From the sequence record SRR31156797_2307: a stretch of 64,000 bases of DNA; one strand, written 5' to 3'. Below the pieces are notes generated by a model. It was not told where the DNA came from. It did not search any database and saw only the letters and a list, made by a program, of their open reading frames with translations. A program made the translations under genes and the position numbers. How positions within the stretch are numbered: the first letter of the stretch is position 1; each line of letters opens with the position of its first letter. Positions 1 to 64,000 of this stretch are shown here, one piece after another.

Positions 1-171
1 TTTCATTAAGAATCGAACTCAGGTTAATAGAAAACAAACAGATATTACTTGGCTCAATTCCTATTCCAAGTATTTTAGATACATTAAACCTTTTTCAATA
101 GACTTCACAGCGTCAAACAGCAAGGAAAGATATTGAAAGTAATACTCCGTTGTTTTATAAAAATCAAAAAT

Positions 172-709
172 ATGATAACTATATTGCCAGATTTAAAGGA
201 TAAAATTCGAACTATAGAAGATTTTCCCCAAAAAGGTATCTCCTTTAAAGATATTACTCCTTTGTTACTGGATTCTTATTGCTTTAATGAAGTGATTAAT
301 TCGTTTTAATGAGTTTTATTTCAAGCATGGTATAACCAAAGTATGTGGTATTGAATCAAGAGGTTTTCTACTTGGGAGTGTTTTGGCAAATAGGTTAGAT
401 ACTGGTTTTGTTCCTATCCGTAAAGCAGGCAAGCTTCCTTATCAAACGTATAATGCGGAATATGAATTGGAATATGGAACAGATACAATCGAAATACATA
501 AGGATGCTATTGAGAGGCATGACACTGTGCTAATTCACGATGATTTACTTGCAACAGGTGGTACTATGAATGCAGCAATAAAACTCATAAATGAATATTT
601 TCAGCCCCAAAAGATTTATGTGAGTTTCATTATTGAATTATCAGAATTAAATGGTCGAGCTATACTACCAATTTCAACCGATGATATATTTTCTTTAATC
701 CGTTATTAA
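172..709 (+). pseudogene. apt: Adenine phosphoribosyltransferase, split by a +1 frameshift in TTTT at 304-307 (real lesion or sequencing error)
   Basis: ATG at 172 gives MITILPDLKDKIRTIEDFPQKGISFKDITPLL (the Apt N-terminal DFPxxGIxFKDITPLL motif) and stops at TAA 307-309. The frame from 308 reads ...GIESRGF... into ORF 383..709 with IRKAGKLP, YELEYG and the PRPP motif HDDLLATGGT. Confidence 0.9.
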
Positions 710-722
710 TCACACAAGCAAC

Positions 723-1427
723 TTGTTAAAAAAAAATCAAAAGATAGGCTTTGTTTTTGCAATGGAAGCAGAAGCGGAACAACTCATTAAACAGTTAGAC
801 CTAAAAAAATGTAATCAAATAAATTCAGTTCAGATTTTCAGTAATAAACAAGAAAATATATTTGTTTCACTTAATGGTAAGTGCAAGAAAACTGGTGTAG
901 ACCATATTGGGACGAATGGTGCTATATTAAACACCTATATTCTAAATGAGATTAATAAACCTGATCTTATAATTAATGCTGGTACAGCAGGGGGATTTAA
1001 AAGAAAAGGGGCAAATATTGGAGATGTATATTTGGCAAACTCCTTAGCTATATTTCATGATCGAAGGATTCCTTTACCGGTATTTGATAAATATGGAGAA
1101 GGCAGGTATCCATTGCCAGATAATCTGAATATAGCGGAGAAACTTCAATTAAAAAAAGGGGTGATTTCTACTGGAAATTCGTTGGATTACACACCAAAAG
1201 AATTGGATTTTTTCATTAAAGAAGACGTTTCACTAAAAGATATGGAAGCCGCTTCTATCGCATGGATTTGTCAGGAAATAAATAAACCTTTCTTTGCTAT
1301 AAAGTCAATTACAGATATTGTTGATAGCGAAATTGAATCCGCAGTAGAATTTGAAAGGAATTTTACTATGGCAGTAGAAAACTTAACCACAAAACTTATT
1401 GAATTAATAGAATTATTAAAAAATTAA
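723..1427 (+). CDS. mtnN: 5'-methylthioadenosine/S-adenosylhomocysteine nucleosidase
   Basis: [21 protein letters not shown] and KSITD motifs of the PNP/UDP-1 MTA/SAH nucleosidase family. Confidence 0.85.
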
Positions 1428-1432
1428 ACAAT

Positions 1433-2719
1433 ATGTCATATTTATTTACATCAGAGTCAGTTTCGGAAGGACACCCGGATAAAGTCTCAGATCAAATCTC
1501 AGATGCCATTTTAGATAATAATTTAGCATTTGATCCGCAGGCAAAAGTTGCAGTTGAAACGTTGGTAACGACAGATAACGTTGTGATTGCCGGAGAGGTA
1601 AAAGCATCTGAGAGTATTGATGAAATAGCCATATCAAGAAGCGTAATTGAAAAAATAGGTTATAACAAAAAGGAGTATATGTTTGATTTTACAAGTTGTG
1701 AAATTAACTCAATGCTCCATGAACAATCAGCAGATATAAACAGGGGCGTTGAAAGAGAAGTTTCGGAAGAACAAGGCGCTGGTGACCAAGGAATGATGTT
1801 TGGCTATGCATGTAAAGATACGGAAAACTTTATGCCTTTACCTCTTGAATTGTCTCACAGAATATTACTTGAATTGGCTGCAATTAGGAAAGAGAAAAAG
1901 GAAATGTTGTATTTAAGGCCAGATTCAAAATCGCAAGTAACGGTTGAGTATAATGAATTAAACAAGCCGATAAAAATTAATACAATTGTTGTATCTACCC
2001 AACATGATGAATTTGATGGGGATGAAATAATGGTAGAGCAAATTAAAAAAGATGTTAAACAGATATTACTTCCAAGAGTAATAAGTCAACTTCCAGAATG
2101 CATTCAGAAGCTTTTTACTAATGACTTCAAACTACATGTAAACCCAACAGGAAAATTTGTTATTGGAGGGCCACATGGTGATACAGGTTTAACCGGAAGA
2201 AAAATTATTGTTGACACATATGGAGGAAAAGGAGCCCATGGTGGTGGAGCCTTTTCAGGAAAAGACCCAAGTAAAGTAGACCGTTCTGCCGCGTACGCAG
2301 CCAGACATATCGCCAAGAATTTGGTAGCTGCTGGAATTGCAGACGAGTTACTATTGCAATTGTCTTATGCAATTGGTGTTGCTGAACCTATTAGCGTTAA
2401 TGTAAATACTTTCGGTTCCGCTAAAAATGGATTGAGTGATGTGGAAATTGCAGAAAAAGTAGTTGAGATTTTTGATTTACGTCCTAATGCTATTGAGAGA
2501 AGGCTTAAACTTAGAAATCCTATTTATTTTGAAACTGCTTCCTATGGACATTTTGGAAGAGTGCCTCAAACAAAAACAAAGAAATTTTATGCAAAAGAAG
2601 GAGATGTCTTGGAGAAAACTGTTGAGCTGTTTACATGGGAAAAGCTTGATCATGTTAGCAACATAAAGCAAAAATTTGAGAATATTTTAATAGCTCAAGT
2701 TGAAGTTGTCAAAAATTGA
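1433..2719 (+). CDS. metK: S-adenosylmethionine synthetase
   Basis: [20 protein letters not shown] and [16 protein letters not shown] signature motifs. Confidence 0.98.
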
Positions 2720-3191
2720 ATTGTTGGAAAGAATATACATTTGTCTGATAAGTAGTTAGCGTTTATCCTTTTCAAAACGTTAATGACACCTAACGCTAGA
2801 AAAAAGAAGAAACTTAACCTCATTATAAACAAATTGTTTTTTTTAAACCCACAAGTATGGCTTGAATCGAAAAGTCTTAACTACTACTTTTTCTAGAACA
2901 ATATTTGATAATAAATATCTGAACCAAAGTAATGACTCAATGCATGATCTTTTAATGAATTACTCAATAATTGTTAATTCTTCATTTAGAGAACAAATGT
3001 ATTGCTAAATGCTTTCATAGCAGAACTATACTTGTGCCCCAAGAAACAAACAAAATTTACTTCTAAGTCTTGAATATCATGATATTTAAAGAATACTTAG
3101 GCTTTTCTTATTTAATGGTTATCTAAAAACTTTATTTTTCATTAGTTAAAATGATAAACTTCTAGGAGAAGGTAGGTGTTGCAATCTTTTA

Positions 3192-3963
3192 ATGAAGTTA
3201 AGAAAGGATAACAAAATGACATGATCGATTTGCAATGGTCTAAAATAGAAGACTTTTTCGATAACAAACAAAAAAGGAAACATTCATTGCGTATGATACT
3301 TGATGTAATGTTCTATTTGTTAAAAATAGGTTGTCAATGGAGAAAGCTACCGAAAGACATTTCTTCGTATGGTACAGTTTACTATTGTTATAGCAACAGG
3401 TGAAAGAAGGCTTCTTGGATGTGATACATAACAGCCTAAGGGAAGATGTTAGAAGGAATATAAGCAAGGGCAAAACACCTACAGTAGCTTGTATTGATAG
3501 CCAGTCTGTAAAAACAACACGTTCTGGGTCTGAAGAAAAAAGTATTGATGGCGGTAAAAAATATAAGGGATAAAACGTCATATCATAACTGATTCTTAGT
3601 ATTGCTGCTTGATGTTCTTGTACATGGGGCGAATATCCATGATAGTAAATCCGCTGATAGGGTAATATCAAAGCTGGTCATTAGGTTCCCAAAACTCAAG
3701 ACTATATTTGCAGATGGGGAATACCTTGGAGAATTTACTGGAAGAATAAAAGAAATATATGGTTGGTTTATATCAATAACTTTGAGGTCTGATAAGGTGA
3801 CCAATTTTCAACCATTACATAGAAAGATGGGTAGTTGAAAGAACTTTTACCTAGTTCGAAAAGTACAGGAGGCTGAGTAAAGATTTTGAATATTTAATGG
3901 ATACAAGCGAAGCTATGGTCAAATTAGCATCAATTAGGCTCTTTTATTAACAGATTAACATAG
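3192..3963 (+). mobile_element. IS5-family transposase remnant (multiple stops and frameshifts)
   Basis: Fragments in different frames: DLQWSKIE...GCQWRKLPKD (N-terminal domain), IDSQSVKT, DGGKKYKG*KRHI, GANIHDS, ADGEY and RWVVERTFT*FEKYRRLSKDFE, all typical of IS5-family DDE transposases. Terminal inverted repeats were not convincingly found. Confidence 0.85.
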
Positions 3964-3993
3964 ATACAAACATTTTCTAATAATATATCGATT

Positions 3994-6432
3994 ATGAAAA
4001 ACGTTTTATTAATCCTGAATCTAATATTTCAATTCCATTTAGCAATCGGACAGCCTAATAGAGATTACAATTTTAACCTTGATTGGAAATTTCAAAAAGG
4101 TGACCAACAAGGAGTAGAAAAATATGATTTTGATGATTCGGTGTGGAGAAAATTAGATTTACCTCATGACTGGAGTATTGAGGATTTACCAATCACAAAA
4201 ACACCAACAAACAAAATAATAAGTGGACCTTTTGATTCAGAATCCAGTGGTGGAAAATACTCAGGATATACAATAGGCGGAATTGGATGGTACCGAAAAC
4301 ATTTTAAATTACCGAAAGCCAATCCCGATAGAATCGTCTATTTGAATTTTGACGGGATTTATATGAACTCTACTATCTGGATTAATGGAAAGCAAGTTAG
4401 TTCACAACCCTATGGCTATTCTGCATTTTGGATTGATATTTCAGAGTTTTTAAACTTTGGTGAAAAAGAAAATATTATTGCGGTTCAAGTTAAAAACGAC
4501 AAATTAGCAAGTCGGTGGTATGCTGGCTCAGGCATTTACCGTAACGTAACATTAAGTATAGTAGATAGAGTACATTTCAATCCGTGGGGCATTTTTGTTT
4601 CTTCTCCAAAGGTAAATAAGGAAACTGCTAATGTATCGGTTTCTGCCAACATTAAAAATGCAACAACTGAAAAACAAGATGTAGATATAAAATTTGATGT
4701 CATTGATAATCAAAACCAACTTGTTGAATCAAAACTAATTTCAACTCGGTTACATAATAAAATCGAGAATAAGGTTAATGTTAACTTTATTATTTCTGTA
4801 CCCAAACTTTGGTCTCCAAATCATCCGAATTTATACACATTAAAGGCTACGATTATAAACAACGGAAATATTTTGGATTCGTGCAATACATCATTTGGGA
4901 TAAAAACAATAGAGTATGATTCTGAAAAGGGAATGTTTTTGAATGGTGAAAATATTAAATTAAAAGGAGGTGCGGTTCATTCAAACAATGGATGCTTAGG
5001 AGCAGCAGCCTACGATGAAGCGGAAAAGAGAAGAGTGAGAATTTTAAAAGAAGCTGGTTTTAATGCGGTACGTTGTGCCCATAACCCCCCTTCAACTGCA
5101 TTCCTGAACGAATGCGACAAGCAAGGATTATTAGTAATTGATGAAGCGTTTGATGATTGGACAGCTGGTGTATTAAAGGATGATTATAAATTGTTTTTTA
5201 ATAATTGGTGGAAACATGATTTAGGTAATATGATTCTTCGGGATAGGAATCATCCATCTATTTTTTCTTGGGGCATTGGTAACCAAATTCGAAATGCAAG
5301 AGATAGTATCGCAATTGAAACAGCACACAAACTGTCAGATTATGTACATATTTTAGATCCTTCTCGTCCTGTAACTGCAAATATTGCAATGTTTATTTCA
5401 GGTAATTGGTTGGATGGTTCTTCTGATTACTGGAAAGATTATGATGCAATATTTGAAGCACTTGATATTTGTGGTTATAGTTACCAATCGGGACAATATG
5501 AAAATGTTCATAAACGTTTACCTGACCGAATTCAATTTTCAACGGAAATTAACCCAAAATACTGTTTTAAAAATTGGATGAGAGTGATTGATAACGATTA
5601 TGTAATTGGTAATTTTGCATGGACTGCTATGGATTATATGGGAGAAGCTGGCGATGGTTGGCTAGGTTTCAGACCACAACAAATTTTCCCTTTTCACTCA
5701 ACTTATTGTGGAGATATTGATATCTGTGGATTTCGCAAGCCCCGTTCTTATTATCGAAATATTCTTTTTGAAGAAGGTAAACAAATCTCTATGTTTGTTC
5801 ATGCCCCAAAACCATCGTTTTTAGGTAAAAATGAATCGCTTTGGGGATGGGATGATGTAAAATCAAGTTGGAGTTGGAATGGCTTTGAAAATGATACATT
5901 TAAAGTAGATGTTTATTCAGCTTCAGGTAATGTTGAACTATTTCTTAATAATAATTCGCTTGGAGCTAAAGTTGTTTCAAGAGAAAGTGAATATAAAGTC
6001 AGTTGGGATGTTCCATACAAACAAGGAACTTTAATGGCAATAAGAAATATTCAATCAGGTGTTTCAGATACTTGTATTCTTAGTACAACTGATAAGGCTT
6101 ATGCAATAAGATTAACACCAGAAAAAGAAACTATGTTTGCAGACAGACAGGATTTATGCTTTATCACCGTTGAGATTGTTGATAAAGATGGAAACCTTGT
6201 TCCATACGCAGATAATTTGGTGAATTTTGAAATTAAAGGAGAAGGACTTTTGGTTGGTGTAGGAAATGCTGATCCGACTAGTCTAGAAAGTTATCAGAAA
6301 CCATACAGAACTGCATATGAAGGTAGATGTATAATTGTGATTAAAGCTTCCGATGCTTCGGAAAACATAGCCATAAATGCTGAAAGTGATGGCTTGAAAG
6401 GAACAAAGCTAACCATTTTGACCAAAGAGTAA
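3994..6432 (+). CDS. Glycoside hydrolase family 2 (beta-galactosidase-like), secreted, with acid/base Glu replaced by Gln
   Basis: Signal peptide, LPHDWSIE, GWYRKHF, RWYAGSGIYR, GFNAVRCAHNPP, RDRNHPSIFSWGIGNQ, WTAMDYMGE and C-terminal GVGNADP motifs. Confidence 0.9.
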   Translation: MKNVLLILNLIFQFHLAIGQPNRDYNFNLDWKFQKGDQQGVEKYDFDDSVWRKLDLPHDWSIEDLPITKTPTNKIISGPFDSESSGGKYSGYTIGGIGWYRKHFKLPKANPDRIVYLNFDGIYMNSTIWINGKQVSSQPYGYSAFWIDISEFLNFGEKENIIAVQVKNDKLASRWYAGSGIYRNVTLSIVDRVHFNPWGIFVSSPKVNKETANVSVSANIKNATTEKQDVDIKFDVIDNQNQLVESKLISTRLHNKIENKVNVNFIISVPKLWSPNHPNLYTLKATIINNGNILDSCNTSFGIKTIEYDSEKGMFLNGENIKLKGGAVHSNNGCLGAAAYDEAEKRRVRILKEAGFNAVRCAHNPPSTAFLNECDKQGLLVIDEAFDDWTAGVLKDDYKLFFNNWWKHDLGNMILRDRNHPSIFSWGIGNQIRNARDSIAIETAHKLSDYVHILDPSRPVTANIAMFISGNWLDGSSDYWKDYDAIFEALDICGYSYQSGQYENVHKRLPDRIQFSTEINPKYCFKNWMRVIDNDYVIGNFAWTAMDYMGEAGDGWLGFRPQQIFPFHSTYCGDIDICGFRKPRSYYRNILFEEGKQISMFVHAPKPSFLGKNESLWGWDDVKSSWSWNGFENDTFKVDVYSASGNVELFLNNNSLGAKVVSRESEYKVSWDVPYKQGTLMAIRNIQSGVSDTCILSTTDKAYAIRLTPEKETMFADRQDLCFITVEIVDKDGNLVPYADNLVNFEIKGEGLLVGVGNADPTSLESYQKPYRTAYEGRCIIVIKASDASENIAINAESDGLKGTKLTILTKE

Positions 6433-6453
6433 TTAATAATCCATACCTGAGTC

Positions 6454-6474
6454 AGCTAATCAATAGCTTTTTTT
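6454..6474 (+). terminator. Possible weak intrinsic terminator after the GH2 gene
   Basis: AGCTA-ATCAA-TAGCT hairpin followed by a T run; the stem is only 5 bp. Confidence 0.25.
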
Positions 6475-6529
6475 GAGACCGATGAATTATGAAAACCACT
6501 ATTTTTTTAAAAATAATATTCTCTGATTG

Positions 6530-7597
6530 ATGAATAAGTTAGGCAAACCGTATTATCCAAGTCTTAATGGATGGCGGGGAATAAGTGTAATTCTTGTTAT
6601 CTTACTTCATATTAAATATAAGTATTTTCCAGAAGTAAGTGAAACATTTTCATTGTTTTATGACGGTAAATTAGGCGTAAATATCTTTTTTGTAATATCT
6701 GGTTTCTTAATTACTTCTTTAATTATATATGAGGAAGAATCTTCAGGTAATATATCATTGCAAAATTTCTACATACGCAGGATATTTCGGATTTTTCCTG
6801 CATATTATACTTTGCTTATTGGATATTTAATTCTTCAGAAAACAGGTTTTATTTCTCTTAGCAAAGAATCTTGGATAACATCATTAACCTATACAAAATG
6901 TTTTAATATAATGAACGATTGGGAAACTGGTCATCTTTGGTCACTTTCAATCGAAGAACAGTTTTATATAATATGGCCAATTGTATATAAATTCTTTAAA
7001 AAACATCGAAACAAATTTGTTATATTTATCATAATCTCCACACCGATAATAAGACATTTCTATTATAATACCCACAACCCATGGATAAGTCAATTCACCA
7101 TTTTTCAGCGAAGTGATGCCATGATGTGGGGTTGTTTTTTGGCCATTCACTATGGAAAGATTTTTTACTTTGTAAATAAGGTAATTAAGAAATATAAGTT
7201 TGCGATTTATATTCCCTTTCTTATAATACCATTATTAGATATTATATCAAAAATCAATGTACGATATTCACTAGGTCTTGAGTTTTTTACTAAGTCAGTT
7301 GGTGGTACAACGTGTACGTTGTCTAGTATTAGTATTGGTCTAATGTTGATTGTAACCATTAATTATTCGCAAAACATTTTGTACAAAATTTTGAATTCGT
7401 CAGTATTAAATTTTTTGGGGAAAATATCGTATAGTGTGTACTTATGGCAACATATATTTCTGTCAAGGAAGTTGGGCTTTTTCTCAACATTACCTTATAA
7501 TATAATATTTATTTTTTGTGCTGCCATTCTTTCCTATTACTTCGTTGAAATACCATTCTTAAAATTGAAAAATAAATTCAATAAATCACAAACATAA
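6530..7597 (+). CDS. Acyltransferase family 3 (OafA/YrhL-like membrane O-acyltransferase)
   Basis: LNGWRG, GVNIFFVISGFLIT, FYIRRIFRIFP, HLWSLSIEEQFY and GKISYSVYLW motifs; multiple hydrophobic segments. Confidence 0.9.
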   Translation: MNKLGKPYYPSLNGWRGISVILVILLHIKYKYFPEVSETFSLFYDGKLGVNIFFVISGFLITSLIIYEEESSGNISLQNFYIRRIFRIFPAYYTLLIGYLILQKTGFISLSKESWITSLTYTKCFNIMNDWETGHLWSLSIEEQFYIIWPIVYKFFKKHRNKFVIFIIISTPIIRHFYYNTHNPWISQFTIFQRSDAMMWGCFLAIHYGKIFYFVNKVIKKYKFAIYIPFLIIPLLDIISKINVRYSLGLEFFTKSVGGTTCTLSSISIGLMLIVTINYSQNILYKILNSSVLNFLGKISYSVYLWQHIFLSRKLGFFSTLPYNIIFIFCAAILSYYFVEIPFLKLKNKFNKSQT

Positions 7598-7733
7598 ATA
7601 TAGAAGACTATTTTAAAACATCCATCTATTTGCGAATAATATAGATAGCACGAGTCATAAGGTGTTTGTTGTACAGCAAATAAGATGGGAAATGCATCTT
7701 GAATACAAATTGATCCACATTTTTATATAATCA

Positions 7734-9062
7734 ATGGACGATCGTTCTAAACTTGTTTTTGGAAATTTTAATTCAGAAGAGTATTGGAGAGACATAAATT
7801 ATGCCGAACTCCCTTCTTATAAAGATTTGCAAATTGAAAATATTGTTTCGGCTATGGACGAGATATTATTTCCATTTTGTAACGTGTCGAACGATACGCT
7901 CATAACACGGTATCCGATGGAGCAAATGCATTACGATTATTTAAACGAAATTGGCTTTTGTTTTCAAAACAAATCGATATTTAAAGAAAACGCTCAAAGT
8001 AATTACTGCAACTCTATAGAAAGTCAGGTGATTAAAGATGCGCAGAATCGGCTAAATAATATTGTGCCCAAAATATTTCGAATTGAACCTTTTTCAATAA
8101 TCCCAGATACAAAAGAGTTTTGTCGCATTTTTAATTCTCAAAATCTGTTTCCAAATATCGATGATGTAGTTAAAGTTAATTCCAAGATATTTTCTCATAA
8201 AATATCACACGAATTATTGGGAGAAAACCATGCAACTATTGTTTATTCAAGTGAAGAATTTGCAACCATAGGAACAAAAATGTTGGCTGATTCGAAAGCA
8301 GTTTTAGCAAAAGACCCTTATGGAGTATCTGGTAAAGGTAACTTTCTTATAGAATCGAAAGCAATGCTAAAGAGCTTATCGATGTTTATACTGAAACAGG
8401 AGAAAAAGGGAAAAGAAGTATGTTTTTTACTTGAAAAATTATTGGATAAGTATATTGATTTTTCATTCCAATTCGAAATTTCAGAAAACAATGATTTTCG
8501 AACTATTGCAATTCACGAAATGGAAAATAACAATTTTTGTTTCTCCGGTATCCGGGCAGCATCTGATAATTTAAAAAATATTTTGGAAAAAACACGTTAT
8601 TACGATACTGTTGTGAAAATTTCAGATTGTTTGTTCAATTCAGGTTATTTTGGGCCTGTTTGTCTCGACTCAATGATTACTTCTGATGGATTGGTAATTC
8701 CTATAATAGAGATAAATGCCAGAAGTTCAATGGGATTTATTAATCGTGCAATCGACCAGAGATTATCAGCCTCTAATTTGTCTAGCAAGCTATCATATTT
8801 TTCATTAGGCATAACCAAAAATTTCTCAATAAGTGAATTTTTATCTTGTTTAGAGAAATCAGAATTGCTGTTTCAAAAAAGTCGTCCATATGGAATAATA
8901 CCATTAACTACAACCACAATAACAATTAATGCAAAGTTGAACGAATATCCTTATAAAGGAAGGTTTTATTTCTCTATAGTGCCTAGTAAGCAATTCGATG
9001 AAACCATTATTTTAAAAATGCTAAAGGAGCAGTTTAACAAACTCGGAGCAAAGGTTTATTAA
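7734..9062 (+). CDS. ATP-grasp ligase (pre-ATP-grasp type seen in secondary-metabolite clusters)
   Basis: VNSK, KDPYGVSGKG loop, GYFGPVCLD and IEINAR motifs. Confidence 0.75.
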   Translation: MDDRSKLVFGNFNSEEYWRDINYAELPSYKDLQIENIVSAMDEILFPFCNVSNDTLITRYPMEQMHYDYLNEIGFCFQNKSIFKENAQSNYCNSIESQVIKDAQNRLNNIVPKIFRIEPFSIIPDTKEFCRIFNSQNLFPNIDDVVKVNSKIFSHKISHELLGENHATIVYSSEEFATIGTKMLADSKAVLAKDPYGVSGKGNFLIESKAMLKSLSMFILKQEKKGKEVCFLLEKLLDKYIDFSFQFEISENNDFRTIAIHEMENNNFCFSGIRAASDNLKNILEKTRYYDTVVKISDCLFNSGYFGPVCLDSMITSDGLVIPIIEINARSSMGFINRAIDQRLSASNLSSKLSYFSLGITKNFSISEFLSCLEKSELLFQKSRPYGIIPLTTTTITINAKLNEYPYKGRFYFSIVPSKQFDETIILKMLKEQFNKLGAKVY

Positions 9063-9064
9063 AT

Positions 9065-10174
9065 ATGAAAAAACAAGTTACAGCAATATTATGTTCGGGT
9101 GTTACTCTTGGAGCTTATAACCCTGCATTAATTTTACACCGAAAGTTTTCGGCATTAGGAATTGCTTCTGAATTGCAAACTTGTGAAACTCTCTTTTTTC
9201 AAGATAAGAAATTGAAGATTCTTGAGATGAAAAAAATGTTCCACAACAATTTCAAATTTGCATTGATGGGACAGAAAGTTTCAGGTACAGTACAAAACAA
9301 TTTCGATCCGTTTTTGCTGGAACAATTGTATGATAGATGGTATAGAAATGAAGTGCGAAATTTTATATTGTTTTCCGGATTTTGGATGGAAATAATAGAA
9401 GTTTTTTTCAAGAAATTTCCCAGTAACGATTACAATGTGAAAATATGCCACATGGACGCTGTTGAATCGGCTTCATGGAAATTGAAAAACTACAACCTGG
9501 AAGATTACGATAATATTTGGCTTTTTAATTGGGAACAGAAATCTATAAATAACTATATCTCCATTTCCGAAGACGATATAGTTCCTTTCGATGATCGAGA
9601 TAAAAGGTTGGTTATTCATGGAGGAGGATGGGGACTTGGTACTTATAAAGAAAAAATTGCATTTTTGGAATCGCAGAATATAAAACTAGATATTATCAAC
9701 TATGAGTATCGAGATATTACCAATTATAATTCTTCAAATCGGTATTTTATAATCAATCCCGATTGGAAAGCATGGGAGCCCAATGATTTAGGCGAATACA
9801 GCTTTCCTCCCTTTGGACGGTTCATACCTGGCTCAGAAGTTGAGTATACAACCCACAAAAATTATCCGGGTGTATATAATCTTATAATGAACAACGTTGG
9901 AATAATTAGCAAACCAGGAGGAGGAACAATAATCGATTCTTTATCGTCGGCAACGCCTATAATATTCCTTGATCCGTACGGTGACTATGAAAAAAAGAAT
10001 GCCGAATTAATTACCGATTTAGGATTGGGGATCTGGTTTGATGATTGGCAAAAATCTTCTTACTCTTTTGATCTACTTAAACAATGCCACGAAAATTTGG
10101 CTATCAAGAGAGAAGGACTTATTGATATAATGGATTTGTTTAAAGAAAAAAATCACGAAATAATAATTCAATAA
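9065..10174 (+). CDS. GT-B fold glycosyltransferase (UDP-glucuronosyltransferase/GT28-like)
   Basis: HGGGWGLG and ISKPGGGTIIDS...P...YE.KNA...LG.G nucleotide-sugar-binding C-terminal motifs. Confidence 0.65.
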   Translation: MKKQVTAILCSGVTLGAYNPALILHRKFSALGIASELQTCETLFFQDKKLKILEMKKMFHNNFKFALMGQKVSGTVQNNFDPFLLEQLYDRWYRNEVRNFILFSGFWMEIIEVFFKKFPSNDYNVKICHMDAVESASWKLKNYNLEDYDNIWLFNWEQKSINNYISISEDDIVPFDDRDKRLVIHGGGWGLGTYKEKIAFLESQNIKLDIINYEYRDITNYNSSNRYFIINPDWKAWEPNDLGEYSFPPFGRFIPGSEVEYTTHKNYPGVYNLIMNNVGIISKPGGGTIIDSLSSATPIIFLDPYGDYEKKNAELITDLGLGIWFDDWQKSSYSFDLLKQCHENLAIKREGLIDIMDLFKEKNHEIIIQ

Positions 10175-10177
10175 AAT

Positions 10178-10429
10178 ATGAGCGTAGAAGAAAAAGTTAA
10201 AGCTGTACTTGTAGAAGTCAAATCATTGAATGGTAATGATGTTAAATGGAACGGTGATATAGACATTATCAACGATATTGGAATGGATTCACTTCAAATC
10301 ATTAATTTCTTATTAAAACTTGAAGATCACTTAGATATTGAGATCGATTTTGAAGAGTTCAATTACAACCATCTCCGTTCGCTGGAAAAATTCTGTAGTT
10401 TTCTTCAAAAAAACTATGATTTAAACTAA
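10178..10429 (+). CDS. Free-standing acyl/peptidyl carrier protein
   Basis: 83 aa, acidic, DIGMDSLQ phosphopantetheine attachment motif. Confidence 0.9.
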   Translation: MSVEEKVKAVLVEVKSLNGNDVKWNGDIDIINDIGMDSLQIINFLLKLEDHLDIEIDFEEFNYNHLRSLEKFCSFLQKNYDLN

Positions 10430-10436
10430 TGGCATA

Positions 10437-11615
10437 ATGGCAGATTATCCACAGACAAAACGATTGATAGACAGTGATTCATTTGAGCGTGTAAGAAACA
10501 CGGTTAAAAACATTGCTTTATCACGTAAAATGCGTAAAGAAAATCCTTCGTATGCCCTCGATGTACCCGAAGAAGTAGGAATACAAGTAACTTATCGATG
10601 CAATCTGCGATGTAAGCATTGTTTCCAGTTGGGTGAAAGCGGTTTTTTTCATCACTATTCCGATAAGGTGAAAAATTCAGATTTGGATATCAAGGTAATC
10701 AAAAAAATCCTTGATTCTACTCAGCTCAATAATTCTAAGTTATATATATGGGGAGGTGAACCTTTTGTACATCGCGACTGGGATAATATAGCGCAAATGC
10801 TTAAAGATTATAACCGATGGATTGTTTTATGCACAAATGGATTGTTATTAAAAGACAAAATCGACACAATACTTGATGTGTCAGAAAATCTCGTTTTGTT
10901 GGTAAGTCTTGAGGGATTTGAAAAAGAACAGGATGCTTTACGGGGAAGAGGAACATACCAGCGTTTGATGCATAATCTGGAATATATTTTCGAGTTAAAA
11001 AGGAAAGGTTTATACAAAGGTCTTGTATCACTACATTTGGTTATTTCCGATGAAATGGCTCCTCGTCTTAACGAGTTTATGGAATATTGGGATCAAAAAG
11101 ATATCGATACTATTTATTTTTGTTTTCCCTGGTACATATCCGATTCAACTGCCGAAATGATGGACAACTATTATGAAACTAATTTTAATTGGTTGAACAA
11201 ATTGCCTGAAAATAAAAGTGCCAGTTGGTACGGTTATTCCTATAATCTAAAAAGTGAATCGCTTGAAGTTATGAAAGAGCAGTTTGCTTTATTGTCTTCA
11301 AAGGTTTGGAATGCCCGTATACGGTTCAATCCTCCTATTGGGCCCAACGAGTTTAAAGATTTCATCGAAGGAAGTCATATTCCCGGGTGTAACATTTCTA
11401 ATTGTTATGCTATTTCAAACCGAATGGATGTTCTTGCCGATGGTTCGGTAACATCATGCCAGTTATTTCCAGAATTCAGTATAGACAATTTATACGATAA
11501 TGAAGTGTTAGAGGTATGGAAGGGAGAAAAGTTCAATAATGCCCGGGAAATAATAAACAAGGGCTTAATGCCAATTTGTTCTAAATGTGCCTTATTGTAT
11601 CTAAATAGCAGATAA
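10437..11615 (+). CDS. Radical SAM enzyme with SPASM/twitch domain
   Basis: CNLRCKHC, GGEP, TNG; C-terminal C...C...CSKC auxiliary-cluster cysteines. Confidence 0.9.
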   Translation: MADYPQTKRLIDSDSFERVRNTVKNIALSRKMRKENPSYALDVPEEVGIQVTYRCNLRCKHCFQLGESGFFHHYSDKVKNSDLDIKVIKKILDSTQLNNSKLYIWGGEPFVHRDWDNIAQMLKDYNRWIVLCTNGLLLKDKIDTILDVSENLVLLVSLEGFEKEQDALRGRGTYQRLMHNLEYIFELKRKGLYKGLVSLHLVISDEMAPRLNEFMEYWDQKDIDTIYFCFPWYISDSTAEMMDNYYETNFNWLNKLPENKSASWYGYSYNLKSESLEVMKEQFALLSSKVWNARIRFNPPIGPNEFKDFIEGSHIPGCNISNCYAISNRMDVLADGSVTSCQLFPEFSIDNLYDNEVLEVWKGEKFNNAREIINKGLMPICSKCALLYLNSR

Positions 11616-11620
11616 TCAGA

Positions 11621-12703
11621 TTGGAAATGTTACCAAAGTGGATAGTTTTTCAGTTAACTAAAAGATGCAACCTTAGGTGTGAGATGTGCTATGAGTGGGG
11701 TAAAAATGGTACTTATTCTAAATCCGAAAACTTGGTAGATCTTGATTACAATGTTATTGAACAATCAATACTTGATACCGCATCTGCAAAGCCCAAATAC
11801 GAATTTTTTGGTGGTGAACCATTGTTATATCCCAAAATTTTTGATGTTATAGAACTCATCAAACAGAGGGAATGTATGGTTGATTTTCCTACAAACGGTT
11901 TTTTATTAAAGAAGCTAAAACACGAGATTGTAGATTCGGGGCCCGACTGCATTTGGGTGTCTATTGATGGCCCACGTGAAATTAATGACAAGCAAAGAGG
12001 CAATGGGGTATACAATAAAGCTATTGAGGGTATTAATGCCATTCAGGAGTTAAAAAGAGAAAAAAACAAGTTATTTCCCAAAATTGGTGTTACAACTGTA
12101 GTAACCAATAATAATTGGCAATTCATATCCGAATTTTTTAAAAACGATTTCGATTTAAAAACGGTCGATTTTGTAAATATTGAACTTCAGAGGTATTTAA
12201 CCCAGCATGAAATAGAATTATTTTCAAAAAGGTTAAACAACGAATTTAATATTCATTCAACATGTTCGGCAAATGGATATGTTGTTCCATCCGATTATTT
12301 TAAAGGAATAAATTTTGCGGAATTGTCTCGGCAACTCAAAGATTTAAAAGAAATTTGTCGTCAACAAAATGTAATGTTGAATTTTACGCCTAACATTGTT
12401 GAAGCAAATGACTTGCAAAATTACTTCTCAGGTAACTGGACGAAAATACCTGTTTGGGATGAAAAATGTTTCCTGCCATGGATTTATCTCGAGATTGCAG
12501 CAAACGGCAATGTTACAACATGTCCCACATTTTATGATGTTTCACTAGGTAATGTTTACGAAAAAAAATTGCTTGAAATATTTAAAGGCGATATGATGAA
12601 AAAAATGCGCAAAAGCGTAAGAAAAGAACTCTTTTCGATCTGTTACGCCTGTTGCAGACACTATCAAGAATCCCAGAAAAAAACGGGGCTTACTTATAAT
12701 TAA
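11621..12703 (+). CDS. Radical SAM enzyme with SPASM/twitch domain (start may be ATG 11627)
   Basis: CNLRCEMC, FGGEP, SIDG; CFLPW...C...CYACC. Confidence 0.9.
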   Translation: MEMLPKWIVFQLTKRCNLRCEMCYEWGKNGTYSKSENLVDLDYNVIEQSILDTASAKPKYEFFGGEPLLYPKIFDVIELIKQRECMVDFPTNGFLLKKLKHEIVDSGPDCIWVSIDGPREINDKQRGNGVYNKAIEGINAIQELKREKNKLFPKIGVTTVVTNNNWQFISEFFKNDFDLKTVDFVNIELQRYLTQHEIELFSKRLNNEFNIHSTCSANGYVVPSDYFKGINFAELSRQLKDLKEICRQQNVMLNFTPNIVEANDLQNYFSGNWTKIPVWDEKCFLPWIYLEIAANGNVTTCPTFYDVSLGNVYEKKLLEIFKGDMMKKMRKSVRKELFSICYACCRHYQESQKKTGLTYN

Positions 12704-12711
12704 TCTTAATT

Positions 12712-13683
12712 ATGAACATAGGTATACTAGGTGCTTCAAGAATAGCTCCTGATTCTATAATTTCACCTGCAAAAAAATTACTGGGTATTAATATTGTCGA
12801 TATTGCAGCAAGTAATAGCCAAAGAGCAGAAAAGTTTGCCCTCGATTATGGAATCCCCAGTTTTAAAACTAGTTACGATGAATTGATTGGTAGTCAGAAT
12901 ATTGACGTTGTATATATATCATTGAAAAATGACATGCACTTTGAATATGCTTTAAAGGCAATTGATAACAAAAAGCATGTTCTTATAGAAAAACCCATTT
13001 GTCTATCATACGAAGAGTTCAAAGTCATTGCTAAACTGGCAGAAAAACAAAAAGTTGTAGCTGTTGAAGCTATGATGGTAGAACATCACCCGTGGCAAAA
13101 TGCTATTTTAAACATTATCGATGAAAGGGAATATGGCTCAATTTTGAAAATTGATACGGTGAATGAATTTGTATTGGAGGGCCAAAACGATTACCGGTTT
13201 ACATCAGAACGTGGGGCAGGGGCCATTTACGATCTTGGGTGTTACTGTTTACAGTTTATCCAGAAAATGGTAGGACTTGAACATTCCGATATCAACTGTA
13301 ATTACAAAAGTAATAATGGTGGACGAGTAGATACTGAGTTTAATGCCGAAATGATAATTAATAATGTACAGGTAAATATTTCATGTTCTTTTAATAAACC
13401 ATTTAAAGCTTACCATCGTGTTGAGTGCGAAAAGGGTATTGTAGAAGTGAAGAACTTTTTTAGGGCTGGATTTGGGTATAATAAAATGAACATTCACTGC
13501 ACTGATAAAGTTTCGGAGAAAACCGATAAAGTCTCGTTCGATCCCATGAACTTTTACCACAATCAATTAAAAGATTTACAAGAAAATATTTATAACCGGA
13601 AACCGAATAAGTCGCTAGAAGAATCAGGCGAACGAGTACGAATTATGGAAATTTTGCATGATATAAAGCAATTGGTAAACTAA
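12712..13683 (+). CDS. Gfo/Idh/MocA family NAD(P)-dependent oxidoreductase
   Basis: IGILGASRIA Rossmann motif, KHVLIEKP and GGAxxDxGxY-like GAGAIYDLGCY. Confidence 0.9.
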   Translation: MNIGILGASRIAPDSIISPAKKLLGINIVDIAASNSQRAEKFALDYGIPSFKTSYDELIGSQNIDVVYISLKNDMHFEYALKAIDNKKHVLIEKPICLSYEEFKVIAKLAEKQKVVAVEAMMVEHHPWQNAILNIIDEREYGSILKIDTVNEFVLEGQNDYRFTSERGAGAIYDLGCYCLQFIQKMVGLEHSDINCNYKSNNGGRVDTEFNAEMIINNVQVNISCSFNKPFKAYHRVECEKGIVEVKNFFRAGFGYNKMNIHCTDKVSEKTDKVSFDPMNFYHNQLKDLQENIYNRKPNKSLEESGERVRIMEILHDIKQLVN

Positions 13684-13870
13684 CTGTTTTTTGTAAATAT
13701 AGACAAAAACTCAAAAGTTGTCGTCAACAGATACTTTCTTTATGGCTTATTTATCAGATAAATACAAATCCTGAACCTTTAAATAGGCGAAGCTAATCAA
13801 GCAATCAATGACAAGTTTACCTAATTCAGGAGATGCCTGTTTGCACAGTCATAATGTATAAACGAAAGAT

Positions 13871-13956
13871 ATCCCGGATGCAGCGTAGCGGAATTCAGGG
13901 ATTTTTTGTTATTAACTTATTATTCCCAAAATTTTGGGCTGATTCTTCGGATGACA
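13871..13956. repeat. REP-like palindromic element in the long intergenic gap
   Basis: ATCCCGGAT...ATTCAGGGAT imperfect hairpin (13871-13902), perfect palindrome CCCAAAATTTTGGG (13925-13938) and a GATTCTTCGGATGACA end that recalls Bacteroidota REP-type repeats. Confidence 0.4.
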
Positions 13957-14101
13957 AAACAGCTACTTTTTAGACCCCAGCAATAGAAATTGGGATAAAC
14001 GATAAGTAACTGAATTTGCTATTGTTGCAAAAGAGTTACATGTAAAACATACACAACTAAACATCATCTATTCAACAATTCTAATATAGATCAAACACAA
14101 T

Positions 14102-15145
14102 ATGAACAGTCCTAAGTGGATACAATTGCAACTTACCGAAAAATGCAATCTTAATTGTACAATGTGTTACGAGCGTAATTCCGATGCCTATCGAAATGAA
14201 GCTGTCGAGCTCGATATTAACGCGTTGTATCGTGTTGTTGAAGAATGTGCACAATACCTACCGCATTATGAGTTGTTTGGTGGCGAGCCACTAATGTATT
14301 CGAATTTAGAAAGTCTGTTGAATTATATACATAAAACCGGAAGTAAGGTAACCATTCCCACCAATGGGATGCTTCTGGCAAAAAAGTCAGGTATACTTGT
14401 TGGAAAATCTGTTGAAAAGGTGTGGGTGTCGCTCGACGGACCTCCTATGATAAACGACAAGCAACGGGGCTCAAATGCTTATAAAACAGCTATTAAAGGA
14501 ATTATAGCGTTGTATGATGAAAGAGCAAAACAAACATCAGGTTTGTCACCTAGAATAGGAGTGCATTGCGTGGTTACAGCACATAATTACAGGTACTTGG
14601 AGCAGTTGCTGAACGATCCTGTTTTATTTGAACATGTCGACGATTTTAGTTTTGAATTGCAAAAATATCTCCTGCCTCACCAATACGAACGTTATACCAA
14701 AATAATCGGGAAAAAGGATGCCCGGTTTGCTCAGGGATATGTGCAAGAAGTAAGCGATTTTTCAGCAATTGATTTTAAAATATTGGATAGCTTGTTAAAT
14801 AAGATACAACAGATGTGTAACGAAAAGGGAAAAGGTTTTTTTACCAATCCCGATAAGCTATGTTTAAGCGATATTGAGCATTATTTCACAGGCAATTGGG
14901 AAAAAATGTCGGTAGCGCATAAATCTTGTATTTTTCCTTTTATATATGCAGAAATTACAGCACGTGGAAATGTTGTGCTCTGCCATAGTTTTTACGATGA
15001 CTTTCTAGGGAATATTAATCAGGAAAGCTTTTTGCAGATTTGGAACAATACAAAAGCTAAAGAATTTCGAAAATCGATTCGAAAAGAATTGCTGCCAGTA
15101 TGCTATGCATGTTGTAGTTATTTTAATAGTGAAAATAGGGTCTAA
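14102..15145 (+). CDS. Radical SAM enzyme with SPASM/twitch domain, paralogue of 11621..12703
   Basis: CNLNCTMC; shares PKWI.LQLT, WVS.DGP..INDKQRG, ELQ.YL, YF.GNW and RKEL...CYACC with 11621..12703. Confidence 0.9.
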   Translation: MNSPKWIQLQLTEKCNLNCTMCYERNSDAYRNEAVELDINALYRVVEECAQYLPHYELFGGEPLMYSNLESLLNYIHKTGSKVTIPTNGMLLAKKSGILVGKSVEKVWVSLDGPPMINDKQRGSNAYKTAIKGIIALYDERAKQTSGLSPRIGVHCVVTAHNYRYLEQLLNDPVLFEHVDDFSFELQKYLLPHQYERYTKIIGKKDARFAQGYVQEVSDFSAIDFKILDSLLNKIQQMCNEKGKGFFTNPDKLCLSDIEHYFTGNWEKMSVAHKSCIFPFIYAEITARGNVVLCHSFYDDFLGNINQESFLQIWNNTKAKEFRKSIRKELLPVCYACCSYFNSENRV

Positions 15146-15163
15146 CAAATAATAGAATACAAA

Positions 15164-18100
15164 ATGTCATCAAAAGACATTGCAATTATAGGTATGGCAG
15201 CTCGTTTGCCTGAATGCGACAATATTCATCATTACTGGGATAATATTGTTTTAGGTAAAGAAATGATTTCAACCTTTAAAAGGGAAGACTTTAAGGAGGA
15301 ATATCAGAAAACTTTATTTGACAACGAGAGGTATATAAAACGGTCTTCTGTAATTCGGGATATTGATTGTTTTGACGCACGTTTTTTTGATTTCAGCCCA
15401 AGAGAAGCAGAACTTACCGATCCTCAATTTAGGCTATGTCTAGAAACAGCTTGGGAAGCGATCGAAGATAGTGGTTTCAATCCTAATAAAAACAGTGAAT
15501 GTGTTGGGGTTTACCTCGCTTCCAATATGTCAGATTATCAATTAAAACACTTGTATGACCAAATACACGGTGAAATGGTCTCTGAAAATGAGTTTCCTTT
15601 GGTTTACCAATCATGTATGGATTATTTGGCAACCAATGTGGCATACAAACTCAATTTAAAAGGGCCTTGTATGAATGTGCAAAACTGGTGTACATCGGGT
15701 TTAAGTTCAATACATCTAGCTTGCAGGTCTTTACTGTTCGATGATTGCGATGTGGCATTAGCTGGTGGCGTGCACATAAAATTACCACAAGAAGGCTACT
15801 TTAGCCAAGGTTCAGTTTCTGATTCTTCTGAAGGTGTATGCATGTCGTTTAATAAAGAGGCTAATGGAACTGTTCCGGCAAATGGGGTAGGTATTTTTAT
15901 TCTGAAAAAATTGGACGATGCCCTTCGCGACAACGATAACATTTATGCGATTATAAAAGGTTCTGCAATAAATAACGACGGAGTCGGTAAAAATAAGTTG
16001 AGCTATCACTCACCATCTATAAAAGGTCAGGATGAGGTAATAAAAAAAGCCTTAAAAAATGCAGGTGTAGATCCCGACACTATTTCGTTTATCGAAGCGC
16101 ATGGTGGTGCCACCGAATTTGGCGATAGGGCTGAATTAACGGCATTGGCTAAAAACTATGGGCTCAGCGGGCGTCAAACATTTCTTGGTTGCGTTAAGCC
16201 CAATATCGGGCACATGGGTAATATTTCGGGTATTCCCGGATTTATTAAAACTATAATGGCTCTTAAAACCAAACAATGGCCTCCTACTATTAATTTTTCC
16301 GAAATGTCTTCGAAAAATAAAAAAATAGGTCGGAATTTTACAGTTAATATAAAGCCTGTCGATTGGAAGTCTTCAATAGATTATAAACTGCGTGCCTGTG
16401 TACATAATTACGCTGTTGGAGGTTCGAATGCTCATATAATACTCGAAGAACCACCGGTTCAGAATGCTATTGAAAGTTGTGATTATAACAGTGTTGTTTT
16501 GGCTTTTTCGGCAAAAAACAACAAGTCCCTAAAAAAGCAAATAGAAAACATTGAATTGTTCCATGTTCATAATAGTTCAGTATTAAATTTGATTGACATT
16601 GCTTACAATCTTAATACAGGAAGAAAGGAATTTGAATATAGGCATTTTATGGTTTTGGATACAAACAAAAAAGCAACTTCAATTTCGGCTTCTAAAATTT
16701 ATGATGCAATAGGAACAATTTCTGGTGACTTTCAAGGGGAACAAACACTATTTTTAGGAAATAACAAGCATAATTGCAGGACTTTTAGTAAGATTTTAGC
16801 GAAAAGGTATAAAAGTTATAAAACAGATTTAATGACCTGTATTCTTGATATTGAAAAGCTACAGAATAGTAAAATATATTTTGATAGTATTAGTAATACT
16901 GCAGTCGGTACTTTTTATACTAGTATCGAAGAAAAGCTAATCGATATGGCGTGCCAGGTATCATTGTATCGATATTTGAATAGGTTAGGCATTGGTAAAA
17001 CTAATATTTTGGCAGATAATAGTGGCGAATTTATAGCACTTCATCTTTCAGGCTTTTCTTCCTTTAAAAAAATGGCAGAGCTATATATTAAAGCCTCTGA
17101 AGCCAACAGTTCTTTCGAAGATGAAGAAATTACAAGTTATTTCGATCTTCCCGATGCCAAATATGCATCTTATAAAAACTTCGATGGAAAAGTATCATAC
17201 AAAACAGAAGAAATAAGTAAACTGGCCTATTGGTCGAAACTTATAGATAAAGGAAATGATACTATTCAAAATAATTCAGAAGTTGATTGCGAAATATTAG
17301 ATCTTTCGGCATTAAAAATAAGCACCCTATCAGAAGCTATATCAAGTAAAACGAACGATTTTACTTCTTATGATTTTGATATTCTGGTAGGCCAATTATG
17401 GTTGAAAATTCCCAATTTAAATTGGAATGCATATTTCGATGAACGAAAGATGAAAAGAATGTCGTTGCCCACCTATCCTTTTCAAAAGGAGAAATTCTGG
17501 GTGTCTTCGCCTTTACTTGACGAAAAGCAACCGGTAGTATCAACTGAATTTCAAACAGAGGTATCGCAAGATAACATTCGGGAAAATCTGGTAACATTGT
17601 GGAAGAAAATTATAGGTTTAAAAGAAGTTAGCCCAGATGACGATTTCTATACTATAGGTGGAAATTCGTTTATTGCTGTAACATTGTTAAACAAATTGGC
17701 CAATATCTATAAAGGTCTCGATGTTTCTATAAAAGATTTGAACGACCATTCCAATATACAATTACTTACAACGTTTATTTATAAAGAATTGTCAAACAAC
17801 TCAGACGACAATCATTTTGATATTCAAAAAACACCGGTAGAAAAACTCGTTGAAAACGGATTGTTAGAGAAATATATCGAGCGATTGCTAAATAAACTGT
17901 TTCAGGGTAAATACAATTCCGACGAATTTAGTCTTATTGATATTGTTAAAGATGTATGCTTTTACTTTAAAAAGGATCTCGGATTAGTGGTTTTCACGCA
18001 TGAAATTGAGAACTTTTCAAGTACAGAAGTTTTGGTGAAATTTGTACGAGATGCTTTGTTAAATACACTTAATCCAAAGGGTGTAGGTTCGGGGTTATCT

Positions 18101-19003
18101 ACCAATAACTTTAAATGGTTGCCTAAAAACCTCGATTTCACAAAAAACAAGATATCACAAAAGAACAAAAGGGCTGTATTTATTTTATCTACACCACGGT
18201 CAGGATCAACTCTTTTAAGGGTGATGCTAAACAGCCATTCCACATTTTTTGCTCCACCCGAGTTAGGATTGTTGGTTTATAATAATCTGGAAGAATGGAA
18301 TCAATTCTATAATGTTTCCGAGGTGTCGAGAGATGGATTGACGTATGCTTTTTCTGCCATGCGTGATATTTCGTTTACCGAGGCCCGACAACAAGTAATG
18401 TCACTAGTTTCTGAAAAAAGGAGTGTTCAGGATATTTATTCATTATTACAGGAAGAAATAGGGGATAAGCTATTGGTTGACAAAACCCCTTACTATGGTT
18501 ATAGCAAAGAAATATTAGAAAGGGCCGAACAAATGTTCGATAATCCTTATTATATCTTTTTACACAAACATCCCTATAGTATGATCGAATCGTTTGTTCG
18601 TAATCGGTTCGATAAGCTTGTAGATAAGGGTGCTACCGATCCTTATATGATGGCTGAAAATGAATGGACAGAGATTAACCACAATATTATTGCTTTCTCA
18701 GAAAAGATTGATAGAAAACGATTTTTTCAATTATCGTTTGAAGAATTAGTTTCGGATCCTAAACGAGTAATGTCCGATCTGTTTCAGAAATTAAACATAG
18801 ATTTTCAAGACAGTGTTGTCGATCCATATAAAAACAGCTCAATGTTGGTTGGTCCTGGCGATTTTAACCTGCTTTCGCACGAAGGAATAGATAGCTCACT
18901 AGGCAATAAATGGAAAAATATTCAATTACCAATCGAGTTGAAGGATAGTACAAAAGATATTGCTTTAAAACTCGAATATTCTTTAGTGACGCATCACTTA
19001 TAG
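15164..19003 (+). CDS. Type I PKS: KS - inactive AT - ACP - vestigial ACP - sulfotransferase
   Basis: KS Cys-His-His (QNWCTSG, EAHGGAT, NIGH); AT remnant with ADNSGE where GHSxGE is expected; LPTYPFQ linker; ACP GGNSF; sulfotransferase FILSTPRSGSTLLR, PPE, DKTPY. No thioesterase. Confidence 0.9.
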   Translation: MSSKDIAIIGMAARLPECDNIHHYWDNIVLGKEMISTFKREDFKEEYQKTLFDNERYIKRSSVIRDIDCFDARFFDFSPREAELTDPQFRLCLETAWEAIEDSGFNPNKNSECVGVYLASNMSDYQLKHLYDQIHGEMVSENEFPLVYQSCMDYLATNVAYKLNLKGPCMNVQNWCTSGLSSIHLACRSLLFDDCDVALAGGVHIKLPQEGYFSQGSVSDSSEGVCMSFNKEANGTVPANGVGIFILKKLDDALRDNDNIYAIIKGSAINNDGVGKNKLSYHSPSIKGQDEVIKKALKNAGVDPDTISFIEAHGGATEFGDRAELTALAKNYGLSGRQTFLGCVKPNIGHMGNISGIPGFIKTIMALKTKQWPPTINFSEMSSKNKKIGRNFTVNIKPVDWKSSIDYKLRACVHNYAVGGSNAHIILEEPPVQNAIESCDYNSVVLAFSAKNNKSLKKQIENIELFHVHNSSVLNLIDIAYNLNTGRKEFEYRHFMVLDTNKKATSISASKIYDAIGTISGDFQGEQTLFLGNNKHNCRTFSKILAKRYKSYKTDLMTCILDIEKLQNSKIYFDSISNTAVGTFYTSIEEKLIDMACQVSLYRYLNRLGIGKTNILADNSGEFIALHLSGFSSFKKMAELYIKASEANSSFEDEEITSYFDLPDAKYASYKNFDGKVSYKTEEISKLAYWSKLIDKGNDTIQNNSEVDCEILDLSALKISTLSEAISSKTNDFTSYDFDILVGQLWLKIPNLNWNAYFDERKMKRMSLPTYPFQKEKFWVSSPLLDEKQPVVSTEFQTEVSQDNIRENLVTLWKKIIGLKEVSPDDDFYTIGGNSFIAVTLLNKLANIYKGLDVSIKDLNDHSNIQLLTTFIYKELSNNSDDNHFDIQKTPVEKLVENGLLEKYIERLLNKLFQGKYNSDEFSLIDIVKDVCFYFKKDLGLVVFTHEIENFSSTEVLVKFVRDALLNTLNPKGVGSGLSTNNFKWLPKNLDFTKNKISQKNKRAVFILSTPRSGSTLLRVMLNSHSTFFAPPELGLLVYNNLEEWNQFYNVSEVSRDGLTYAFSAMRDISFTEARQQVMSLVSEKRSVQDIYSLLQEEIGDKLLVDKTPYYGYSKEILERAEQMFDNPYYIFLHKHPYSMIESFVRNRFDKLVDKGATDPYMMAENEWTEINHNIIAFSEKIDRKRFFQLSFEELVSDPKRVMSDLFQKLNIDFQDSVVDPYKNSSMLVGPGDFNLLSHEGIDSSLGNKWKNIQLPIELKDSTKDIALKLEYSLVTHHL

Positions 19004-19101
19004 TATGGAGAAATTTAATCTCTCTTTTAAGCATTCTCCCATATTTGTTTATGTGTCATTTTGTTAGTCGCATTGCATTATTTAAATAATTTTTTATTCT
19101 T

Positions 19102-20442
19102 TTGAAAAATAAGCTAGTAATACTATTAGTCGAAGGTGCCAGTAAAAAACTAATTAATAAGTGGCAAGATAAACTTCCGTATTTAAGTAATTTATTAAGC
19201 AAAAATGGAGGAACCTTAACCACTAACGTAGTTCCGTATGAAGCACCAAACCTAATCTCGGCATTTACAGGGCTTCCGCCCGAAGAGCACGGTGTATATT
19301 CCTATTGGCACGTACATAACAACGACTATATTCCTAAAACATGGGATGCCCCGGATATTAAAGTACCAATGCTGTGGCAGTTACCGGAAATGGAGCAATA
19401 TAAGTTTTCGTTATTAAACTTATTCTGCACTTTTCCGGCATATCCCATAAATGGTAAAATGATATCATATTTGCAACAGCCTTCGTTAAGAGGGTGTTAC
19501 CCAGAGGGATACATAAAGGAACTTTTGCGAAACGGACATAAGTATACTTCCGATGTATTTGTTGGACTTGGCTATGGACAAGACAAACCAATTTCTGGAA
19601 AAAATATTTCACCTAGAGAAGAGTATTACAGGTTGTTTGAAGAAACAGAAAGGGCAAGGGTAAATATAGCCTCTGAAATGATGGAAGAATCAGATGTGCT
19701 TATAGCAAATTTTACTATAATTGACAGGCTTTCTCATTTTTTTTGGCACGAAATAGAATACGATTCACCTATAACCGAAGAGGATTCATTACTATTTAAA
19801 GCATATCGGTTTATCGATGAGGTTGTCGGACAATTTGCCGATAAAATTGGAACAGCATCCAACCTGTTGGTTTTTTCAGAGATTGGTTATGGCCCCTTAA
19901 TCAATTTTGTTTCTATCAACAATTATCTCGAAACTGGCAAGTTTTTGTCTCGGGAGAATTCTTCTACTAGTTGGCAAAAAACATTGACATTTGAGAGTGT
20001 TCAGGGAGCCCATGGAGTTAATATCAATAAAAAAGACAGATACCTAAATGGCCTGGTAAACGACGACGATTACCAAAAGGTGCGGATTGATACAATGGAT
20101 TATTTAAAGAGCCTGATCAATCCCAAAACAAGTCTTCCAATGTTCCGTTTTGTTAAAGAACGCGAAGAGGTATATAATGGAACATACATGCAACAAGCTC
20201 CCGATATAATTGTTGAAATGGCCGATAGAAGATTTGTACCCTTAGGTGATGAATATTGGTCGAGTAAGGTACATCGGATTAATCAAAGCGGATGGCACCG
20301 AAAAGAAGGATTTTGGACCGGATATGGTGATAAATTCAATGGAAAACTTATGGATGCATCTATACTTGATATAGCTCCTACGGTTTTCAAAATTTTAGAC
20401 AAGGAAATAAATACAGAGTTTGTGGGAAAACCTATCATTTAA
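19102..20442 (+). CDS. Alkaline phosphatase superfamily protein (type I phosphodiesterase/nucleotide pyrophosphatase-like) with atypical ligands
   Basis: LLVEGA, TG..PEEHGVY, DRLSHFFW, VFSEIGYG, APDII, SGWHRKEG and DIAPT align with the AlkP/NPP-like family. Confidence 0.75.
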   Translation: MKNKLVILLVEGASKKLINKWQDKLPYLSNLLSKNGGTLTTNVVPYEAPNLISAFTGLPPEEHGVYSYWHVHNNDYIPKTWDAPDIKVPMLWQLPEMEQYKFSLLNLFCTFPAYPINGKMISYLQQPSLRGCYPEGYIKELLRNGHKYTSDVFVGLGYGQDKPISGKNISPREEYYRLFEETERARVNIASEMMEESDVLIANFTIIDRLSHFFWHEIEYDSPITEEDSLLFKAYRFIDEVVGQFADKIGTASNLLVFSEIGYGPLINFVSINNYLETGKFLSRENSSTSWQKTLTFESVQGAHGVNINKKDRYLNGLVNDDDYQKVRIDTMDYLKSLINPKTSLPMFRFVKEREEVYNGTYMQQAPDIIVEMADRRFVPLGDEYWSSKVHRINQSGWHRKEGFWTGYGDKFNGKLMDASILDIAPTVFKILDKEINTEFVGKPII

Positions 20443-20470
20443 TCAGGTTAGGTTATATAAAAATGAAAAA

Positions 20471-21277
20471 ATGGGAAAGCTAGCTTCTAAACTAAAGTCT
20501 TTTAAATTAATTCGATGGTTTTTGTGGTATGTCAAAGTACAGAATAAGTTGCCGCTGGTGCTTGAAATAGAATTAGACTCGCTTTGCAATCGTAAATGCA
20601 CCTATTGTCCTAATTATAAACACGAAAGGGCACATCATACTTTAAGTTCTGATACATATAAAGGTATTATTGGCCAATTACACGAAATGGGTTGGAAGGG
20701 TGTTATTTCACCGCATTTTTACAACGAACCTTTGCTCGATAAACGATTAGAAGAATTGTTATTGTATACAAAACAAAAACTAGGTAAAAGAGCATGTATC
20801 AAACTATTTACAAACGGCGATTTGCTAACAACTGAATTAGCAAAGAAGTGGCTATTCGATTCTAAAATAGTAGACGAATTTGTGGTTACAGTCCATGAAA
20901 AAGATTTGTCGGATAGGAAAGATTTGGTGGATTTATCCAAACTTCCCGAGTATCAAAGAAAACTGTATGTTAGATCAACTGAGAATATTGAAAAACAATA
21001 TTTAAACAGGGGTGGTATCATGGATTTTGATTATGTAAACTGGGGGGAGGAGTTTCAAAAACTCGGTTGTTCATTAACACAAAGAATGATTATAACCTCA
21101 AAGGGTAATCATGTGTTATGTTGCAACGACTATTTCGAAAAAACTGCATTTGGAAATGTCAGTGATACAAGTATCCAGAAACTATGGAGCAAATCTAAAA
21201 AAACAAGAAAAGACACCTATATAGGTAATTTCAAATTACCAATTTGTAAAGTATGCGTAGGCATTTCAAAAAACTAA
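20471..21277 (+). CDS. Radical SAM enzyme with twitch/SPASM domain
   Basis: CNRKCTYC, NEPLL, TNG, NRGG, C...CCNDY...FGN...CKVC. ATG 20471 is preferred to the overlapping start at 20420. Confidence 0.88.
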   Translation: MGKLASKLKSFKLIRWFLWYVKVQNKLPLVLEIELDSLCNRKCTYCPNYKHERAHHTLSSDTYKGIIGQLHEMGWKGVISPHFYNEPLLDKRLEELLLYTKQKLGKRACIKLFTNGDLLTTELAKKWLFDSKIVDEFVVTVHEKDLSDRKDLVDLSKLPEYQRKLYVRSTENIEKQYLNRGGIMDFDYVNWGEEFQKLGCSLTQRMIITSKGNHVLCCNDYFEKTAFGNVSDTSIQKLWSKSKKTRKDTYIGNFKLPICKVCVGISKN

Positions 21278-21294
21278 AATAAAAAAATAATAAT

Positions 21295-22749
21295 ATGAAC
21301 AACGAAAATTCAATGAACAGTAACGTATATGTTGTATTTGGAGCACAAACGTGTATACTAAATAGGACCCACACCCAAAGAATGAGGAATTACTTGGAAA
21401 AAAATGGTTATAATTTAACATCAAATATAGCTGAGGCAGGAACTATATTTTTTTCAGGATGTGCAGCTACTGGATCAGCTGAGTTATATAACTTGAACGA
21501 ACTGGCCTATTTAGAAAAAAGAGTTGAAGAGAATAATTCAGGGCAAAGAATAATATTGTTTAGCTGTTTACCCATTATAAATAAAAGAACGCAGGGAGAA
21601 TATAAAGACAGTGCGAATAATCAGAAAAACATTATTTTAGAAGGGAAATATAAAAATGATCCCAATTCAAGATATGTTTATATAGACACCTATGATTTCA
21701 CAATGTTGGATGATATGTTTGCTCATAAGGTTAAATTCAAGGATGTACCTGTTCCAAACCAAATAACTCCAGATTCAGGAATGGAGTCCATGCAATTGGC
21801 GCTAAGAGCATTAAAGAATTGCCAATACGGTGGAATTGAAGATTTTAAGGATTCCTATGTTAAGCAAGCAGGTTTACAATCGCAGTTAAAGCAATTGGGC
21901 CAGTTTTTTCCTATTACGTGTGATTTTTTACAAAGTTATGGGTACTACTCTGTTACCATAGGAAATGGATGTATTCACAAATGCGCCTTTTGTTCTGTCA
22001 AGTTTGGTAAATACTTGTTAAAAAGTGAACCACTTGATCAGATCTTGAGAGATATAAAGAAACTGGAAGAAAAGGGTATAAACAAATATTTATTGTTGTG
22101 TGACGATTTGGGTTCATGGGGACGCGACACAAAATCACATTTCACCGTTCTGTTAGATGCCATTGCCGATTTAAATATAGAAGGTATGAAATTGGCACTT
22201 TATAACGTAAAAATTAATGATGTAATAGAAAATAGGGAGTTTTTCGATAATATGGTAGACAAAGGGCTGATAAGCTACATGGGGATTATGAACCAGCATG
22301 TTGACGAAAATATTATTGAAAGCATGAACCGGAAGCCATTTGATGAGGAAGTCTTCCTAGACATTATTAATACCTATGGAGATAAAGATGTTAACATGCA
22401 TGCGCATCATATTATAGGATTCCCGGGTGAAACTGAGGAACAATTCCAGCGCTTGCTCAATTTTATTTCAAAAATAAAAACTAAGAACTGTGGTATTTTA
22501 AACCTTCCTTATTCTCCAAGGAAAGGAACTAAGGCATATGAATATACCAATGTAGTTCCAGAAGATATAAAAATGGAAAGGGTACAACGTATGAATATTC
22601 ATAACTTAAATGTTGCATCCGAAAGATTTAAGGGATTCAATGAAGAGATAAGAGCAACCTTACTTGAATTAATGCGATTGTTTTTTGCAGGTAAAGAAAT
22701 CCAGGAATACTTGATGAACAAGAACGAAACTACAGAGAAAGAAGCATAG
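21295..22749 (+). CDS. MiaB/RimO-like radical SAM methylthiotransferase-family protein lacking an evident TRAM domain
   Basis: UPF0004-like N-terminus with three cysteines (QTCILN, SGCAAT, FSCLP); GCIHKCAFC; IIGFPGETEEQF; YSPRKGT.A. Confidence 0.8.
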   Translation: MNNENSMNSNVYVVFGAQTCILNRTHTQRMRNYLEKNGYNLTSNIAEAGTIFFSGCAATGSAELYNLNELAYLEKRVEENNSGQRIILFSCLPIINKRTQGEYKDSANNQKNIILEGKYKNDPNSRYVYIDTYDFTMLDDMFAHKVKFKDVPVPNQITPDSGMESMQLALRALKNCQYGGIEDFKDSYVKQAGLQSQLKQLGQFFPITCDFLQSYGYYSVTIGNGCIHKCAFCSVKFGKYLLKSEPLDQILRDIKKLEEKGINKYLLLCDDLGSWGRDTKSHFTVLLDAIADLNIEGMKLALYNVKINDVIENREFFDNMVDKGLISYMGIMNQHVDENIIESMNRKPFDEEVFLDIINTYGDKDVNMHAHHIIGFPGETEEQFQRLLNFISKIKTKNCGILNLPYSPRKGTKAYEYTNVVPEDIKMERVQRMNIHNLNVASERFKGFNEEIRATLLELMRLFFAGKEIQEYLMNKNETTEKEA

Positions 22750-22885
22750 TTTACGGTTGGCTGTGTGAGCCTACTATTATTTTAGGTGCAAAAAAATACT
22801 TGATGACAAATAAATATTATTTGTAGGTGTTTTGTTTTGTAATAACCTGTTCTTTAAAATCACATTAATTTACAACCAATTTAGA

Positions 22886-25800
22886 ATGAAAGATATAGCA
22901 GTTATAGGGGTGTCTTGCCATTTTCCGGGTGCTGAAAATAAAGATCAATTTTGGAACAATCTTAAACAAGGGGTAGATTCAACAACCAGGTTTACCAGGC
23001 AAGAATTACTGGATGCAGGAGAAAAGCCTGAATTGCTTAATGATCCTGATTATGTTATGGCAGCTCCAATTGTCAAAGACTATGACAAATTTGATGCTAA
23101 CTTTTTTGGTTATAGCCCAAGTGTGGCAGAGTTGATGAATCCTGAAGCCAGGTTAATGCTTCAATGTGCATGGGAAACGTTAGAAGATGCAGGCTATGTA
23201 TCGGAAAAATATAAAGGAGCAATTGGTGTATATGCAGGGGCATTAATGCATAATTATTATAAAGACAACATCTGTTCAACCATCGATTTTGAAAAATGGT
23301 CGGAATCTATAAGGGCTTTTTCTTTAAACGAAAAAGAATACTTAACAACAATAATAGCCGATCGACTTCATCTTAAAGGGCCTGCTGTTACGCTGCAGTC
23401 TTTTTGTTCAACATCCTTAATGGTTATCCACTATGCATGCCAGGATATTATTTCTGGTACTAGTGATATAGCCTTAGCCGGTGGGATAAACATCAGAATA
23501 CCTCATGAGAGGGGTCATATCTATGAAGAAGGTGGAATGCAGGGCCCGTATGACCATTGTAAAGTATTCGACGAGAAGGCGGCGGGTACAATATTTGGAA
23601 GCGGATATGGCATGGTTGCATTAAAAAGGCTTGATCGTGCTATAGAAGATAACGACCATATTTATGCTGTAATTAAAGGGACGAGTGTAAACAATGATGG
23701 AGGTAATAAGTTAAGCTTTATGGGGCCGAGTATTTCCGGCCAGAGTGAAGTAACAAAAAAATGCATTAATATTTCAGGCATCGACCCTCAAACAATTGGC
23801 TATGTCGAGGCTCATGGAACAGGTACTGATGTCGGAGATCGTATAGAATATATCGCCTTATCAAAGGCACTTAAATCTTTGAAAAAGAACCAACATAAAT
23901 GTCCAATAGGTTCGGTGAAAACAAATATTGGGCACTTGGGTATATCTTCGGGTATTGCCGGATTTATAAAAACGGTTTTAACAATACATCATAAGGGAAT
24001 ACCTGCAAATTTATATTTCGACAAGCCGAATCCCCATATTCGGTATGAAGAAAGTCCTTTTTATGTTAATACAGAGTTTATAGATTGGGAAAAACAGGAA
24101 TATCCGAGAAGGGCAGTGGTTTGTTCTCAGGGAGTTGGGGGTACAAATGCTTGTGCAGTTTTAGAAGAGGCTCCTGAAATAAGGCTTGAGAATAAAAAAG
24201 ATGGTCTTTTCATTTTGCCTTTCTCTGCTAAAACAAATTCGGCGTTAAAAGCTGTAAATAAAAACTTGGAAGTTTTTATTAAAGAAAACGAAATTGAATC
24301 GGAACCCCTTTCTTATACCCTGTGCTGTGGAAGGAAACAACAGGAGAAAAGAAATTTTGTTATTGGGAAAGACCGGCAAGAGTTACTGTCAAATCTTGGC
24401 ATGATCTGTAATAAAGATATCGTAGAAGCTAAGAAAGCGAATCAATCGGTTGTGTTTATGTTTCCGGGTCAGGGATCTCAACATATTGATATGGGATATG
24501 ATCTTTATCTTAAATATACGAATTTCAGAAAATATTACGATCAGTGTGCAGATATATTGAACGATTTGCTAAATAAAGATATCAGGAATATAGTTTTTAA
24601 TCATAGTGAAGATCATGAAACGGCTACGGAAAAATTAAAAACTACTCGTTATGCCCAGCCTGCTATTTTCTCGCTTGAGTATTCGCTGGCCAGATTTTTA
24701 GTGGATTTAGGCATTGAACCGGCAGCCTTGATAGGTCACAGTGTTGGTGAATTTGTAGCAGCTACCCTAGCAGGAACTATTGGGTTGGAAGATGCTTTGA
24801 GGTTAATAGTTAAAAGAGGTGAATTATGTAACCGTGCAGAAGCCGGAGGAATGCTGTCCGTGTCATTGGGATATAGTGCAATACAGCCTTATCTGCATGA
24901 TAAAGTATCGGTAGGTGCAATTAATTCTCCTTTTCTAACCATTGTTTCGGGTCCATACAGAGAATTGGAAAAACTGAAGGAACAGCTCGAAAAAGATGGT
25001 AAAAACTGTAACTATCTTCATGCATCGCACGCATTCCATTCTTATATGATGCAGCCGATGTTGGATGAATTTATAAGTCTCTTTGAAAGGGTTACATTAC
25101 AAAAACCAGGAATACCAATAATGTCGACCGTAACAGGTCAATGGCTAAACATGGAGGAAGCCATTTCGCCACAGCATTGGGCCGATAATGTACGTAACAC
25201 GGTAAGGTTTTCAGAGGGGATTACAAAATTATTGGAAGAAACCGATCATATGCTTCTTGAAGTTGGTCCGGGAACCACCTTGGCAACCCTCACAAAATGT
25301 CATAAAGATCCGTTTCCAGAAAGAACTATTGTAACATCTTTAAAGCACGCTTCGGACAATATACACGATGACAAAATATTTTTAACATCTCTTGGGAAAA
25401 TATGGTCAGCTGGCATAAAAATAAACTGGGATTTGTTGTTCGACACAAAAAATAGCCAAAAGATATCACTGCCAACTTATCCTTTTGAGAAAAAGAGGTT
25501 TTGGATCGATATTAATCCTACAAACAAAATACTTCCTGTTCAACAAGAAATAAATCCACGATATTACTACAGACCAAGTTGGAAAGAGGGTTATATTGAC
25601 AAACCAACTGTAAGCGAAAAATCGTGTGTACTATTTAACGATGGCTCGGACTTATCCAAAGAATTGTCTGAACAATTAAGCCAAAACAATTCGGTAATCA
25701 ACGTTTTCTACCAAAAAGAATTATATAAACAAGAAAAAGGCAATTATCTGGTCGATACATGCGACAAAGATGCCTTTAAAAAATTGTTTGATATCATAAT

Positions 25801-28800
25801 CACGGAACATGCCAAACCTGATCAGGTAGTATATTTATGGAACAAAAAAAGTGTAGATAGCAATAATCCATACAATGATTTTTTCACTTTGCTTGGAATG
25901 GTTAAAGCATTGGGCAAACTTTCTTCGGGTCGCGAAATAAATATGTTGGTTGTTTCTGTCGAGTCAGAAAATATTAGCGGCAACGAAACAGTTGAGCCAT
26001 TGTTGTCTCTTTCTAAAGGAATAGTGAAAGTAGCCGCAACCGAGTATAGCGGTTTGCAATGCAAGCATATCGATGTGCAAAAACTATCGGATATAAAAAG
26101 TACTACACAAAACATTTTAATAGAAATGTCTTTATCCCAAAATGGTAGTACTGTTGCTTATCGTAACAATAAACGGTGGGAAAGATATTATGAAACCACA
26201 GATTTTAATCCGTATGGCAGTAATCTAGAATATAAAGATTCTGATATTTACCTGGTTACTGGAGGTCTTGGAGGTTTGGGTTTCGAAATGGCAAAGCATA
26301 TTGCTTCGTCAAGCCGCTCAAAAATAATTTTAACAGGAAGAACCGATATCGATAATCAAAATGATTCTATTAAGCAAGAAAGGTTCAAACAATTAAAATC
26401 GTTAAACAATGAAATCGAATACCATGCTTTAGATATTGCTAATGATAAACAGGTAGGTGATTTTGCCAGGGAAGTAATTAAAAAACACCATCATATCAAA
26501 GGTATCTTTCATTGTGCAGGAAATCCTGGAGGAGGTATAATAGAACTCAAAACAAAGGAAATGGCTTTGAAAGTTTTAGATCCTAAGGTTATTGGCACCT
26601 CTGTTTTGTACAAGTATTTTAAAGACAGTTTAACGGATTTTCTGTTGTTGTTTTCATCCGTGGCTTCAATAAAAAGTTTGGTGGGTCAGGTAGAATATAC
26701 AGCGGCTAATGCCTTTTTAGATGCTTTTGCCCAATCAGTAAATGACCCAAGGGTAGTAAATATTAATTGGGATTTGTGGGGACAAACCGGTATGGGCTTT
26801 ATCGATGTGCCCGCATCAATGAAAAAACAAAGAGGAATTGACCTTGCAAAGGGAATAAAAACCGCGGAGGGTATTTCAACCATAGAAAATGTACTTAGTT
26901 CGCGACACTATAATAACTTAATAGTATTGAACGAACCGCTGGAAGGAACAAGTGATACAAATGCAAGAATACAGCCAGCATCCAGAAGTATAGTCGAAAA
27001 TGTACCAGAGAAATCTGTAATTGAGAAAAATCCCGATATTGAAAAGTGGTTTTATACACAAACGTGGAACAAATCTCATTTTCCTTTTTCAGGAATTGAG
27101 AATGGAGACCAAACATGGCTCGTGTTTGCGGGTAATTCGCAAATATGTCGTAATCTGATAGAAAATATTGGAAACAGAGGTCATAAAGTAATTACTGTAA
27201 ATATTGGAGATGAATATAATACTATCGACGCGTACAATTATGTATTGAACCCAGGAGATAAGTCAGGTTATGTTTCGCTTGTAAACAGCTTGAAAGAAAA
27301 TGATTTGGTTCCTGGTCATATACTGCATTTTTGGACAGTAAATGACGAAATTAAAGATGAAGTAATTATTAAAAAAAATACATTTAGGGAATTACAATCA
27401 ATTGGTATTTATAGCGCTGTTGAATTGTTACAGGAATTGAATACGTCGTGCTATATCGAAGAACTTAAATTTACTCTGATAACCCGAAATATATACAATG
27501 TAACAGGATACGAAAAGTTAAATCCTCAAAATGCTACTATTCTCGGATTGCTTAAGGTTACTTCTCTTGAATATCCAAACATTATAATCAGAAATATAGA
27601 TTTAGACAGCGATTCGCAAAATGCTCTTCAGTTGTATAACGAATTGTACAATGGCGAATACAAGAAAATTAAAGCTGTACGAAACGATAAATGTTGGGTA
27701 CAATCGTATGATCATATCAATTTGCAAAATCTGGTTCCTGGCAATTCAATTGTTAAAGATGGAGGTGTTTATTTAATTTCTGGTGGACTTGATGTTGTAG
27801 GCTATCGTGTTGCCGAGTTTATGTCCCGTACCTTTAAGATAAAACTTGCTCTTGTGGGTGAAATGAAAACTCACAAATGGGATAAGTGGAACAACCTTGA
27901 TCTGGAGGATGATTCTTCGGATGCTATTAGAGCGCATAAATTAGAAGGGTTGAAAAAATTCAATCCCGATATCGACTATTACAGTATCGATATTACATCG
28001 GCCGAAGCATGGAACGAAACTATTGATGCCGTTACCGCGAAATGGGGTACCATTGATGGAATAGTACATGCAGCCGCAACTTTAGATCCTTCATCGTTTA
28101 AACCTATAAACAATGTTACAAGCAACGAGTTCGAAGAGCATTTTAATACCAAGGTATACGCGTCTTTAATTATTACCGATATTATTGAAAAACACGCTAT
28201 TCAACAATGTTTGTTCGTGTCTTCTGTTTCTTCAATTCTGGGTGGTATTGAGTTTGTAACTTATTCATCGGTAAACAATTTCCTCGATAATTTTGTGAAT
28301 TATCTGAAATACCGGTTTAAAGAAAAAACCATAGCGTTATTAAATCTTGATGAATTACAATTCAACGAGAAAGAAGAAAAAATTACACGTTATGGAAAAG
28401 AATTACAGCGATTGTCGATATCAGGTAACGAATTGCACAAAATATTCTCTTATTTTTTAACTGAAATCAGAGAAAACCAACTTGTAATTTCTACTAGTGA
28501 GCTGTTACCAAGACTCGAGAAATGGCACGGGTTGCATAAAAAAGTCGAAACAGTACCTGAAACTTCTGTAAGCTCAAATCTAGTAACAACTACCTACGAT
28601 ATCAAACAAGAGCTTGTAAATATTTGGCAGGAAATATTGGGATTTGATACAATTCAAATAACCGATAATTTTTATGCCTTGGGTGGTGATTCGTTGTTGG
28701 CCACAAGTATGGTAAACAGAATGAGGAAGAAGTTTGGCAATATAAATATCTCCATTGGCGATATTCTTGACAAACCTACCATAGAGCAGCAAGAAGAATT

Positions 28801-30367
28801 GGTAAAACAATACTATAAACCCACACAAATTAGTACAACTCTTACAGGCAATGCAATTTTTGACGTTAAAGACGAAATTATATCTATCTGGAAACAGACG
28901 CTGGGTTTTGATTCTATCGATCCTAATTCAAACTTCTATGCTTTAGGTGGTGATTCATTGCTTGCCACAAGTATTGTGAATAAGTTAAGGCAGAAATTTA
29001 GTAATATTGATATTTCTATTGGCGATATTCTTGATAATCCGACAGTTGAGAAACAAGAAAAATTAATTGGCCAGTTATCCAATATTGAAGATGAAGAACC
29101 GAAGGATGTTTACTCGCAATATATAGAAAGCGAAAAGGCCGAACGGTTTGAAATTGTAACCAATTATTTTATTTCGCTTTTAAAACAATCGGGTATTATT
29201 GAAACAAACAACGATATCGACAAATCGATAAATCGATCGTTAAAACTAAATGGTATAATCTATTCAGGTTTTGTTAAAGATTTTAAAATTCCGATATACG
29301 AAAACGAAATTTTACTTCATACTTCATATCGCGAATTGCTTTCGGCTATTTTCACGGAATTAGAGAAATTCAATGGGTTTGCCGACTTGGGTGCAGACAT
29401 TGAGTTCGAAGCCGCAATACCTGACTTAAAACCTGGCAAAAGAATAATCCTAGGCAAAAAGAAAAATCCATCCATGGTATTTGTGCATTCTGCACCACGG
29501 TCTGGTTCAACCTTATTTAGACTAATGCTCGAGGGACACGAAAAGTTGTTTAGTCCTCCGGAATTTCAGCTTTTAAATTATAATGATTTAGCTCATTGGA
29601 ATTCAGATCGGGTTAAAATAACCAAAAATTATAGTGGCTTGGCATTTTCGCTGGCTAAAATTCATAATACAAATATGAGTTCTGCTAATAGTACTTTGGA
29701 TCAGATGGTTGCTAAGTCGCTATCAATAAAAGATGCTTATAAAACTATACAGTCAGGTTTAGAGGGAGTTACATTGGTAGATAAATCGCCAAATTATGCT
29801 ATCGACATAAATCATCTGGCAAAGGCAGAAGAAATATTCGACAGGCCCAAACATATTCATTTAGTTCGACATCCTTTCCCGGTTATAGAATCATTTGTGC
29901 GCAATCGTATGTTTGCATGGTTCAACAATAGTGAAGGTATTAACCCGTACAAGTTTGCCGAAAAAATATGGTATCTCAATAATTTCAATTTGTTTCATTT
30001 TAAAGAGATGGTTTCGGCCGATCAGTATTTATTGGTGTGTTACGAAAATCTTGTCAGCAATCCTGAAGATGAAATGAAAAAAATATGTTCATTCCTTGAT
30101 ATTGAATTTAACAAGGATATGCTTTCTCCATATACAGGGCAAAAAATGATCGACGGTTGTGGAGACCCAACTGTTGGTACAAGAAATAACATTGATAAAA
30201 ATCTTGCTGAAATCTGGAAAACTATTGATCTGCCTATATCGTTATCAAAGTGTACCATTGAACTGATGGGGAAATTTGGCTACACTCAACCCGAAAGCAA
30301 TGAAGCCGATCTCTCTCAATTGTTACAGGAAGAAATTTTCAGGGAAATGAATAACGGATTACAATAA
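22886..30367 (+). CDS. Type I PKS: KS - AT (malonyl-type) - KR - KR - ACP - ACP - vestigial ACP - sulfotransferase
   Basis: KS QSFCSTS/EAHGTGT/NIGH; AT FPGQG, GHSVG, HAFHS; KR1 GGLGGLG...YTAAN; KR2 GGLDVVG...YSSVN; two LGGDSL ACPs; sulfotransferase SAPRSGSTL, PPE, DKSPNY, VRHP. ATG 22886 (MKDIAVIG) is the likely start. Confidence 0.92.
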   Translation: MKDIAVIGVSCHFPGAENKDQFWNNLKQGVDSTTRFTRQELLDAGEKPELLNDPDYVMAAPIVKDYDKFDANFFGYSPSVAELMNPEARLMLQCAWETLEDAGYVSEKYKGAIGVYAGALMHNYYKDNICSTIDFEKWSESIRAFSLNEKEYLTTIIADRLHLKGPAVTLQSFCSTSLMVIHYACQDIISGTSDIALAGGINIRIPHERGHIYEEGGMQGPYDHCKVFDEKAAGTIFGSGYGMVALKRLDRAIEDNDHIYAVIKGTSVNNDGGNKLSFMGPSISGQSEVTKKCINISGIDPQTIGYVEAHGTGTDVGDRIEYIALSKALKSLKKNQHKCPIGSVKTNIGHLGISSGIAGFIKTVLTIHHKGIPANLYFDKPNPHIRYEESPFYVNTEFIDWEKQEYPRRAVVCSQGVGGTNACAVLEEAPEIRLENKKDGLFILPFSAKTNSALKAVNKNLEVFIKENEIESEPLSYTLCCGRKQQEKRNFVIGKDRQELLSNLGMICNKDIVEAKKANQSVVFMFPGQGSQHIDMGYDLYLKYTNFRKYYDQCADILNDLLNKDIRNIVFNHSEDHETATEKLKTTRYAQPAIFSLEYSLARFLVDLGIEPAALIGHSVGEFVAATLAGTIGLEDALRLIVKRGELCNRAEAGGMLSVSLGYSAIQPYLHDKVSVGAINSPFLTIVSGPYRELEKLKEQLEKDGKNCNYLHASHAFHSYMMQPMLDEFISLFERVTLQKPGIPIMSTVTGQWLNMEEAISPQHWADNVRNTVRFSEGITKLLEETDHMLLEVGPGTTLATLTKCHKDPFPERTIVTSLKHASDNIHDDKIFLTSLGKIWSAGIKINWDLLFDTKNSQKISLPTYPFEKKRFWIDINPTNKILPVQQEINPRYYYRPSWKEGYIDKPTVSEKSCVLFNDGSDLSKELSEQLSQNNSVINVFYQKELYKQEKGNYLVDTCDKDAFKKLFDIIITEHAKPDQVVYLWNKKSVDSNNPYNDFFTLLGMVKALGKLSSGREINMLVVSVESENISGNETVEPLLSLSKGIVKVAATEYSGLQCKHIDVQKLSDIKSTTQNILIEMSLSQNGSTVAYRNNKRWERYYETTDFNPYGSNLEYKDSDIYLVTGGLGGLGFEMAKHIASSSRSKIILTGRTDIDNQNDSIKQERFKQLKSLNNEIEYHALDIANDKQVGDFAREVIKKHHHIKGIFHCAGNPGGGIIELKTKEMALKVLDPKVIGTSVLYKYFKDSLTDFLLLFSSVASIKSLVGQVEYTAANAFLDAFAQSVNDPRVVNINWDLWGQTGMGFIDVPASMKKQRGIDLAKGIKTAEGISTIENVLSSRHYNNLIVLNEPLEGTSDTNARIQPASRSIVENVPEKSVIEKNPDIEKWFYTQTWNKSHFPFSGIENGDQTWLVFAGNSQICRNLIENIGNRGHKVITVNIGDEYNTIDAYNYVLNPGDKSGYVSLVNSLKENDLVPGHILHFWTVNDEIKDEVIIKKNTFRELQSIGIYSAVELLQELNTSCYIEELKFTLITRNIYNVTGYEKLNPQNATILGLLKVTSLEYPNIIIRNIDLDSDSQNALQLYNELYNGEYKKIKAVRNDKCWVQSYDHINLQNLVPGNSIVKDGGVYLISGGLDVVGYRVAEFMSRTFKIKLALVGEMKTHKWDKWNNLDLEDDSSDAIRAHKLEGLKKFNPDIDYYSIDITSAEAWNETIDAVTAKWGTIDGIVHAAATLDPSSFKPINNVTSNEFEEHFNTKVYASLIITDIIEKHAIQQCLFVSSVSSILGGIEFVTYSSVNNFLDNFVNYLKYRFKEKTIALLNLDELQFNEKEEKITRYGKELQRLSISGNELHKIFSYFLTEIRENQLVISTSELLPRLEKWHGLHKKVETVPETSVSSNLVTTTYDIKQELVNIWQEILGFDTIQITDNFYALGGDSLLATSMVNRMRKKFGNINISIGDILDKPTIEQQEELVKQYYKPTQISTTLTGNAIFDVKDEIISIWKQTLGFDSIDPNSNFYALGGDSLLATSIVNKLRQKFSNIDISIGDILDNPTVEKQEKLIGQLSNIEDEEPKDVYSQYIESEKAERFEIVTNYFISLLKQSGIIETNNDIDKSINRSLKLNGIIYSGFVKDFKIPIYENEILLHTSYRELLSAIFTELEKFNGFADLGADIEFEAAIPDLKPGKRIILGKKKNPSMVFVHSAPRSGSTLFRLMLEGHEKLFSPPEFQLLNYNDLAHWNSDRVKITKNYSGLAFSLAKIHNTNMSSANSTLDQMVAKSLSIKDAYKTIQSGLEGVTLVDKSPNYAIDINHLAKAEEIFDRPKHIHLVRHPFPVIESFVRNRMFAWFNNSEGINPYKFAEKIWYLNNFNLFHFKEMVSADQYLLVCYENLVSNPEDEMKKICSFLDIEFNKDMLSPYTGQKMIDGCGDPTVGTRNNIDKNLAEIWKTIDLPISLSKCTIELMGKFGYTQPESNEADLSQLLQEEIFREMNNGLQ
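28595..29074 (+). repeat. Tandem duplicated ACP domains within the large PKS (264-nt spacing)
   Basis: IW..ILGFD.I...NFYALGGDSLLATS.VN..R.KF.NI.ISIGDILD.PT.E.QE occurs twice. Confidence 0.9.
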
Positions 30368-30396
30368 TTTCAATAAAGACTTTAAAAAAGTTTTAA

Positions 30397-33300
30397 ATGA
30401 ACGATAGTACCACTTCAAATACTATAGGATATAAAATAAACAAACCAACAGATCTTAAAATATACCCGGTTTCGCCACCTCAAAAAAGGTTGTGGTTCAA
30501 CGATCTTTTAAATGCCGAAAGTGAAGCTTACAATCTTCATCGAATATACAAGGTAAAGGGTAATCTTAAGATTGATTTGTTGGAGCAAAGTATTAATATT
30601 CTGTTTAGTAAGCAAAAATCATTTTTTACCATATTTCGCGAAAAAGCCGGAAAACTGTTCCAGGTTGTTTTGCCTCCCAATTATATTAAGTTGCAGGTAA
30701 CCGATTTGACCGATATGACATTCGAACAGGTTGTGGATCCTTCATCTCTCGTACTAAATGAAATTATTAGTACACAGTTCGATATTTCAAAATGGCCTAT
30801 TTTTCGTATTCGTTTATTAAGACTGAAAAACAATATATCACTATTTTGTTTTGTTCAGCATCATATTATTTCCGATTGGTGGTCAATAGGTTTGACATTC
30901 GGTCAGCTTTCAGAGATTTACAATACGTTAGAATCTGGCAGAGAATTTGAATATCCGGAATTGAAACTTCAATATTGCGATTTTTCTATAAAAAGAGATA
31001 TGGAGTTGAGCAATGGAATTTATGGTGAACAATTAGATTTCTGGAAAAATAAACTGAGACATTCATCGGATTTTAACTTTCCTTACGACTATAAGAGACT
31101 TGAGAATTCGAAACGAATAGGGCAACTGGTAAACAAAGAGGTACCGTCGGAAATTACACGAGCAATAAATAGTATCTGTAAGGAAGAAAACGTTTCGTTA
31201 TATGTGTTCCTATTATCAGCCTTTGGGGCATATATAAATAAGCTTACCGGAAGCAGAAAAATAAATATAGGATTACCAATCGCCAATAGAAATAATTCCG
31301 ACTTGGAAGATATTATTGGCTTTTTTGTTAACATTATTGTTGCACAGGTAAATGTAATGGAAAACGCCTCTTTTGCTGAATGTTTGCGCAGCGTTCGAAA
31401 AGAAATGTATAAGGGGTATGATAATCAGGATATTCCGTTTGATAAAATTGTTGAAGCAATAAATCCTTCGCGAAACAACAATAAAAATCCTCTGTTTCAG
31501 GTGTTTTTCAATATGTTGAATAAAAACGACAACGCATTTTCTTTAAACAATCTTGAAATTGAACGGATTAATTATGAGGTGAATATAAAATCATATTTCG
31601 ATTTTACTATTTATATTACTGACAAAACTGATACTATTCTGCTGACTTGTTTGTACGATACCGATTTAATGAAGCGTAGTACCGTTGAAAAAATGCTCGA
31701 TCAGTATGTGTTTATTTTATCGCAGATATCGCAAAATGTTAATGGACAAATTTCTGGTTTAACTTTAAGAAGTGAAGAAGATTACCAACTTTTACCCGAT
31801 CCTACAAAAAATATTGATCCATCGTTGGGTGGTTATAATTTGTTAGACCGTGTTTTCGAAAATAAAGGATTGAACATAGCACTTGTTTTTAATAACCAGG
31901 AATGGGATTATAATGCTATCGATGAGGTTTGCAATAAAATGGTTTCTTGTTTTAAATCATCGGGAATAAAACAGGGCGACCATGTAGCTATTTATGCTAC
32001 AAGAAGCGCGGTTTCAGTGATAGCCGTGCTCGCGGTTTTAAAGTTTGAATGTGTTTTTTGTATAATAGACCTTTCGGAACAACCAGTCGATAAAATAGTA
32101 GAACAAATTGATTGGAGCAATCCTCAGTCAGCTATTTATATTGAAACATCAGACAATGGTAATGCAACGAAATGGGAGGAGTTGAAACAAAAAACTGCTA
32201 TTAACATAGAATTGCCCGAAAGTAAAGATGAGTTGACTTCGTTTTTACAAGAATATAAATACGAAAATCATCCAAATATTAATAAGCCGGATAGCGAAAG
32301 TTACATACTTTTTACTTCGGGAACTACCGGAAAACCAAAAGCTGTTGTCGGAACCATGAGGCCTATTGCATGTTTCATCAGCAGGCATATAAAATCCTTT
32401 GATCTTAACAATAAATATAACTATGCTTTATTGTCGGGACTAACGCACGATCCTTTAATTCGCGATATATTTGTTCCGTTATGTGTTGGAGCAACTCTTT
32501 ATATTCCCGACAATGATTTACTGCGGTCACTAAAACTAGCCGAATGGCTTGAAAATTATAATATCAATACAATAAACATTACACCAGCATTAATTAGCGT
32601 TCTTACAAATGATACCGAACATGCTATAAAATGTGTAAAACATATTTTTTGCGGAGGCGACATACTCAGTATTGATATGGTAAAAAAACTAAAAACCAAA
32701 TTTCCAGATGCAAACATTATTAATTGCTATGGAGCTACTGAAACTCCTCAAATTATAAGTTATTTCACGATAACGGATGCTTTGTATGAAGATTTCGAAA
32801 AAAATAAGATTGGAAAAATATTGATAGGATCGGAAACCGAATCGACTCAATTAATTCTAGTAAATAATAATAAGCTTGCCGGAGTTGGCGAAATTGGCGA
32901 GATATGTGTGCGGAGTCCGTATTTGTCGAAAGGTTATCTAAAGCAAAAACATGAAACAAAAGAACGTTATATTACCAATGTTTTTACAGGAAACAGCAAC
33001 GATATTATATATAAAACGGGCGATTTGGGCAGGTATACTGTTGATGGAAATATTGAGTTTATTGGCAGGGCCGACTCGCAGGTGAAAATTAGAGGATACC
33101 GATTTGATATAAAAGAAATTGAATATATACTTAAACAACATACATTCATCGAAAGTGCCGTAGCAATTATAAAATCTGAATCCGGTAATGATGACAAGAA
33201 AATAGTAGCATATTATGTTTCCGACAGAAATATTTCGTCGCTTGAAATAAAGGGGTTTTTAAGAAGAAAATTACCCGAGTATATGATTCCTTCTTCGTTG

Positions 33301-33636
33301 TTCAGAATCGATTCTATTCCTGTAAATCGAAACGGAAAAATTAATTATGCAGAACTTAAGAAGCAGGAAGGGACAAACAATAAAGCCATTTCAAAAATGT
33401 ATCCACGCACCGATTTTGAAAAACAAATTGCGTATTATTGGATGCAAAGTATTGGATTAAAAAATGTTTCGCTAGTAGATAATTTCTTCGATATTGGCGG
33501 ACATTCATTAAAAGCGCTTGAGGTTATTTCTACAATAAAAAGCAATTTTGATATCGAAATTGTGTTTCGCGATTTTATCAATAATAATCTTGGGCAGTTT
33601 TGTAAAATGTGTGAAGAAAAATTAAGTATGAGGTAA
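30397..33636 (+). CDS. Single-module NRPS C-A-T with no thioesterase
   Basis: C domain HHIISDWWS; A domain FTSGTTGKPK, LSGLTHDPLIRD, YGATE, YKTGDLG, QVKIRG, LPEYMIP, NGK; T domain GGHSL. Confidence 0.93.
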   Translation: MNDSTTSNTIGYKINKPTDLKIYPVSPPQKRLWFNDLLNAESEAYNLHRIYKVKGNLKIDLLEQSINILFSKQKSFFTIFREKAGKLFQVVLPPNYIKLQVTDLTDMTFEQVVDPSSLVLNEIISTQFDISKWPIFRIRLLRLKNNISLFCFVQHHIISDWWSIGLTFGQLSEIYNTLESGREFEYPELKLQYCDFSIKRDMELSNGIYGEQLDFWKNKLRHSSDFNFPYDYKRLENSKRIGQLVNKEVPSEITRAINSICKEENVSLYVFLLSAFGAYINKLTGSRKINIGLPIANRNNSDLEDIIGFFVNIIVAQVNVMENASFAECLRSVRKEMYKGYDNQDIPFDKIVEAINPSRNNNKNPLFQVFFNMLNKNDNAFSLNNLEIERINYEVNIKSYFDFTIYITDKTDTILLTCLYDTDLMKRSTVEKMLDQYVFILSQISQNVNGQISGLTLRSEEDYQLLPDPTKNIDPSLGGYNLLDRVFENKGLNIALVFNNQEWDYNAIDEVCNKMVSCFKSSGIKQGDHVAIYATRSAVSVIAVLAVLKFECVFCIIDLSEQPVDKIVEQIDWSNPQSAIYIETSDNGNATKWEELKQKTAINIELPESKDELTSFLQEYKYENHPNINKPDSESYILFTSGTTGKPKAVVGTMRPIACFISRHIKSFDLNNKYNYALLSGLTHDPLIRDIFVPLCVGATLYIPDNDLLRSLKLAEWLENYNINTINITPALISVLTNDTEHAIKCVKHIFCGGDILSIDMVKKLKTKFPDANIINCYGATETPQIISYFTITDALYEDFEKNKIGKILIGSETESTQLILVNNNKLAGVGEIGEICVRSPYLSKGYLKQKHETKERYITNVFTGNSNDIIYKTGDLGRYTVDGNIEFIGRADSQVKIRGYRFDIKEIEYILKQHTFIESAVAIIKSESGNDDKKIVAYYVSDRNISSLEIKGFLRRKLPEYMIPSSLFRIDSIPVNRNGKINYAELKKQEGTNNKAISKMYPRTDFEKQIAYYWMQSIGLKNVSLVDNFFDIGGHSLKALEVISTIKSNFDIEIVFRDFINNNLGQFCKMCEEKLSMR

Positions 33637-34421
33637 TGGAACCATTATTTTTCAACGAGCATAATAATAGACTATTCGGGGTTTTTCATGAAGCCAAAGG
33701 CTATGATACGAATATTGGTATAATAATGTGTTACCCGTTAGGCTATGAATATCAAAGGTCGCATCGTACTTTTTATACATTGAGCGAACAACTGTCAAAC
33801 GAAGGTTTTGATGTTTTGCGTTTCGATTTTTCGGGTTGCGGCGATTCTGCTGGATATTTAAATGAAGCAAATCTAGATTTATGGATCAATGATATTGTTG
33901 CAGCTAAAGAAATGATGGAAAACAGCAAAGCCTATTCAAAAATTGTGCTTGTTGGAAATCGTATGGGGGCAACATTAGCTTTTATGGCTTCAAACAGTAG
34001 ACTAACAGATATTAAAAATATTGTATTGTGGGATCCAATTTTAAATGGGCATATATATCTTAATCAGTTACAAAATGCTCACGAAAAATGGTTAGTACAA
34101 TCGTTTTCGTTACATAATTCTAATGCAACAAATGAATTTATAGGTTATAAGGTAGAAGAACCTCTTCTTTCAGCAATAAAAAACATTAACCTGACCGATA
34201 CCGGGAAAATAAATATTCAAAAGGTGCTGTACATCGAAACAGGTCCGGATATTGAAGACAATATGTTTAAAAAATATCTTCAAAATAATATTGAAAAGTA
34301 TACATATTCACATTTACTCGGAAACCAAAATTGGGATAAAATGAAGGACGAAGATAACCAGTACATGGTTCAGCTTAACGTGGTTGAAAAAATAGTTGAT
34401 TGGATAAAGGAAGTGTTGTAG
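33636..34421 (+). CDS. Alpha/beta hydrolase-fold protein (GxRxG elbow, exosortase-associated hydrolase-2-like)
   Basis: LRFDFSGCGDSAG, VGNRMGA and LWDP motifs. Confidence 0.75.
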   Translation: MEPLFFNEHNNRLFGVFHEAKGYDTNIGIIMCYPLGYEYQRSHRTFYTLSEQLSNEGFDVLRFDFSGCGDSAGYLNEANLDLWINDIVAAKEMMENSKAYSKIVLVGNRMGATLAFMASNSRLTDIKNIVLWDPILNGHIYLNQLQNAHEKWLVQSFSLHNSNATNEFIGYKVEEPLLSAIKNINLTDTGKINIQKVLYIETGPDIEDNMFKKYLQNNIEKYTYSHLLGNQNWDKMKDEDNQYMVQLNVVEKIVDWIKEVL

Positions 34422-34443
34422 ACTAAATACTAGAACTGTTTTA

Positions 34444-35274
34444 ATGGAAGAAGTAATTGCTCAATTTGGGGAAACCCGTAACCTTCATGGTATAGTAACC
34501 CTGCCGGCTCAAAACGGCAATAATATCGGAGTAATATTAGTCAATGCGGGTTTTGTGCATAAGGTGGGGCCAAATAGGGTTTATGTTAAAATGGCCAGAG
34601 AACTTTCTAATATAGGCCATACAGTAATGCGTTTCGATTTTTCAGGTATTGGCGATAGTGAAGCTTCTAACGAAAGTAAAAGCGCGGTAAAAAGAAAAGA
34701 TGATGAAATAAAATCGTGCATAGATTACCTTGAACGGAATTATAATACCGAAGAATTTATTTTGGTAGGAATATGTTCCGGGGCCGACGCGGCATTTAAC
34801 TATGCAGGTTACAATGCCAGGGTTTGTGGCTATGTTTTAATAAATGGTTATCTGGTCGATGATGGCGATATGGGGTATGTGTACCAAAAAGCGCAGGTAA
34901 GTCTCCAAAAACGATATTACTCTCAGAGTGTTTATCAACCACAAAGAATCAAACGATTATTAACAGGAAAAAGCAATTATAAAGGCATTATAAAATCGCT
35001 GATAAAAACGAAACAAAAGGGGCAACAAATAAATATTGAAAAGTGGAAGGAAATAGAAAATAATAGTCAAATAAGCCTGCTGCTGATCTATTCGATGGGA
35101 AGTGTCTCATTTGATATTTACAACGATTTTTTAAGAAATAATATTGAAAAGAAAGAACATAAGTGTAAGGTTACGTGTGAGATTGCAAAAAATACCGATC
35201 ACCTTTTTACGCTTACAGAAAGTCAGAATTTTCTTATCAAAACAACCATTAATTATATTCATTCAATATTCTAA
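34444..35274 (+). CDS. Alpha/beta hydrolase-fold protein (GxCxG elbow, exosortase-associated hydrolase-1-like)
   Basis: NAGFVHKVGPNR, MRFDFSGIGDS, GICSGA and a C-terminal DHLF motif. Confidence 0.75.
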   Translation: MEEVIAQFGETRNLHGIVTLPAQNGNNIGVILVNAGFVHKVGPNRVYVKMARELSNIGHTVMRFDFSGIGDSEASNESKSAVKRKDDEIKSCIDYLERNYNTEEFILVGICSGADAAFNYAGYNARVCGYVLINGYLVDDGDMGYVYQKAQVSLQKRYYSQSVYQPQRIKRLLTGKSNYKGIIKSLIKTKQKGQQINIEKWKEIENNSQISLLLIYSMGSVSFDIYNDFLRNNIEKKEHKCKVTCEIAKNTDHLFTLTESQNFLIKTTINYIHSIF

Positions 35275-35305
35275 TTATTAATACACCCAGTAATACATAA
35301 TATTT

Positions 35306-37711
35306 ATGATAACAAATCATTTAAAAACTGTTTATAGAAATATAAAGAAAAACAAAGGATTGTCGTTCTTAAATACAATGGGATTGTCAATTGGTATTCT
35401 TTGTTTTATGATAATACTTTATTATTTTATTTCAGAGATAAGCTATGACAGGTTTTATAAAGATCAAGGCGATATATATCGTGTTGAAACTAAGATGTAT
35501 AGCCATGGAGAATTGCATAATCACTGGGCAACTTCGCCAGTAAGAATGGGAGAATCCCTTAAGCAAGAGTTTCCTGAAGTAATAAATAGTACTAAAATTT
35601 GTCGTACCAACGAGGCAACATTAATAAAATACGATGAGCGTACAATACGGGCAGATAAAATTTATTACGTCGATTCATGCTTCTTAAAAGTTTTTTCTTT
35701 CGAATTAAGCGAAGGAGATCCATTAACGGCATTAAAAAACCCAAATAGTGCAGTAATAACAACCAAATACGCAAAAAAAATATTTGGAAATGAGAATCCA
35801 ATGGGCAAAGTTATAGAATTGAGTAACCGTAACAAAAATAGTTACACTGCCACCATAACCGGGATAATAGAATATGTGCCAAAAAATACGCACTTAGATT
35901 TTGAGGTGTTGTCATCAGAAAAAAATTACTTCGATTTTACAGGTTCTTGGGTTCAAAATTGGCCAGTGCATGCAGCTTTTACTTTTATAAAAGTTAATCA
36001 TGGCACCGATGTTAAACAATTAGAACAGAAATTTAAAATTTTAGTTGACAAATACTTAGGTGATTTTGCTGAAAAAATGGGACGTAAATATGTGTATTAC
36101 CTTAAACCGTTGAACAGAATTCACCTTTATAGTAATTTAACGTATGACACTAAAAACGGAAGTGCATCGAATGTGTACCTGTTATTGGTTTCGGGTATTT
36201 TTATCTTTATTATTTCGTGGATAAACTATGTAAACCTTACTATTGCCCAATCGTTAGAAAGGGCTAAAGAAATTGCCATACGGAAATTTGCAGGTGGTTA
36301 CCGAATTAACATTATGAAACAGGCAATTATTGAAACATTACTTTATACATTAATACCTGTAATTATTTCTTTTGTAATCTACTTTTTGCTTTATCCGTTC
36401 ATTACTAAAATTATAGGAAGCAGTCTTGAACAATACTTTCCAACAATTTATTGGATTAGTATATTGTCTATAATTATTGTTACAGCGTTAATCGCATCAC
36501 TGTATCCAGCATACGTTATTTCATCGTATAAACCGGCCCTTGCTCTTAAAGGGAAAATGAATAAATCAAGCAATGGTATATTTTTCAGGAAATCTCTTAC
36601 GGTAGTGCAGTTTATCTCGGCCGGCTTACTTATTTTCAGTATTATAGCAATAAACAGGCAGATTAAGTTAATACAAAATACAAACGTTGGAGTTGATATT
36701 TCTAATATTTTAATAGTTGATTATCCTATACTCGAAAATGATTCCATTTCATATTCACGAAACCGGTTATTTAAAGACGAGTTAAAAAAATACACAGGTA
36801 TAGAAACCATATCCAGCTCGGCTTCATATCCCGGAAAAGAATTAATGAAATGGATATATAGGCTTAAAGACCAGAAAGATATAGAAAAAACATCGTATCC
36901 AACCTGTGAAATCGATTACGATTTTTTCAATATTTATAATCCGAAATTTTTGGCTGGAAGAAACTTTTCACTCGATTTTGGTGCTGATAGAAATGCAGCA
37001 ATTATTAGTAAGTCAGCTCTAAAATTGTTGGGTTTAAATACTCCGGAAGAGGCGATTGGAAAAATTATTGAGGGATCAGGCGAGCGGGAGATTATCGGTG
37101 TAATAGACGATTACCATCATTTATCTTTAAAAAACGGGTATTTGCCAATTATCTTTATAAATCAACCAGATCGGTTTTCGTCGTTTTCTATAAAAATTGA
37201 AAATGGAAATTTTAAAAAAACCTTACCATTAGTTCAAGAAAAATGGAAAGAAATATTTCCGGGAAATCCATTCAACTATAGTATTCAGGAAGAATATTAT
37301 GCAAGCCAGTATAAATCTGATTATATATTTGGTAAATTATTTCTCATTTTTACAATAATATCTATTATCATATCATGTATTGGGTTGTTTAGTTTATCGC
37401 ATTACGATACATCTTTACGGATTAAAGAGGTAGCAATTAGAAAATTACTTGGCTCACCTGTCCCCAAACTTTTTATTGTGCTAAGCAAAGATATTATGAA
37501 AATGAGTGTTTTTTCACTAACTATTTCAAGTTTAGTCGGCTATTTTTTGATTACTAGTTGGTTGCAGAATTTTCAATTTCAAACAAAACTTACCATTGAT
37601 CTTTTTATAATTCCATTTACACTGCTTATTGTTATTAATCTGCTTATAGTTAGTTACGATATATTAAAAGTTGCAACTGTAAAACCTGCTCGAATTATTA
37701 AAGATGAATAG
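35306..37711 (+). CDS. ABC transporter permease (MacB/FtsX-like, duplicated)
   Basis: N-terminal TM helix plus periplasmic domain, INYVNL...ERAKEIAIRK and a second R.KE.AIRK.LG repeat. Confidence 0.9.
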   Translation: MITNHLKTVYRNIKKNKGLSFLNTMGLSIGILCFMIILYYFISEISYDRFYKDQGDIYRVETKMYSHGELHNHWATSPVRMGESLKQEFPEVINSTKICRTNEATLIKYDERTIRADKIYYVDSCFLKVFSFELSEGDPLTALKNPNSAVITTKYAKKIFGNENPMGKVIELSNRNKNSYTATITGIIEYVPKNTHLDFEVLSSEKNYFDFTGSWVQNWPVHAAFTFIKVNHGTDVKQLEQKFKILVDKYLGDFAEKMGRKYVYYLKPLNRIHLYSNLTYDTKNGSASNVYLLLVSGIFIFIISWINYVNLTIAQSLERAKEIAIRKFAGGYRINIMKQAIIETLLYTLIPVIISFVIYFLLYPFITKIIGSSLEQYFPTIYWISILSIIIVTALIASLYPAYVISSYKPALALKGKMNKSSNGIFFRKSLTVVQFISAGLLIFSIIAINRQIKLIQNTNVGVDISNILIVDYPILENDSISYSRNRLFKDELKKYTGIETISSSASYPGKELMKWIYRLKDQKDIEKTSYPTCEIDYDFFNIYNPKFLAGRNFSLDFGADRNAAIISKSALKLLGLNTPEEAIGKIIEGSGEREIIGVIDDYHHLSLKNGYLPIIFINQPDRFSSFSIKIENGNFKKTLPLVQEKWKEIFPGNPFNYSIQEEYYASQYKSDYIFGKLFLIFTIISIIISCIGLFSLSHYDTSLRIKEVAIRKLLGSPVPKLFIVLSKDIMKMSVFSLTISSLVGYFLITSWLQNFQFQTKLTIDLFIIPFTLLIVINLLIVSYDILKVATVKPARIIKDE

Positions 37712-37751
37712 AATCTTTAAGTTATCTGACATTTTTAATCCTTGAGAAAAA

Positions 37752-39261
37752 ATGATTTATATTATTAATCCAGCAAGCCGAAAGCACAAGGAAGTAATGC
37801 ATACGTATGATCAGCCATCGTTGCGTTTACCCTATGGCTCTGCAGTATTAACAACATATTTGAAAAGTATTGGCCATGATGTTAAATTGATAGACCTGAG
37901 ACAAGAGGTCGATCAGAAAAGTGTACATAAGCTTACGGACAATGATTTTTTAGATTGGATAGATAACGACAATATGTCCAAGAATCTTAAAAACTATCTA
38001 TTGGAATGTGAAATCTACATTAATAATTTGGAATCAATTAAAATATTTGGGATATCAATTTTTTCATACATGGAATATGGAGTGGGCATTTCATTGGCCA
38101 AATATGTGAAAAGATTGTTCCCCGATATTACAATATGCATTGGTGGGCCACACATAACTATAAAAGAAATCCCCGATTTTGATTTTGTCGATTTTAGTAT
38201 TAGAGGTTTTGGTAATAAGCCTTTGGGACATATTGCCAATCATATATTAAAAAAGTAAAAAACTGGATGAGTCTTTTCCTAGATTAACCTTTCGCAACAA
38301 TGGCATCCGAATTAATAACAAACCCAATCTTGAAAAAGCAGATAATGAATTAATGCCCGATTTCTCAGATTTAGATATTACCAAATATGTTTATAAAAGA
38401 GAAAATCAGCCTGATATTTTAACAATTCCTTACAGAATTAATATAGGATGTTATAATTCGTGTTCATTTTGCGCGTTTAGGCTTGGTTATGGAATTAGTT
38501 ATAAGGATGTTAATAAAATAATTGAGGAAATGTCGGAGTTGAGTAAAATACACGAAAATGTATATTTTGCTTTTGCCGATTGCACGATAACCAATAACTT
38601 AGAATATATAAATGAATTATTGGATATTATTATATCCAATAAACTTAAGTTCAGTTGGCAAGCTTGTGCCAACATTGATAAATTGTCAAAGGACTTATTA
38701 GATAAGTTGTCAAAGCCTGGGTGTAGAAGTATTCATTGGGGACTTGAACATACAAGCTCAAAAATGCAACAGGTATTTAACAAAACATATGACCTTAAAA
38801 ATGCATTTAAAATGATTAAATATGCTTCATCTGTAAATATTCAAAACGAGATATCCTTTATTTTTAACGGGCCTACTGAAAATGTAAACGATTTAAAGAT
38901 ACAAACTAAAAGTATTAAAAAATTGCTGGGATATTCAACGGTTATTGTACGGAACTATTTTTTCAAATTAAATGAAAACACGTTGATGTATAGAAATCCA
39001 GAAAAATATGCCCTGAAAATATTGGATGAACCTTCACCTCTTGCCGAATCTATAAATTGGGCATCTAAAGACATGGGTGACCAGAAATTTCAAAAACGAT
39101 GTTTGAAGTATGATAAAACAAGGCAGCAACTAACAATTCTGAACGATATAGTTGTTAAAATGACAAAGAAATCAATGTATAAATTGATTCCTCTAACAAT
39201 GCCGCTTCTTTTTATAATAAGTAAACTGTATTTACGAACTTTAAAGAAAGATTACATGTAA
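37752..39261 (+). pseudogene. Cobalamin-binding radical SAM enzyme split by a +1 frameshift in the A-run at 38249-38254
   Basis: N-terminal B12-binding-like part (LPYGSAVL..YL, IGGPH); removing one A joins it via KSKKLDESFPRLTF...ADNEL to MPDFSDL and GCYNSCSFC. Confidence 0.8.
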
Positions 39262-39323
39262 AAAGAGATTGTGATACAAATCAACAATATTCAAACTCCG
39301 TTATTTAAAAATAAGTTTCGTTT

Positions 39324-40577
39324 TTGATGATTTTAATAATTAATTCTCCTGGCGATGTAAAGTTTGTCTTAACAGATCTGGAAAAAACATTGTTACCTTA
39401 TGGACCAGCTATTGTTACAAAAGCTTTAAGGGATAACGGATTCAAGGTTAAACTAGTTGAATTACGTTTGCAAATAAAAATTATTGAGCAAGATATAGAT
39501 TATAAAGAAACTATTAAATGGTTGTAAAAAGGTGTTAAGAGCCATAGTATTAAGAAGTACATTAATAATTGCTATACAAAGTTGCCTGATCTTAGTAAAA
39601 TTACTATGATCGGTCTATCAGCTCCTGGTGGCATAAACCTTAAGCATGCATTAATTCTAGCCAAAGCCATAAAACAAGATTATCCGGCTATGAAAATATG
39701 TGTAAGGGGTGCTGCTGTTACTTCTTCACATAACGGAGTGCCCGAATATATAGACTTTATGGTGAAGGGTCATGGCGGAAAAGCAATAGTTCATCTTGCT
39801 AATGATATAATTGAGAAAAAAGAATTGAATGAAAAATTATCTGGTATATGGTTTAATACCAAAGAGGGGCCAGTATTTAACGGTCTTAATAATGAAATTG
39901 CTGACGATGAATGTTTACCCGATTATGCTGATCTGGATTTAAACCATAATTTAAACACCGTAAAAACGTATGCATGGCAAAAAGGTGAGAAGATACTTTA
40001 TTCTATGTATAGAAAAAGTTTTGGGTGTCCGAGTAAATGCTCTTACTGTACCTATCGAATAATAGAAGATATTATTTTTAAGAATATTCCGAAGGTAATT
40101 GCAGAGTTAAGAGAAATTAGTACGTCCCATCCAAATGTGGTAATTAAATTTGTCGACTCAATGTTCAATATGAAACCCACCCATTATAACGAATTGCTTC
40201 AGGAAATAATTAACCAAAAAATTAAAATAAAATGGTGGGTATTGGCTTCAATTAAAGGTATGACCAAAAGATTGTTGGAGAAAATGGCCGAAGCCGGATG
40301 TGTATATGTTTTTTGGGGTGTTGAGCATTTTTCACATAAAATGCTTAAGGTTTATAATAAGTTGTATTTGAACGAGAATGTTAATGAATTGGTTGTATAC
40401 GCTACAAAGCTGGGCATGCATTCGGAGGTTTCGCTAATATTAAACGGACCGCACGAAAATATTGGTGATTTAAGAATTATGAAGAAGAATATTTTTAATT
40501 TATCAAAATTATAGAAAGATTACATTTTCACTGAATCAATTTGTTCTTTTAAAAGATTCATTTTTTTATCGCGATCA
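39324..40577 (+). pseudogene. Second cobalamin-binding radical SAM paralogue: in-frame stop at 39525-39527, frameshift near 40510, C-terminus deleted
   Basis: ORFs 39324..39527 and 39582..40514 share a frame and are separated only by TAA; GCPSKCSYC; the shifted frame from 40513 reads RKITFSLNQFVLLKDSFFYRD, aligning with STVIVRNYFFKLNENTLMYRN of the upstream paralogue. Confidence 0.8.
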
Positions 40578-40766
40578 AAATACAGTGTTGCTATTCTCAC
40601 CAGAGAGCTGACACCAACACTTACTGTTTCTGATGATGGAAGATATGTCGTGCTTGGTTTAGCTCATAAATATTTGTTCTATGACATGGAAAAAGACGAA
40701 GTACTCGATTGTATTATCCAGTTTGGTGAAAGAGGAAGGGGGCATGCAATTAATTTTTATAAATAA
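40578..40766 (+). pseudogene. Unannotated C-terminal remnant of a fourth His-rich propeller-family paralogue
   Basis: Translates as KYSVAILTRELTPTLTVSDDGRYVVLGLAHKYLFYDMEKDEVLDCIIQFGERGRGHAINFYK*, closely matching the C-terminus of 40801..42246. Confidence 0.9.
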
Positions 40767-40800
40767 AATTGCTTTCCAGTAATATCATAATGCTTTAAAT

Positions 40801-42246
40801 ATGAGAAATATAAAAAAAATAATTAAGTCCAGCAGCTTTCTCGAAAACAATGTTTTTTCGTTACGTTATCGACTAAGAGAATTATTGTTTTCTAAAGCTC
40901 CCGGTCATTTAGAAAAAGAGGTTATCCCTTTTCCCGAATCAGATTCGTTATTAAATACGTTTGACGATCTTCCTGACCTAAAAATTAAGTTTACCAAAAT
41001 TGATTTGTGCAATTCGTATAGTTTCAATGGTCTGTTTATCGATTTAGTAGATTTTTATTCAAAGACCAGAATTAGGTACAAGTTTTCGGTGCCATACATG
41101 ACCAAGATGATTAAACGTATGAGGTGCAAAATGCCAAAGACAAACTTGCCCAAAAATTTTAATTATTATTTTTTCTTTTTCGATTACGGAAATTTTAGAA
41201 TACCCCACACCGCGCATATTAGTCCCGATGGTTATTTAATGACAACCAACACCTATTATATAGCGCATATTGATACAAATACGGATAAAATAACTTACCT
41301 TCCTGAGAATTACGATAAAGAATTGTGGCTTTACAATGCCATGGGTGGCTTTTCGGCCGATTACAAATACTATTATTTTGTACGTTGGCCATATCAAGAC
41401 TTCTTTAAAATACGTAAAGATCATGCCAATAGAGCCAATGCACAGTTGGGGAGGATACATCTTGAAACAAAAAAAACAGAAATACTTAGCGAGCTAGCCA
41501 TTAGTGATCTTATTCATCAGATTGTTACTACCAAGGATGATAGATACGTTGTGTTTGTTACATTTTCGCATCAGTCAATTGAAAAATATCCTGATGTTTG
41601 GCCACACGAAGCCCCCGAGGCATATAAAAAATGTACAGATGCCGGTATAAAACTGGGCGATATAGTTACGTATGATTTAAAAACCGGTAAGCATTGGGAA
41701 GTACAATTACCTATTCCTTGTTTGGCACATGCCGAATTCGACCCTGGAGAACCATATGTTATGTACGCATCGGCTCATAACTTCTGTTATCATTGGATAG
41801 GGAATTATTGGGCAAGGTTAATTCCCGGGCCAGGTGGTATTTATAAACTAAGAATAAAAGATGAAAAAACCGAAATAGAAGGTTTATATACCGATGACGA
41901 CTTTTTTAGAGTTACCCAGCATCAGGTGTTTAGCTACAAGGGCAAAACGTTAATTGTTGCTACTACTACGGTATACAGACTCGTGATAATAGATGCTGAA
42001 ACTATGACTGTGTGGAGAAAAATTAAATACGGGGTTGATCCTCTTCCAAATCCAAAGAAATATGGTGTTACTATTGTTTCAGAGGAGGCTCCGCCAACAA
42101 TTTGCGTGTCTGACGATAGTAGATATATTGTTTTGGGGCTAACACATAAATACCTGTTTTATGATATTGAAAACGATAAAATGCTAGATTGTATCATACA
42201 CCTTGGTAAAAGAGGAAGAGGACACGCAATTAATTTTTATAAGTAA
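40801..42246 (+). CDS. Uncharacterised His-rich putative beta-propeller protein (paralogue A)
   Basis: 481 aa, beta-strand-like aromatic pattern with repeated S.DG/FS.D/DD.Y turns; clear paralogy to 44771..46186 and 42760..43593. Confidence 0.7.
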   Translation: MRNIKKIIKSSSFLENNVFSLRYRLRELLFSKAPGHLEKEVIPFPESDSLLNTFDDLPDLKIKFTKIDLCNSYSFNGLFIDLVDFYSKTRIRYKFSVPYMTKMIKRMRCKMPKTNLPKNFNYYFFFFDYGNFRIPHTAHISPDGYLMTTNTYYIAHIDTNTDKITYLPENYDKELWLYNAMGGFSADYKYYYFVRWPYQDFFKIRKDHANRANAQLGRIHLETKKTEILSELAISDLIHQIVTTKDDRYVVFVTFSHQSIEKYPDVWPHEAPEAYKKCTDAGIKLGDIVTYDLKTGKHWEVQLPIPCLAHAEFDPGEPYVMYASAHNFCYHWIGNYWARLIPGPGGIYKLRIKDEKTEIEGLYTDDDFFRVTQHQVFSYKGKTLIVATTTVYRLVIIDAETMTVWRKIKYGVDPLPNPKKYGVTIVSEEAPPTICVSDDSRYIVLGLTHKYLFYDIENDKMLDCIIHLGKRGRGHAINFYK

Positions 42247-42419
42247 TACATGATTGTATTATTTCGAATTATTAAAAAAAATCAGGAAAATGAAACAAGC
42301 ATGGTTAAAATAATTATTAGCAAACGCTAAAATGATTGTTTTTATTATATGTTTCCATCTGACAATCAGTTAACTAATAATAAAATACAACCAGGTGAAA
42401 AAACATTTAAAATACATCA

Positions 42420-43593
42420 AACGAAGGACAATTGAAACGTTTTATAACAAAAAAACCGGGGCTCTTGTAGTTACTAAATTACCATTCCCGAAAGGAATGA
42501 ATTTACTAAATCGTACGCCTTCGAAAGTTATTTTAATGGACACAGAATTGTACCTCATCAATGTCATGTAAACAAAGATGGTATAGTTTGCACGGCGAAT
42601 GCAATTCATCTTGTACATATCGATACCAATACAAACGAGTGTACTTTTCTACCAAAAAATTACGACTCGGAACTTTATGTTTATACTGCCAGTAGTGATT
42701 TTTCTCCTGACCATAAATATTGGTATTTTATAAGGTGTAATTTCACTGATTATGTCGATATGTTAAACAAGGATAAAGAATATGCCGAATATGAGATATG
42801 TAAGCTTAATGTAATAACAAAGGAAATTGAGGTAATACGAAAGTTCAATAATAATTTGTCTATTCATCATGTTGGCTGTTGCCACAACAACAGATACCTT
42901 TCATTTGCGCCGTCGCCTACCAATGCCAAAAAAAAGTATCCGCAAGTATTTAAAGAAGATGATATTGAAGGGTACAAAGAAGTACATGATGCTGGTATTG
43001 AAAAAGGGAAAATTGTAATATACGATATGCAAGAAGAGCAATTTATGGAAAAGGAGGTTTCGGCTCCAATACCTGGGCATACTGAATTTGATCCGTTTGA
43101 AAGAAATATCGTTTATTTATTCTGTCATAATTTTCTTTTTAATATAGTTAATAAAGAGTTTTACAGGGTTTTAGAAGGCCTAGGTGCAATATATAAATAC
43201 AAAATCGATAATGGAAATCTTGAACTGTTGGGAGAATATACCGACTATGATTTTTACCGACTAACACAATATTCTCTTTATCGGTACAAAAGCAAAGATC
43301 TTATAGCTGTAAGTACTACACCTTTCAGACTTTCAATTATTGATGCGAATAAAATGGATTTGGATCGCAGGATTAAAGTGCGACCTTTTCCTATTCCTGA
43401 TATTAGTAAAACAGGTAGCAATATTGCTGTAAAAGAGCCTCCTCTAACTATTAATCTCTCATCTAACAAGCGGTATATATTATTGGGCTGGGCACATGGT
43501 CACTGTATTTACGATTATGAAACCGACGATTTTCTCGATTTAAGTTTCACAATAGGTAAAAGAGGCATTGGGCATACGACCGATTTTGCTTAA
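42420..43593 (+). pseudogene. Eroded His-rich propeller paralogue B (5' end disrupted; left boundary approximate)
   Basis: The frame of ORF 42760 is open from 42478 (HRIVPHQCHVNKDG...FLPKNYD...FSPDHKYWYFIR) and homologous to the paralogues; further upstream homology (EGQLKRFITKKPGLL*) is in another frame and contains a stop. Confidence 0.75.
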
Positions 43594-43662
43594 AAAAGCA
43601 ATCATTGTATAAGTATTTAAGATTATTCTATTAATAATAAACCCATTAAAATAATATAAGAT

Positions 43663-44763
43663 ATGACAGCGGAGATACAAGTAAAAAAAAATAGGCAAGT
43701 TATAGTAAAAGAGGCTATTAATGAAGTTTATATTTCTTCAAACATAAACTCACAAGAAGATTTTGATGAGTTTGCTGAATTATTGTTGGAGCTAATTGAA
43801 AAGGAAAATATCTCTATTGTTCAAAGCTTTGTTTTTGCAGGAACTAATCACTATCAAAATTATATTGATACTTTTAAAAATAAAGGAATAGATGTTCCTC
43901 CTTTTACGTGGATTTCAAATGGAGATCAAAACAGTATTTATGGTATACAAATGTTGGGAATAAAAGATGGTGTTCAAGCAACAATTAAAGAAAACAATCA
44001 ACTACTTGGGTTCGAATATTCTGATGATTTTGTTGAGTATTGCCATTTTAATGGTATAGTTCCTAAAGATGGTATTTCTTCTGGAGCAGATCATACTACA
44101 TCGGTACTTACCCAAACAGCTGATTTGTTGGAAAAACAAGGCATGCAATGGACTGATGTAATTCGTACATGGTTTTATAATAAAGATATTTTAGATTGGT
44201 ACGATGTATTTAACAAGGTTAGAACAGACTATTATAATGGTAAAAAGATATTTGAAAATATTATACCTGCCAGTACCGGTATCGATGGTTGTAATCATAA
44301 AGAAAAGCACCTTACATTAGGTTTGTTGTCGGTGAAGAAACGAAACGATCAGGTTGTTTTCAAAGAAGTTGATTCTCCTTTACAAGGATCGGCTTGTGAT
44401 TATGGTAGTTCGTTTAGCAGAGCTACTGAAATAAATACACCGCAGTATCGGAAGGTGTATGTTTCAGGTACAGCTAGTATCGACAAAATTGGTGATACCA
44501 TTCATTTAAATGATACAGTGAAACAGGTTCAACAAACAATGGCTACAGTTAAGGAAATTTTGGAAACTGTTGAAATGTCGTTCGAAAACATCACGAGGGC
44601 TACTGCATATTGCAAAACAATTGAGGTTTTCGATTATATGAAAAAATATGTTCAAAAAAACAATATCGATCATTTACCAATTGTTGTTACCAGAAATATT
44701 ATTTGTCGCGATAATTTGCTGTTTGAACTTGAGGTTGATGCCATAAGTCTTAAAACAACATAA
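43663..44763 (+). CDS. Rid/YjgF-superfamily multidomain protein, FkbO/Hyg5 chorismatase-like
   Basis: RTWFY...Y..FN.VR, PASTGI, SFSRA, VSGTASID and ICR..LLFE.E motifs. Confidence 0.7.
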   Translation: MTAEIQVKKNRQVIVKEAINEVYISSNINSQEDFDEFAELLLELIEKENISIVQSFVFAGTNHYQNYIDTFKNKGIDVPPFTWISNGDQNSIYGIQMLGIKDGVQATIKENNQLLGFEYSDDFVEYCHFNGIVPKDGISSGADHTTSVLTQTADLLEKQGMQWTDVIRTWFYNKDILDWYDVFNKVRTDYYNGKKIFENIIPASTGIDGCNHKEKHLTLGLLSVKKRNDQVVFKEVDSPLQGSACDYGSSFSRATEINTPQYRKVYVSGTASIDKIGDTIHLNDTVKQVQQTMATVKEILETVEMSFENITRATAYCKTIEVFDYMKKYVQKNNIDHLPIVVTRNIICRDNLLFELEVDAISLKTT

Positions 44764-44770
44764 AAATTTC

Positions 44771-46186
44771 ATGATTGCATATGTTAAAAAGTTGGTAAAT
44801 AATAATGTAGTTCTGCACGATCTGAAATCGTTATTGGTTTTCAGAGCTAAGGAATTTCTATATGCAAAGAAAGTAGGTAGTCTTTCTAAAGTCGTATTTG
44901 ATTTCCCTACGGTTAAAGGATTGCCCAAGATCGATTGCAAATTTCTTAATTCAGATATCTGTCATGATTTTAGTTTCAACGGATCGGCCATAGATGTTAT
45001 CGATTTCAACAATAAAAAAGTAGAACGTTATTTAACCACAGCTCCCAGACTTTCACGTGCAATTAAACTTAGTAAAAAGACTGTAAAACGGGGCAATATG
45101 CCAAAAGGATTGGGTTATTTTGCATATTTTGATGCACATAAAATTACCCCGCATACTTGTCATTTATCTCCAAATGGTTATTTATTGGCAACCAATAAAT
45201 ACTATATCTATTTTATCGATACAAAAAGCAATAAGCTATATATTCTGCCGGGAAATTACGATAAACGGTTGATGCTTTATTGCGATACAGGAGGTTTTTC
45301 GCCAGACTATAAATATTGGTATTTTGTTCGTTGGCCTTATGAAGATACCATGGCAATACGAGCCAATAAAAGAGAAAGGGCACGTTGTGAGATTTGTCGT
45401 GTTGAATTAGAAACCCGCGAAATTGAAATAATTGATGTAATTGATTATTTCGACGATGTGCATCAAGTTGCCTTATCGAGCGACAATAAATATCTTTTGT
45501 TTACAACCTTTATGCAAGTACCGCATGTGCCGTATCCAAACGATATTTCTATTGAAAAGAATGCCAATGGATACAAAAAAAGCCATCAGAGTGGTTTAAA
45601 GATGGCAACCATGGTAACTTATAACCTGGAAACAAAGAGTTATAAAGAAACAGATGTTCCGGTACCTGTTCCGGCTCATTTTGAGTTCGACCCAAATCTT
45701 ATACATGTATGTTACTTATCTGCACATAACTTTGTCTTTCATAAAAACAAGGTAGTTCTCGAAGGTTCAGGCAAACTTTTTAGGGTTCAGATTAACGACG
45801 GTAAGGTGCTTTTAACACATGGATACTCAAACCAGGAATTTTTTCGGATACAAAACCATACAGTATTTATGTACAATGGTAAAACGTATGTGGGCATCTC
45901 AACCACTCCTTTTAAATTCGAACTAATTGATGCAGAGGATTTAACGGTGTGGAGAAAAATACGTATTTTCCCTGATCCTCCGCCTGATTTGAGCCTTACA
46001 GGAAACGCGTTATGGAAAGGTGGTCCGCCACTAACCCTAAACACTTCTTCTGATGGTAAATATATAGTGTGTGGTATGCAACAGTTTTTTGGAATTTATG
46101 ACGTTGAAAACGAGGCAATGTTAGACGTTTTATTGCCACTTCCAAAAGGACGGGGACAAGGACATACAAGAGATTTGGGTAAATAA
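44771..46186 (+). CDS. Uncharacterised His-rich putative beta-propeller protein (paralogue C)
   Basis: 471 aa; PHTCH, GGFSPDYKYWYFVRWPY, HQ, PAHFEFDP, SAHNF and GRGQGH shared with paralogue A. Confidence 0.7.
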   Translation: MIAYVKKLVNNNVVLHDLKSLLVFRAKEFLYAKKVGSLSKVVFDFPTVKGLPKIDCKFLNSDICHDFSFNGSAIDVIDFNNKKVERYLTTAPRLSRAIKLSKKTVKRGNMPKGLGYFAYFDAHKITPHTCHLSPNGYLLATNKYYIYFIDTKSNKLYILPGNYDKRLMLYCDTGGFSPDYKYWYFVRWPYEDTMAIRANKRERARCEICRVELETREIEIIDVIDYFDDVHQVALSSDNKYLLFTTFMQVPHVPYPNDISIEKNANGYKKSHQSGLKMATMVTYNLETKSYKETDVPVPVPAHFEFDPNLIHVCYLSAHNFVFHKNKVVLEGSGKLFRVQINDGKVLLTHGYSNQEFFRIQNHTVFMYNGKTYVGISTTPFKFELIDAEDLTVWRKIRIFPDPPPDLSLTGNALWKGGPPLTLNTSSDGKYIVCGMQQFFGIYDVENEAMLDVLLPLPKGRGQGHTRDLGK

Positions 46187-46271
46187 TTGTAACCAGCAAT
46201 TTATAAATTCAATTCGTATTCAAATTTTATAAATTTAATTATATTTAAAACACGTATAAAATATAAAAAAT

Positions 46272-46949
46272 ATGATAAAGATAGAAAATCTCACCAAGGT
46301 GTTTTTAACCGACGAGGTAGAAACAACCGCGTTAAATGATATAAAAATACATATTAAAGAAAAAGAGTTTGTAGCAATAATGGGACCTTCGGGGTGTGGA
46401 AAATCAACAATGCTTAATATTTTAGGTTTAATAGATAATCCAACAAGTGGTCTTTATTATTTTGGCGGAGTTGAAGTTTCAAAATTTAATGAAAGACAAT
46501 GCGCCAATATGAGAAAAGGAAACATCGGGTTTATATTTCAAAGTTTTAACTTAATTGATGAATTGTCTGTTTATGATAATGTTGAACTTCCTCTATTGTA
46601 TTTAAAAGTACCGAAATCTGAACGAAAAGAACGTGTTTATCAAGTACTCGACAGGATGGATATTACACATCGTACAAAACATTTTCCACAGCAATTGTCA
46701 GGAGGTCAGCAGCAAAGGGTAGCTGTTGCTAGGGCATTGGTTACAAACCCCAAAGTAATTCTTGCTGATGAGCCAACTGGTAATCTCGATTCGAAAAATG
46801 GAGATGAGGTTATGAGAATGTTGGAAGAATTGAACCAGGAAGGTACAACTATAGTAATGGTAACCCACTCGAAATCGCATGCAGAAAGGGCACACAGAAC
46901 CATTAACCTGTTTGATGGAAAAGTTTCAGACAATTCAATCGAAATATAA
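46272..46949 (+). CDS. ABC transporter ATP-binding protein (MacB/LolD-like)
   Basis: GPSGCGKST, LSGGQQQR, ADEPTGNLD and VTH. Confidence 0.95.
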   Translation: MIKIENLTKVFLTDEVETTALNDIKIHIKEKEFVAIMGPSGCGKSTMLNILGLIDNPTSGLYYFGGVEVSKFNERQCANMRKGNIGFIFQSFNLIDELSVYDNVELPLLYLKVPKSERKERVYQVLDRMDITHRTKHFPQQLSGGQQQRVAVARALVTNPKVILADEPTGNLDSKNGDEVMRMLEELNQEGTTIVMVTHSKSHAERAHRTINLFDGKVSDNSIEI

Positions 46950-47023
46950 AAATTGGAAAATTACCTGTGTATATTAGTATTTATACACGAAATAGTATTT
47001 TTTTGGCTTAAAAAGGTGTCAAA

Positions 47024-47803
47024 GTGACGAATCAAATTAAAATTTTATTTACTAATTTTGATGAACCTCTTTCTGATGTTTTATATGGAAAATATTTCGA
47101 TCTGCTACCAATAGATCAGAAAGAAAAAAATGAACGATTTATACGATGGCAAGACAGACATTCACATTTATTTGGAAGGCTATTGTTAAGAACCGGATTA
47201 GAATTGTATGTTCAAGAACCTAATTGTTTGGACGACCTGCAGTATAACAAATATAATCGACCTTTCATTAACGAAGAAATTGATTTCAATATTTCACATT
47301 CAGGAATCTATGTGATATGTGCATTTGGTAAAGGTTTAAATCTTGGTGTTGACATTGAGAAAGTTCAAATTTTGGAATTAGAAGACTTCAATAAAGTAAT
47401 GACACAGGATCAATGGCAGGATATTAACAAAGATATGAATCCCATGTGGACTTTCTTTAAATATTGGACAATAAAGGAAAGCGTAATTAAAGCAGATAGT
47501 CGCGGATTGTCAATCCCTCTTGAGGATATACATGTTAAAAATAATCAAGTTTCTTATGATAATTCTACATGGTATCTCCATCAGTTAGATTTTGATCAGG
47601 AGTATTGCGCTTGTTTGGCAACGAATGTTCAAAATGTCGATGTTTCTTTCAAGTATATTGATTTTTATTCGGAGAATGGAGAATGGAACAAGGACAACGA
47701 CCCCACTTACGCTAAAGCTTTGGTGGAGGAAGAGATTAAGGCGACGGAAAACTGGAGACAAATAGTTTGTGCTAGATCAATGACTACTAATAACCGTATA
47801 TGA
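47024..47803 (+). CDS. Sfp-type 4'-phosphopantetheinyl transferase
   Basis: FNISHSG, GVDIE and WTIKESVIKA motifs; the last ~40 aa probably read through repeat-like DNA. Confidence 0.92.
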   Translation: MTNQIKILFTNFDEPLSDVLYGKYFDLLPIDQKEKNERFIRWQDRHSHLFGRLLLRTGLELYVQEPNCLDDLQYNKYNRPFINEEIDFNISHSGIYVICAFGKGLNLGVDIEKVQILELEDFNKVMTQDQWQDINKDMNPMWTFFKYWTIKESVIKADSRGLSIPLEDIHVKNNQVSYDNSTWYLHQLDFDQEYCACLATNVQNVDVSFKYIDFYSENGEWNKDNDPTYAKALVEEEIKATENWRQIVCARSMTTNNRI

Positions 47804-47824
47804 CAGCGAAGCCAAAAGATCAAT

Positions 47825-47860
47825 TATCCAATGACAAATAACAACTTTAGCTCACTCGTA
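47825..47860 (+). repeat. 36-nt direct repeat, copy 1 (upstream of the ABC-2 ATPase)
   Basis: TATCCAATGACAAATAACAACTTTAGCTCACTCGTA; 33/36 identical to 48791..48826. Confidence 0.85.
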
Positions 47861-47882
47861 TTTCAAAACTTGTAACTTAAAA

Positions 47883-48761
47883 ATGATTACCGCCGAAAAT
47901 ATATACATGCATTATCCAGTGCCTAAAAAGTACATTGAGTATATAACCAAACCATTTAAACAAGATAGTTTTACTGCCCTTCATGGACTGAATTTGAAAA
48001 TAGATACTGGAGACCGTGTAGCTTTCTTGGGCACAAACGGAGCAGGGAAAACAACCTTTTTAAAAATTATCGGAGGTCTTTTATATCCTACTTCGGGTAC
48101 ACTCGCTGTTAATGGGTATGATACGACCAAAGAAAATTTGAAAGCTCGCAATAATGTAGGTTTTGTGCTTAATGAAGAACGTAGCTTTTATTGGAGATTA
48201 ACAGGTAAGCAGAATTTAGAATTTTTCGGAACATTGGATAATTTGCAGGGTAATGAATTTCAACATAAAGTGCAAGAATTAATTAAACTTGTTGGTTTGG
48301 AAGATGCACAACACAAGTTATTTGCAGGATATTCTTCCGGTATGAAACAACGGTTGGCTATTGCCCGTGGATTATTATCTGACCCTGATATTCTGATTTT
48401 GGATGAACCAACCCGAACCTTAGATCCTATATCGGCAGAAGATATTTCCCACATTATTTCAGACCGAATACATAGCAAGAAAGGAAGAACCCTATTAATT
48501 GCCACACATAATTTAACAGAAGCACAAGCGCTATGCAATAAAGCATGTATAATGAAAAAAGGCAAAATATTGGTTTATTCAGAAATCGTAAAACTATTAG
48601 CTGAATATGGTTCATTGGAAAGATGTTATAAAACATTAATTGGGTCGGAGAAGAAAGACAGGAACATAAAGAAAGTGTTAGAGGAGAAAAGAGCATGGAA
48701 ACAGGAGACAGAAACTCCCATTACAATCAATGACATAATGACAAACAATGTCAACAAATGA
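47883..48761 (+). CDS. ABC-2 type exporter ATP-binding protein
   Basis: GTNGAGKTT, YSSGMKQR, LDEPT and ATH. Confidence 0.93.
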   Translation: MITAENIYMHYPVPKKYIEYITKPFKQDSFTALHGLNLKIDTGDRVAFLGTNGAGKTTFLKIIGGLLYPTSGTLAVNGYDTTKENLKARNNVGFVLNEERSFYWRLTGKQNLEFFGTLDNLQGNEFQHKVQELIKLVGLEDAQHKLFAGYSSGMKQRLAIARGLLSDPDILILDEPTRTLDPISAEDISHIISDRIHSKKGRTLLIATHNLTEAQALCNKACIMKKGKILVYSEIVKLLAEYGSLERCYKTLIGSEKKDRNIKKVLEEKRAWKQETETPITINDIMTNNVNK

Positions 48762-48790
48762 CTATCCATGACCAGTAACTAATGACCAAA

Positions 48791-48826
48791 TATCCAATAA
48801 CAAAAAATAACTTTAGCTCACTCGTA
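48791..48826 (+). repeat. 36-nt direct repeat, copy 2 (upstream of the ABC-2 permease)
   Basis: TATCCAATAACAAAAAATAACTTTAGCTCACTCGTA, preceded by AATGAC/ATGAC iterations and followed by (T/C)GTAAC iterations. Confidence 0.85.
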
Positions 48827-48855
48827 ATTTGTAACTTTTAACTCGTAACTTTTTT

Positions 48856-49671
48856 ATGACTAAATTATACAAAGCAAAAGCCTTTATAAAACGTGATTTC
48901 ACCATTCTACTAAGCTATAAAATGGCTCTCATCACAACAACAATGGGAACAATTTTCCCTTTATTGACTTATTTTTTTATTTCAAAATTAGTTCCGGACG
49001 GAACTTCACAAGTAGGACTAGCCCAATTTGGTGGCGATTACTTTTCATTTACGTTAATAGGCATTGCATTTACAACTTATTTTGTCATGGCTGTTCAGGA
49101 ATTTTCAGCAACTACGCGACGCGATCAAATGGCTGGCTGTTTGGAAGCTCTGTTAAGTTCGCAAACAGATATGAAATCAATAATTTTCATGTCGGCCTTA
49201 TTTAAATTTATCCACAACGGAACCGTCCTGATATTTATGTTTCTGGTGTCTGCATTGTTTTTAGGTTTTGATTTTTCTAATACTAATATCCCTTCCTTGC
49301 TAATCACAATATTCCTTTCCATGATTGTATTTATTAGCTTAGGTATTTTTTCAGCTGCTGGTACAATCATATTTAAGCAAGGAGAGCCGTTTGGATTGAT
49401 TTTTGGGTCATTAAGTTCCCTGCTGGGAGGAGCTGTATTCCCAATTGCACTTTTGCCTGCCGGATTAAAGATCGTATCAGTTATTATCCCCATTACTTAT
49501 TCATTAGATGCGTTACGTTTATCCATTTTAAAAGGATATTCAATAGCAATGCTCTCTAAAGAACTAATAATTCTTGGATCTATAGCATTAATAATTCTTC
49601 CAATGAGTTTAATCTTTTTTGAATGGGCTGTGGAAAAAGGCAAAAGAGAGGGGACATTGATGCAATACTAA
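48856..49671 (+). CDS. ABC-2 type exporter permease
   Basis: About six TM helices, G.LE.LL, GGAVFPIALLP, PITYSLDALR and C-terminal REGTL..Y. Confidence 0.9.
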   Translation: MTKLYKAKAFIKRDFTILLSYKMALITTTMGTIFPLLTYFFISKLVPDGTSQVGLAQFGGDYFSFTLIGIAFTTYFVMAVQEFSATTRRDQMAGCLEALLSSQTDMKSIIFMSALFKFIHNGTVLIFMFLVSALFLGFDFSNTNIPSLLITIFLSMIVFISLGIFSAAGTIIFKQGEPFGLIFGSLSSLLGGAVFPIALLPAGLKIVSVIIPITYSLDALRLSILKGYSIAMLSKELIILGSIALIILPMSLIFFEWAVEKGKREGTLMQY

Positions 49672-49732
49672 TTAAAATAAACCCAAATAAGTACAGCTTG
49701 TTTACTTAAGCTATAAATATAAACCTACAGGA

Positions 49733-50986
49733 ATGGATAAATTAAGAAAAAAGAAACCCTGGATACAACGATATATCTGGTATGTAATTATTAGTGCAGC
49801 TATATTAGTCTTAACAATAAACCAGTTAGCTTTCGCTGATCATAGTTCTAAACTAAATGTTGACATTGAAAAATTAAGTGTTAAGAGTGTTAAGTATGAT
49901 ACATTTCAAGAATATATAAGTTTGAATGGTACGGTTGAACCCATTAGAGCAATAAGTATTTTGCCATTAGTAGGAGGAAAAGTTGAAGAGAAACTAAAAG
50001 AGGAGGGTGATACAGTAAAGCGGAATGATGTTATTTTGAGATTAAAAAATCCCGAACTTGAGCAGATGATAATTGACCTTAGGGCCGAATTAGATAGAGA
50101 AAAAGTAGGCTTGCGCCAAAGTGTGATTAATGAGGAAAAGAAAAGGGCAGACTTAAAAAGTCAATTATTGGAGATGGAGTTTTCAATAAATAATGAGAGG
50201 AGAAGTTTTGAAGAAAGAGAGTATGAGTTTAATAAAGGAATGATTCCTAAAAATAGTTATTTAAAGGCTAAAGAATCCTATGAATACGCTCTAAAGAAGA
50301 ATAATATATTAATTAAGAATATTCAAAGAGATTCTATACTTAGTGAATTAAATATTGAATTACTAAAAAATAAACTAAAACAAAAAGAAGAAAATTTCAG
50401 AATCGAGGAACGAAAGTTAGATAACCTTAATGTTAAGGTTCCTTTAGATGGTCGATTAAGTTCGTTGGAAGTGGAGTTAGGAGGTCAATTGGTAAAAAAC
50501 CAAAAGATTGGTTATATAAGAGATTTATCAGATTTGAAAATAGTTGCTTCTATAGATGAGCATTATTCAAGTAGAATTAGTGAAGAATTGAGAGCAACTT
50601 GTGAGGTAAATAATCAACCCTATAGTGTTTACATTGACAAAGTATCTTCGGAAGTTGTTAATGGTAAGTTTCAGATAGAATTATTATTTGATAAGGAACG
50701 ACCCGATATGATAAGAGTAGGACAATCGTATAGGATTATATTACAGCTAGGAGAGCCAAAGCAGTCCCTGCTTATCCCAAGGGGAGGATTTTATCAAAGT
50801 ACAGGAGGTCAATGGATTTTTGTAATAGATAAAACAGAAGAATATGCCTATAAAAAAGAGATAAAATTAGGCAGGCAAAACCCATCTTGCTATGAAGTCA
50901 TAGAAGGATTAGAATCAGGAGATAAAGTTATCGTGTCCGGTTATGAGAATTATGGTGATGTTGAAAAACTAGTGTTAAAGAAATGA
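49733..50986 (+). CDS. Efflux transporter periplasmic adaptor subunit (HlyD/MacA-like)
   Basis: N-terminal TM helix, lipoyl-like GGKVEE...EGD.V, coiled coil, GGFYQSTGGQWIFV and GLESGDKVIVSGY. Confidence 0.9.
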   Translation: MDKLRKKKPWIQRYIWYVIISAAILVLTINQLAFADHSSKLNVDIEKLSVKSVKYDTFQEYISLNGTVEPIRAISILPLVGGKVEEKLKEEGDTVKRNDVILRLKNPELEQMIIDLRAELDREKVGLRQSVINEEKKRADLKSQLLEMEFSINNERRSFEEREYEFNKGMIPKNSYLKAKESYEYALKKNNILIKNIQRDSILSELNIELLKNKLKQKEENFRIEERKLDNLNVKVPLDGRLSSLEVELGGQLVKNQKIGYIRDLSDLKIVASIDEHYSSRISEELRATCEVNNQPYSVYIDKVSSEVVNGKFQIELLFDKERPDMIRVGQSYRIILQLGEPKQSLLIPRGGFYQSTGGQWIFVIDKTEEYAYKKEIKLGRQNPSCYEVIEGLESGDKVIVSGYENYGDVEKLVLKK

Positions 50987-52467
50987 TAAATATGAAGGTA
51001 GTAGTAGGTTTATTGTTTCTAATATATTGCTCAATAAATAGCTCTTTTTCTCAAGAAGTTAGGACGATTACTCTTGAAGAGGCGATTAATCTAGCACAGG
51101 ACAAATCGTTAGATGCATTTATCTCGAAGCATATGTATTTGAAAAGTTATTGTGAGTTTAAAGCATATCAAGCCTCCAGAAAGCCTTGGTTAAGTCTATA
51201 TGCAGATCCTGTTATTTATAATAATTCGATTTCAAAAGTTACAGAAACTAGCGGAACTTCTCTTGTAAGATCTGAAAGTTTTGAAACTAATGGTAATATA
51301 TCATTATCACAAACAATTGCCCCAACAGGTGGAAATGTTTTCATTAATTCAAGCTTTGATAGATTACTAGATTATGAATATGATAATACGTATTATAGTT
51401 CAGTTCCTGTTTCTATTGGTTTTTCCCAACCTCTATTTCAGTTTAACAAATACAAGTGGGAAAGAAAGTTGGAACCATTAAAATTTGAGAAAGCTAAGTT
51501 GGAATATATTTCATCATCCGAGGAGTTAGCCATAAAAACAATTGGGTATTACTTTAATCTAATTGATGCAAAACTATCATACAATATTGCGTTAGGTAAT
51601 AGTGGTGCTGCTGATTCCTTATATTACAAGAGTAAAGGAAGATTTGAAAGAGGAGCAATATCTTTTAATGATCTTCAGCGTTTGGAATTAAATAAAATAA
51701 ATGCAAAAATTGTTTGTGACAAGTCTAAATTATACTTACAACAAGTAGATTTCCAATTCAAAACTTTTTTGCGACTTCCGACAGATATCAATTTAGAATT
51801 GATATTACCATTAGATATTCCAAAGATTAAAATTAATCCCCAAGAAGCACTGGAAAAGTCTTTGATAAATAACCCTATTGTAATTGGATTTAAACAATCT
51901 ATGATTCAAGCTGATCGAGAAATAGCAAAAGTTAAAGGAGATTATGGTATAACATCAACAATAACAAGTAAATTCGGATTTAGTCAATCTGGAAATTCAG
52001 TACATGAAGCATATAATGATTTGGACAAAGACAGAAGGGTGTCATTAGGATTGTATATCCCAATAATAAATTGGGGGATGAGAGATAAGCAGTTAGAATT
52101 GCGGAAATCAAATAAAGAAATAGTTACTGCGCAAATAGAAATGGACAGGATTAGTTTTGAACAAAATGTGATAATGAGTACACTAGAGTTTAATATGAAG
52201 GAATCTATTTTGGAAAGTGCTCAGAAAGCAAATATTATTTCCGAAAAGACATATACAACAACCGAAGAAAGTTTTTTATTAGGTAAATCAAATCTCGAGA
52301 CACTCTATGCTGCAAGGAATGAGAGGGATAATGCTTTAAGAGCATATTATAATTCAATCAGAGAATCTTGGAATAGTTATTATTTAATAAGGTATATTAC
52401 TTTATATGATTTTTGGGGGATGAAAAGTCTTTCAAAAGAATTTGATGACAAATTAGATATTAAATAA
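50983..52467 (+). CDS. TolC-family outer membrane efflux protein
   Basis: Signal peptide, ITLEEAI.LA, QPLFQFN..KW..KLEPL and LYIPIINWG; adjacent to the adaptor gene. Confidence 0.88.
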   Translation: MINMKVVVGLLFLIYCSINSSFSQEVRTITLEEAINLAQDKSLDAFISKHMYLKSYCEFKAYQASRKPWLSLYADPVIYNNSISKVTETSGTSLVRSESFETNGNISLSQTIAPTGGNVFINSSFDRLLDYEYDNTYYSSVPVSIGFSQPLFQFNKYKWERKLEPLKFEKAKLEYISSSEELAIKTIGYYFNLIDAKLSYNIALGNSGAADSLYYKSKGRFERGAISFNDLQRLELNKINAKIVCDKSKLYLQQVDFQFKTFLRLPTDINLELILPLDIPKIKINPQEALEKSLINNPIVIGFKQSMIQADREIAKVKGDYGITSTITSKFGFSQSGNSVHEAYNDLDKDRRVSLGLYIPIINWGMRDKQLELRKSNKEIVTAQIEMDRISFEQNVIMSTLEFNMKESILESAQKANIISEKTYTTTEESFLLGKSNLETLYAARNERDNALRAYYNSIRESWNSYYLIRYITLYDFWGMKSLSKEFDDKLDIK

Positions 52468-52615
52468 ATTATTAGAGATCCCATATCTCATGACCTGTGT
52501 ATCTATAATCCATAGATATGTAATAATCTGATCGAAACTAATAATTTCATCTTTAATTAAATACAATACAGTTGAAATAATATTTATTTCAAAATGTAAA
52601 TAATAAAATATCAGA

Positions 52616-53239
52616 ATGATAAAGACAATTAGTAAAGCAATTGAGATAATATTGATTGCAGTTTTATTAATACCTCTATTTAATTGCGACCAGCTTGATC
52701 TACAAAAATGCATTTTCTTATCGATTATAGGTTTTTTTTGTGCTGTAATACTTGTTACCAAAAGCTATTCTGTTAGTAGGTCACAATGGATGAATATTGT
52801 TATTAGTATTTTTTTTATTTTTTCTTTCGAATTGACAGAAAAGAGTAACTATATAATTGTTTGTGGATATAGCGGAGATATAAAGAGTAGTTTGCCACTT
52901 TCAACTATTTTATTGTTGTTTGCTCTATTACTTTTTATCATGAAGGTATGGTTACGTAAGGAAATGAAATACATAAAACATATCATTTCAGACACCTATT
53001 TAATAGTTGGTTTGTTATTGATCTCTCTACAACTATTAATTTTATTCATTCTGAACTTTTATTATCCAATTGGTTATAATAAGCTAATTTTATTATTAAG
53101 TCGTTTGGTTATATACGCAATAATATTCTTGCTGATTTCTGATTTATTGAAAGATGATATCAAAATTAAAAGATTTAATATTTTGCTTTTACTAAGCTCG
53201 TTGTTAACAATTATAATTTTTATATCACAAAGTTTTTAG
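52616..53239 (+). CDS. Hypothetical integral membrane protein
   Basis: 207 aa with several hydrophobic helices; ends 1 nt before the next gene. Confidence 0.55.
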   Translation: MIKTISKAIEIILIAVLLIPLFNCDQLDLQKCIFLSIIGFFCAVILVTKSYSVSRSQWMNIVISIFFIFSFELTEKSNYIIVCGYSGDIKSSLPLSTILLLFALLLFIMKVWLRKEMKYIKHIISDTYLIVGLLLISLQLLILFILNFYYPIGYNKLILLLSRLVIYAIIFLLISDLLKDDIKIKRFNILLLLSSLLTIIIFISQSF

Positions 53240-53240
53240 C

Positions 53241-54635
53241 ATGAAGCGTTTAATCCAAGGAATAGTCGATTATGGTTTAATCATTTCTTTAATAATTTTT
53301 CCAGTTTCAATAAATATTGCTTTGGTCTCTCCTAGGGATCCTATTCATCCATTACTGGCTTTAAACTTGTCAATAGCTGATTTATTAATAGGATTGCTTT
53401 TATTTTTGTGGGGATTAAAAATTGTAATATTTAAGGAATTGCGTGAAATAATTTTTCCTCCTAAACCTGTTTTAGTGTTGGTTCTTATAGTAATTCTATC
53501 ATTTGTAAATGCCAGTTCATTGGTTAATTGGGGCAAAGACACGATACAATTTATAGAATATCTCATATTTTATTATATCCTATTGCTTAATAATTTAAAT
53601 ACTCTTAATACAAAAGCATATTTAATCTTAATATATGCTCTGAGTTCTGTAGTTTTGATTATAGGATTTATACAATGGTTGGATTTTTCAGTAGATCCAT
53701 ATTTAATAAGAGGTGTATTTGAGAACCGGAATATTTTAGGAATGTATTTATGCATGATTACACCTATCTTATTTACGGGTTTTTTATCTCAAAAAAAATT
53801 AGTCAGTAAATTGGCAATTGTAATTCTACTTATCCTAATAACAATAGTAATTACTTCGGGAAGTGCAATATTCTCAATTCTAATAAGTCTTATAATTATT
53901 TCAAAAATTTATAGTAATAAATTATTATTAAGATTATCAGGGATTTTTTTAGTAATTACTATTTGCTATCCAATTGTAATGCCACGTAATAATGTAGAAT
54001 CAATAGAAGATTTTCTAACAATATTTGAGAAAGGTAGTGTAAGTGATAATTATTATAGGAGGCTTTCTTTATTAAATGGTAAAGTTAGTAATGTTCTTTT
54101 ACAAAAGAAGGTAGGAGAAAATAATTTACGAGTGTCTATTACTGATATGTTTAGCACTAAATCAAGTGAAATTCCAAAAGGAAATGCATATGAAGAATTT
54201 GAAAATACTTTACAAGTAAAGAATCGGTATTTAGAAATGCAAGCTGCACTAAATGTTATTTCTGATAATACTCTTTTAGGTTATGGAATGGGGAATTATA
54301 ATACCCACTTAGGAGATGGGTTTAGAATATTTCCTAAAATAAACACAGGAGAACCTAATCAACATAATACATATCTTTTAGTAACCTTATCAACAGGTAT
54401 TCTTGGATTAACTGTTCTAGTTTGGTTATTAGTATTTTATATTAGAAGAACATACTATTTATATAAAGCCAATCAAAACGATAAGAGATTGTTTTACTTA
54501 GGGCTTATGGCCAGTATTATCGCCTGCTCAATTGAGGCTTTTTTTTCAAATTTATTTGTTGCAGGGCTTTTTGTGCCATTGATTTTTATTCTGTTTTTGT
54601 CGTCAAAAGATCAAATTAAATATGAGAATAACTAG
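53241..54635 (+). CDS. O-antigen ligase/polymerase family (Wzy_C-like) membrane protein
   Basis: Many TM helices, RGVFENRNILG, a large loop, GYGMGNY and HNTYL...STGILG. Confidence 0.8.
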   Translation: MKRLIQGIVDYGLIISLIIFPVSINIALVSPRDPIHPLLALNLSIADLLIGLLLFLWGLKIVIFKELREIIFPPKPVLVLVLIVILSFVNASSLVNWGKDTIQFIEYLIFYYILLLNNLNTLNTKAYLILIYALSSVVLIIGFIQWLDFSVDPYLIRGVFENRNILGMYLCMITPILFTGFLSQKKLVSKLAIVILLILITIVITSGSAIFSILISLIIISKIYSNKLLLRLSGIFLVITICYPIVMPRNNVESIEDFLTIFEKGSVSDNYYRRLSLLNGKVSNVLLQKKVGENNLRVSITDMFSTKSSEIPKGNAYEEFENTLQVKNRYLEMQAALNVISDNTLLGYGMGNYNTHLGDGFRIFPKINTGEPNQHNTYLLVTLSTGILGLTVLVWLLVFYIRRTYYLYKANQNDKRLFYLGLMASIIACSIEAFFSNLFVAGLFVPLIFILFLSSKDQIKYENN

Positions 54636-56790
54636 TTTACAATCAAAATTATTACTTGTATTAACTACGATTCTAGCTTCAGCTATAATTATTTCAACTT
54701 CTATTATAACAATGGGATTGAAAGAATATATTTGGATGGAGGCAGAAGATGCAGTAGAAATAGATCCAAAACTTGAGATAAAAAGAAGCGTTGACGCTTC
54801 TGGTGAAAAATTTATTGAGAGTCAAATTCCAAGTCACTATATTGAAGCCTTTGCATCATATAAATTTAATACATTACACTCTGGAAATTATAAGACCTGG
54901 ATAAGAGCATATTGGCCTGGAGGGTGTAGTAATGCTTATCAAATAAAATGTGATGATTCTGGAAGACAAATTATTGGTAATGATAATATGATATTTTTGT
55001 GGCATTGGGTACCAGGTCCAACATACTCTTTTAATTCTGGAGATCATGAATTAGTAATATGGAATGATGAATATAATGCTAAAATTGATAAAATTTTAGT
55101 TACATCGGATTTATATTATACTCCAACAGGACTAGGTGATATTTATGATAATTTTAATATTGATTTTGAAAATGGTATTCCAAATATTATTCAAACTCTA
55201 ACTCCTTCAATATGGCATTTGGATTCAATAAATCGAAATAAGACCCTATATCTTCAAAGAATAGAGGGTGGAAATACAGAAGTATCAATTTTTGATTTAT
55301 GTGCTGTAAAAAAAGGGGCTTTTTCATTTATAGTGGAAAAGGATTCTATTGATATCAATACAGAAGTATCTTTGTTTTATAATTATATAAATAAAGAAAA
55401 CTATAATCGGTTAAGCATAGGAGATAGTGATATAAGATTTATAGAAAATGTAAATAATAAAGAAAGAGTATTACAAATTGTACACTGTGAAGACAATTTG
55501 TCAAAAAGCAATATGAATAAATATATGACAGTATTTGAAGATTCAGTTATATATCTAAAGAAAAATGGAAGGAACATTGCTAAGAGAGATTTTATTCCTT
55601 TAAATAATGGAAAGTTAGGATTAGGATCTACAACAGGAGGAATACATGTAGACGCTTTGTTATTTGAAAATGATTTGTCGGCTCAATTAAGGGAGAATTT
55701 CTTTTGGGTTTGGACAAACGATTTGATGCAAGGTAGAAATACTTTATTTAAATGGTATGTCGAAAAAGGGCATTGGGAGTCACATATTGGCTCAAAGATT
55801 AAGTCTTTAGAAGGAAATACAACTAAAGGCAAAGAAGCGTTAATTACGACAGGAAAGGAATACTGGAAGAATTACAATTTTACATCTGCAGTAAATACAT
55901 CAGGAGAGGCAGGAATCTGTTTTAATTTACAAGATAAGAATAACTATTACTTGTGTAAATTAGTAACTAATAAAAACAATAATGGAGAATTACAATTATT
56001 AAAAGTTATAGACAACATTTCAACTGTTTTAGGATGTGAGGCTGTAAATATATGCAAGGATGAATGGAATAAGCTTACTGTTCAAACAAATAAAAATGAA
56101 ATTGAAGCTATCCTAAATGATAGGTCAATTCTTACTTGTAAGGATGAAAAGTTTCAAGATGGTAGAATCGGTTTTTGGTGTTTAGGCAATGATACCATTA
56201 GCTTATTTGATGATATTAAAATAAGCCCAATCCAGAAGAGTTTTAATGAAAAAAGTGATTATAAGTTTGATCGAACCTATGAATTTGAGGAGAGAACAAA
56301 AATAGCCATAGATTTTTGCGATTGGAAAAATTCAAGCAAGATCTTTATTAAAAAAGAATCACCTAAAATATATAAACACCTATTAAAAGATGTTCAACTT
56401 ATAAATAGGAAAACTTTTAATGGGGATTTTATTCTTTCATATAAACAGGTAAATCAATTGCCTGATGATATTGATTCTAATATATTACTAGAGATAGATA
56501 AAGGAGAGAAAGTGGACATATATAAAGTCGTTATAAGTAATGAGAAAATACTATTAATACGAAATACTGAAATAATAGAATCCGTTGAAATAAACTTAAA
56601 ACGTAAAAGTTATAAAGTCCAATGTATTGAGGGTAAATTAAATTTATTCATTGATAATATATGCTATCTGAATTTTCCATTGGAATTGGGAGAGTACTTT
56701 TATAAACTAGGATTTGGATTTGAAGGAATTGGGAAAGGGTATTTTGCGCCATATGAAGTAAAAGTAAAAGCAAAGAATTACAAAAATTAG
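54622..56790 (+). CDS. Membrane-anchored beta-sandwich protein (CBM-like plus LamG/DUF1080-like domains)
   Basis: N-terminal TM helix; WMEAEDA...ASG...G.Y..W.R CBM-like start; W.NY.F...G.AGI.F...NYY...W..L...G.IG....FDDI pattern. Confidence 0.5.
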   Translation: MRITSLQSKLLLVLTTILASAIIISTSIITMGLKEYIWMEAEDAVEIDPKLEIKRSVDASGEKFIESQIPSHYIEAFASYKFNTLHSGNYKTWIRAYWPGGCSNAYQIKCDDSGRQIIGNDNMIFLWHWVPGPTYSFNSGDHELVIWNDEYNAKIDKILVTSDLYYTPTGLGDIYDNFNIDFENGIPNIIQTLTPSIWHLDSINRNKTLYLQRIEGGNTEVSIFDLCAVKKGAFSFIVEKDSIDINTEVSLFYNYINKENYNRLSIGDSDIRFIENVNNKERVLQIVHCEDNLSKSNMNKYMTVFEDSVIYLKKNGRNIAKRDFIPLNNGKLGLGSTTGGIHVDALLFENDLSAQLRENFFWVWTNDLMQGRNTLFKWYVEKGHWESHIGSKIKSLEGNTTKGKEALITTGKEYWKNYNFTSAVNTSGEAGICFNLQDKNNYYLCKLVTNKNNNGELQLLKVIDNISTVLGCEAVNICKDEWNKLTVQTNKNEIEAILNDRSILTCKDEKFQDGRIGFWCLGNDTISLFDDIKISPIQKSFNEKSDYKFDRTYEFEERTKIAIDFCDWKNSSKIFIKKESPKIYKHLLKDVQLINRKTFNGDFILSYKQVNQLPDDIDSNILLEIDKGEKVDIYKVVISNEKILLIRNTEIIESVEINLKRKSYKVQCIEGKLNLFIDNICYLNFPLELGEYFYKLGFGFEGIGKGYFAPYEVKVKAKNYKN

Positions 56791-56834
56791 TTAAACCTTG
56801 ATTTTTAATTAGAAATATAGATTAAGATAATAAT

Positions 56835-58766
56835 ATGCTATTAAGGAAATTATATATATTTTTTTTTGTTGCTTTTTCATTATGGTCTTGTGTTGAGAAA
56901 AGAAAAGCAAATGATAAAGAATTTATTAAAATTGGTAATTATACAGTAACTAAAAGTCAATTTCTTCAAAAATGGAATGAATCTGACCGAATTAACAGCA
57001 AGCAGATTCTTTTTGATAATTATATTAGTACTGGTATCTTAATAAATAATTTGTATCGAATATATGAAAATGAAGATGAATTTAATATGATTATCAATCA
57101 TAGCGAATTAGAAAGTCAGATTAAGGTTATAAAGAAACGATTATTAGATGACGAGAACCTAAAAATTAATGATATAAAAACTACCTACTCTACATCAAAA
57201 AATAAGATACTTCGTATCGATTATATCATGATTCCATCAGATAAACAAGATTTATACAATGATATACTAAATCTTAGTAATGCAGGGAGTACAATTTGGC
57301 AAATTGTAAATATGTCATCAGCTGACAAGTGGAAGAATGAAGGTGCAGTTTTCGTAACTCCAGCGATTGTTTATCCAGGATATTTTTTACCAAATATCGC
57401 GGAAAAAGTATACAATATGAAAAGAGGAGACAAACTAGTTCTTGAAACAAAATCACATAATTATATAATAGAAAATCTTCAGATTTACAAGTCGAATAAC
57501 TTACACGAATTATTTATTGAAAAGAAAGTACGAAATAATTTAAATATAGCTAATGCCATTAAAACAGGTAAACTACTTTACCCAGATAGTTATATTTTAA
57601 AAAATATTAAGATTGACGACAGAATATTATCATCTTTGGATTTTTCTTTAAGTCCTCTTAAAGAAAGTTCTTCAAATCAAGATCTCATTGCAATTGTAGG
57701 TAGGGATTCAATATCTAAAGAGGACTTTTTAGATAAGGTTTTATCATTGCCATTTGATATTCAATTACTATTTAGCAATAAAACAAGCTGTAAAAAAGCT
57801 TCAATTGCTCTTTTAAAGAATATGTTTGAAAATAGGGTTGCTCAAGTCTCAACAAATGTTAGTTTAAAAGATGAAGTCTTGGAGCAAGTAAAGCTTAAAC
57901 TCAACAAATCAGAGAATAAAGATACAATTGCCATAATAGATGAGTGGGTAAATAGTCATTGGTTAAAGCCTCCTCCAGAATATGAAACAAAAAATGTTGT
58001 TATAAACTTTAATAAGATAGATACATTACTAATTCCCATAAGTAAAAATTATTTAAAACAAACACTAGCAAGAAGTAAGAATTGGGAATTAACAATGGCT
58101 CAATTTCAAAAGATTTTTGATGGTTTATCAGAAATATCTAAACAAGAAGTTCTGTTAAATAATAATTCTCAAAAATTGATTAATTATCTAATTCCATCAG
58201 ACATTGATCGTCGAGATATTGTTTTTAACAATAAACTATTGAAACAATTCGTTAAAATTAATTCAGATATCTTAGGTTCAAGAAATGGTTTTTTTAGTGA
58301 ATCAGACACGATTGCAGAGTTTGGTGGTGTAATTTTCACGGTAGGTGATTTAAGGTGGAAAATTTACAATTTGCCTGAAGATTTAAGGACTGATTTTTAT
58401 GATGAAAAGAAAAAAAGTAGTGCTTTAAGAAAATTGGTATTAAATGAATACTGGTTAAATATAGGAAAATCACAAGGTTTTTATGATAATCCAGAATTTC
58501 TTACTCAGGTTAACTGTGAAATGAAAAATATTTTAGTAAAGGTATTGTATGAACATTTTATAAGGCTTGATCAAATTAATGTAAGTGATGAAGCTATCAA
58601 TTTATATTTACGGAGATCTATTGACGTAACAAATCAGCAACATTTAAAAGATTTTTTACTTAATGATACTTCTTCAATAAGTATAGATAAGGAGGTTGTG
58701 GATAATCTGGGAATTAATTATGCTAAGTCAGTATTTCTAAATAAGATTAAACTATATGAAAATTAA
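56835..58766 (+). CDS. Lipoprotein with repeated SurA/PrsA N-terminal-like segments
   Basis: Lipobox-like SLWSC; repeated motifs FIKIGNYTVTKSQF, IAIVGRDSISKEDF, LARSKNWELTMAQF and IAEFGGVIFTVGDL; G..DNPEF. Confidence 0.5.
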   Translation: MLLRKLYIFFFVAFSLWSCVEKRKANDKEFIKIGNYTVTKSQFLQKWNESDRINSKQILFDNYISTGILINNLYRIYENEDEFNMIINHSELESQIKVIKKRLLDDENLKINDIKTTYSTSKNKILRIDYIMIPSDKQDLYNDILNLSNAGSTIWQIVNMSSADKWKNEGAVFVTPAIVYPGYFLPNIAEKVYNMKRGDKLVLETKSHNYIIENLQIYKSNNLHELFIEKKVRNNLNIANAIKTGKLLYPDSYILKNIKIDDRILSSLDFSLSPLKESSSNQDLIAIVGRDSISKEDFLDKVLSLPFDIQLLFSNKTSCKKASIALLKNMFENRVAQVSTNVSLKDEVLEQVKLKLNKSENKDTIAIIDEWVNSHWLKPPPEYETKNVVINFNKIDTLLIPISKNYLKQTLARSKNWELTMAQFQKIFDGLSEISKQEVLLNNNSQKLINYLIPSDIDRRDIVFNNKLLKQFVKINSDILGSRNGFFSESDTIAEFGGVIFTVGDLRWKIYNLPEDLRTDFYDEKKKSSALRKLVLNEYWLNIGKSQGFYDNPEFLTQVNCEMKNILVKVLYEHFIRLDQINVSDEAINLYLRRSIDVTNQQHLKDFLLNDTSSISIDKEVVDNLGINYAKSVFLNKIKLYEN

Positions 58767-59583
58767 GAATATGAAGATAGGAATTTTCTGCTTATTTTAT
58801 TTATTAGCTTTCAATTATACATATGGCCAGTTTCATGCAGTACATATACCTGATGATCTTTTATCTTCAGTGATTATTGATGGAGATACTACGGATTGGA
58901 ATTGGGTTCCAGAGAAGTATTTTATTTATGGAGAAGATTTAATTAATGTTGCTCCAGAATCTCAGAATCCAAATATTATGAATTGTAAGGTTATTATCGG
59001 ATGGAATGACGTTTCTAATAAGTTATATATATTGGCTCATATATTTGATGATATAAATATCACCAAATCGCCCGTTTTTTGGCAAAACGATATTATACAA
59101 TTTGCATTATGTCCATTAAATATGGAAGGATATTATGGAAATGGTTCGAATACATTTAATAATGTAATATCTGGGCGTTTTGTAGATATCGTTTCAGAGA
59201 ATAGAAAAGGTCTTCAAATTGGTCATGGTCCCAAATGGTTAATAAATGAAAATGGTCATATAAATTGGCGTTATAAAAAAATAGTACATCAGGAGAGTCC
59301 ATATTTTGAATATATATATGAGATATCTATGTCACTTTGGGATAAGTGGGATGAATTTTCTGCACAAGAAAGTAATAGATGCAATTTAGTTCCCAATAAG
59401 GCCTTTTGGCTTAACTTAATAATTAATGATGCAGATACTATCAATATGAGAAAAGCGGAGTGGACTTTCTCAGATGATTTTAATTGGTGGAATAGAGTAA
59501 TTGATTACCCAAGGTGTATATTGGATCCGGCTATTTGTAATAGTATATCATGGGATGGTGTTGAGTATATTATAGAGGATTAG
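58756..59583 (+). CDS. Secreted CBM9/DOMON-like carbohydrate-binding protein
   Basis: Signal peptide, IDGDTTDW, W....LY....DD, YEI and INDAD pattern. Confidence 0.5.
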   Translation: MKIKNMKIGIFCLFYLLAFNYTYGQFHAVHIPDDLLSSVIIDGDTTDWNWVPEKYFIYGEDLINVAPESQNPNIMNCKVIIGWNDVSNKLYILAHIFDDINITKSPVFWQNDIIQFALCPLNMEGYYGNGSNTFNNVISGRFVDIVSENRKGLQIGHGPKWLINENGHINWRYKKIVHQESPYFEYIYEISMSLWDKWDEFSAQESNRCNLVPNKAFWLNLIINDADTINMRKAEWTFSDDFNWWNRVIDYPRCILDPAICNSISWDGVEYIIED

Positions 59584-59635
59584 TAAATCTTATCAATTTA
59601 AAAGCTGTTTTACCTAACAAATTGATAAGTAAACC

Positions 59636-60760
59636 TTGAGAAAGAATATCTTAATTATTTCAAATTCTATTAGGTATAGTGGGGCAGAAAAGAGTTTATT
59701 GGATTTATTGTTAAGTACACATATGTGTCAGTATAACTTCTTTGTTATAATCCCGAATAAGGCAACCTATATAAGCTTATTTCCAAGTTCATGCATTATT
59801 CTCAAACTTCCATTATTATTTTTTCAAAGATCATATAATCCGGTTCTTTGGTTTATTTATTTGATAAATATACCTTATGTAATCATACGAATGCTATTTA
59901 TTATAAAACGCTATAAAATTGATATTATATATTCAAATACAATAAAGGCGGCTATTTATGGTACATTATCTGCTTTATTCTCAAAAAGAAAGAGTATATG
60001 GCATGTTAGGGATAATAATAATAGTATAGTAGAACAGGCTTTAGCTTCTTTGAATCATAAATTGATTTGTATCTCTCATTATATTTATAGACAGCTACGT
60101 GTAGAGAAGGCAAAAAAAACATTAATTTATGGCGGGATTGATACAGAGACCTGGAATTGTAATCTATTTAAGGATCATTTGACTAGCGGTACTGAAAACA
60201 GTAAGGTAAATGGAAAATTAGTTGTAAATATCAGTCAAATTACTCCATGGAAAAATCAGATAGATTTTATTCGAGCTGCAAGGAAAATAAAAGATGAATA
60301 CTCAGATGTGCATTTTCTAATTATAGGGGACGTATTAAATAGTAAAGATTTGGATTATAAAATCCAAATTCAAAAGGAGATATTGAAATTTGATTTGCAA
60401 AATGATGTTAAAATGATTGGTTTTAGAGCGGATATCATGGCAATCGTTTCTAAAGCGGATATAGTTATCCATCCTGCATTAGGAGAGCCTTTAGGTAGAG
60501 TTGTATTAGAGGCTATGTCAATGAAAAAGCCTGTGGTAGCATACGATTGTGGAGGGCCAAAAGAAATAATTATTAATGGAAAGACAGGTTATCTTGTTGA
60601 AGAAAGAAATTCTAATCAATTAGCACAAATGGCTATTAAACTTTTAAACGATTCCAACTTAGCAGATGAGATGGGGAAGTGGGGAAGACAAAGAATTGTA
60701 GAACTATTTGATATAAAAAACAATATTAATTCCATAATGACAACTCTGGATAACTTGTAG
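59636..60760 (+). CDS. Glycosyltransferase family 4
   Basis: GAEKS, WKNQ, EPLGRVVLEAM..KPVV...GG..EII..G.TG. Confidence 0.92.
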   Translation: MRKNILIISNSIRYSGAEKSLLDLLLSTHMCQYNFFVIIPNKATYISLFPSSCIILKLPLLFFQRSYNPVLWFIYLINIPYVIIRMLFIIKRYKIDIIYSNTIKAAIYGTLSALFSKRKSIWHVRDNNNSIVEQALASLNHKLICISHYIYRQLRVEKAKKTLIYGGIDTETWNCNLFKDHLTSGTENSKVNGKLVVNISQITPWKNQIDFIRAARKIKDEYSDVHFLIIGDVLNSKDLDYKIQIQKEILKFDLQNDVKMIGFRADIMAIVSKADIVIHPALGEPLGRVVLEAMSMKKPVVAYDCGGPKEIIINGKTGYLVEERNSNQLAQMAIKLLNDSNLADEMGKWGRQRIVELFDIKNNINSIMTTLDNL

Positions 60761-60796
60761 TATCAATCTTAAAGTAATTATTTTTCTTATTTGTAA

Positions 60797-61885
60797 ATGA
60801 AAGTATTGTTAAATGGATCTCAATTATGCGACACTAATTCAGGTGTACAATATTACTGTAAGCATCTTTTTAATTCATTCCAAAATTTAAATGAACAAGG
60901 TATAACGATTAATTTGTATAGGAGAACCTTAATTGAAAAACATAAGTATTTGTTTCGATTAATTAATAATAGTCGGATATTAAGAATAGTTAAAGAAAAT
61001 TTGTCATTACCTATTTTTTTGAAAAGAAATCGTTTTGATTTATATCATTCACCTAATTATGTTCTTCCGTTGTATTGTAGAATAAATTCTGTTGTTACTG
61101 TCCACGATCTAATTACATTTGATTTTCCTAGATATTGCAAAATAGAATCTGTAATTTATTTTAGATTATTTCTTCCAATTAGTTTAAAGAAGGCCAATAC
61201 AGTAATAGTTGTGTCTAATAAAACAAAGCAAGACATTTTAAAAAGGTTTAAAATATCAGGAGAGAAAATTGAAGTTGTCCACCTAGGTATTTCCTCAATT
61301 TATAGGAAAGTAATAAAGCCAAGTATATTAACAAAATATGATATTCCTTCAAAGTATATTCTCTTTGTTGGAAATATAGAGCCTAAAAAGAATTTAGTAA
61401 GATTGATTAATGCATATTACAAAATTTACTTAAAAAGAGAAATTACTCACAAACTTGTAATTGTAGGAAAAAGAGGTTGGAAATGTAACGATGTATTTAA
61501 AACTGTTAAAGATCTTAAGCTTGAAAATTATGTGATTTTTACAGGGTATATTCCAGAAAGAGATATGCCTGTATTATATTCTATGGCTGATTTATTTGCT
61601 TTCCCTTCTTTATATGAAGGTTTTGGTATTCCTCCGTTAGAAGCAATGGCATGCGAAACTCCGGTCCTTACATCAAATGCCGGTGCATTACCTGAAACTA
61701 CAGGAGGAAATTGTTTAATGGTTGATCCATATAATATAGATCAAATTGCAGATGGCATATACGCTTTATTAACAAATAATAAAATACGAATGGAATATAT
61801 TGAAAAGGGAAAGATGTGGTCATTGAAATTTGATTGGAAGAAAACGGCAAAAAATACATTGGATATCTATAAAAAAGTTAAATAA
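60797..61885 (+). CDS. Glycosyltransferase family 4 (mannosyltransferase-like)
   Basis: VTVHDL, VGNIEPKKN and FPSLYEGFGIPPLEAMAC. Confidence 0.93.
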   Translation: MKVLLNGSQLCDTNSGVQYYCKHLFNSFQNLNEQGITINLYRRTLIEKHKYLFRLINNSRILRIVKENLSLPIFLKRNRFDLYHSPNYVLPLYCRINSVVTVHDLITFDFPRYCKIESVIYFRLFLPISLKKANTVIVVSNKTKQDILKRFKISGEKIEVVHLGISSIYRKVIKPSILTKYDIPSKYILFVGNIEPKKNLVRLINAYYKIYLKREITHKLVIVGKRGWKCNDVFKTVKDLKLENYVIFTGYIPERDMPVLYSMADLFAFPSLYEGFGIPPLEAMACETPVLTSNAGALPETTGGNCLMVDPYNIDQIADGIYALLTNNKIRMEYIEKGKMWSLKFDWKKTAKNTLDIYKKVK

Positions 61886-61951
61886 TTAGTTCATATACAG
61901 TATGGACTAGTTGTAAATTCGTGTATTTAGATAGTAAACTAACATTATAAA

Positions 61952-63499
61952 ATGAAGCAATATCTATTGAAAATTAAATTTTTATGTACCAACACAATTC
62001 TTAAATCATCAGCAGGAGTTTTGCTAATTACACTTTTTGTGAAATTGTTTGGTTATGCAGAAAAATTGATTTTGGCTAAATACTTTGGTACTAGTGATCA
62101 GGTTGATGTTTACTTATTAGTTTTGACTATAGTATTAAGTATATTTTACTTTTTTAGGGAGGTGATTGAACCAGGGGTTTTAAATGTTTTTCTTAAATGT
62201 ATTGGAAACAATAAAGAAACGGAAGCATGGGTTATTTTTAATAAAGTTTTTCAATTGATCTTAGGATTAACAATTGCTTTGAGTTTTATAGCTATATTAT
62301 TTCCACAATTATTTACTAGTGTCTTTGCACCTGGATTTGAAGGTGAAAAATTATTACTTGTTAACCAATTAGTCCCAATAGTTATTCCTGCTGGAATATT
62401 TCTTTCCTTATCGACCTTAACTAGTATAACCCTTAATGGACTTAAGTTATTTGTATTGCCAGCTTCAGGAGAACTTGCTTTTAAAGGAGCAATTGTTATT
62501 TGTATGATTTTATTTTATAAGGAATACGGAATTGTAGGAGCGAGTATAGGTATTGTCTTAGGCTCAATTGGAAAATTAGTTGTTCACATAACTAAATTAT
62601 ATAAAAAAGTTACATTTCGTAGAGTTAAAATCAACGCCAAGTATAAAAAACAGATCTGGCAACTAACATGGCCTCTTCTAGTTGGAGTGAGTTTTTCGCA
62701 ATTAAGCGGATTAGTTGATAATATTTTTGCATCTTATCTTCAAGAAGGAGCCATTGCAGCATTGAGTTATGCAAAAAAAGTTGTTGAATTACCTGTTATA
62801 TTATTTCCCTACGTTATAAGCATAGTTATTTTTCCATTTTTTACTCAGTTATCTGTGGAAAAACAAACCTTTAAATTAAATAAACTTTTGTTAGACTCAT
62901 TAAAGTGGATTGTTATAGCTTTTATTCCTATTTCGATATTTTTTGTTATTTATTCAAGGCCAATCATTGAGATTGTTTTTCAGCGAGGTGCATTTGATGT
63001 AAATTCCACATTGTTAACTGCAGATCCGTTTCTTATATATTCTACAGGACTAGTTTTTTTTGCAATAGAAACGATTCTTGTAGTTTTCTATTATTCGAAA
63101 GCAGATACTATTACTCCTGTCTTTGTAGGAATAGTTTGTGTGATTATAAATATATTGTTAACATGGATATTTATTCAATATATGGAGTACTTAGGAATTG
63201 CAATAGCCTTTGTTGTTCAAAAGTGTATTAAAAATATAGTGTTATTATTTCTTTTAAAACGTAAAATTACTATTGCAAATCAAGGTCTTTGGAGAAAGTT
63301 ATTTAAAATTATTATTGGATCAACCATATTCGCATTTTTTGTTGTTATAAGCAAATTGTTGTATATGAATCTGGAAATTAGTCTCTTGTTAAAGTTAAGT
63401 ACAATGGGATTATTTTTCATAATATCTGGATTAATTTATATTGTCGTTTTGGTTTATCTTAATGTAATAGATTTTCGTATAGTAGGCCAAAACGAGTAA
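61952..63499 (+). CDS. MurJ/MviN-family lipid-linked glycan flippase
   Basis: FG.S...D, FAPGF, VD..FAS.L..G.IAAL.YA, FQRGAFD and YY...DT.TP motifs; many TM helices. Confidence 0.85.
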   Translation: MKQYLLKIKFLCTNTILKSSAGVLLITLFVKLFGYAEKLILAKYFGTSDQVDVYLLVLTIVLSIFYFFREVIEPGVLNVFLKCIGNNKETEAWVIFNKVFQLILGLTIALSFIAILFPQLFTSVFAPGFEGEKLLLVNQLVPIVIPAGIFLSLSTLTSITLNGLKLFVLPASGELAFKGAIVICMILFYKEYGIVGASIGIVLGSIGKLVVHITKLYKKVTFRRVKINAKYKKQIWQLTWPLLVGVSFSQLSGLVDNIFASYLQEGAIAALSYAKKVVELPVILFPYVISIVIFPFFTQLSVEKQTFKLNKLLLDSLKWIVIAFIPISIFFVIYSRPIIEIVFQRGAFDVNSTLLTADPFLIYSTGLVFFAIETILVVFYYSKADTITPVFVGIVCVIINILLTWIFIQYMEYLGIAIAFVVQKCIKNIVLLFLLKRKITIANQGLWRKLFKIIIGSTIFAFFVVISKLLYMNLEISLLLKLSTMGLFFIISGLIYIVVLVYLNVIDFRIVGQNE

Positions 63500-63602
63500 G
63501 ATTATTTTTCGTAATAGGGTTGTGTTGAAAATATTATGTTTGTATCATTTTATAGGAACTAATGCTCAAATCATAGAACCAATTAAAGATTTATTCAAAT
63601 AA

Positions 63603-64000
63603 ATGAAAATTGTATTCATAATTGAAAGGTTTCCGTCTCCTACAGAATATTTTATACTAAATGAAATATTACTATTAGAAAAATATAATTATGATATTCA
63701 AATAGTAGCATTAAGAAAACAGAAAAAATTTCCGAATATACCAGATTTAAAGAAACTTAAAGCTGAAATTCATTATATACCTTTATTTCATTTTTACTTC
63801 CCAATTGTATCAATTCTGCGTTCTCTTAAATGCTTAATAGCTTTCTTATTTTCGATAGATAACTCTATTGTACGTTATAATTTTAAATTTTTAAAATCAA
63901 TACGATATTTTGGAATTAGTCAATATTTGGCTAAAAGAGTATTGTCTTGTGATCATATACACGCACATTTTGCTTTTATTCCTATTGATATAGCTTATTA
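63603..64000 (+). CDS. Glycosyltransferase family 4 (WcaL-like), partial, runs off the window end
   Basis: Not in the ORF track. ATG 63603 opens MKIVFIIERFPSPTEYFILNEI...DHIHAHFA with no stop before 64000. Confidence 0.8.
   Translation, partial: MKIVFIIERFPSPTEYFILNEILLLEKYNYDIQIVALRKQKKFPNIPDLKKLKAEIHYIPLFHFYFPIVSILRSLKCLIAFLFSIDNSIVRYNFKFLKSIRYFGISQYLAKRVLSCDHIHAHFAFIPIDIAY

What the first reader, a model, noticed from the sequence alone, without database searches (positions are those of the whole stretch)
7734..52467. Uncharacterised ~45-kb sulfotransferase-PKS/NRPS cluster with seven radical SAM genes in a probable Bacteroidota genome
Seen: one co-oriented run containing an ATP-grasp ligase, glycosyltransferase, free ACP, two sulfotransferase-terminated PKSs, one NRPS module, seven radical SAM genes, a PPTase and two exporters, with no thioesterase and no conventional loading module. 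Known: each family acts in natural-product assembly. Inference: a short hybrid scaffold (about two extensions plus one amino acid) that is heavily tailored by oxygen-independent radical chemistry and sulfated. I do not recognise this gene combination from any characterised pathway.
Basis: partly seen in the sequence, partly recalled or inferred. Interest (0 to 1): 0.93.

Follow-up and report, generated by a model that had tools for sequence, protein, structure and literature searches.

The report
Orphan sulfotransferase-PKS/NRPS cluster, partly decayed
This is a real, uncharacterised gene cluster for a small polyketide-peptide product, built around a widespread but undescribed four-gene cassette, with some accessory genes broken and probable links to neighbouring polysaccharide genes.

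Summary
Three points need correcting.

- Two of the seven radical-SAM ORFs are pieces of broken B12-type genes. One has a frameshift near 38255. The other has an in-frame TAA at 39525 and a truncated C-terminus.
- "No thioesterase" misses two alpha/beta-hydrolases directly after the NRPS. One carries Cys at the nucleophile position.
- The system probably extends past 52467 into Wzy/GT4/MurJ genes.

Genes 7734-15145 (ATP-grasp, GT-B glycosyltransferase, ACP, rSAM-SPASM) form a cassette with no Pfam or NCBIfam model for its ATP-grasp and GT members. Its ATP-grasp gene recurs in 134 metagenome stretches, and named homologues occur in Paenibacillus, Pedobacter, Niastella and Kribbella. It usually sits with sugar-modifying genes and ABC-2 exporters and rarely with thiotemplate enzymes.

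One metagenome contig (L085) carries cassette, NRPS, hydrolase pair and the same polysaccharide gene families, but no PKS. The window therefore reads as that layout with two sulfotransferase-PKS modules inserted.

PKS1 is KS-AT0-ACP-ST. PKS2 is KS-AT-KR-KR-ACP-ACP-ST. PKS1 has only three ~50% orthologues, and PKS2 has none above 34%. I found no characterised match, but MIBiG and antiSMASH were not available. The product and the chemistry are inferred.

The parts
7734..9062 (+). Pre-ATP-grasp/ATP-grasp ligase (442 aa), member of the conserved cassette
   Evidence: No Pfam or NCBIfam hit. Atlas neighbours score 0.96-0.98 and include a BtrJ-named cluster. Family profile vs PDB hits 8ynd at E 3.1e-6. 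There are 89 homologues, best 52% identity. Invariant K151, K193, G197-G202 loop, D312 and E326-x-N328.
9065..10174 (+). GT-B fold glycosyltransferase-like protein (GT28/GT1-like), cassette member
   Evidence: AF2 pLDDT 91.8. Foldseek hits CalG3 and MurG at E ~5e-10. VIA gives MurG Z 20.3 and MGD1 Z 19.5. Homologue found in 68 of 80 cassette loci.
10178..10429 (+). Free acyl carrier protein (83 aa), cassette member
   Evidence: PP-binding E 1.2e-8. The Ser of the D-S-L site is conserved in 52 of 53 family members.
10437..11615 (+). Radical SAM/SPASM enzyme, core type of the cassette
   Evidence: Radical_SAM plus SPASM. Every NCBIfam hit is far below its cutoff. Homologue found in 60 of 80 loci, up to 49% identity.
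11621..12703 (+). Radical SAM/SPASM enzyme, second type (paralogue of 14102)
12712..13683 (+). GFO/IDH/MocA sugar-type oxidoreductase
   Evidence: NCBIfam hits to sugar/inositol dehydrogenases are below cutoff. Homologue found in 22 of 80 loci.
14102..15145 (+). Radical SAM/SPASM enzyme, second type
15164..19003 (+). PKS1: KS - dead AT remnant - ACP - sulfotransferase (1279 aa)
   Evidence: Pfam. Residues 505-808 align to the PKS2 AT with the active Ser replaced by Asn. KS keeps Cys/His/His and the ST loop is conserved. Three orthologues at 49-52% identity.
19102..20442 (+). Alkaline-phosphatase-superfamily enzyme (Phosphodiest family)
   Evidence: PF01663 E 5.1e-26. No C/S-x-P-x-R sulfatase motif. 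No NCBIfam hit.
20420..21277 (+). Short radical SAM/SPASM protein (285 aa)
21295..22749 (+). MiaB/RimO-like radical SAM methylthiotransferase homologue
   Evidence: UPF0004 plus Radical_SAM. TIGR00089 scores 160 bits, below the 251 cutoff. Homologues at 38-44% identity beside the cassette in 4 loci; a fifth hit (L120, 24%, 56 bits) is weak.
22832..30367 (+). PKS2: KS-AT-(psiKR-KR)-(psiKR-KR)-ACP-ACP-sulfotransferase (2511 aa)
   Evidence: Pfam on the whole protein and on pieces. Motifs read. No homologue above 34% identity over the C-terminal 1132 residues.
30397..33636 (+). NRPS module C-A-T (1079 aa)
   Evidence: The C domain keeps His-His-x-x-x-Asp and the A4 motif is atypical.
33636..34421 (+). 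Alpha/beta-hydrolase 'hyd2' with Arg at the nucleophile position
   Evidence: TIGR03101 scores 100 bits, below the 203 cutoff. The Arg is conserved in the L085 and L056 homologues.
34444..35274 (+). Alpha/beta-hydrolase 'hyd1' with Cys at the nucleophile position; candidate release enzyme
   Evidence: TIGR03100 scores 103 bits, below the 168 cutoff. G-x-C-S-G is conserved in L085 and L056.
35306..37711 (+). MacB-type FtsX permease (801 aa)
37752..39261 (+). B12-binding radical SAM gene 1, split by a frameshift in an A-run near 38249-38257
   Evidence: The paralogue aligns colinearly and the alignment changes frame between 38255 and 38257.
39324..40514 (+). B12-binding radical SAM gene 2, with an in-frame TAA at 39525-39527 and the C-terminal part missing
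   Evidence: The NCBIfam match covers only positions 100-350 of a 443-position model.
40515..40766 (+). Remnant (about 50 codons) of the C-terminus of a fourth propeller copy
40801..42246 (+). His-rich seven-bladed beta-propeller, paralogue A (481 aa), no family
   Evidence: No Pfam or NCBIfam hit. 149 representative homologues. Invariant H136, H239, H310, R370, H475. AF2 pLDDT 92.0. Generic propeller matches at Z 22-25.
42760..43593 (+). Propeller paralogue B, N-terminally truncated (277 aa; aligns to residues 212-479 of A)
43663..44763 (+). Two-domain YjgF/RidA-like protein, distantly FkbO/Hyg5 chorismatase-like
   Evidence: TIGR04444 E 1.7e-11, 43.9 bits, below the 325 cutoff. No PDB sequence hit at E 0.01 or better.
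44771..46186 (+). Propeller paralogue C (471 aa, 39% identical to A)
46272..46949 (+). ABC ATPase (MacB/LolD-like)
47024..47803 (+). Sfp/HetI-type phosphopantetheinyl transferase
47883..49671 (+). ABC-2 exporter (ATPase 47883-48761, permease 48856-49671)
49733..52467 (+). HlyD-type adaptor and OEP/TolC outer-membrane channel
52616..63499 (+). Probably linked polysaccharide genes: Wzy_C, 3-keto-disaccharide-hydrolase-like, two GT4, MurJ-type flippase, and three ORFs with no family
   Evidence: Pfam. The same five families sit beside the cassette, NRPS and hydrolases in L085. GT4b and MurJ sit beside the ATP-grasp gene in L096, and GT4b beside the cassette in L086. GC falls to 27-29% here.

Best explanation
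This is a real, mostly intact and uncharacterised thiotemplate locus that is composite.

Its core is a widespread four-gene cassette: a stand-alone ACP, a BtrJ-like ATP-grasp ligase, a GT-B glycosyltransferase and a radical SAM/SPASM enzyme. In a sub-group of loci this cassette feeds an NRPS C-A-T module followed by a conserved pair of alpha/beta-hydrolases. In this genome two sulfotransferase-bearing PKS modules lie between the cassette and that NRPS.

Proposed flow (all steps inferred unless marked otherwise):
1. The ATP-grasp enzyme loads a carboxylate, probably an amino acid, as a thioester on the free ACP, as BtrJ does on BtrI. This replaces a loading module.
2. The PKS1 KS has an intact Cys/His/His (shown). 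It takes this starter and extends it once. Its own AT is dead (shown), so malonate comes from the malonyl-type AT of PKS2 or from FabD.
3. PKS2 extends once more. Its two KR didomains reduce the two keto groups.
4. The two PAPS-type ST domains, whose binding loops are intact (shown), sulfate hydroxyls on the ACP-bound chain.
5. The C-A-T module adds one amino acid selected by an atypical A domain.
6. The Cys hydrolase hyd1, with its Arg-substituted partner hyd2, releases the chain. Release may displace a sulfate.
7. The GT-B enzyme, the SPASM enzymes, the GFO oxidoreductase and the MiaB-like enzyme add and modify a sugar or the starter.
8. The product is exported by the MacB/HlyD/TolC and ABC-2 systems, or joined to the glycan made by the adjacent Wzy/GT4/MurJ genes.

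The B12-rSAM and propeller array at 37.7-46.2 kb is a decaying accessory region.
For: - Gene families and domain order.
- Dead AT in PKS1.
- Catalytic motifs intact in KS, AT, KR, ACP and ST.
- ATP-grasp identity and a BtrJ-named neighbour cluster. BtrJ/BtrI function comes from a passage of PMC11350588. The ATP-grasp signature comes from passages of PMC4431377.
- Cassette conservation: 134 related stretches, of which 80 were examined. GT-like in 68 of 80, rSAM in 60 of 80, ACP ORF in 52 of 80.
- Among 37 loci with enough flank: GT-like 34, rSAM 34, ACP 27, all three 24.
- ACP Ser conserved in 52 of 53.
- L085 carries ACP, ATP-grasp, GT-B, rSAM, NRPS C-A-T, PPTase, hyd2, hyd1 and Wzy_C, 3-keto-like, GT4a, GT4b, MurJ. 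Twelve families are shared with the window and there is no PKS.
- A-domain/NRPS genes lie within 10 kb of the cassette in 10 of 80 loci. These include the three loci whose ATP-grasp is most similar to the window's (L085, L095, L100).
- MiaB-like genes at 38-44% identity lie beside the cassette in 4 loci, so PKS genes here are interleaved with cassette-associated genes.
- Two ATP-grasp homologues share their longest-contig length with an ST-PKS homologue: P0162 with P0006 at 52309 bp, and P0168 with P0011 at 149784 bp.
- PKS proteins with ST fused to C or C-A domains exist (P0123, P0125, P0130, P0147, P0148).
- The hydrolase pair with Cys and Arg at the nucleophile positions is conserved in L085 and L056.
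Against:
- In 80 cassette loci a PKS is essentially absent within 10 kb. There is one weak hit (L117, 77 bits). The cassette does not need a PKS and may act on something unrelated.
- The BtrJ link rests on language-model similarity and one weak PDB profile hit. No BtrK, BtrO or BtrH homologue is present.
- PKS1 has no KR, so the substrate hydroxyl of its ST is unexplained.
- The contig-length coincidences are indirect. I could not fetch those contigs.
- The shared polysaccharide families are only 26-39% identical between L085 and the window, and GC drops at 52.6 kb. This could mark a separate island.
- Two rSAM genes and one propeller are broken, so part of the locus is not under selection.
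- Transcription could not be examined.
Confidence: 0.5

Rival explanations
1. One reading: one self-contained 45-kb natural-product cluster. All seven radical SAM enzymes tailor a short PKS-NRPS scaffold, and the end product carries sulfate esters.
For: All genes are co-oriented with short gaps. Both ST domains look intact. A PPTase and exporters are present. No TE is fused to either ST, so CurM-type decarboxylative olefin formation is not encoded in cis.
Against: Three SPASM enzymes belong to a cassette that stands without any PKS in most loci. Two B12-rSAM genes are broken. A hydrolase pair that could use sulfate as a leaving group follows the NRPS. Shared polysaccharide genes in L085 suggest the system is larger than 45 kb.
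Confidence: 0.2
2. Two or three independent systems lie side by side. One is a glycan- or sugar-modifying cassette (7.7-15.1 kb), perhaps serving the polysaccharide locus. One is a separate ST-PKS/NRPS metabolite. One is a decaying B12-rSAM/propeller array.
For: The cassette is usually accompanied by sugar genes (GFO in 17 loci, GT2 in 5, DegT in 3, FkbM methyltransferase in 7) and ABC-2 exporters (21-25 loci), and not by PKS. PKS1 orthologues and the closest ATP-grasp homologue have different longest-contig lengths: 13918, 18006 and 12752 versus 24091.
Against: L085 joins cassette, NRPS and hydrolase pair in one run. The MiaB-like gene, a recurrent cassette neighbour, lies between PKS1 and PKS2. 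The PKS line has no other loading device. No excess of terminator-like sites was found, which is weak evidence.
Confidence: 0.2
3. A relic: the cluster is no longer functional and is being eroded.
For: A frameshift, a nonsense codon with truncation, a truncated propeller and a 50-codon remnant all lie within 37.7-43.6 kb.
Against: ORFs of 2511, 1279 and 1079 codons are uninterrupted and keep their catalytic motifs in AT-rich DNA. The damage is confined to a tandemly duplicated accessory array. The frameshift lies in a homopolymer and could be a sequencing error; this could not be checked because the read tool was unreachable.
Confidence: 0.1

Closest known systems
CurM / olefin synthase (Ols) terminal modules, KS-AT-KR-ACP-ST-TE (mechanism recalled; papers seen only as a search listing)
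   Same: A PAPS-type Sulfotransfer_3 domain lies directly after the ACP of a KS-AT-KR module. The PAPS-binding loop and a following P-P-E segment are present in both window ST domains. Cyanobacterial ST-TE proteins are among the homologues.
   Different: No TE is fused. The ST occurs twice, once in a module with a dead AT and no KR. PKS2 has two KR didomains and two ACPs. The line continues into an NRPS C-A-T module. Identity to any ST-TE protein is 41% or less over partial alignments covering 24-43% of the query region.
Butirosin BtrI/BtrJ aminoacyl-ACP priming (passage of PMC11350588)
   Same: A stand-alone ACP lies next to a pre-ATP-grasp/ATP-grasp ligase. A cluster named after BtrJ is among the nearest language-model neighbours at 0.97.
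   Different: No PLP decarboxylase, monooxygenase or acyltransferase of the butirosin side-chain pathway is present. Sequence similarity was too low for Pfam or NCBIfam. The substrate is unknown.
Metagenome locus L085 (uncharacterised; 25.6-kb contig)
   Same: It shares ACP, ATP-grasp (39%), GT-B (40%), rSAM-SPASM (37%), NRPS C-A-T (30%), hyd2 (35%), hyd1 (35%), Wzy_C, 3-keto-disaccharide-hydrolase-like, two GT4 and MurJ.
   Different: It has no PKS, no ST, no B12-rSAM/propeller array, a different PPTase subfamily and a different A-domain motif.
Exosortase-A-associated hydrolase 1 / hydrolase 2 (TIGR03100 / TIGR03101)
   Same: Two adjacent alpha/beta-hydrolases are the best NCBIfam matches (E 1.7e-29 and 1.3e-28).
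   Different: Both score below the curated cutoffs (103 vs 168 bits, 100 vs 203 bits). No exosortase or PEP-CTERM genes were seen in the window.
MurG / MGD1 (GT28) and natural-product GT1 glycosyltransferases
   Same: GT-B fold: MurG Z 20.3 with 281 residues aligned, MGD1 Z 19.5, GT1 enzymes Z 18-19.6. A Gly-rich loop and a conserved Glu lie in the C-terminal half.
   Different: Identity is 9-16%. Pfam does not recognise it. Donor and acceptor are unknown.

Membership tests
Modular type I PKS | KS with Cys/His/His, a carrier domain with the phosphopantetheine Ser, and an AT | tested here: met
   Pfam domains. KS motifs and ACP Ser read. PKS2 AT has G-H-S-V-G. PKS1 AT is degenerate with Ser replaced by Asn.
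CurM/Ols-type olefin-forming terminal module | ST domain followed by a fused thioesterase (ACP-ST-TE) | tested here: not met
   No Thioesterase or alpha/beta-hydrolase domain was found in either PKS. Both proteins end about 60-85 residues after the ST.
CurM/Ols-type olefin-forming terminal module | KR in the same module to provide the beta-hydroxyl that is sulfated | tested here: inconclusive
   PKS2 has two KR didomains. PKS1 has none.
ATP-grasp superfamily | Conserved Lys residues, Asp in the kinase-like domain, Gly-rich loop and ExN motif (as listed in PMC4431377 passages) | tested here: met
   Invariant K151, K193, G197-V-S-G-x-G202, D312 and E326-I-N328 in 28 sequences. Profile hit to 8ynd at E 3.1e-6. 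Atlas 0.96-0.98. Assignment of each residue to its structural position was not checked on a model.
BtrJ-type carrier-protein ligase | Acylates a stand-alone ACP with an amino acid | not testable with these tools
   Only adjacency to an ACP (52 of 80 loci) and language-model similarity are available.
GT-B glycosyltransferases | Two Rossmann-like domains with the nucleotide-sugar site in the C-terminal domain | tested here: met
   AF2 pLDDT 91.8. Foldseek and VIA matches cover the whole length. Catalytic activity was not tested.
Radical SAM / SPASM | CxxxCxxC cluster motif plus a C-terminal SPASM Cys-rich domain | tested here: met
   Pfam Radical_SAM plus SPASM for 10437, 11621, 14102 and 20420. 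The motif was found by pattern search in 20420 and is visible in the printed translations of the other three. No named NCBIfam subfamily reaches its cutoff.
B12-binding radical SAM | An N-terminal B12-binding domain and a radical SAM core in one polypeptide | tested here: not met
   Both copies are interrupted: a frameshift at 38255/38257, and a TAA at 39525 with a missing C-terminus.
Carotenoid/stilbene cleavage oxygenases (considered for the propellers) | Seven-bladed propeller with a four-His iron site; family-level structural similarity | tested here: inconclusive
   Four invariant His and a seven-bladed propeller. ACO and CAO1 appear in Foldseek (E 1e-11, TM 0.47-0.49) but do not stand above generic propellers. 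They are not among the 50 rows at Z 22-25 shown by the wide search. No Pfam hit.
FkbO/Hyg5 chorismatases | Score above the family cutoff | tested here: not met
   TIGR04444 scores 43.9 bits against a 325 cutoff. No PDB sequence match. A distant relationship remains possible.
RiPP cluster (considered because of SPASM enzymes) | A precursor peptide gene and a peptide-recognition element on the maturase | tested here: inconclusive
   The only conserved small ORF in the cassette is the ACP. ORFs under 70 aa were not clustered. No RRE search was done.

The most novel reading that the evidence does not exclude
The ACP / ATP-grasp / GT-B / rSAM-SPASM cassette is an undescribed, widely distributed pathway. 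It builds a carrier-protein-bound, radically modified and glycosylated aminoacyl unit. That unit is used either on its own (exported by ABC-2 pumps) or as the starter of NRPS or PKS lines, and it ends up on Wzy-dependent surface glycans. In this genome two mid-line sulfotransferase domains activate hydroxyls, and a Cys hydrolase displaces the sulfate to close a ring. This would be a use of PKS-embedded ST domains outside terminal-olefin formation.
Probability: 0.2. Interest if true: 0.8.

Novelty: new variant of a known kind. Interest (0 to 1): 0.6.

Why it matters
PKS-embedded sulfotransferases are characterised only as ST-TE pairs that make terminal olefins. Here ST domains occur twice and without a TE. 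One sits in a module with a dead AT, and both lie upstream of an NRPS and a Cys hydrolase. PKS proteins with ST fused to condensation domains also exist in metagenomes. A second role for these domains therefore becomes directly testable.

Independently, the four-gene cassette has no Pfam or NCBIfam model for two of its members, yet it is present in cultivable genera (Paenibacillus, Pedobacter, Niastella, Kribbella). That gives tractable hosts for finding out what it makes. Its repeated placement beside Wzy/GT4/MurJ genes suggests a link between thiotemplate chemistry and surface glycans.

Tried and rejected
- **Synteny through the PKS genes.** A genome-contig scan with PKS2 alone found no relative. 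A scan with the PKS1 alignment returned 80 generic PKS loci at 46% identity or less, matching query residues 1-939 only. None held other cluster genes except the hydrolase pair in L056.
- **Whole genome of the window.** Not held.
- **Cassette in Bacteroidota genomes.** 0 of 301 sampled genomes at E 1e-20 or better. There was no positive control, so this only says not found in those searched.
- **Taxon.** MetK matches 399 of 401 sampled Bacteroidota, best 69% identity over the full length. Five genomes of other phyla give 53-58%. This is compatible with Bacteroidota, but no close relative was found.
- **NRPS substrate.** The strong LgrA hit is the sum of two A domains at about 160 bits each and says nothing about specificity. 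The A4 region is atypical. I did not assign a substrate.
- **AP-family gene plus short SPASM gene as a sulfatase/maturase pair.** Rejected, because no C/S-x-P-x-R motif is present.
- **Propellers as carotenoid-cleavage-type oxygenases.** Not resolved.
- **Rfam on the whole window.** 0 matches.
- **Promoter and terminator scans.** Counts are no higher than in shuffles, except a weak promoter-like excess in the second region (123 vs 103 ± 10.5). The scan does not cover Bacteroidota-type promoters.
- **Read and RNA evidence.** The look-up of sequencing runs was unreachable in 7 tries, so the frameshift and transcription remain unchecked and read laying was not used.
- **Paper searches.** Searches found no description of this gene combination, of the cassette, or of ST domains used mid-line. 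These searches cover open-access text only.

Full report
**Observation**

The window is almost entirely + strand coding sequence. Between 7734 and 52467 there are 28 ORFs of 100 aa or more, plus an 83-aa ORF.
- a free ACP (10178-10429);
- two PKSs that each end in a Sulfotransfer_3 domain;
- one NRPS C-A-T module;
- seven ORFs with a Radical_SAM hit;
- an Sfp-type PPTase;
- a MacB-type permease with ABC ATPase, HlyD and OEP/TolC;
- an ABC-2 exporter.

- For 7734-9062, language-model neighbours are PreATP-grasp/ATP-grasp clusters at 0.96-0.98. A profile of 28 homologues hits the ATP-grasp peptide ligase 8ynd at E 3.1e-6. The alignment keeps invariant two Lys, a Gly-rich loop, an Asp and an E-x-N motif. 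These are the features listed for the superfamily in passages of PMC4431377.
- For 9065-10174, an AF2 model built on 42 homologues (pLDDT 91.8) is a GT-B fold. MurG scores Z 20.3, MGD1 Z 19.5, and GT1 natural-product and plant enzymes Z 18-19.6, a tie.

**Corrections to the observation**

First, two of the seven rSAM ORFs are fragments.
- ORFs 37752-38258 and 38353-39261 match the N- and C-terminal parts of B12-binding rSAM models.
- The neighbouring paralogue, read through with X at its stop, aligns colinearly to both. The alignment changes frame between 38255 and 38257, inside an A-run.
- That paralogue (39324-40514) has an in-frame TAA at 39525-39527. It stops at model position 350 of 443.
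- It is followed in frame by a remnant of about 50 codons of a propeller gene's C-terminus.
- One of the three propeller paralogues (42760) lacks its first ~210 residues.

Second, no PF00975 thioesterase is present, but two alpha/beta-hydrolases follow the NRPS, and the first overlaps its stop codon.
- Their best NCBIfam matches are the exosortase-A-associated hydrolases 2 and 1, both below cutoff.
- At the nucleophile elbow, hyd2 has Arg and hyd1 has Cys.
- Both features are kept in the homologous pairs of L085 and L056.

**PKS and NRPS anatomy**

PKS1 is KS-AT0-ACP-ST.
- Residues 505-808 align with the PKS2 AT around the active site, where G-H-S has become A-D-N.
- The KS keeps Cys/His/His in the window and in its three closest orthologues.

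PKS2 is KS-AT-(psiKR-KR)-(psiKR-KR)-ACP-ACP-ST.
- It has an intact KS and an AT with G-H-S-V-G and an H-A-F-H segment. I recall that segment as malonyl-type.
- Both KRs keep Tyr and Asn. Both ACPs have G-G-D-S-L. The ST has the P-R-S-G-S-T loop.
- No DH, ER or MT domain was detected.

The NRPS C domain keeps H-H-x-x-x-D. The A domain has an unusual A4 segment and differs from the A domains of related loci. The strong LgrA match is only the sum of two ordinary A-domain hits. I assign no substrate.

**Relatives of the PKS genes**

- Among 5.8 billion clustered proteins, PKS1 has three full-length orthologues at 49-52% identity. All are on 12.7-18 kb metagenome contigs. Two more have the same architecture at 34%.
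- The C-terminal 1132 residues of PKS2 have no relative above 34% identity at comparable (42-43%) coverage; shorter alignments over about a quarter of the region reach 41%.
- The same search shows proteins in which KS-AT-KR-ACP-ST is fused to C or C-A domains (P0123, P0125, P0130, P0147, P0148). An ST followed by an NRPS module is therefore a recurrent, uncharacterised arrangement.
- Scans of one genome per species found no syntenic locus.

**The cassette**

The ATP-grasp protein has 89 homologues at E 1e-5 or better, the best at 52% identity. Named ones come from Paenibacillus, Pedobacter, Niastella, a Leptolyngbyaceae cyanobacterium and Kribbella.

A metagenome scan with their alignment found 134 related stretches, and 80 loci were kept.
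- By tblastn with all window proteins, a GT-like homologue is in 68 of 80, a 10437-type rSAM in 60, an 11621/14102-type hit in 59, a GFO oxidoreductase in 22, and a MiaB-like gene in 5, one of them a weak hit at 24% identity.
- By ORF clustering, the ACP family is in 52 of 80, usually just upstream of the ATP-grasp gene and on the same strand.
- Of 37 loci with enough flank, 34 have the GT, 34 an rSAM, 27 the ACP and 24 all three.
- The ACP Ser is conserved in 52 of 53.
- Other frequent neighbours are an ABC ATPase (25 loci) with two ABC2_membrane_6 permeases (23 and 21), an FkbM methyltransferase (7), GT2 (5), a DegT aminotransferase (3) and SAM methyltransferases.
- PKS is essentially absent: one weak hit, L117.
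- A-domain/NRPS genes are present in 10 loci. These include L085, L095 and L100, whose ATP-grasp proteins are the most similar to the window's.
- In 301 sampled Bacteroidota genomes the ATP-grasp profile found nothing at E 1e-20. That search had no positive control.

**L085**

This 25.6-kb contig reads: GT4, GT4, Bac_transf, GT4, GT4, MurJ, unknown, Wzy_C, 3-keto-disaccharide-hydrolase-like, ACP, ATP-grasp, GT-B, rSAM-SPASM, NRPS C-A-T, PPTase, hyd2, hyd1, AMP-binding-like.
- Twelve of these families have their best match in the window, at 26-43% identity.
- They include the five polysaccharide families found at 53241-63499.
- L096 has GT4b and MurJ next to the ATP-grasp gene (54% and 61% identical to the window's), and L086 has GT4b (46%) just after the cassette.

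The window therefore looks like an L085-type system into which PKS1, an AP-family gene, a short SPASM gene, a MiaB-like gene and PKS2 have come to lie between cassette and NRPS. The polysaccharide genes are probably part of the same system.

Indirect support for a wider cassette/ST-PKS association comes from contig lengths. P0162 and the ST-PKS P0006 both have a longest contig of 52309 bp. P0168 and the ST-PKS P0011 both have 149784 bp. I could not read those contigs.

**Other genes**

- The three propeller paralogues (35-39% identical to each other) belong to a small family of 149 representatives at E 1e-3 or better. It has invariant H136, H239, H310, R370 and H475.
- The model is a confident seven-bladed propeller (pLDDT 92.0). 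Structural matches are generic, and carotenoid oxygenases do not stand out. A metal site is a hypothesis only.
- 43663 is a two-domain YjgF-like protein with a weak chorismatase-family match and no PDB sequence match.
- 19102 is an alkaline-phosphatase-superfamily enzyme without a sulfatase motif.

**Mechanism**

Shown: the domain order, the dead AT, the intact catalytic motifs, the conserved cassette, the conserved hydrolase pair and the gene breaks.

Inferred:
- The ATP-grasp enzyme acylates the free ACP, as BtrJ acylates BtrI (passage of PMC11350588), and so provides the missing loading step.
- PKS1 and PKS2 add two malonate units, with the PKS2 AT serving both.
- The two KRs give two hydroxyls, which the two STs sulfate.
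- The NRPS adds one amino acid.
- The Cys hydrolase releases the chain.
- The GT-B enzyme, SPASM enzymes, GFO and MiaB-like enzymes tailor the starter or add and modify a sugar.
- The product is exported or attached to the neighbouring glycan.

Whether sulfate stays in the product or serves as a leaving group is open. In CurM/Ols it is a leaving group (recalled; the papers were seen only in the listing).

**Comparison and novelty**

- The locus fails the defining ST-TE feature of the CurM/Ols module.
- It is not a butirosin-type pathway.
- No named SPASM subfamily reaches its cutoff.
- It is a modular PKS-NRPS cluster, a known kind, with an unusual arrangement, joined to an undescribed cassette.
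- Five paper searches found nothing on this combination. They cover open-access text only, and MIBiG was not available.

I rate it a new variant of a known kind, with interest 0.6. Orphan clusters are common. The mid-line ST domains, the tandem KR, the widespread unmodelled cassette and the glycan link are each worth a test.

**Limits**

- There was no whole genome, no read or RNA evidence (tool unreachable in 7 tries), no access to earlier findings, and no contig look-up.
- The organism is compatible with Bacteroidota. MetK is up to 69% identical to sampled Bacteroidota against 53-58% for five other phyla. No close relative was found.
- Fragments 88-90% identical to propeller A exist in public data (P0250, P0269).

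Noticed in passing
window 52001-64000: GC falls from 31-37% in the cluster to 27-29% in the Wzy/GT4/MurJ region. This is typical of surface-polysaccharide loci and a possible island boundary.
   Followed up: partly
window 6527-7597: An Acyl_transf_3 membrane acyltransferase lies 137 bp upstream of the ATP-grasp gene. It could belong to the glycan side of the system. No homologue was found in the 80 cassette loci.
   Followed up: partly
L056:9879-11524: A Spongiibacteraceae MAG locus recovered through its PKS carries the same hydrolase pair, with Arg and Cys at the nucleophile positions, next to a PKS.
   Followed up: partly
proteins P0123, P0125, P0130, P0147, P0148: Metagenome proteins exist in which a KS-AT-KR-ACP-ST module is fused to condensation or C-A domains. 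ST domains used mid-line seem to form a class of their own.
   Followed up: no
proteins P0250 and P0269: Fragments of 289 and 87 aa are 88-90% identical to propeller 40801-42246. A close relative of this organism therefore exists in public assemblies as short contigs.
   Followed up: no
L095:2578-21334 and L100:1-15792: A sub-type of the cassette has a second SPASM gene, a fused ABC exporter, an FAD oxidoreductase, a stand-alone A domain with a small ORF after it, and (in L100) a 1237-aa NRPS.
   Followed up: partly
window 3240-3671 (- strand): This is the only sizeable minus-strand ORF that does not overlap a + strand gene (143 aa). It has no Pfam hit.
   Followed up: partly
window 13684-14101 and 42247-42759: These are the two largest non-coding gaps inside the cluster (418 and 513 bp). 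No Rfam match and no convincing terminator were found.
   Followed up: partly

Follow-up and report, generated by a model that had tools for sequence, protein, structure and literature searches.

A conserved acyl carrier protein, ATP-grasp, glycosyltransferase and radical SAM module upstream of a polyketide synthase gene

Introduction

In the biosynthesis of butirosin, btrI, btrJ and btrH account for side-chain synthesis and loading (available sections of PMC13707489 and PMC7183216). BtrJ and CtaD put Asp or Glu on carrier proteins, and the same sections of PMC7183216 describe about 400 uncharacterised loci with CtaD homologues, many of which contain a KASIII-like protein or a glycosyltransferase (GT), and about one third of which are located close to NRPS or PKS genes. 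In the biosynthesis of pactamycin, PtmJ glycosylates an intermediate while it is bound to the acyl carrier protein (ACP) PtmI (available sections of PMC9092360). For a module that combines an ACP, an ATP-grasp ligase, a GT and a radical SAM enzyme (rSAM), no account was found in a literature search. Here, we describe such a module in a stretch of 64,000 nucleotides from record SRR31156797_2307, which is referred to as the window, and compare it with related loci.

Organization of the locus

In the ORF list, six ORFs on the + strand are packed within 7734-13683 and are separated by spacers of 2, 3, 7, 5 and 8 nt, which confirms the tight packing with gaps under 10 nt that a previous sequence-only reading had reported together with a third radical SAM gene. 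This third gene, rSAM3, is the seventh gene; a 418-nt gap (13684-14101) separates it from the six-gene block, and it ends 18 nt ahead of a PKS gene. The features considered here are the following:

7734..9062, + strand: predicted ATP-grasp ligase, 442 aa; assigned by fold (AlphaFold2/Foldseek), without Pfam or NCBIfam family
9065..10174, + strand: predicted divergent GT-B glycosyltransferase, 369 aa; assigned by fold (AlphaFold2/Foldseek), without Pfam family
10178..10429, + strand: free-standing ACP, 83 aa; Pfam PP-binding 1.2e-8, 35.5 bits vs cut-off 20.8
10437..11615, + strand: rSAM1, radical SAM enzyme of the core type, 392 aa; Radical_SAM 1.1e-15, SPASM 4.4e-10
11621..12703, + strand: rSAM2, radical SAM enzyme, optional add-on, 360 aa; SPASM 6.8e-13, Radical_SAM 7.3e-13
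12712..13683, + strand: GFO/IDH/MocA NAD(P)-dependent oxidoreductase, 323 aa; Pfam GFO_IDH_MocA 1.3e-24, 87.6 bits, plus C3 domain
13861..13910, + strand: hairpin followed by a U-run, inside the 418-nt gap; MFE -15 kcal/mol, z -2.28
14102..15145, + strand: rSAM3, radical SAM enzyme, rSAM2 paralogue, 347 aa; SPASM 7.6e-12, Radical_SAM 7.6e-11
15164..19003, + strand: PKS module KS-linker-ACP-sulfotransferase; ketoacyl-synt 9.6e-62, PP-binding, Sulfotransfer_3
47024..47803, + strand: Sfp-type 4'-phosphopantetheinyl transferase (PPTase); Pfam ACPS 1e-13, AASDHPPT_N 5.7e-9

The gap contains ORFs of 20-57 aa only, none of which is convincing. Its hairpin, for which 6 of 200 shuffled sequences fold equally well or better, possibly acts with the U-run as a weak terminator or attenuator, downstream of the cassette and ahead of the rSAM3/PKS genes. 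As the gap with this hairpin precedes both rSAM3 and the PKS gene, the coupling between cassette and PKS is positional only.

The cassette sits inside a PKS/NRPS cluster that also encodes a PPTase and efflux functions, and this PPTase would be needed to convert the free ACP into its holo-form. In the PKS module 15164-19003, the KS retains the active-site Cys (WCTSG) and both His residues (EAHGG, NIGHMG), Pfam detects no AT domain, and both this module and the next one end in sulfotransferase domains. Judged from its position, this module is, in this genome, the likely acceptor of the unit carried by the ACP. Pfam scans of the window and a search for BtrH revealed neither a PLP decarboxylase nor a transacylase of the BtrH-like or papain-like kind, and the Pfam scans also contained no nucleobase-releasing enzyme, nucleotide hydrolase or other nucleoside-pathway family.

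The ATP-grasp ligase and the carrier protein

Neither the ATP-grasp nor the GT gene matches a Pfam family, even at E<=10, so that their labels in the sequence-only reading rested on motifs; both labels are upheld by AlphaFold2 models that match ATP-grasp ligases and GT-B glycosyltransferases, respectively. The ATP-grasp protein, which also matches no NCBIfam family at all, was modelled with a pLDDT of 90.8, and the best PDB matches of the model in Foldseek are the ATP-grasp peptide ligase 8ynd (4.9e-18), 7r8q, BesA (8yi6) and PGM1 (3wvr/3wvq). The model thus indicates an ATP-grasp ligase that is nearest to the PGM1/BesA-type. Residues K151, K193, E326, N328 and R330 are invariant among 15 homologues.

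A link to carrier loading is suggested by two relatives. A full-length homologue (P0104; 21% identity over 371 aa, E 2e-18) carries a UniRef name that starts with 'Aspartic acid-holo car...', and one related locus (L040) encodes a second ATP-grasp protein that matches the window protein (E 1e-22) and is flanked by a PLP-dependent decarboxylase of the Orn/DAP-type and a PCP, which is the arrangement of BtrJ/K/I and CtaD/F/E. In the phylogenetic tree, a branch with an SH-aLRT support of 88 sets apart 28 cassette-type ATP-grasp rows, and another with a support of 100 lies between them and the clade of the decarboxylase/PCP-linked copies. Since the cassette-type proteins form a clade of their own, function cannot simply be transferred from the decarboxylase/PCP-linked enzymes. 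Within the four-gene core, the ATP-grasp protein is the sole carboxylate-activating enzyme, and we propose that it loads a carboxylic or amino acid onto the free ACP. Its nearest solved relatives, 8ynd, BesA and PGM1, are amide-forming ligases that are not known to need a carrier, and the enzyme may therefore form an amide instead of a thioester.

The attachment motif Asp-Ser (D37, S38) of the ACP is invariant in all 25 aligned cassette ACPs. Matches of the ACP to NCBIfam ACP and DltC models are weak and all below cut-off (DltC, 32 bits vs 68).

The glycosyltransferase

In NCBIfam, the GT gives a single hit over 46 residues, to diglucosyl-diacylglycerol synthase (E 1.1e-4, 21 bits vs cut-off 557). 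Its AlphaFold2 model (pLDDT 89.2) yielded 379 Foldseek matches at E<=1e-3, including MurG (7d1i), CalG3, the elaiophylin GT, CalG1 and OleD-type enzymes, and points to a divergent GT-B fold glycosyltransferase. A grouping with MurG-type lipid transferases, which the sequence-only reading had named as evidence against itself, receives mixed support: MurG ranks first by E-value (2.1e-10), but natural-product GT1 enzymes are nearly as good (CalG3, 2.1e-9) and reach higher TM-scores (CalG3 0.61 vs MurG 0.51). The motifs HGGGWGxGTY and SKPGGxT...E..N are conserved, and the family is compact, with 220 cluster representatives at E<=1e-30 among 1.84 billion; the automatic atlas names of the nearest clusters include 'UDP-glucuronosyltransferase'. 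Natural fusions join the GT to a Condensation domain (P0310, P0356) or to a GFO/IDH/MocA domain (P0254). The Condensation fusions and the tight order of ACP, ATP-grasp, GT and rSAM genes suggest that the GT operates near carrier chemistry.

Radical SAM enzymes and the dehydrogenase

The three rSAMs have no specific family; many of their NCBIfam matches fall on peptide maturases, at scores far below the cut-offs. rSAM1 contains CNLRCKHC at residue 55, and its family has only four invariant Cys outside the SAM cluster (C323, C341, C381, C384). A full SPASM pattern comprises seven Cys, and the rSAM families retain only 4-5 invariant C-terminal Cys. Searched against the PDB, the rSAM1 family profile matches CteB (5.7e-14), SkfB, anSME, the C-terminal part of BtrN (1e-9) and BlsE (4e-4). 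rSAM2 is optional, usually accompanies the dehydrogenase and shares 26% identity with rSAM1 and 38% with rSAM3; the joint rSAM2/3 profile matches CteB (1.7e-18), followed in second place by BlsE (3.3e-14), and BtrN (4.8e-11). An affinity of the rSAMs to peptide maturases, which had likewise been listed as unfavourable in the sequence-only reading, is seen for rSAM1 and rSAM2, whose best PDB match is the peptide maturase CteB, whereas the top PDB sequence matches of rSAM3 are BlsE (7vob, 1.1e-11) and BtrN (4m7s/4m7t, ~3.3e-10).

The GFO/IDH/MocA enzyme is probably a sugar dehydrogenase. Its top NCBIfam matches are sugar dehydrogenases below cut-off, with UDP-GlcNAc 3-dehydrogenase at 62.6 bits vs 450, and levoglucosan dehydrogenase and inositol 2-dehydrogenase as further matches below cut-off.

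A conserved module in related loci

Of 374 candidate stretches from the species-level genome set, 325 encode a relative, and 80 related loci were retrieved with the ATP-grasp profile. Among these 80 loci, 79 contain the ATP-grasp gene, 77 the GT, 75 the ACP and 70 the rSAM1 type, compared to 19 with the GFO enzyme and 17 with the rSAM2 type, and a single locus contains an ORF that matches rSAM3 best (24% identity). The common order is ACP, ATP-grasp, GT, rSAM, with genes that touch or overlap. Because the same genes adjoin in most of these loci, their arrangement exceeds chance, and ACP, ATP-grasp, GT and rSAM1 constitute the core of a conserved module. Its distribution is patchy across eight phyla (Bacillota, Cyanobacteriota, Pseudomonadota, Bacteroidota, Chlorobiota, Chloroflexota, Spirochaetota and Fibrobacterota), and it is often found amid secondary-metabolite genes for PKS, NRPS, C domains or KASIII-like proteins.

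The candidate transfer partners vary: BtrH-like proteins occur in 28 loci, KASIII-like proteins in 14, DUF1796 papain-like proteins in 6 and free Condensation domains in 2, and in only two loci does the module adjoin a PKS (KS-AT-ACP-TE; L004) or an NRPS (C-A-T-TE; L033). Overall, 43 of the 80 loci contain at least one of these candidates, and 37, several of which are short contigs, contain no recognisable transfer enzyme in the DNA covered. A sugar context is suggested by recurring genes for nucleotidyltransferase, epimerase/dehydratase, UDP-glucose dehydrogenase (6 loci), PIG-L deacetylase (11 loci), DegT aminotransferase, carbamoyltransferase, sulfotransferase and APS kinase. ABC transporter genes are present in 55 loci, and the cyanobacterial loci hold GT2 and polysaccharide pyruvyl transferase genes.

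Proposed pathway and alternative functions

We propose, at roughly even confidence, that the region is a portable, carrier-templated biosynthetic cassette that acts independently of NRPS and combines acid loading, glycosylation and radical SAM-dependent sugar remodelling to feed the KS of 15164-19003. The ATP-grasp ligase would convert its substrate, a carboxylic acid and probably an amino acid, into an acyl phosphate and would then transfer the acyl group to the phosphopantetheine thiol of the free-standing ACP, in analogy to BtrJ/BtrI and CtaD/CtaE. The GT-B enzyme would use a common nucleotide sugar as donor, with the tethered acid as the likeliest acceptor of the sugar; PtmJ/PtmI of pactamycin is the one published precedent for such on-carrier glycosylation. 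rSAM1 would remodel the sugar, joined in this locus by rSAM2, the dehydrogenase and rSAM3, and the chemistry could be oxidation, dehydration, decarboxylation or C-C bond formation. The completed glyco-acyl unit would finally pass to the KS.

A different division of labour, as in butirosin, is possible, if doubtful. Here, the GT, the rSAMs and the dehydrogenase would build a free sugar or pseudo-sugar that is never carrier-bound, the ATP-grasp enzyme and the ACP would prepare an aminoacyl side chain in the manner of btrI, btrJ and btrH, and a BtrH-like protein, a KASIII-like protein or a C domain would join both. The frequency of BtrH-like proteins, the PIG-L deacetylases, the recurrent nucleotide-sugar genes and the BtrN matches of rSAM3 and, for the C-terminal part of BtrN, of both rSAM family profiles are consistent with this, but the GT-Condensation fusions and the tight core order argue for a GT close to the carrier, the window has no BtrH-like gene, and Pfam scans of window and loci contain no 2-deoxy-scyllo-inosose synthase-type or cyclitol-forming enzyme. 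It is unlikely that the cassette decorates the cell envelope, loosely akin to D-alanylation by DltA/DltC, with a MurG/MGDG-synthase-like GT and an acyl or aminoacyl group carried by the ACP modifying a glycolipid or polysaccharide for ABC-2 export. The MurG and diglucosyl-diacylglycerol synthase matches of the GT, the weak DltC similarity of the ACP, the frequent ABC transporter genes and the polysaccharide genes of the cyanobacterial loci would fit, while the TM-scores of natural-product GT1 enzymes, the patchy occurrence amid secondary-metabolite genes and the location in a PKS/NRPS cluster speak against it.

Very unlikely, in our view, is the peptidyl-nucleoside or high-carbon sugar pathway suggested by the sequence-only reading, in which a BlsD-like GT would transfer glucuronic acid to a nucleobase, a BlsE-like enzyme would decarboxylate it and a BlsI/Apm-like ligase would form an amide. 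The BlsE matches of rSAM3 and the rSAM2/3 profile, the UDP-glucose dehydrogenase genes and the atlas name 'UDP-glucuronosyltransferase' among the nearest clusters of the GT agree with such a pathway. However, in a direct comparison that covers BlsE alone among the Bls and Apm/Mih proteins, the BlsE equivalog model of NCBIfam is matched by rSAM3 only and at 48.4 bits vs a cut-off of 400, the rSAM1 profile reaches BlsE only at 4e-4, nucleoside-pathway families are missing from the window scans, and the invariant ACP is left unexplained. In addition, the ATP-grasp protein groups with PGM1/BesA-type ligases and carrier-loading relatives. The specific analogies to blasticidin S and to amipurimycin/miharamycin are thus not supported. 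Maturation of a ribosomal peptide by the ATP-grasp enzyme, the GT and SPASM-type rSAMs is highly improbable; CteB, SkfB and anSME are among the top PDB matches of the rSAM profiles and many of their sub-threshold NCBIfam matches are peptide maturases, but the gap offers no convincing precursor ORF, the module instead has an ACP whose attachment serine is invariant, and the rSAM families lack the full SPASM pattern.

What endures from the sequence-only reading is the idea of a modified glycosyl unit, perhaps on the ACP, that primes or caps a PKS/NRPS. This idea fits the co-travelling of the module genes, the varied transfer partners, the GT-Condensation fusions and the intact KS downstream. Although uncharacterised, the module is widespread.

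Gene organization of the cassette

ORF calling in the window revealed seven + strand genes between 7734 and 15145, which are followed by a PKS gene. The sequence-only reading had emphasized tightly packed genes and a third radical SAM gene, and both are present as described, according to the ORF calls and Pfam.

Genes of the cassette and the adjoining PKS gene
7734-9062, + strand, ATP-grasp gene; no Pfam or NCBIfam family, fold from an AlphaFold2 model
9065-10174, + strand, glycosyltransferase (GT) gene; no Pfam family, fold from an AlphaFold2 model
10178-10429, + strand, ACP gene; PP-binding, 35.5 bits (Pfam)
10437-11615, + strand, radical SAM gene rSAM1; Radical_SAM and SPASM (Pfam)
11621-12703, + strand, radical SAM gene rSAM2; Radical_SAM and SPASM (Pfam)
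12712-13683, + strand, dehydrogenase gene; GFO/IDH/MocA oxidoreductase (Pfam)
14102-15145, + strand, radical SAM gene rSAM3; Radical_SAM and SPASM (Pfam)
15164-19003, + strand, PKS gene; starts 18 nt past the end of rSAM3

Within the six-gene block at 7734-13683, in which the GT gene sits between the ATP-grasp and ACP genes, the spacing is 2, 3, 7, 5 and 8 nt, and a 418-nt gap then precedes rSAM3. This gap contains a hairpin with a U-run at 13861-13910 (-15 kcal/mol, z -2.28), which may act as a terminator or attenuator between the cassette and the PKS operon. Pattern scans were uninformative for both terminators (6 terminator-like sites versus 3.9 in shuffles) and promoters (47 promoter-like sites versus 42.7 in shuffles, with patterns that do not cover Bacteroidota promoters), and Rfam returned zero matches at the gathering threshold across the whole window. 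The ketosynthase (KS) of the PKS at 15164-19003 retains Cys/His/His, and a PPTase is encoded in the same cluster at 47024-47803. The SAM synthetase of the window is 70-72% identical to homologues from Prolixibacteraceae, Maribellus and Marinifilum, and the ATP-grasp protein groups with Bacteroidota copies in the tree described below; by these sequence affinities, the DNA is of Bacteroidota origin.

Several neighboring genes deserve mention in their own right. A membrane Acyltransferase_3 gene (6527-7597) lies on the same strand 136 nt upstream of the cassette; its product may O-acylate a sugar, or the gene may go with the neighboring GH2 gene. The PKS proteins encoded at 15164-19003 and 22832-30367 each end in a Sulfotransfer_3 domain, and the NRPS is followed at 33636-35274 by two alpha/beta hydrolases that resemble exosortase-A-associated hydrolases 1 and 2 (100-103 bits, below cut-off). 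A 366-aa protein (43663-44763) combines a Rid/L-PSP domain with weak similarity to FkbO/Hyg5 chorismatases (43.9 bits versus a cut-off of 325); should it indeed be a chorismatase, the pathway could draw a hydroxybenzoate-type acid from it. At 52616-64000, the G+C content falls to 27-29%, compared with about 33-35% in the cluster, and the genes are those of polysaccharide synthesis, namely a Wzy_C protein, two GT4 enzymes and a MurJ-like flippase. The 3' border of the biosynthetic cluster probably lies here.

The ATP-grasp ligase

The labels 'ATP-grasp' and 'glycosyltransferase' required a structural test, because neither gene has a Pfam family. For the ATP-grasp protein, no Pfam family was found even at E<=10 and no NCBIfam family; the GT likewise lacks a Pfam match at E<=10 and so falls outside the curated Glyco_tran_28_C, Glyco_trans_1_3 and UDPGT families. 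PH-domain and OST48_N matches that surfaced in the Pfam searches at E<=10 were dismissed as noise, and PDB sequence searches with either single protein produced marginal matches only. AlphaFold2 models were therefore built from homologue alignments, and together with their Foldseek matches they uphold both labels.

The ATP-grasp model (pLDDT 90.8) matches the Streptomyces peptide ligase 8ynd best (E 4.9e-18), followed by 7r8q, BesA (8yi6) and PGM1 (3wvr/3wvq), and its top matches are ATP-grasp enzymes throughout. The nucleotide- and Mg-binding and catalytic residues K151, K193, E326, N328 and R330 do not vary across 15 homologues. Some homologues bear the name 'peptide ligase PGM1-related'. 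The similarity to the amide ligases PGM1 (pheganomycin), BesA and 8ynd includes the N-terminal pre-ATP-grasp part, but these enzymes are only 13-16% identical to the window protein. They are not known to be encoded together with a carrier protein, whereas an ACP adjoins the cassette ATP-grasp in 75 of the 80 related loci analyzed below.

A second line of relatives leads to carrier-loading enzymes. The window ATP-grasp aligns over 371 residues (E 2e-18) with P0104, a library protein with a UniRef name starting 'Aspartic acid-holo car...'. Two Paenibacillus loci, L040 and L063, carry beside the cassette a second ATP-grasp gene between a PLP-dependent Orn/DAP-type decarboxylase and a PCP gene (trio at 18019-21000 in L040; second ATP-grasp at 18573-19931 in L063), and this arrangement equals that of BtrJ/BtrK/BtrI and CtaD/CtaF/CtaE. 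The second copy is 30% identical to P0104 (E 1e-48) and 23% identical to the window protein (E 1e-22). A quick maximum-likelihood tree with 46 rows puts the 28 cassette-type proteins on one side of a branch with an SH-aLRT of 88, next to a short actinobacterial group, while a branch with a support of 100 parts them from the clade of decarboxylase-linked copies and P0104. Because it shares full-length homology with the decarboxylase- and PCP-linked enzymes but falls into a separate clade, the window ATP-grasp appears by sequence to be a relative of the carrier-loading ATP-grasps and not a member of their clade, as judged through P0104 and the L040 copy.

The glycosyltransferase

The GT model (pLDDT 89.2) displays two Rossmann domains in a GT-B fold with a C-terminal nucleotide-sugar motif, and the sequences HGGGWG and SKPGG...E..N are conserved. 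Foldseek returned 379 PDB matches at E<=1e-3, with GT-B enzymes filling all of the best places listed. By E-value, MurG (7d1i) comes first (2.1e-10, TM 0.51), closely followed by the natural-product GT1 enzymes CalG3 (2.1e-9, TM 0.61), CalG1 and the GT of elaiophylin. In NCBIfam, the sole match covers 46 residues of diglucosyl-diacylglycerol synthase with 21 bits, and protein-atlas neighbors carrying PF04101 or PF13528 reach a score of just 0.91. When 1.84 billion cluster representatives were searched with a GT profile, 220 reached E<=1e-30 and no more than 616 reached E<=1e-3, the picture of a compact family that stands apart. BlsD, BlsI and the Apm/Mih ligases were not among the PDB and family matches of the GT and ATP-grasp proteins.

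Natural fusions exist in the protein-cluster library, where the cassette GT is joined to a GFO/IDH/MocA enzyme in one protein (P0254) and to an NRPS Condensation domain in two others (P0310 and P0356). A complex of GT and ACP, predicted without alignments, scored 0.22 against a mark of 0.34, which speaks neither for nor against binding.

Radical SAM enzymes

All three radical SAM proteins contain the CX3CX2C motif and a SPASM domain that scores 40-49 bits in Pfam (cut-off 21.5). rSAM2 and rSAM3 are paralogous (38% identity), and rSAM1 is further off, with 26% and 22% identity. The seven-cysteine SPASM pattern defines enzymes with two auxiliary clusters; this full pattern was not found in rSAM1-3, and the CX2CX5CX3C stretch is absent. 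Beyond the SAM cluster, only four cysteines are invariant in the rSAM1 family and five in the rSAM2/3 family, and because so few C-terminal cysteines are retained, the sequences look more like the one-cluster Twitch type, as in BtrN, than like full SPASM enzymes.

In NCBIfam, nothing comes near a cut-off (best 81-113 bits versus 380). The BlsE equivalog model TIGR04466 gives 48.4 bits for rSAM3, compared with a cut-off of 400, and is absent from the 25 best families for rSAM1 or rSAM2; the HpnJ model TIGR03471 is absent from the 25 best for all three. Among PDB sequences, the radical SAM decarboxylase BlsE (1.1e-11) and the radical SAM dehydrogenase BtrN (3.3e-10) are the closest solved relatives of rSAM3, and they also match the rSAM2/3 family well. 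As in these two enzymes, the C-terminal cluster domain of rSAM2 and rSAM3 is short and poor in cysteines, presumably of the Twitch kind. The rSAM2/3 family profile nevertheless places CteB first (1.7e-18) and BlsE second (3.3e-14), and rSAM3 remains far below the level of the BlsE family. The rSAM1 family profile ranks CteB, SkfB, anSME and BtrN, with BlsE at 4e-4. With affinities mixed in this way, rSAM1-3 make up their own families.

The window contains further genes connected to radical SAM chemistry. At its 5' end (723-2719), upstream of a cluster with seven Radical_SAM genes, a PNP_UDP_1 protein resembling MTA/SAH nucleosidases (723-1427; 70.6 bits versus a cut-off of 73.8) is encoded together with a SAM synthetase, and this pair may serve as a dedicated SAM supply and 5'-deoxyadenosine clean-up. 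At 19102-21277, a gene of the alkaline-phosphatase superfamily (Pfam Phosphodiest) overlaps by 23 nt a 285-aa short SPASM radical SAM gene, a pairing reminiscent of sulfatase/maturase pairs. A MiaB/RimO-like methylthiotransferase inside the cluster (21295-22749; 160.5 bits versus a cut-off of 251, TIGR00089) may place a methylthio group onto a small molecule rather than onto tRNA or a ribosomal protein. Finally, the stretch at 37752-40514 holds a 168-aa ORF with a weak B12-binding match, which is separated by 94 nt from a 302-aa radical SAM core, and then a 310-aa B12-type radical SAM gene that is 38% identical to this core; by sequence comparison, it resembles a pair of B12-dependent radical SAM genes that has been split or has decayed.

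Distribution of the module

A search of a one-genome-per-species set with the ATP-grasp profile identified 325 relatives among 374 candidate stretches, and the best 80 loci were kept. Their ORFs were called mechanically and compared with the window proteins; since several loci end at contig ends, the counts per gene are lower bounds.

Cassette genes in the 80 best related loci
ATP-grasp: 79 of 80
GT: 77 of 80
ACP: 75 of 80
rSAM1-type radical SAM: 70 of 80
GFO enzyme (dehydrogenase): 19 of 80
rSAM2-type radical SAM: 17 of 80

The commonest order is ACP, ATP-grasp, GT and rSAM, and the Asp-Ser motif of the ACP (D37, S38) is invariant in 25 of 25 sequences. The hosts belong to Bacillota (many Paenibacillus, Clostridium), Cyanobacteriota (Nostoc, Prochloron, Leptolyngbya), Pseudomonadota (Methylococcaceae, Thiothrix), Bacteroidota, Chlorobiota, Chloroflexota, Spirochaetota and Fibrobacterota.

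At least one transfer enzyme is encoded in 43 loci, and the remaining 37 showed none. The most frequent candidate is a 340-aa protein without a Pfam family (28/80), which gave a weak BtrH_N match (E 0.017) in one of four members tested and which adjoins, in the protein atlas (score 0.98), clusters carrying BtrH_N, DUF4872 and Peptidase_C39_2 on 11-26% of their members. KASIII-like proteins (14/80), DUF1796 papain-like proteins (6/80) and free Condensation domains (2/80) are further candidates. One locus (L004) holds a PKS of the type KS-AT-ACP-TE and another (L033) an NRPS of the type C-A-T-TE, and a PLP-dependent decarboxylase occurs in two of the 80. ABC exporter genes are common in Paenibacillus (over all 80 loci of any host: ATPase 43, two ABC-2 permeases 37 and 34), where minimal operons consist of ACP, ATP-grasp, GT, rSAM, ABC-2 exporter and a BtrH-like protein. 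Recurrent sugar genes encode nucleotidyltransferase, epimerase/dehydratase, UDP-glucose dehydrogenase, PIG-L deacetylase and DegT aminotransferase, and carbamoyltransferase, GT2, sulfotransferase and APS kinase also recur. Sulfation genes beside the cassette comprise APS kinase (7/80 loci), sulfotransferases and sulfate permease.

Relationship to known systems

Two features of non-canonical thiotemplated (NCT) pathways are present in the module: an ATP-grasp fold with conserved residues, and a free-standing carrier with its attachment serine next to the ATP-grasp gene. As in CtaD/CtaE/CtaF/CtaG and BtrJ/BtrI/BtrK/BtrH, which are outlined in PMC7183216, the ATP-grasp enzyme stands beside a free carrier protein without an adenylation domain, and papain-like or BtrH-like transferases are close by in many related loci. 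The same paper states that CtaD loads aspartate on the PCP CtaE and that BtrJ acts likewise with glutamate, and it describes a network of 402 CtaD homologues, 95% of them PCP-linked, in which two groups, one KASIII-like and one with a GT (PF13528), take up most of the loci and about one third lie near NRPS or PKS genes, with products unknown. The roughly 400 uncharacterised loci of this 2020 survey have the same neighbors as the loci considered here, i.e., KASIII-like or GT genes and sometimes NRPS/PKS genes (PMC7183216). Different from NCT pathways, the cassette ATP-grasps occupy a separate clade, and Pfam scans of the window detected no PLP decarboxylase and no papain-like or BtrH-like transacylase; tblastn with 28 BtrH-like proteins also found no BtrH-like gene in the window. 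Different from CTA or butirosin side-chain synthesis, a GT-B and a radical SAM enzyme are fixed in the core.

The pactamycin cluster contains deacetylase, KASIII-like, carbamoyltransferase, oxidoreductase and methyltransferase genes, and genes of all these types are also held by the related loci. Its ligase PtmS is of the AMP-forming type, whereas loading here would be by an ATP-grasp enzyme. PtmC and HpnJ are radical SAM enzymes of the B12-domain type; in contrast, rSAM1-3 show in Pfam only Radical_SAM and a SPASM/Twitch-type C-terminal part without a B12-binding domain. In both systems, ACP, glycosyltransferase and radical SAM genes occur together, in pactamycin as PtmI/PtmJ/PtmC. According to the literature, PtmJ glycosylates a beta-ketoacyl intermediate while it is bound to the ACP PtmI, PtmC and HpnJ are proposed to rebuild the sugar, and remodelling is proposed to precede release (PMC9092360).

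Literature searches found no description of the combination of ACP, ATP-grasp, GT and radical SAM genes. The module is best filed with the NRPS-independent, carrier-templated ATP-grasp pathways, with a fixed, uncharacterised pair of GT-B and radical SAM enzymes.

A proposed carrier-templated pathway and its alternatives

The folds, the gene linkage, the invariant ACP serine and the GT fusions are direct observations, and beside them we infer every chemical step of the following mechanism. The ATP-grasp enzyme would charge the free ACP with an acid, and the GT would add a sugar, most simply onto the tethered acid. The sugar would then be reshaped by rSAM1, joined in the window by rSAM2, the dehydrogenase and rSAM3, and the unit would be handed to a locus-specific outlet, which in the window would be the KS of the PKS at 15164-19003. 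Taken as a whole, we regard this sequence of loading, glycosylation, remodelling and hand-over as evenly poised between right and wrong. The sequence-only reading had proposed a glycosyl unit, on or beside the free ACP, that feeds the PKS/NRPS; this part is reasonable and the comparative data support it. More tentatively, and with somewhat greater doubt than confidence, the four-gene module of at least eight bacterial phyla can be viewed as making a portable 'glyco-acyl' block, in which the sugar is put on a carrier-tethered acid, rebuilt by radical chemistry on the carrier and passed on in ways that differ between hosts: to a C domain, to a transferase that is BtrH-like, KASIII-like or papain-like, or, in the window, to a PKS ketosynthase.

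The main alternative is a split as in butirosin, whose side-chain genes are described in PMC11350588 and PMC13707489: the sugar part would be made free and the ACP would only deliver the side chain. The transferases of many related loci fit the company of such a delivery, and indirect hints of an ACP-bound acceptor for the GT come from the fixed gene linkage and the GT-Condensation fusions; we consider the split unlikely, albeit a serious contender. Decoration of the cell envelope, to be set beside the near-equal closeness of the GT model to MurG and to natural-product GT1 enzymes, is improbable. A nucleoside pathway after the model of blasticidin or amipurimycin, as the sequence-only reading had envisaged, is even less probable: these analogies fail where they are testable, because rSAM3 scores far below the cut-off of the BlsE model and because Pfam scans of the 41 window proteins detected no nucleobase-supplying or other nucleoside-pathway family. 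RiPP maturation would agree with the rank of CteB among the radical SAM relatives, but no credible precursor peptide is present among the small ORFs of the 418-nt gap, and it is very improbable indeed.

Implications

Two of the four core proteins of this putative carrier-templated pathway fall outside every curated family, and the module escapes standard genome-mining rules even though 325 species-level genomes carry it, with hosts as varied as soil Paenibacillus, lichen Nostoc, Prochloron and methanotrophs. Were the proposed logic correct, the module would provide a handle for glycosylated, radical-SAM-tailored metabolites that are overlooked by current tools, a route for a sugar-bearing starter unit into a polyketide line, and an enzyme set for carrier-bound glycoconjugates. 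The minimal operons of cultivable and harmless Paenibacillus strains make this logic directly testable. Should the portable-block reading hold true, on-carrier glycosylation, which is known from a single pathway (pactamycin), would become a general and widespread strategy.

Follow-up and report, generated by a model that had tools for sequence, protein, structure and literature searches.

Two polyketide synthases of one gene cluster ending in CurM-family sulfotransferase domains of a lineage without a fused thioesterase

The DNA analysed here, which we call the window (the whole stretch of 64,000 nt from sequence record SRR31156797_2307), carries two polyketide synthase genes, PKS1 and PKS2, each encoding a protein with a sulfotransferase (ST) domain at its C-terminus, followed by an NRPS module, two hydrolase genes and export genes. 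Precisely, we considered the following features, with the basis of each assignment in brackets.

7734-9062, plus strand: protein of 442 aa, perhaps a BtrJ-like ATP-grasp ligase, a lead only (atlas features)
10178-10429, plus strand: free-standing acyl carrier protein (ACP) of 83 aa with a DIGMDSL motif (NCBIfam ACP models, best E 2.6e-9, none reaching its cut-off)
10437-11615, 11621-12703 and 14102-15145, plus strand: three radical-SAM/SPASM genes (Pfam Radical_SAM and SPASM)
12712-13683, plus strand: GFO/IDH/MocA oxidoreductase (Pfam GFO_IDH_MocA)
15164-19003, plus strand: PKS1, 1279 aa, with KS, degenerate AT remnant, ACP, linker of about 130 aa and ST1 (Pfam)
18149-19000, plus strand: ST1, CurM-family ST at the C-terminus of PKS1, residues 996-1279 (phmmer envelope)
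19102-20442, plus strand: divergent protein of the alkaline-phosphatase/NPP superfamily (AP-like protein), 446 aa (PF01663, E 5e-26)
20420-21277, plus strand: radical-SAM/SPASM gene overlapping the stop of the AP-like gene by 23 bases (Pfam)
21295-22749, plus strand: homologue of MiaB/RimO-like radical-SAM methylthiotransferases (Pfam; TIGR00089, E 5.7e-47, below cut-off)
22832-30367, plus strand: PKS2, 2511 aa, with KS, AT, KR1, KR2, ACP, ACP and ST2 (Pfam on the whole protein and on pieces)
29450-30298, plus strand: ST2, CurM-family ST at the C-terminus of PKS2, residues 2207-2489 (phmmer envelope)
30397-33636, plus strand: NRPS module C-A-T (Pfam Condensation, AMP-binding and PP-binding)
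33636-34421, plus strand: hyd1, alpha/beta-hydrolase, elbow GNRMG with Arg at the nucleophile position (Pfam)
34444-35274, plus strand: hyd2, alpha/beta-hydrolase, elbow GICSG with Cys at the nucleophile position (Pfam)
35306-37711, plus strand: MacB-type ABC permease (Pfam)
46272-52467: further export genes, namely ABC, ABC-2, HlyD and outer-membrane factor (Pfam)
47024-47803, plus strand: Sfp/HetI-type phosphopantetheinyl transferase (Pfam ACPS and AASDHPPT_N; NCBIfam HetI, E 9.5e-17, below cut-off)

The 442-aa protein had no match in either Pfam or NCBIfam. Its atlas features matched pre-ATP-grasp/ATP-grasp clusters at 0.95-0.98, one of these ATP-grasp clusters being auto-named 'butirosin ACP-L-glutamate ligase', and its best PDB match, a weak one, was the ATP-grasp peptide ligase 8ynd (E 0.067). 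ATP-grasp ligases of the BtrJ kind attach amino acids to carrier proteins. None of the genes at 10437-15145 matched an NCBIfam model at its cut-off. The Rfam and tRNA searches of the window gave 0 matches each, and eight of its proteins had no exact-sequence match in a 15-billion collection. In the search of sequencing runs the stretch was found in its probable source run only, and no RNA run was listed.

For PKS1, Pfam runs on the full-length protein and on its pieces matched no KR, which bears out the preliminary description of this PKS as lacking one; TE (thioesterase) and DH domains were likewise not matched by Pfam in this protein. Its KS has C176, H313 and H350 and its ACP has the serine S835. 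When aligned with the ATs of relatives, the remnant of the AT shows ADNSG in place of GHSxG and a deletion of about 100 columns, the pairwise support for the AT core being weak (E 0.12); judged by its sequence, PKS1 is without a working AT and the remnant is dead. The missing AT is a point absent from the preliminary description. The closest relatives of PKS1 (P0001-P0003) are 1276-1279 aa in length, have the same Pfam domain set and share 47-54% identity with it over residues 700-1279. Three genes separate PKS1 from PKS2, and ST1 is not in the last module.

Two KRs that could provide a beta-hydroxyl were matched in PKS2. KR1 has TGGLGGLG as well as K, S and YxxxN, and KR2 has SGGLDVVG and keeps K, S and YSSVN. 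The AT has the motifs GHSVG and HAFH, and Pfam found neither a DH nor a TE, whether the protein was searched whole or piecewise. We found no close match to the tandem KR-KR and ACP-ACP arrangement, nor any close relative of the C-terminal half of PKS2, for which the best proteins had 28-39% identity at a coverage of at most 61%. The NRPS gene starts 29 bases past the ST2 gene, and PKS2 is not the last module either. The C domain of the NRPS has HHIISDW, and its A domain reads THDPLIRD in place of the usual FDxS. We withdrew an assignment of glycine to the A domain, made from its top PDB match (LgrA), the score being the sum of two A domains.

We assigned the ST domains with both Pfam and solved structures. 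Sulfotransfer_3 (PF13469) was matched at residues 1005-1216 of PKS1 (E 7.9e-24) and 2216-2427 of PKS2 (E 3.8e-24). ST1 aligned to the ST chain of CurM (4gbm_A) with an E of 1.1e-68 and to that of an olefin synthase (OLS; 4gox_A) with 2.7e-56, and ST2 to 4gox_A with 6.9e-58 and to 4gbm_A with 1.4e-55. These matches are far above chance and, at about 278 residues, amount to whole-domain homology to the CurM and OLS STs. The phmmer envelopes agree with the placement of the two domains at 18173-19003 and 29474-30367 in the preliminary description; 0 residues follow ST1, and 22 residues lie between ST2 and the end of the protein. An ACP precedes the ST in both PKSs, with PP-binding at residues 809-872 of PKS1 and at 1926-1989 and 2014-2075 of PKS2.

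The motifs PRSGSTL, PPE, DK(T/S)P.Y and GD...ID..L...W, which had also been reported as kept, were all seen in the alignments of both STs. The first two are present in either domain, the third reads VDKTPYY in ST1 and VDKSPNY in ST2, and the fourth is GDFNLLSHEGIDSSLGNKW in ST1 and GDPTVGTRNNIDKNLAEIW in ST2. As a wider check we considered the columns conserved to at least 85% among 51 ST-TE rows, with the numbering checked on the 4gbm alignment. Both ST1 and ST2 keep such columns at R39-T43, E60, D132-K133, H162-P163, S169, W194, N200, E219, Y248, D266 and W283, and ST1 carries K in place of R161. Glu60 and Lys133 are reportedly the catalytic residues of the CurM ST. The CurM His62 is replaced by Gly in ST1 and by Gln in ST2, at a position less than 85% conserved even in the ST-TE rows.

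We built a careful ST tree with 62 rows and a quick one with all 122. In the first, ST1 and ST2 belong to a 23-row clade whose members are without exception protein-terminal and TE-less (UFBoot 99, SH-aLRT 96); a 13-row subclade has a support of 100/93, and the branch of ST2 is long (1.2). The quick tree has a 28-row clade in which every ST is terminal (SH-aLRT 95). CurM (P0021) is outside the TE-less clade in either tree. In the STs of the TE-less clade 7 residues are deleted ahead of the GDPN motif, F269 is changed to I/L/V, T254 to I/L and F66 to Y, and 28 of 28 rows keep, as ST1 and ST2 do, the PAPS loop R39-S-G-S-T43, E60 and D132-K133. As the trees have it, ST1 and ST2 come from a separate lineage of the CurM family, which is protein-terminal and has no fused decarboxylating TE. 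The preliminary description had named a grouping outside the CurM/OLS clade as a refuting result, and both STs are indeed outside the ST-TE groups.

On this evidence ST1 and ST2 are genuine sulfotransferases of the CurM family, probably active and PAPS-dependent. That one or both are inactive relics, or have a structural or docking role only, with a product devoid of any sulfate-dependent feature, we regard as improbable. Such a loss would fit the AT remnant, which is already one dead domain in PKS1, the lack of a hydroxyl-forming partner in the module of ST1, the replacement of His62 in both STs and the long branch of ST2. However, the PAPS loop and all the strongly conserved columns of the catalytic site are kept in both domains and across the TE-less clade, and ST1 is 61-68% identical, over the whole domain, to STs of separate metagenome relatives, which argues for selection.

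A search with an ST profile returned 1247 cluster representatives at an E of 1e-30 or better, in all ST contexts. The 150 nearest ones contain 158 ST domains, of which 64 are protein-terminal, 28 precede a C domain and 39 a CurM-type TE, so that TE-less contexts outnumber ST-TE in this set; eight proteins have two STs each, and 15 of the 150 are KR-less KS-(AT)-ACP-ST proteins. Among 80 metagenome loci, the ST-TE order was found in 48, a terminal ST and then a separate ORF in 4 (C-first in 3, KS-first in 1) and an ST followed by a C domain in frame in 8 more. Many C-A-T-ST repeats occur in metagenomic NRPSs. The arrangement is not rare: STs that lack a TE, STs within the line and even more than one ST per protein are common among metagenomic PKSs and NRPSs. 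We also scanned genome contigs with alignment A1, in which the KS pattern was dominant; the 80 loci obtained (L001-L080) match residues 1 to about 926 only, without any ST. The absence of close relatives from that scan means little, the ST region not being covered.

The TE-less ST branch suggests that sulfate is probably handed along the assembly line rather than spent on cutting off a terminal alkene. In the window, no TE (PF00975) was matched by Pfam in the 40 ORFs of at least 150 aa, and no TE is fused after either ST, that is, there is no ST-TE off-loading unit. Since PKS1 also lacks a KR, an olefin release of the decarboxylative CurM/OLS kind is unlikely, the more so with a C-A-T module starting 29 bases past ST2. 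The preliminary description of two STs and no TE was right as regards the ST-TE unit, but it overlooked the two discrete hydrolases after the NRPS. These genes, with Pfam matches to Hydrolase_4 and Abhydrolase_1, directly follow the NRPS gene (gaps of -1 and 22 bases) and lie 3.3 kb 3' of PKS2, a complete C-A-T module being placed between ST2 and them.

The NCBIfam models matched by hyd1 and hyd2 are exosortase-A-associated hydrolase 2 and 1, respectively, with E values of 1e-28 and 2e-29, below cut-off. Their likeness to the CurM TE is confined to a 29-residue match at the elbow (E 0.007), and the CurM TE is absent from their PDB matches; for these reasons we rejected them as CurM-type TEs. 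A homologous hydrolase pair, with the same Arg and Cys, is found in another locus (L143) beside a TE-less A-T-ST gene. We consider hyd1 and hyd2 as candidate trans-acting release enzymes.

A TE acting in trans, either a downstream hydrolase or an enzyme encoded elsewhere in the genome, could in principle still give an ordinary CurM/OLS terminal olefin, an outcome that we consider highly improbable. In its favour, the KS-AT-KR-ACP-ST order of PKS2 is that of a CurM/OLS module minus the TE, the hydrolase genes are at hand and the TE search covered the window only. Nevertheless, both STs belong to a clade in which all 23 rows are without a TE, the C-A-T module before the hydrolases would be pointless after a decarboxylative release, and ST1 is ahead of another PKS and not at the chain end. 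Moreover, the hydrolases match esterase-type and exosortase-associated proteins, and hyd1 has Arg in place of the nucleophile.

The reading that we prefer, at about even chances, is that ST1 and ST2 are in-line tailoring domains, which O-sulfonate carrier-bound chains that are then passed on to PKS2 and to the NRPS, and not parts of an olefin off-loading system. Whereas the identity and order of the domains, the intact motifs, the clade and the conserved neighbours are observed, we infer ST activity, substrates and the fate of sulfate as follows. Each ST would sulfonate a hydroxyl of whatever chain its own ACP carries, and the next synthase would receive that chain in sulfated form. ST2 would act on the beta-hydroxyl made by the KS-AT-KR of PKS2, with the same chemistry as in CurM, and its product, a 3-sulfooxyacyl chain, would be taken by the C domain of the NRPS. 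As for ST1, PKS1 has no KR and hence the hydroxyl must originate outside the module: the PKS1-bound chain could receive it from a reductase acting in trans, e.g. the extra KR of PKS2, or carry it from the starter unit. The discrete hydrolases would release the chain, the likely catalyst being the Cys enzyme hyd2, and the MacB-, HlyD- and TolC-type genes would export the product, which would have no terminal olefin. The in-line reading is supported by the structure matches and the conserved columns of both STs, by their TE-less clade, by the position of ST2 ahead of a C-A-T module with the hydrolases behind it, by the TE-less contexts among the nearest representatives and the metagenome loci, and by the precedent of an ST domain embedded in the Planktothrix oci NRPS (PMC2533009). 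In addition, KR2 keeps K, S and YxxxN, and a pair like hyd1 and hyd2 is found beside the TE-less A-T-ST gene of L143.

Of the two fates put forward in the preliminary description, we favour a sulfate that is retained over one that serves as a leaving group. Precisely, we put at roughly one half the chance that at least the sulfate of ST2 is retained, in a sulfated, possibly disulfated, product resembling an N-acyl-amino acid, and we regard as possible, though short of even, that at least one sulfate, most likely that of ST1, is only transient, the AP-like neighbour helping to process it. Several points count against the in-line reading. No hydroxyl is evident for ST1 in the KR-less PKS1, and a KR acting in trans is purely inferred; His62 is replaced in both STs, and no PAPS-synthesis gene was found by Pfam on the ORFs within the window. 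For PKS2 over its full length we found no close relative, so that the two-ST design is not seen conserved. PAPS is, besides, costly for plain decoration. Of the preliminary interpretation, then, the intact CurM-family STs, the absence of an ST-TE unit and the KR-less PKS1 stood, whereas the placement of the STs in the CurM/OLS clade and the bare statement that there is no TE did not.

The AF2 model of the AP-like protein (pLDDT 93) has the NPP/AP fold, the best Foldseek matches being ENPP6, ENPP1 and Xac NPP (E about 1e-14, TM 0.55-0.66). NPPs have a Thr/Ser nucleophile and Asp/His metal ligands, in the motifs DG, T/S, DxxxH and SDHG. The AP-like protein keeps D208/H212, but it has an invariant Glu47 at the nucleophile position and 'EG' for 'DG', hence it does not have the canonical set of nucleophile and metal ligands. 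In its family E11-G12, P45-Y46-E47 and S259-E-I-G are invariant, where the relatives in genome G186 have D-G, Ser and SDHG. In one locus (L081) an ST is followed by an AP-like gene in the same order as in the window, with identities of 68% and 65%; P0002 and P0126 are on contigs of equal size (18006), and likewise P0003 and P0128 (12752). The place of the AP-like gene next to ST1-type PKSs is conserved. This hints that either the sulfate ester of ST1 or PAP(S) is processed further, and it is easier to reconcile with a transient sulfate than with a retained one.

We also considered the AP-like gene as a formylglycine sulfatase matured by the radical-SAM/SPASM gene that overlaps it, and rejected this, as the nucleophile position has an invariant Glu and not Cys or Ser, and as in L081 the gene after the AP-like one is AT-bearing and not a radical-SAM gene. 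Searches of 3 genomes, and of the 151 genomes of the family of G001, did not find P0141, the AP-like homologue from Sorangium. The AP-like profile had a match in one of the 401 genomes of the phylum of G003, a weak lead. That genome has four PF01663 genes interleaved with ATP sulfurylase and APS kinase. The PF01663 proteins, which share 18-25% identity with the one of the window, retain the canonical catalytic residues, and no CurM-type ST was found in that genome.

If sulfate were a leaving group in mid-assembly, one or both esters would be made only to be expelled, an alternative that we consider rather unlikely. As one outcome, elimination would give an enoyl or dienoyl chain, the ST substituting for the DHs that both PKSs lack. 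It is also possible that an intramolecular displacement by an amine or a carboxylate closes a ring or that, in the KR-less PKS1, the enol of a beta-ketoacyl chain is sulfonated and then undergoes addition-elimination. The AP-like protein, with its NPP fold and without the usual nucleophile, would bind the sulfate ester and aid its departure. The recurrence of KR-less KS-(AT)-ACP-ST proteins among the nearest representatives is in line with this alternative, as is the possible ATP-grasp protein which, with the free ACP upstream, could give an amine-bearing amino-acid starter. Activation of a hydroxyl for elimination is the function of the only family members studied, according to PMC11730487 and PMC11837247, and this counts both for a leaving group and, as the only function characterised (PMC11730487), against the in-line reading. 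Precedents for sulfation followed by cyclisation are ficellomycin, named in PMC8713700, and Kurosawa et al. 2022, judging by its title in PMC10764440.

On the other hand, a DH would dehydrate the chain without the cost of PAPS, and no computed result shows a loss of sulfate. The canonical catalytic residues are missing from the AP-like protein, which could handle PAP or PAPS instead, some of its more distant relatives are found where there is no CurM-type ST (e.g. in genome G186), and the ATP-grasp assignment is weak. A broader form of the leaving-group idea, which we consider distinctly unlikely, would make the TE-less ST lineage a new assembly-line mode with the carrier-bound sulfate ester as an in-line leaving group. 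ST1 would then act on the enol of a beta-ketoacyl-ACP or on the hydroxyl of an amino-acid-derived starter, with the AP-fold partner as a sulfate-ester lyase or cyclase giving an alkene, an alkyne or a heterocycle before PKS2, and C-A-T-ST repeats would act likewise on Ser/Thr to give dehydroamino acids.

The STs of CurM and OLS are known for one function, the activation of a beta-hydroxyl so that the fused TE can cut off a terminal alkene, and our literature searches found no description of TE-less PKS-ST modules such as these. Once the role of the TE-less STs is understood, a large block of unexplained biosynthetic genes could be annotated, and either outcome counts, namely sulfated lipids and peptides or sulfate as an in-line leaving group. 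TE-less STs could also become a further tool in polyketide engineering. The window lends itself as a compact test system, with two STs, one with a KR and one without, a conserved AP-like partner and candidate trans-acting release enzymes.

As regards known systems, the ACP-ST-TE of the CurM protein of curacin A synthase (Moorena/Lyngbya; 4GBM) has the ST fold and family of ST1 and ST2, with the same PAPS loop, PPE glutamate and DK lysine and the same position of the ST after a type I PKS ACP; PKS2 also has the KS-AT-KR-ACP-ST order. Unlike CurM, ST1 and ST2 have no TE and are in another clade, with a deletion and substitutions of their own, PKS1 is without KR and AT, and the STs are followed by an NRPS module (ST2) or by other genes and another PKS (ST1). 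The cyanobacterial OLS (FAAL-ACP-KS-AT-KR-ACP-ST-TE; 4GOX) shares with PKS2 the ST family and a module with the KR before the ST, but the PKSs of the window have neither a FAAL loading didomain nor a TE, and modules continue downstream. In OLS, according to PMC11730487, sulfate is the leaving group for the decarboxylative elimination by the TE. The PKSs of the window have no TE and this step is therefore without a catalyst here.

The products of the Planktothrix oci cyanopeptolin NRPS carry a sulfated glyceric acid. According to PMC2533009, this NRPS has an embedded ST domain outside any ST-TE off-loading unit. By gene order the STs of the window are likewise embedded in an assembly line with downstream modules, whereas the oci ST is in the NRPS loading region beside a glyceric-acid-loading domain and not after a PKS ACP; it can serve as a model for a retained sulfate, the likeness being one of domain layout. 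The closest in ST clade (23 of 23 rows) and in the terminal position of the ST are KS-AT-KR-ACP-ST and KS-(AT)-ACP-ST proteins without a TE, all uncharacterised, from metagenomes and MAGs. The sources of TE-less ST proteins include Anaerolineae, Roseiflexaceae and Herpetosiphonaceae, as well as Pyxidicoccus trucidator (P0038). The window differs in that it joins two PKSs of this kind with an NRPS and many radical-SAM genes.

We considered all the ORFs of at least 150 aa in the window (G+C about 33%), and all 40 of them are on the plus strand. The stretch 7734-37711 is tightly packed, its intergenic gaps being of -23 to 98 bases with one exception of 418 bases. The main features are the following.

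7734 onward, plus strand: first gene of the packed block, a 442-aa protein, possibly an ATP-grasp enzyme judging from its matches (Atlas scores 0.95-0.98; PDB E 0.067)
between this gene and the free ACP, plus strand: weak GT28-like protein
after the GT28-like gene, plus strand: free ACP, 83 aa
between the free ACP and PKS1, plus strand: two radical-SAM/SPASM genes, a GFO/IDH/MocA oxidoreductase and a third radical-SAM/SPASM gene
15164-19003, plus strand: PKS1, with the C-terminal sulfotransferase (ST) domain ST1 at 18149-19000
19102-20442, plus strand: alkaline-phosphatase (AP)-superfamily gene, directly after PKS1
between the AP-superfamily gene and PKS2, plus strand: fourth radical-SAM/SPASM gene and a MiaB/RimO-like radical-SAM gene
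22832-30367, plus strand: PKS2, with the C-terminal ST domain ST2 at 29450-30298
30397-33636, plus strand: NRPS C-A-T module
33636-34421 and 34444-35274, plus strand: alpha/beta hydrolases hyd1 and hyd2, followed by a MacB-type permease
beyond 37711, plus strand: further radical-SAM genes, three paralogous genes and a RidA/FkbO-like gene
beyond 37711, plus strand: export genes (ABC, HlyD, outer-membrane-factor) and a PPTase
53241-63499, plus strand: Wzy_C O-antigen-ligase-like gene, two GT4 glycosyltransferases and a MurJ/MatE-type flippase

Eight radical-SAM ORFs are present in the cluster; about 5 kb upstream from it (723-2719) there are a PNP_UDP_1 phosphorylase-superfamily gene and a SAM synthetase gene, which may provide it with SAM supply and by-product salvage. 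PAPS-synthesis families had no match in any of the 40 ORFs. Three ORFs at 37752-40514 (168-aa B12-binding-like, 302-aa radical-SAM and 310-aa radical-SAM, with gaps of 94 and 320 bases) cover consecutive parts of B12-binding radical-SAM methyltransferase models and resemble split genes, frameshifted genes or artefacts of the assembly. The three paralogues at 40801-42246, 42760-43593 and 44771-46186 (481, 277 and 471 aa, of which the second is the shortest) lie within the cluster, flank the RidA/FkbO-like gene, have long conserved stretches in common and gave no match in Pfam or NCBIfam. In the polysaccharide-type region at the end of the window the G+C falls to 27-29%.

PKS1 runs from a KS (residues C176, H313 and H350) through an AT remnant and an ACP to the ST, which is preceded by some 130 aa of linker. 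The preliminary description had PKS1 without a KR, and this was confirmed; it has no working AT either, because the 310 residues following the KS had no Pfam match and, aligned with the AT domains of relatives (A1), carry ADNSG for GHSxG and lack about 100 columns. Pairwise comparison of the AT core was weak (E 0.12). PKS2 has the order KS-AT-KR-KR-ACP-ACP-ST, with the AT motifs GHSVG and HAFH; its first KR shows the normal TGGLGGLG together with K/S/YxxxN, and the second has SGGLDVVG yet keeps K, S and YSSVN. No close relative of PKS2 was found. In the NRPS A domain the usual FDxS core-motif site (NRPS residues ~690-700) is THDPLIRD and A5 is INCYGATE; the substrate of this domain may be other than a standard alpha-amino acid.

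That both PKSs end in an ST of the CurM/OLS (olefin synthase) family was borne out. Sulfotransfer_3 (Pfam) covers residues 1005-1216 of PKS1 and 2216-2427 of PKS2; the phmmer ST envelopes (996-1279 and 2207-2489) leave 0 and 22 residues beyond the ST; and the PDB chains of the CurM ST (4gbm_A) and of the OLS ST (4gox_A) were matched with E 1.1e-68 and 2.7e-56 by ST1, and with E 1.4e-55 and 6.9e-58 by ST2. We aligned 122 domains (the best 120 matches, ST1 and ST2) and considered as conserved the columns with at least 85% conservation among 51 STs with a TE-sized tail. All the motifs quoted earlier were found in both domains, which retain, in CurM numbering, R39-S-G-S-T43, E60, D132-K133, H162-P163, S169, W194, N200, E219, Y248, D266 and W283. 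Arg161 is Lys in ST1; His62 is Gly in ST1 and Gln in ST2, in a column that is below 85% even in ST-TE rows (ST fused to a decarboxylating thioesterase). McCarthy et al. are said to have described in 2012 catalytic roles of Glu60, His62 and Lys133 in the CurM ST. ST1 and ST2 are intact CurM-family STs placed after ACPs, and inactive domains are improbable.

For the phylogeny, the 122 rows were labelled by tail length: <120 residues (n = 52), 120-360 residues, or TE-sized (n = 51), and longer (n = 19). In a quick tree of all rows ST1 and ST2 were inside a 28-row clade (SH-aLRT 95) in which 28/28 STs are terminal. A careful tree of 62 rows, picked to span all groups, gave a 23-row clade containing both, again all terminal (UFBoot 99, SH-aLRT 96), with a 13-row subclade (100/93). 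ST1 is placed with the related proteins P0001-P0004 and ST2 with P0005, P0007 and P0015, the exact sister of ST2 being uncertain because its branch is long (1.2); CurM (P0021) lies elsewhere, amid ST-TE rows. Compared with these rows, the TE-less clade has a 7-residue deletion ahead of GDPN and changes at F66, E83, T254 and F269. Clade membership and clade-specific changes therefore place both STs in the CurM family, as proposed, but outside the ST-TE kind.

The claim that there is no TE holds in part: PF00975 is absent from all 40 ORFs and there is no ST-TE unit, but discrete hydrolases close the line. Both hyd1 and hyd2 match esterase-type structures and, below cut-off, exosortase-A-associated hydrolase models; neither matched the CurM TE. 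An olefin route with a trans TE is very unlikely. Their nucleophile elbows have Arg (hyd1, GNRMG) and Cys (hyd2, GICSG). A homologous pair just upstream of an A-T-ST gene (locus L143) also has Arg (GLRFG, 6349-7146) and Cys (GLCTG), which suggests a pseudo-enzyme and a Cys-hydrolase in both cases.

The closest relatives of PKS1 (P0001-P0003; 1276-1279 aa) have an identical Pfam domain set and 47-54% identity over residues 700-1279. Only 35 relatives of the gene at 19102-20442 were found at E 1e-3 or better; two of them (P0126/P0128) were taken as co-located with P0002/P0003, contigs of 18006 and 12752 bases being in both sets. Locus L081 has an ST with 68% identity to ST1 and, 15 bases after it, a copy of the AP-like gene with 65% identity. 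The AP-fold gene is a conserved neighbour of the ST1 type. In L081 the gene after it (2256-2717) begins with a KS-AT linker and an AT domain, without a KS, and could encode the trans-acting AT needed by an AT-less PKS1-type module. The AP-like protein has an NPP/alkaline-phosphatase fold (PF01663 match; predicted model pLDDT 93), with ENPP6, ENPP1 and Xac NPP as Foldseek matches (E ~1e-14, TM 0.55-0.66, identity 10-14%). An invariant Glu47 is at the NPP nucleophile site, D-G is E-G and SDHG is SEIG; a distant branch of the family retains the canonical residues. Among 401 genomes sampled, G186 (of the phylum of genome G003) was the sole match for the family and has no CurM-type ST. Its locus L164 (G186:C27:29000-48000, ~5250-14965, minus strand) has four PF01663 genes of that distant branch, which alternate with genes for ATP sulfurylase, APS kinase and a GFO/IDH/MocA oxidoreductase; this weakly hints that the family is connected with PAPS metabolism.

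The TE-less arrangement is not rare in sequence data. Homologues of ~2000 aa combine the KS, AT, KR, ACP and ST families of Pfam but lack a TE family (source names include Anaerolineae, Roseiflexaceae and Herpetosiphonaceae); others have KS, AT, ACP and ST without KR (P0037; P0038, from Pyxidicoccus trucidator), adenylation, carrier and ST families in ~955 aa, or C, A, carrier and ST families. From a metagenome scan with the ST alignment we kept 80 loci: 48 with ST-TE, 15 with a terminal ST without a PKS/NRPS domain just downstream, 3 and 1 in which the next ORF begins with C and KS, respectively, 5 with ST then C within one ORF, 3 and 2 in which the frame leaves the contig after ST-C and after ST alone, and 3 with an unmatched tail. 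The ST profile, run on 1.84 billion cluster representatives, matched 15636 (E 1e-3), 3306 (E 1e-10) and 1247 (E 1e-30) proteins. The best 150 representatives, many fragmentary and with counts skewed in favour of TE-less STs, since these were used to build the profile, have 158 ST domains: 64 protein-terminal, 39 followed by a CurM-type TE, 28 by C and 2 by another ST, and 25 with unmatched tails; 15 of these proteins are KR-less KS-(AT)-ACP-ST and 8 have two STs, in C-A-T-ST repeats. The metagenomic NRPS proteins P0276-P0282 and P0292 have two CurM-family STs each (repeated C-A-T-ST units or ST-ST tandems), an organisation that points to assembly lines sulfonating at several positions. Directly after the gene for a TE-less KS-(partial AT)-KR-ACP-ST protein, locus L103 (7900-11790) has a fused MFS-transporter/penicillin-amidase gene, a possible candidate for a trans-acting release or processing enzyme. 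We found no description of CurM-type STs in TE-less PKS modules in the main texts of the open-access papers searched; the window is a compact entry point to this large uncharacterised class.

Downstream modules follow both STs. Each ST would sulfonate a hydroxyl of the chain on its own ACP, and the chain would then move on. ST2 would act on the 3-hydroxyl formed by the KR and hand the chain to the C domain, which begins 29 bases further on; the hydroxyl for ST1 would have to be supplied from outside the PKS1 module. The extra KR and the extra ACP present in PKS2 hint at a link to ST1. We give an even chance to retention of the sulfate, at least that of ST2. Kurosawa reportedly described in 2022 sulfation followed by cyclisation. 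Sulfate as a leaving group, most likely that of ST1 with the AP-fold protein, is possible and less probable than retention; sulfation precedes cyclisation in ficellomycin (PMC8713700), and the only CurM-family STs studied biochemically activate for elimination (PMC11730487, PMC11837247). A published precedent for an ST domain built into an assembly line is the one in the Planktothrix oci NRPS (PMC2533009).
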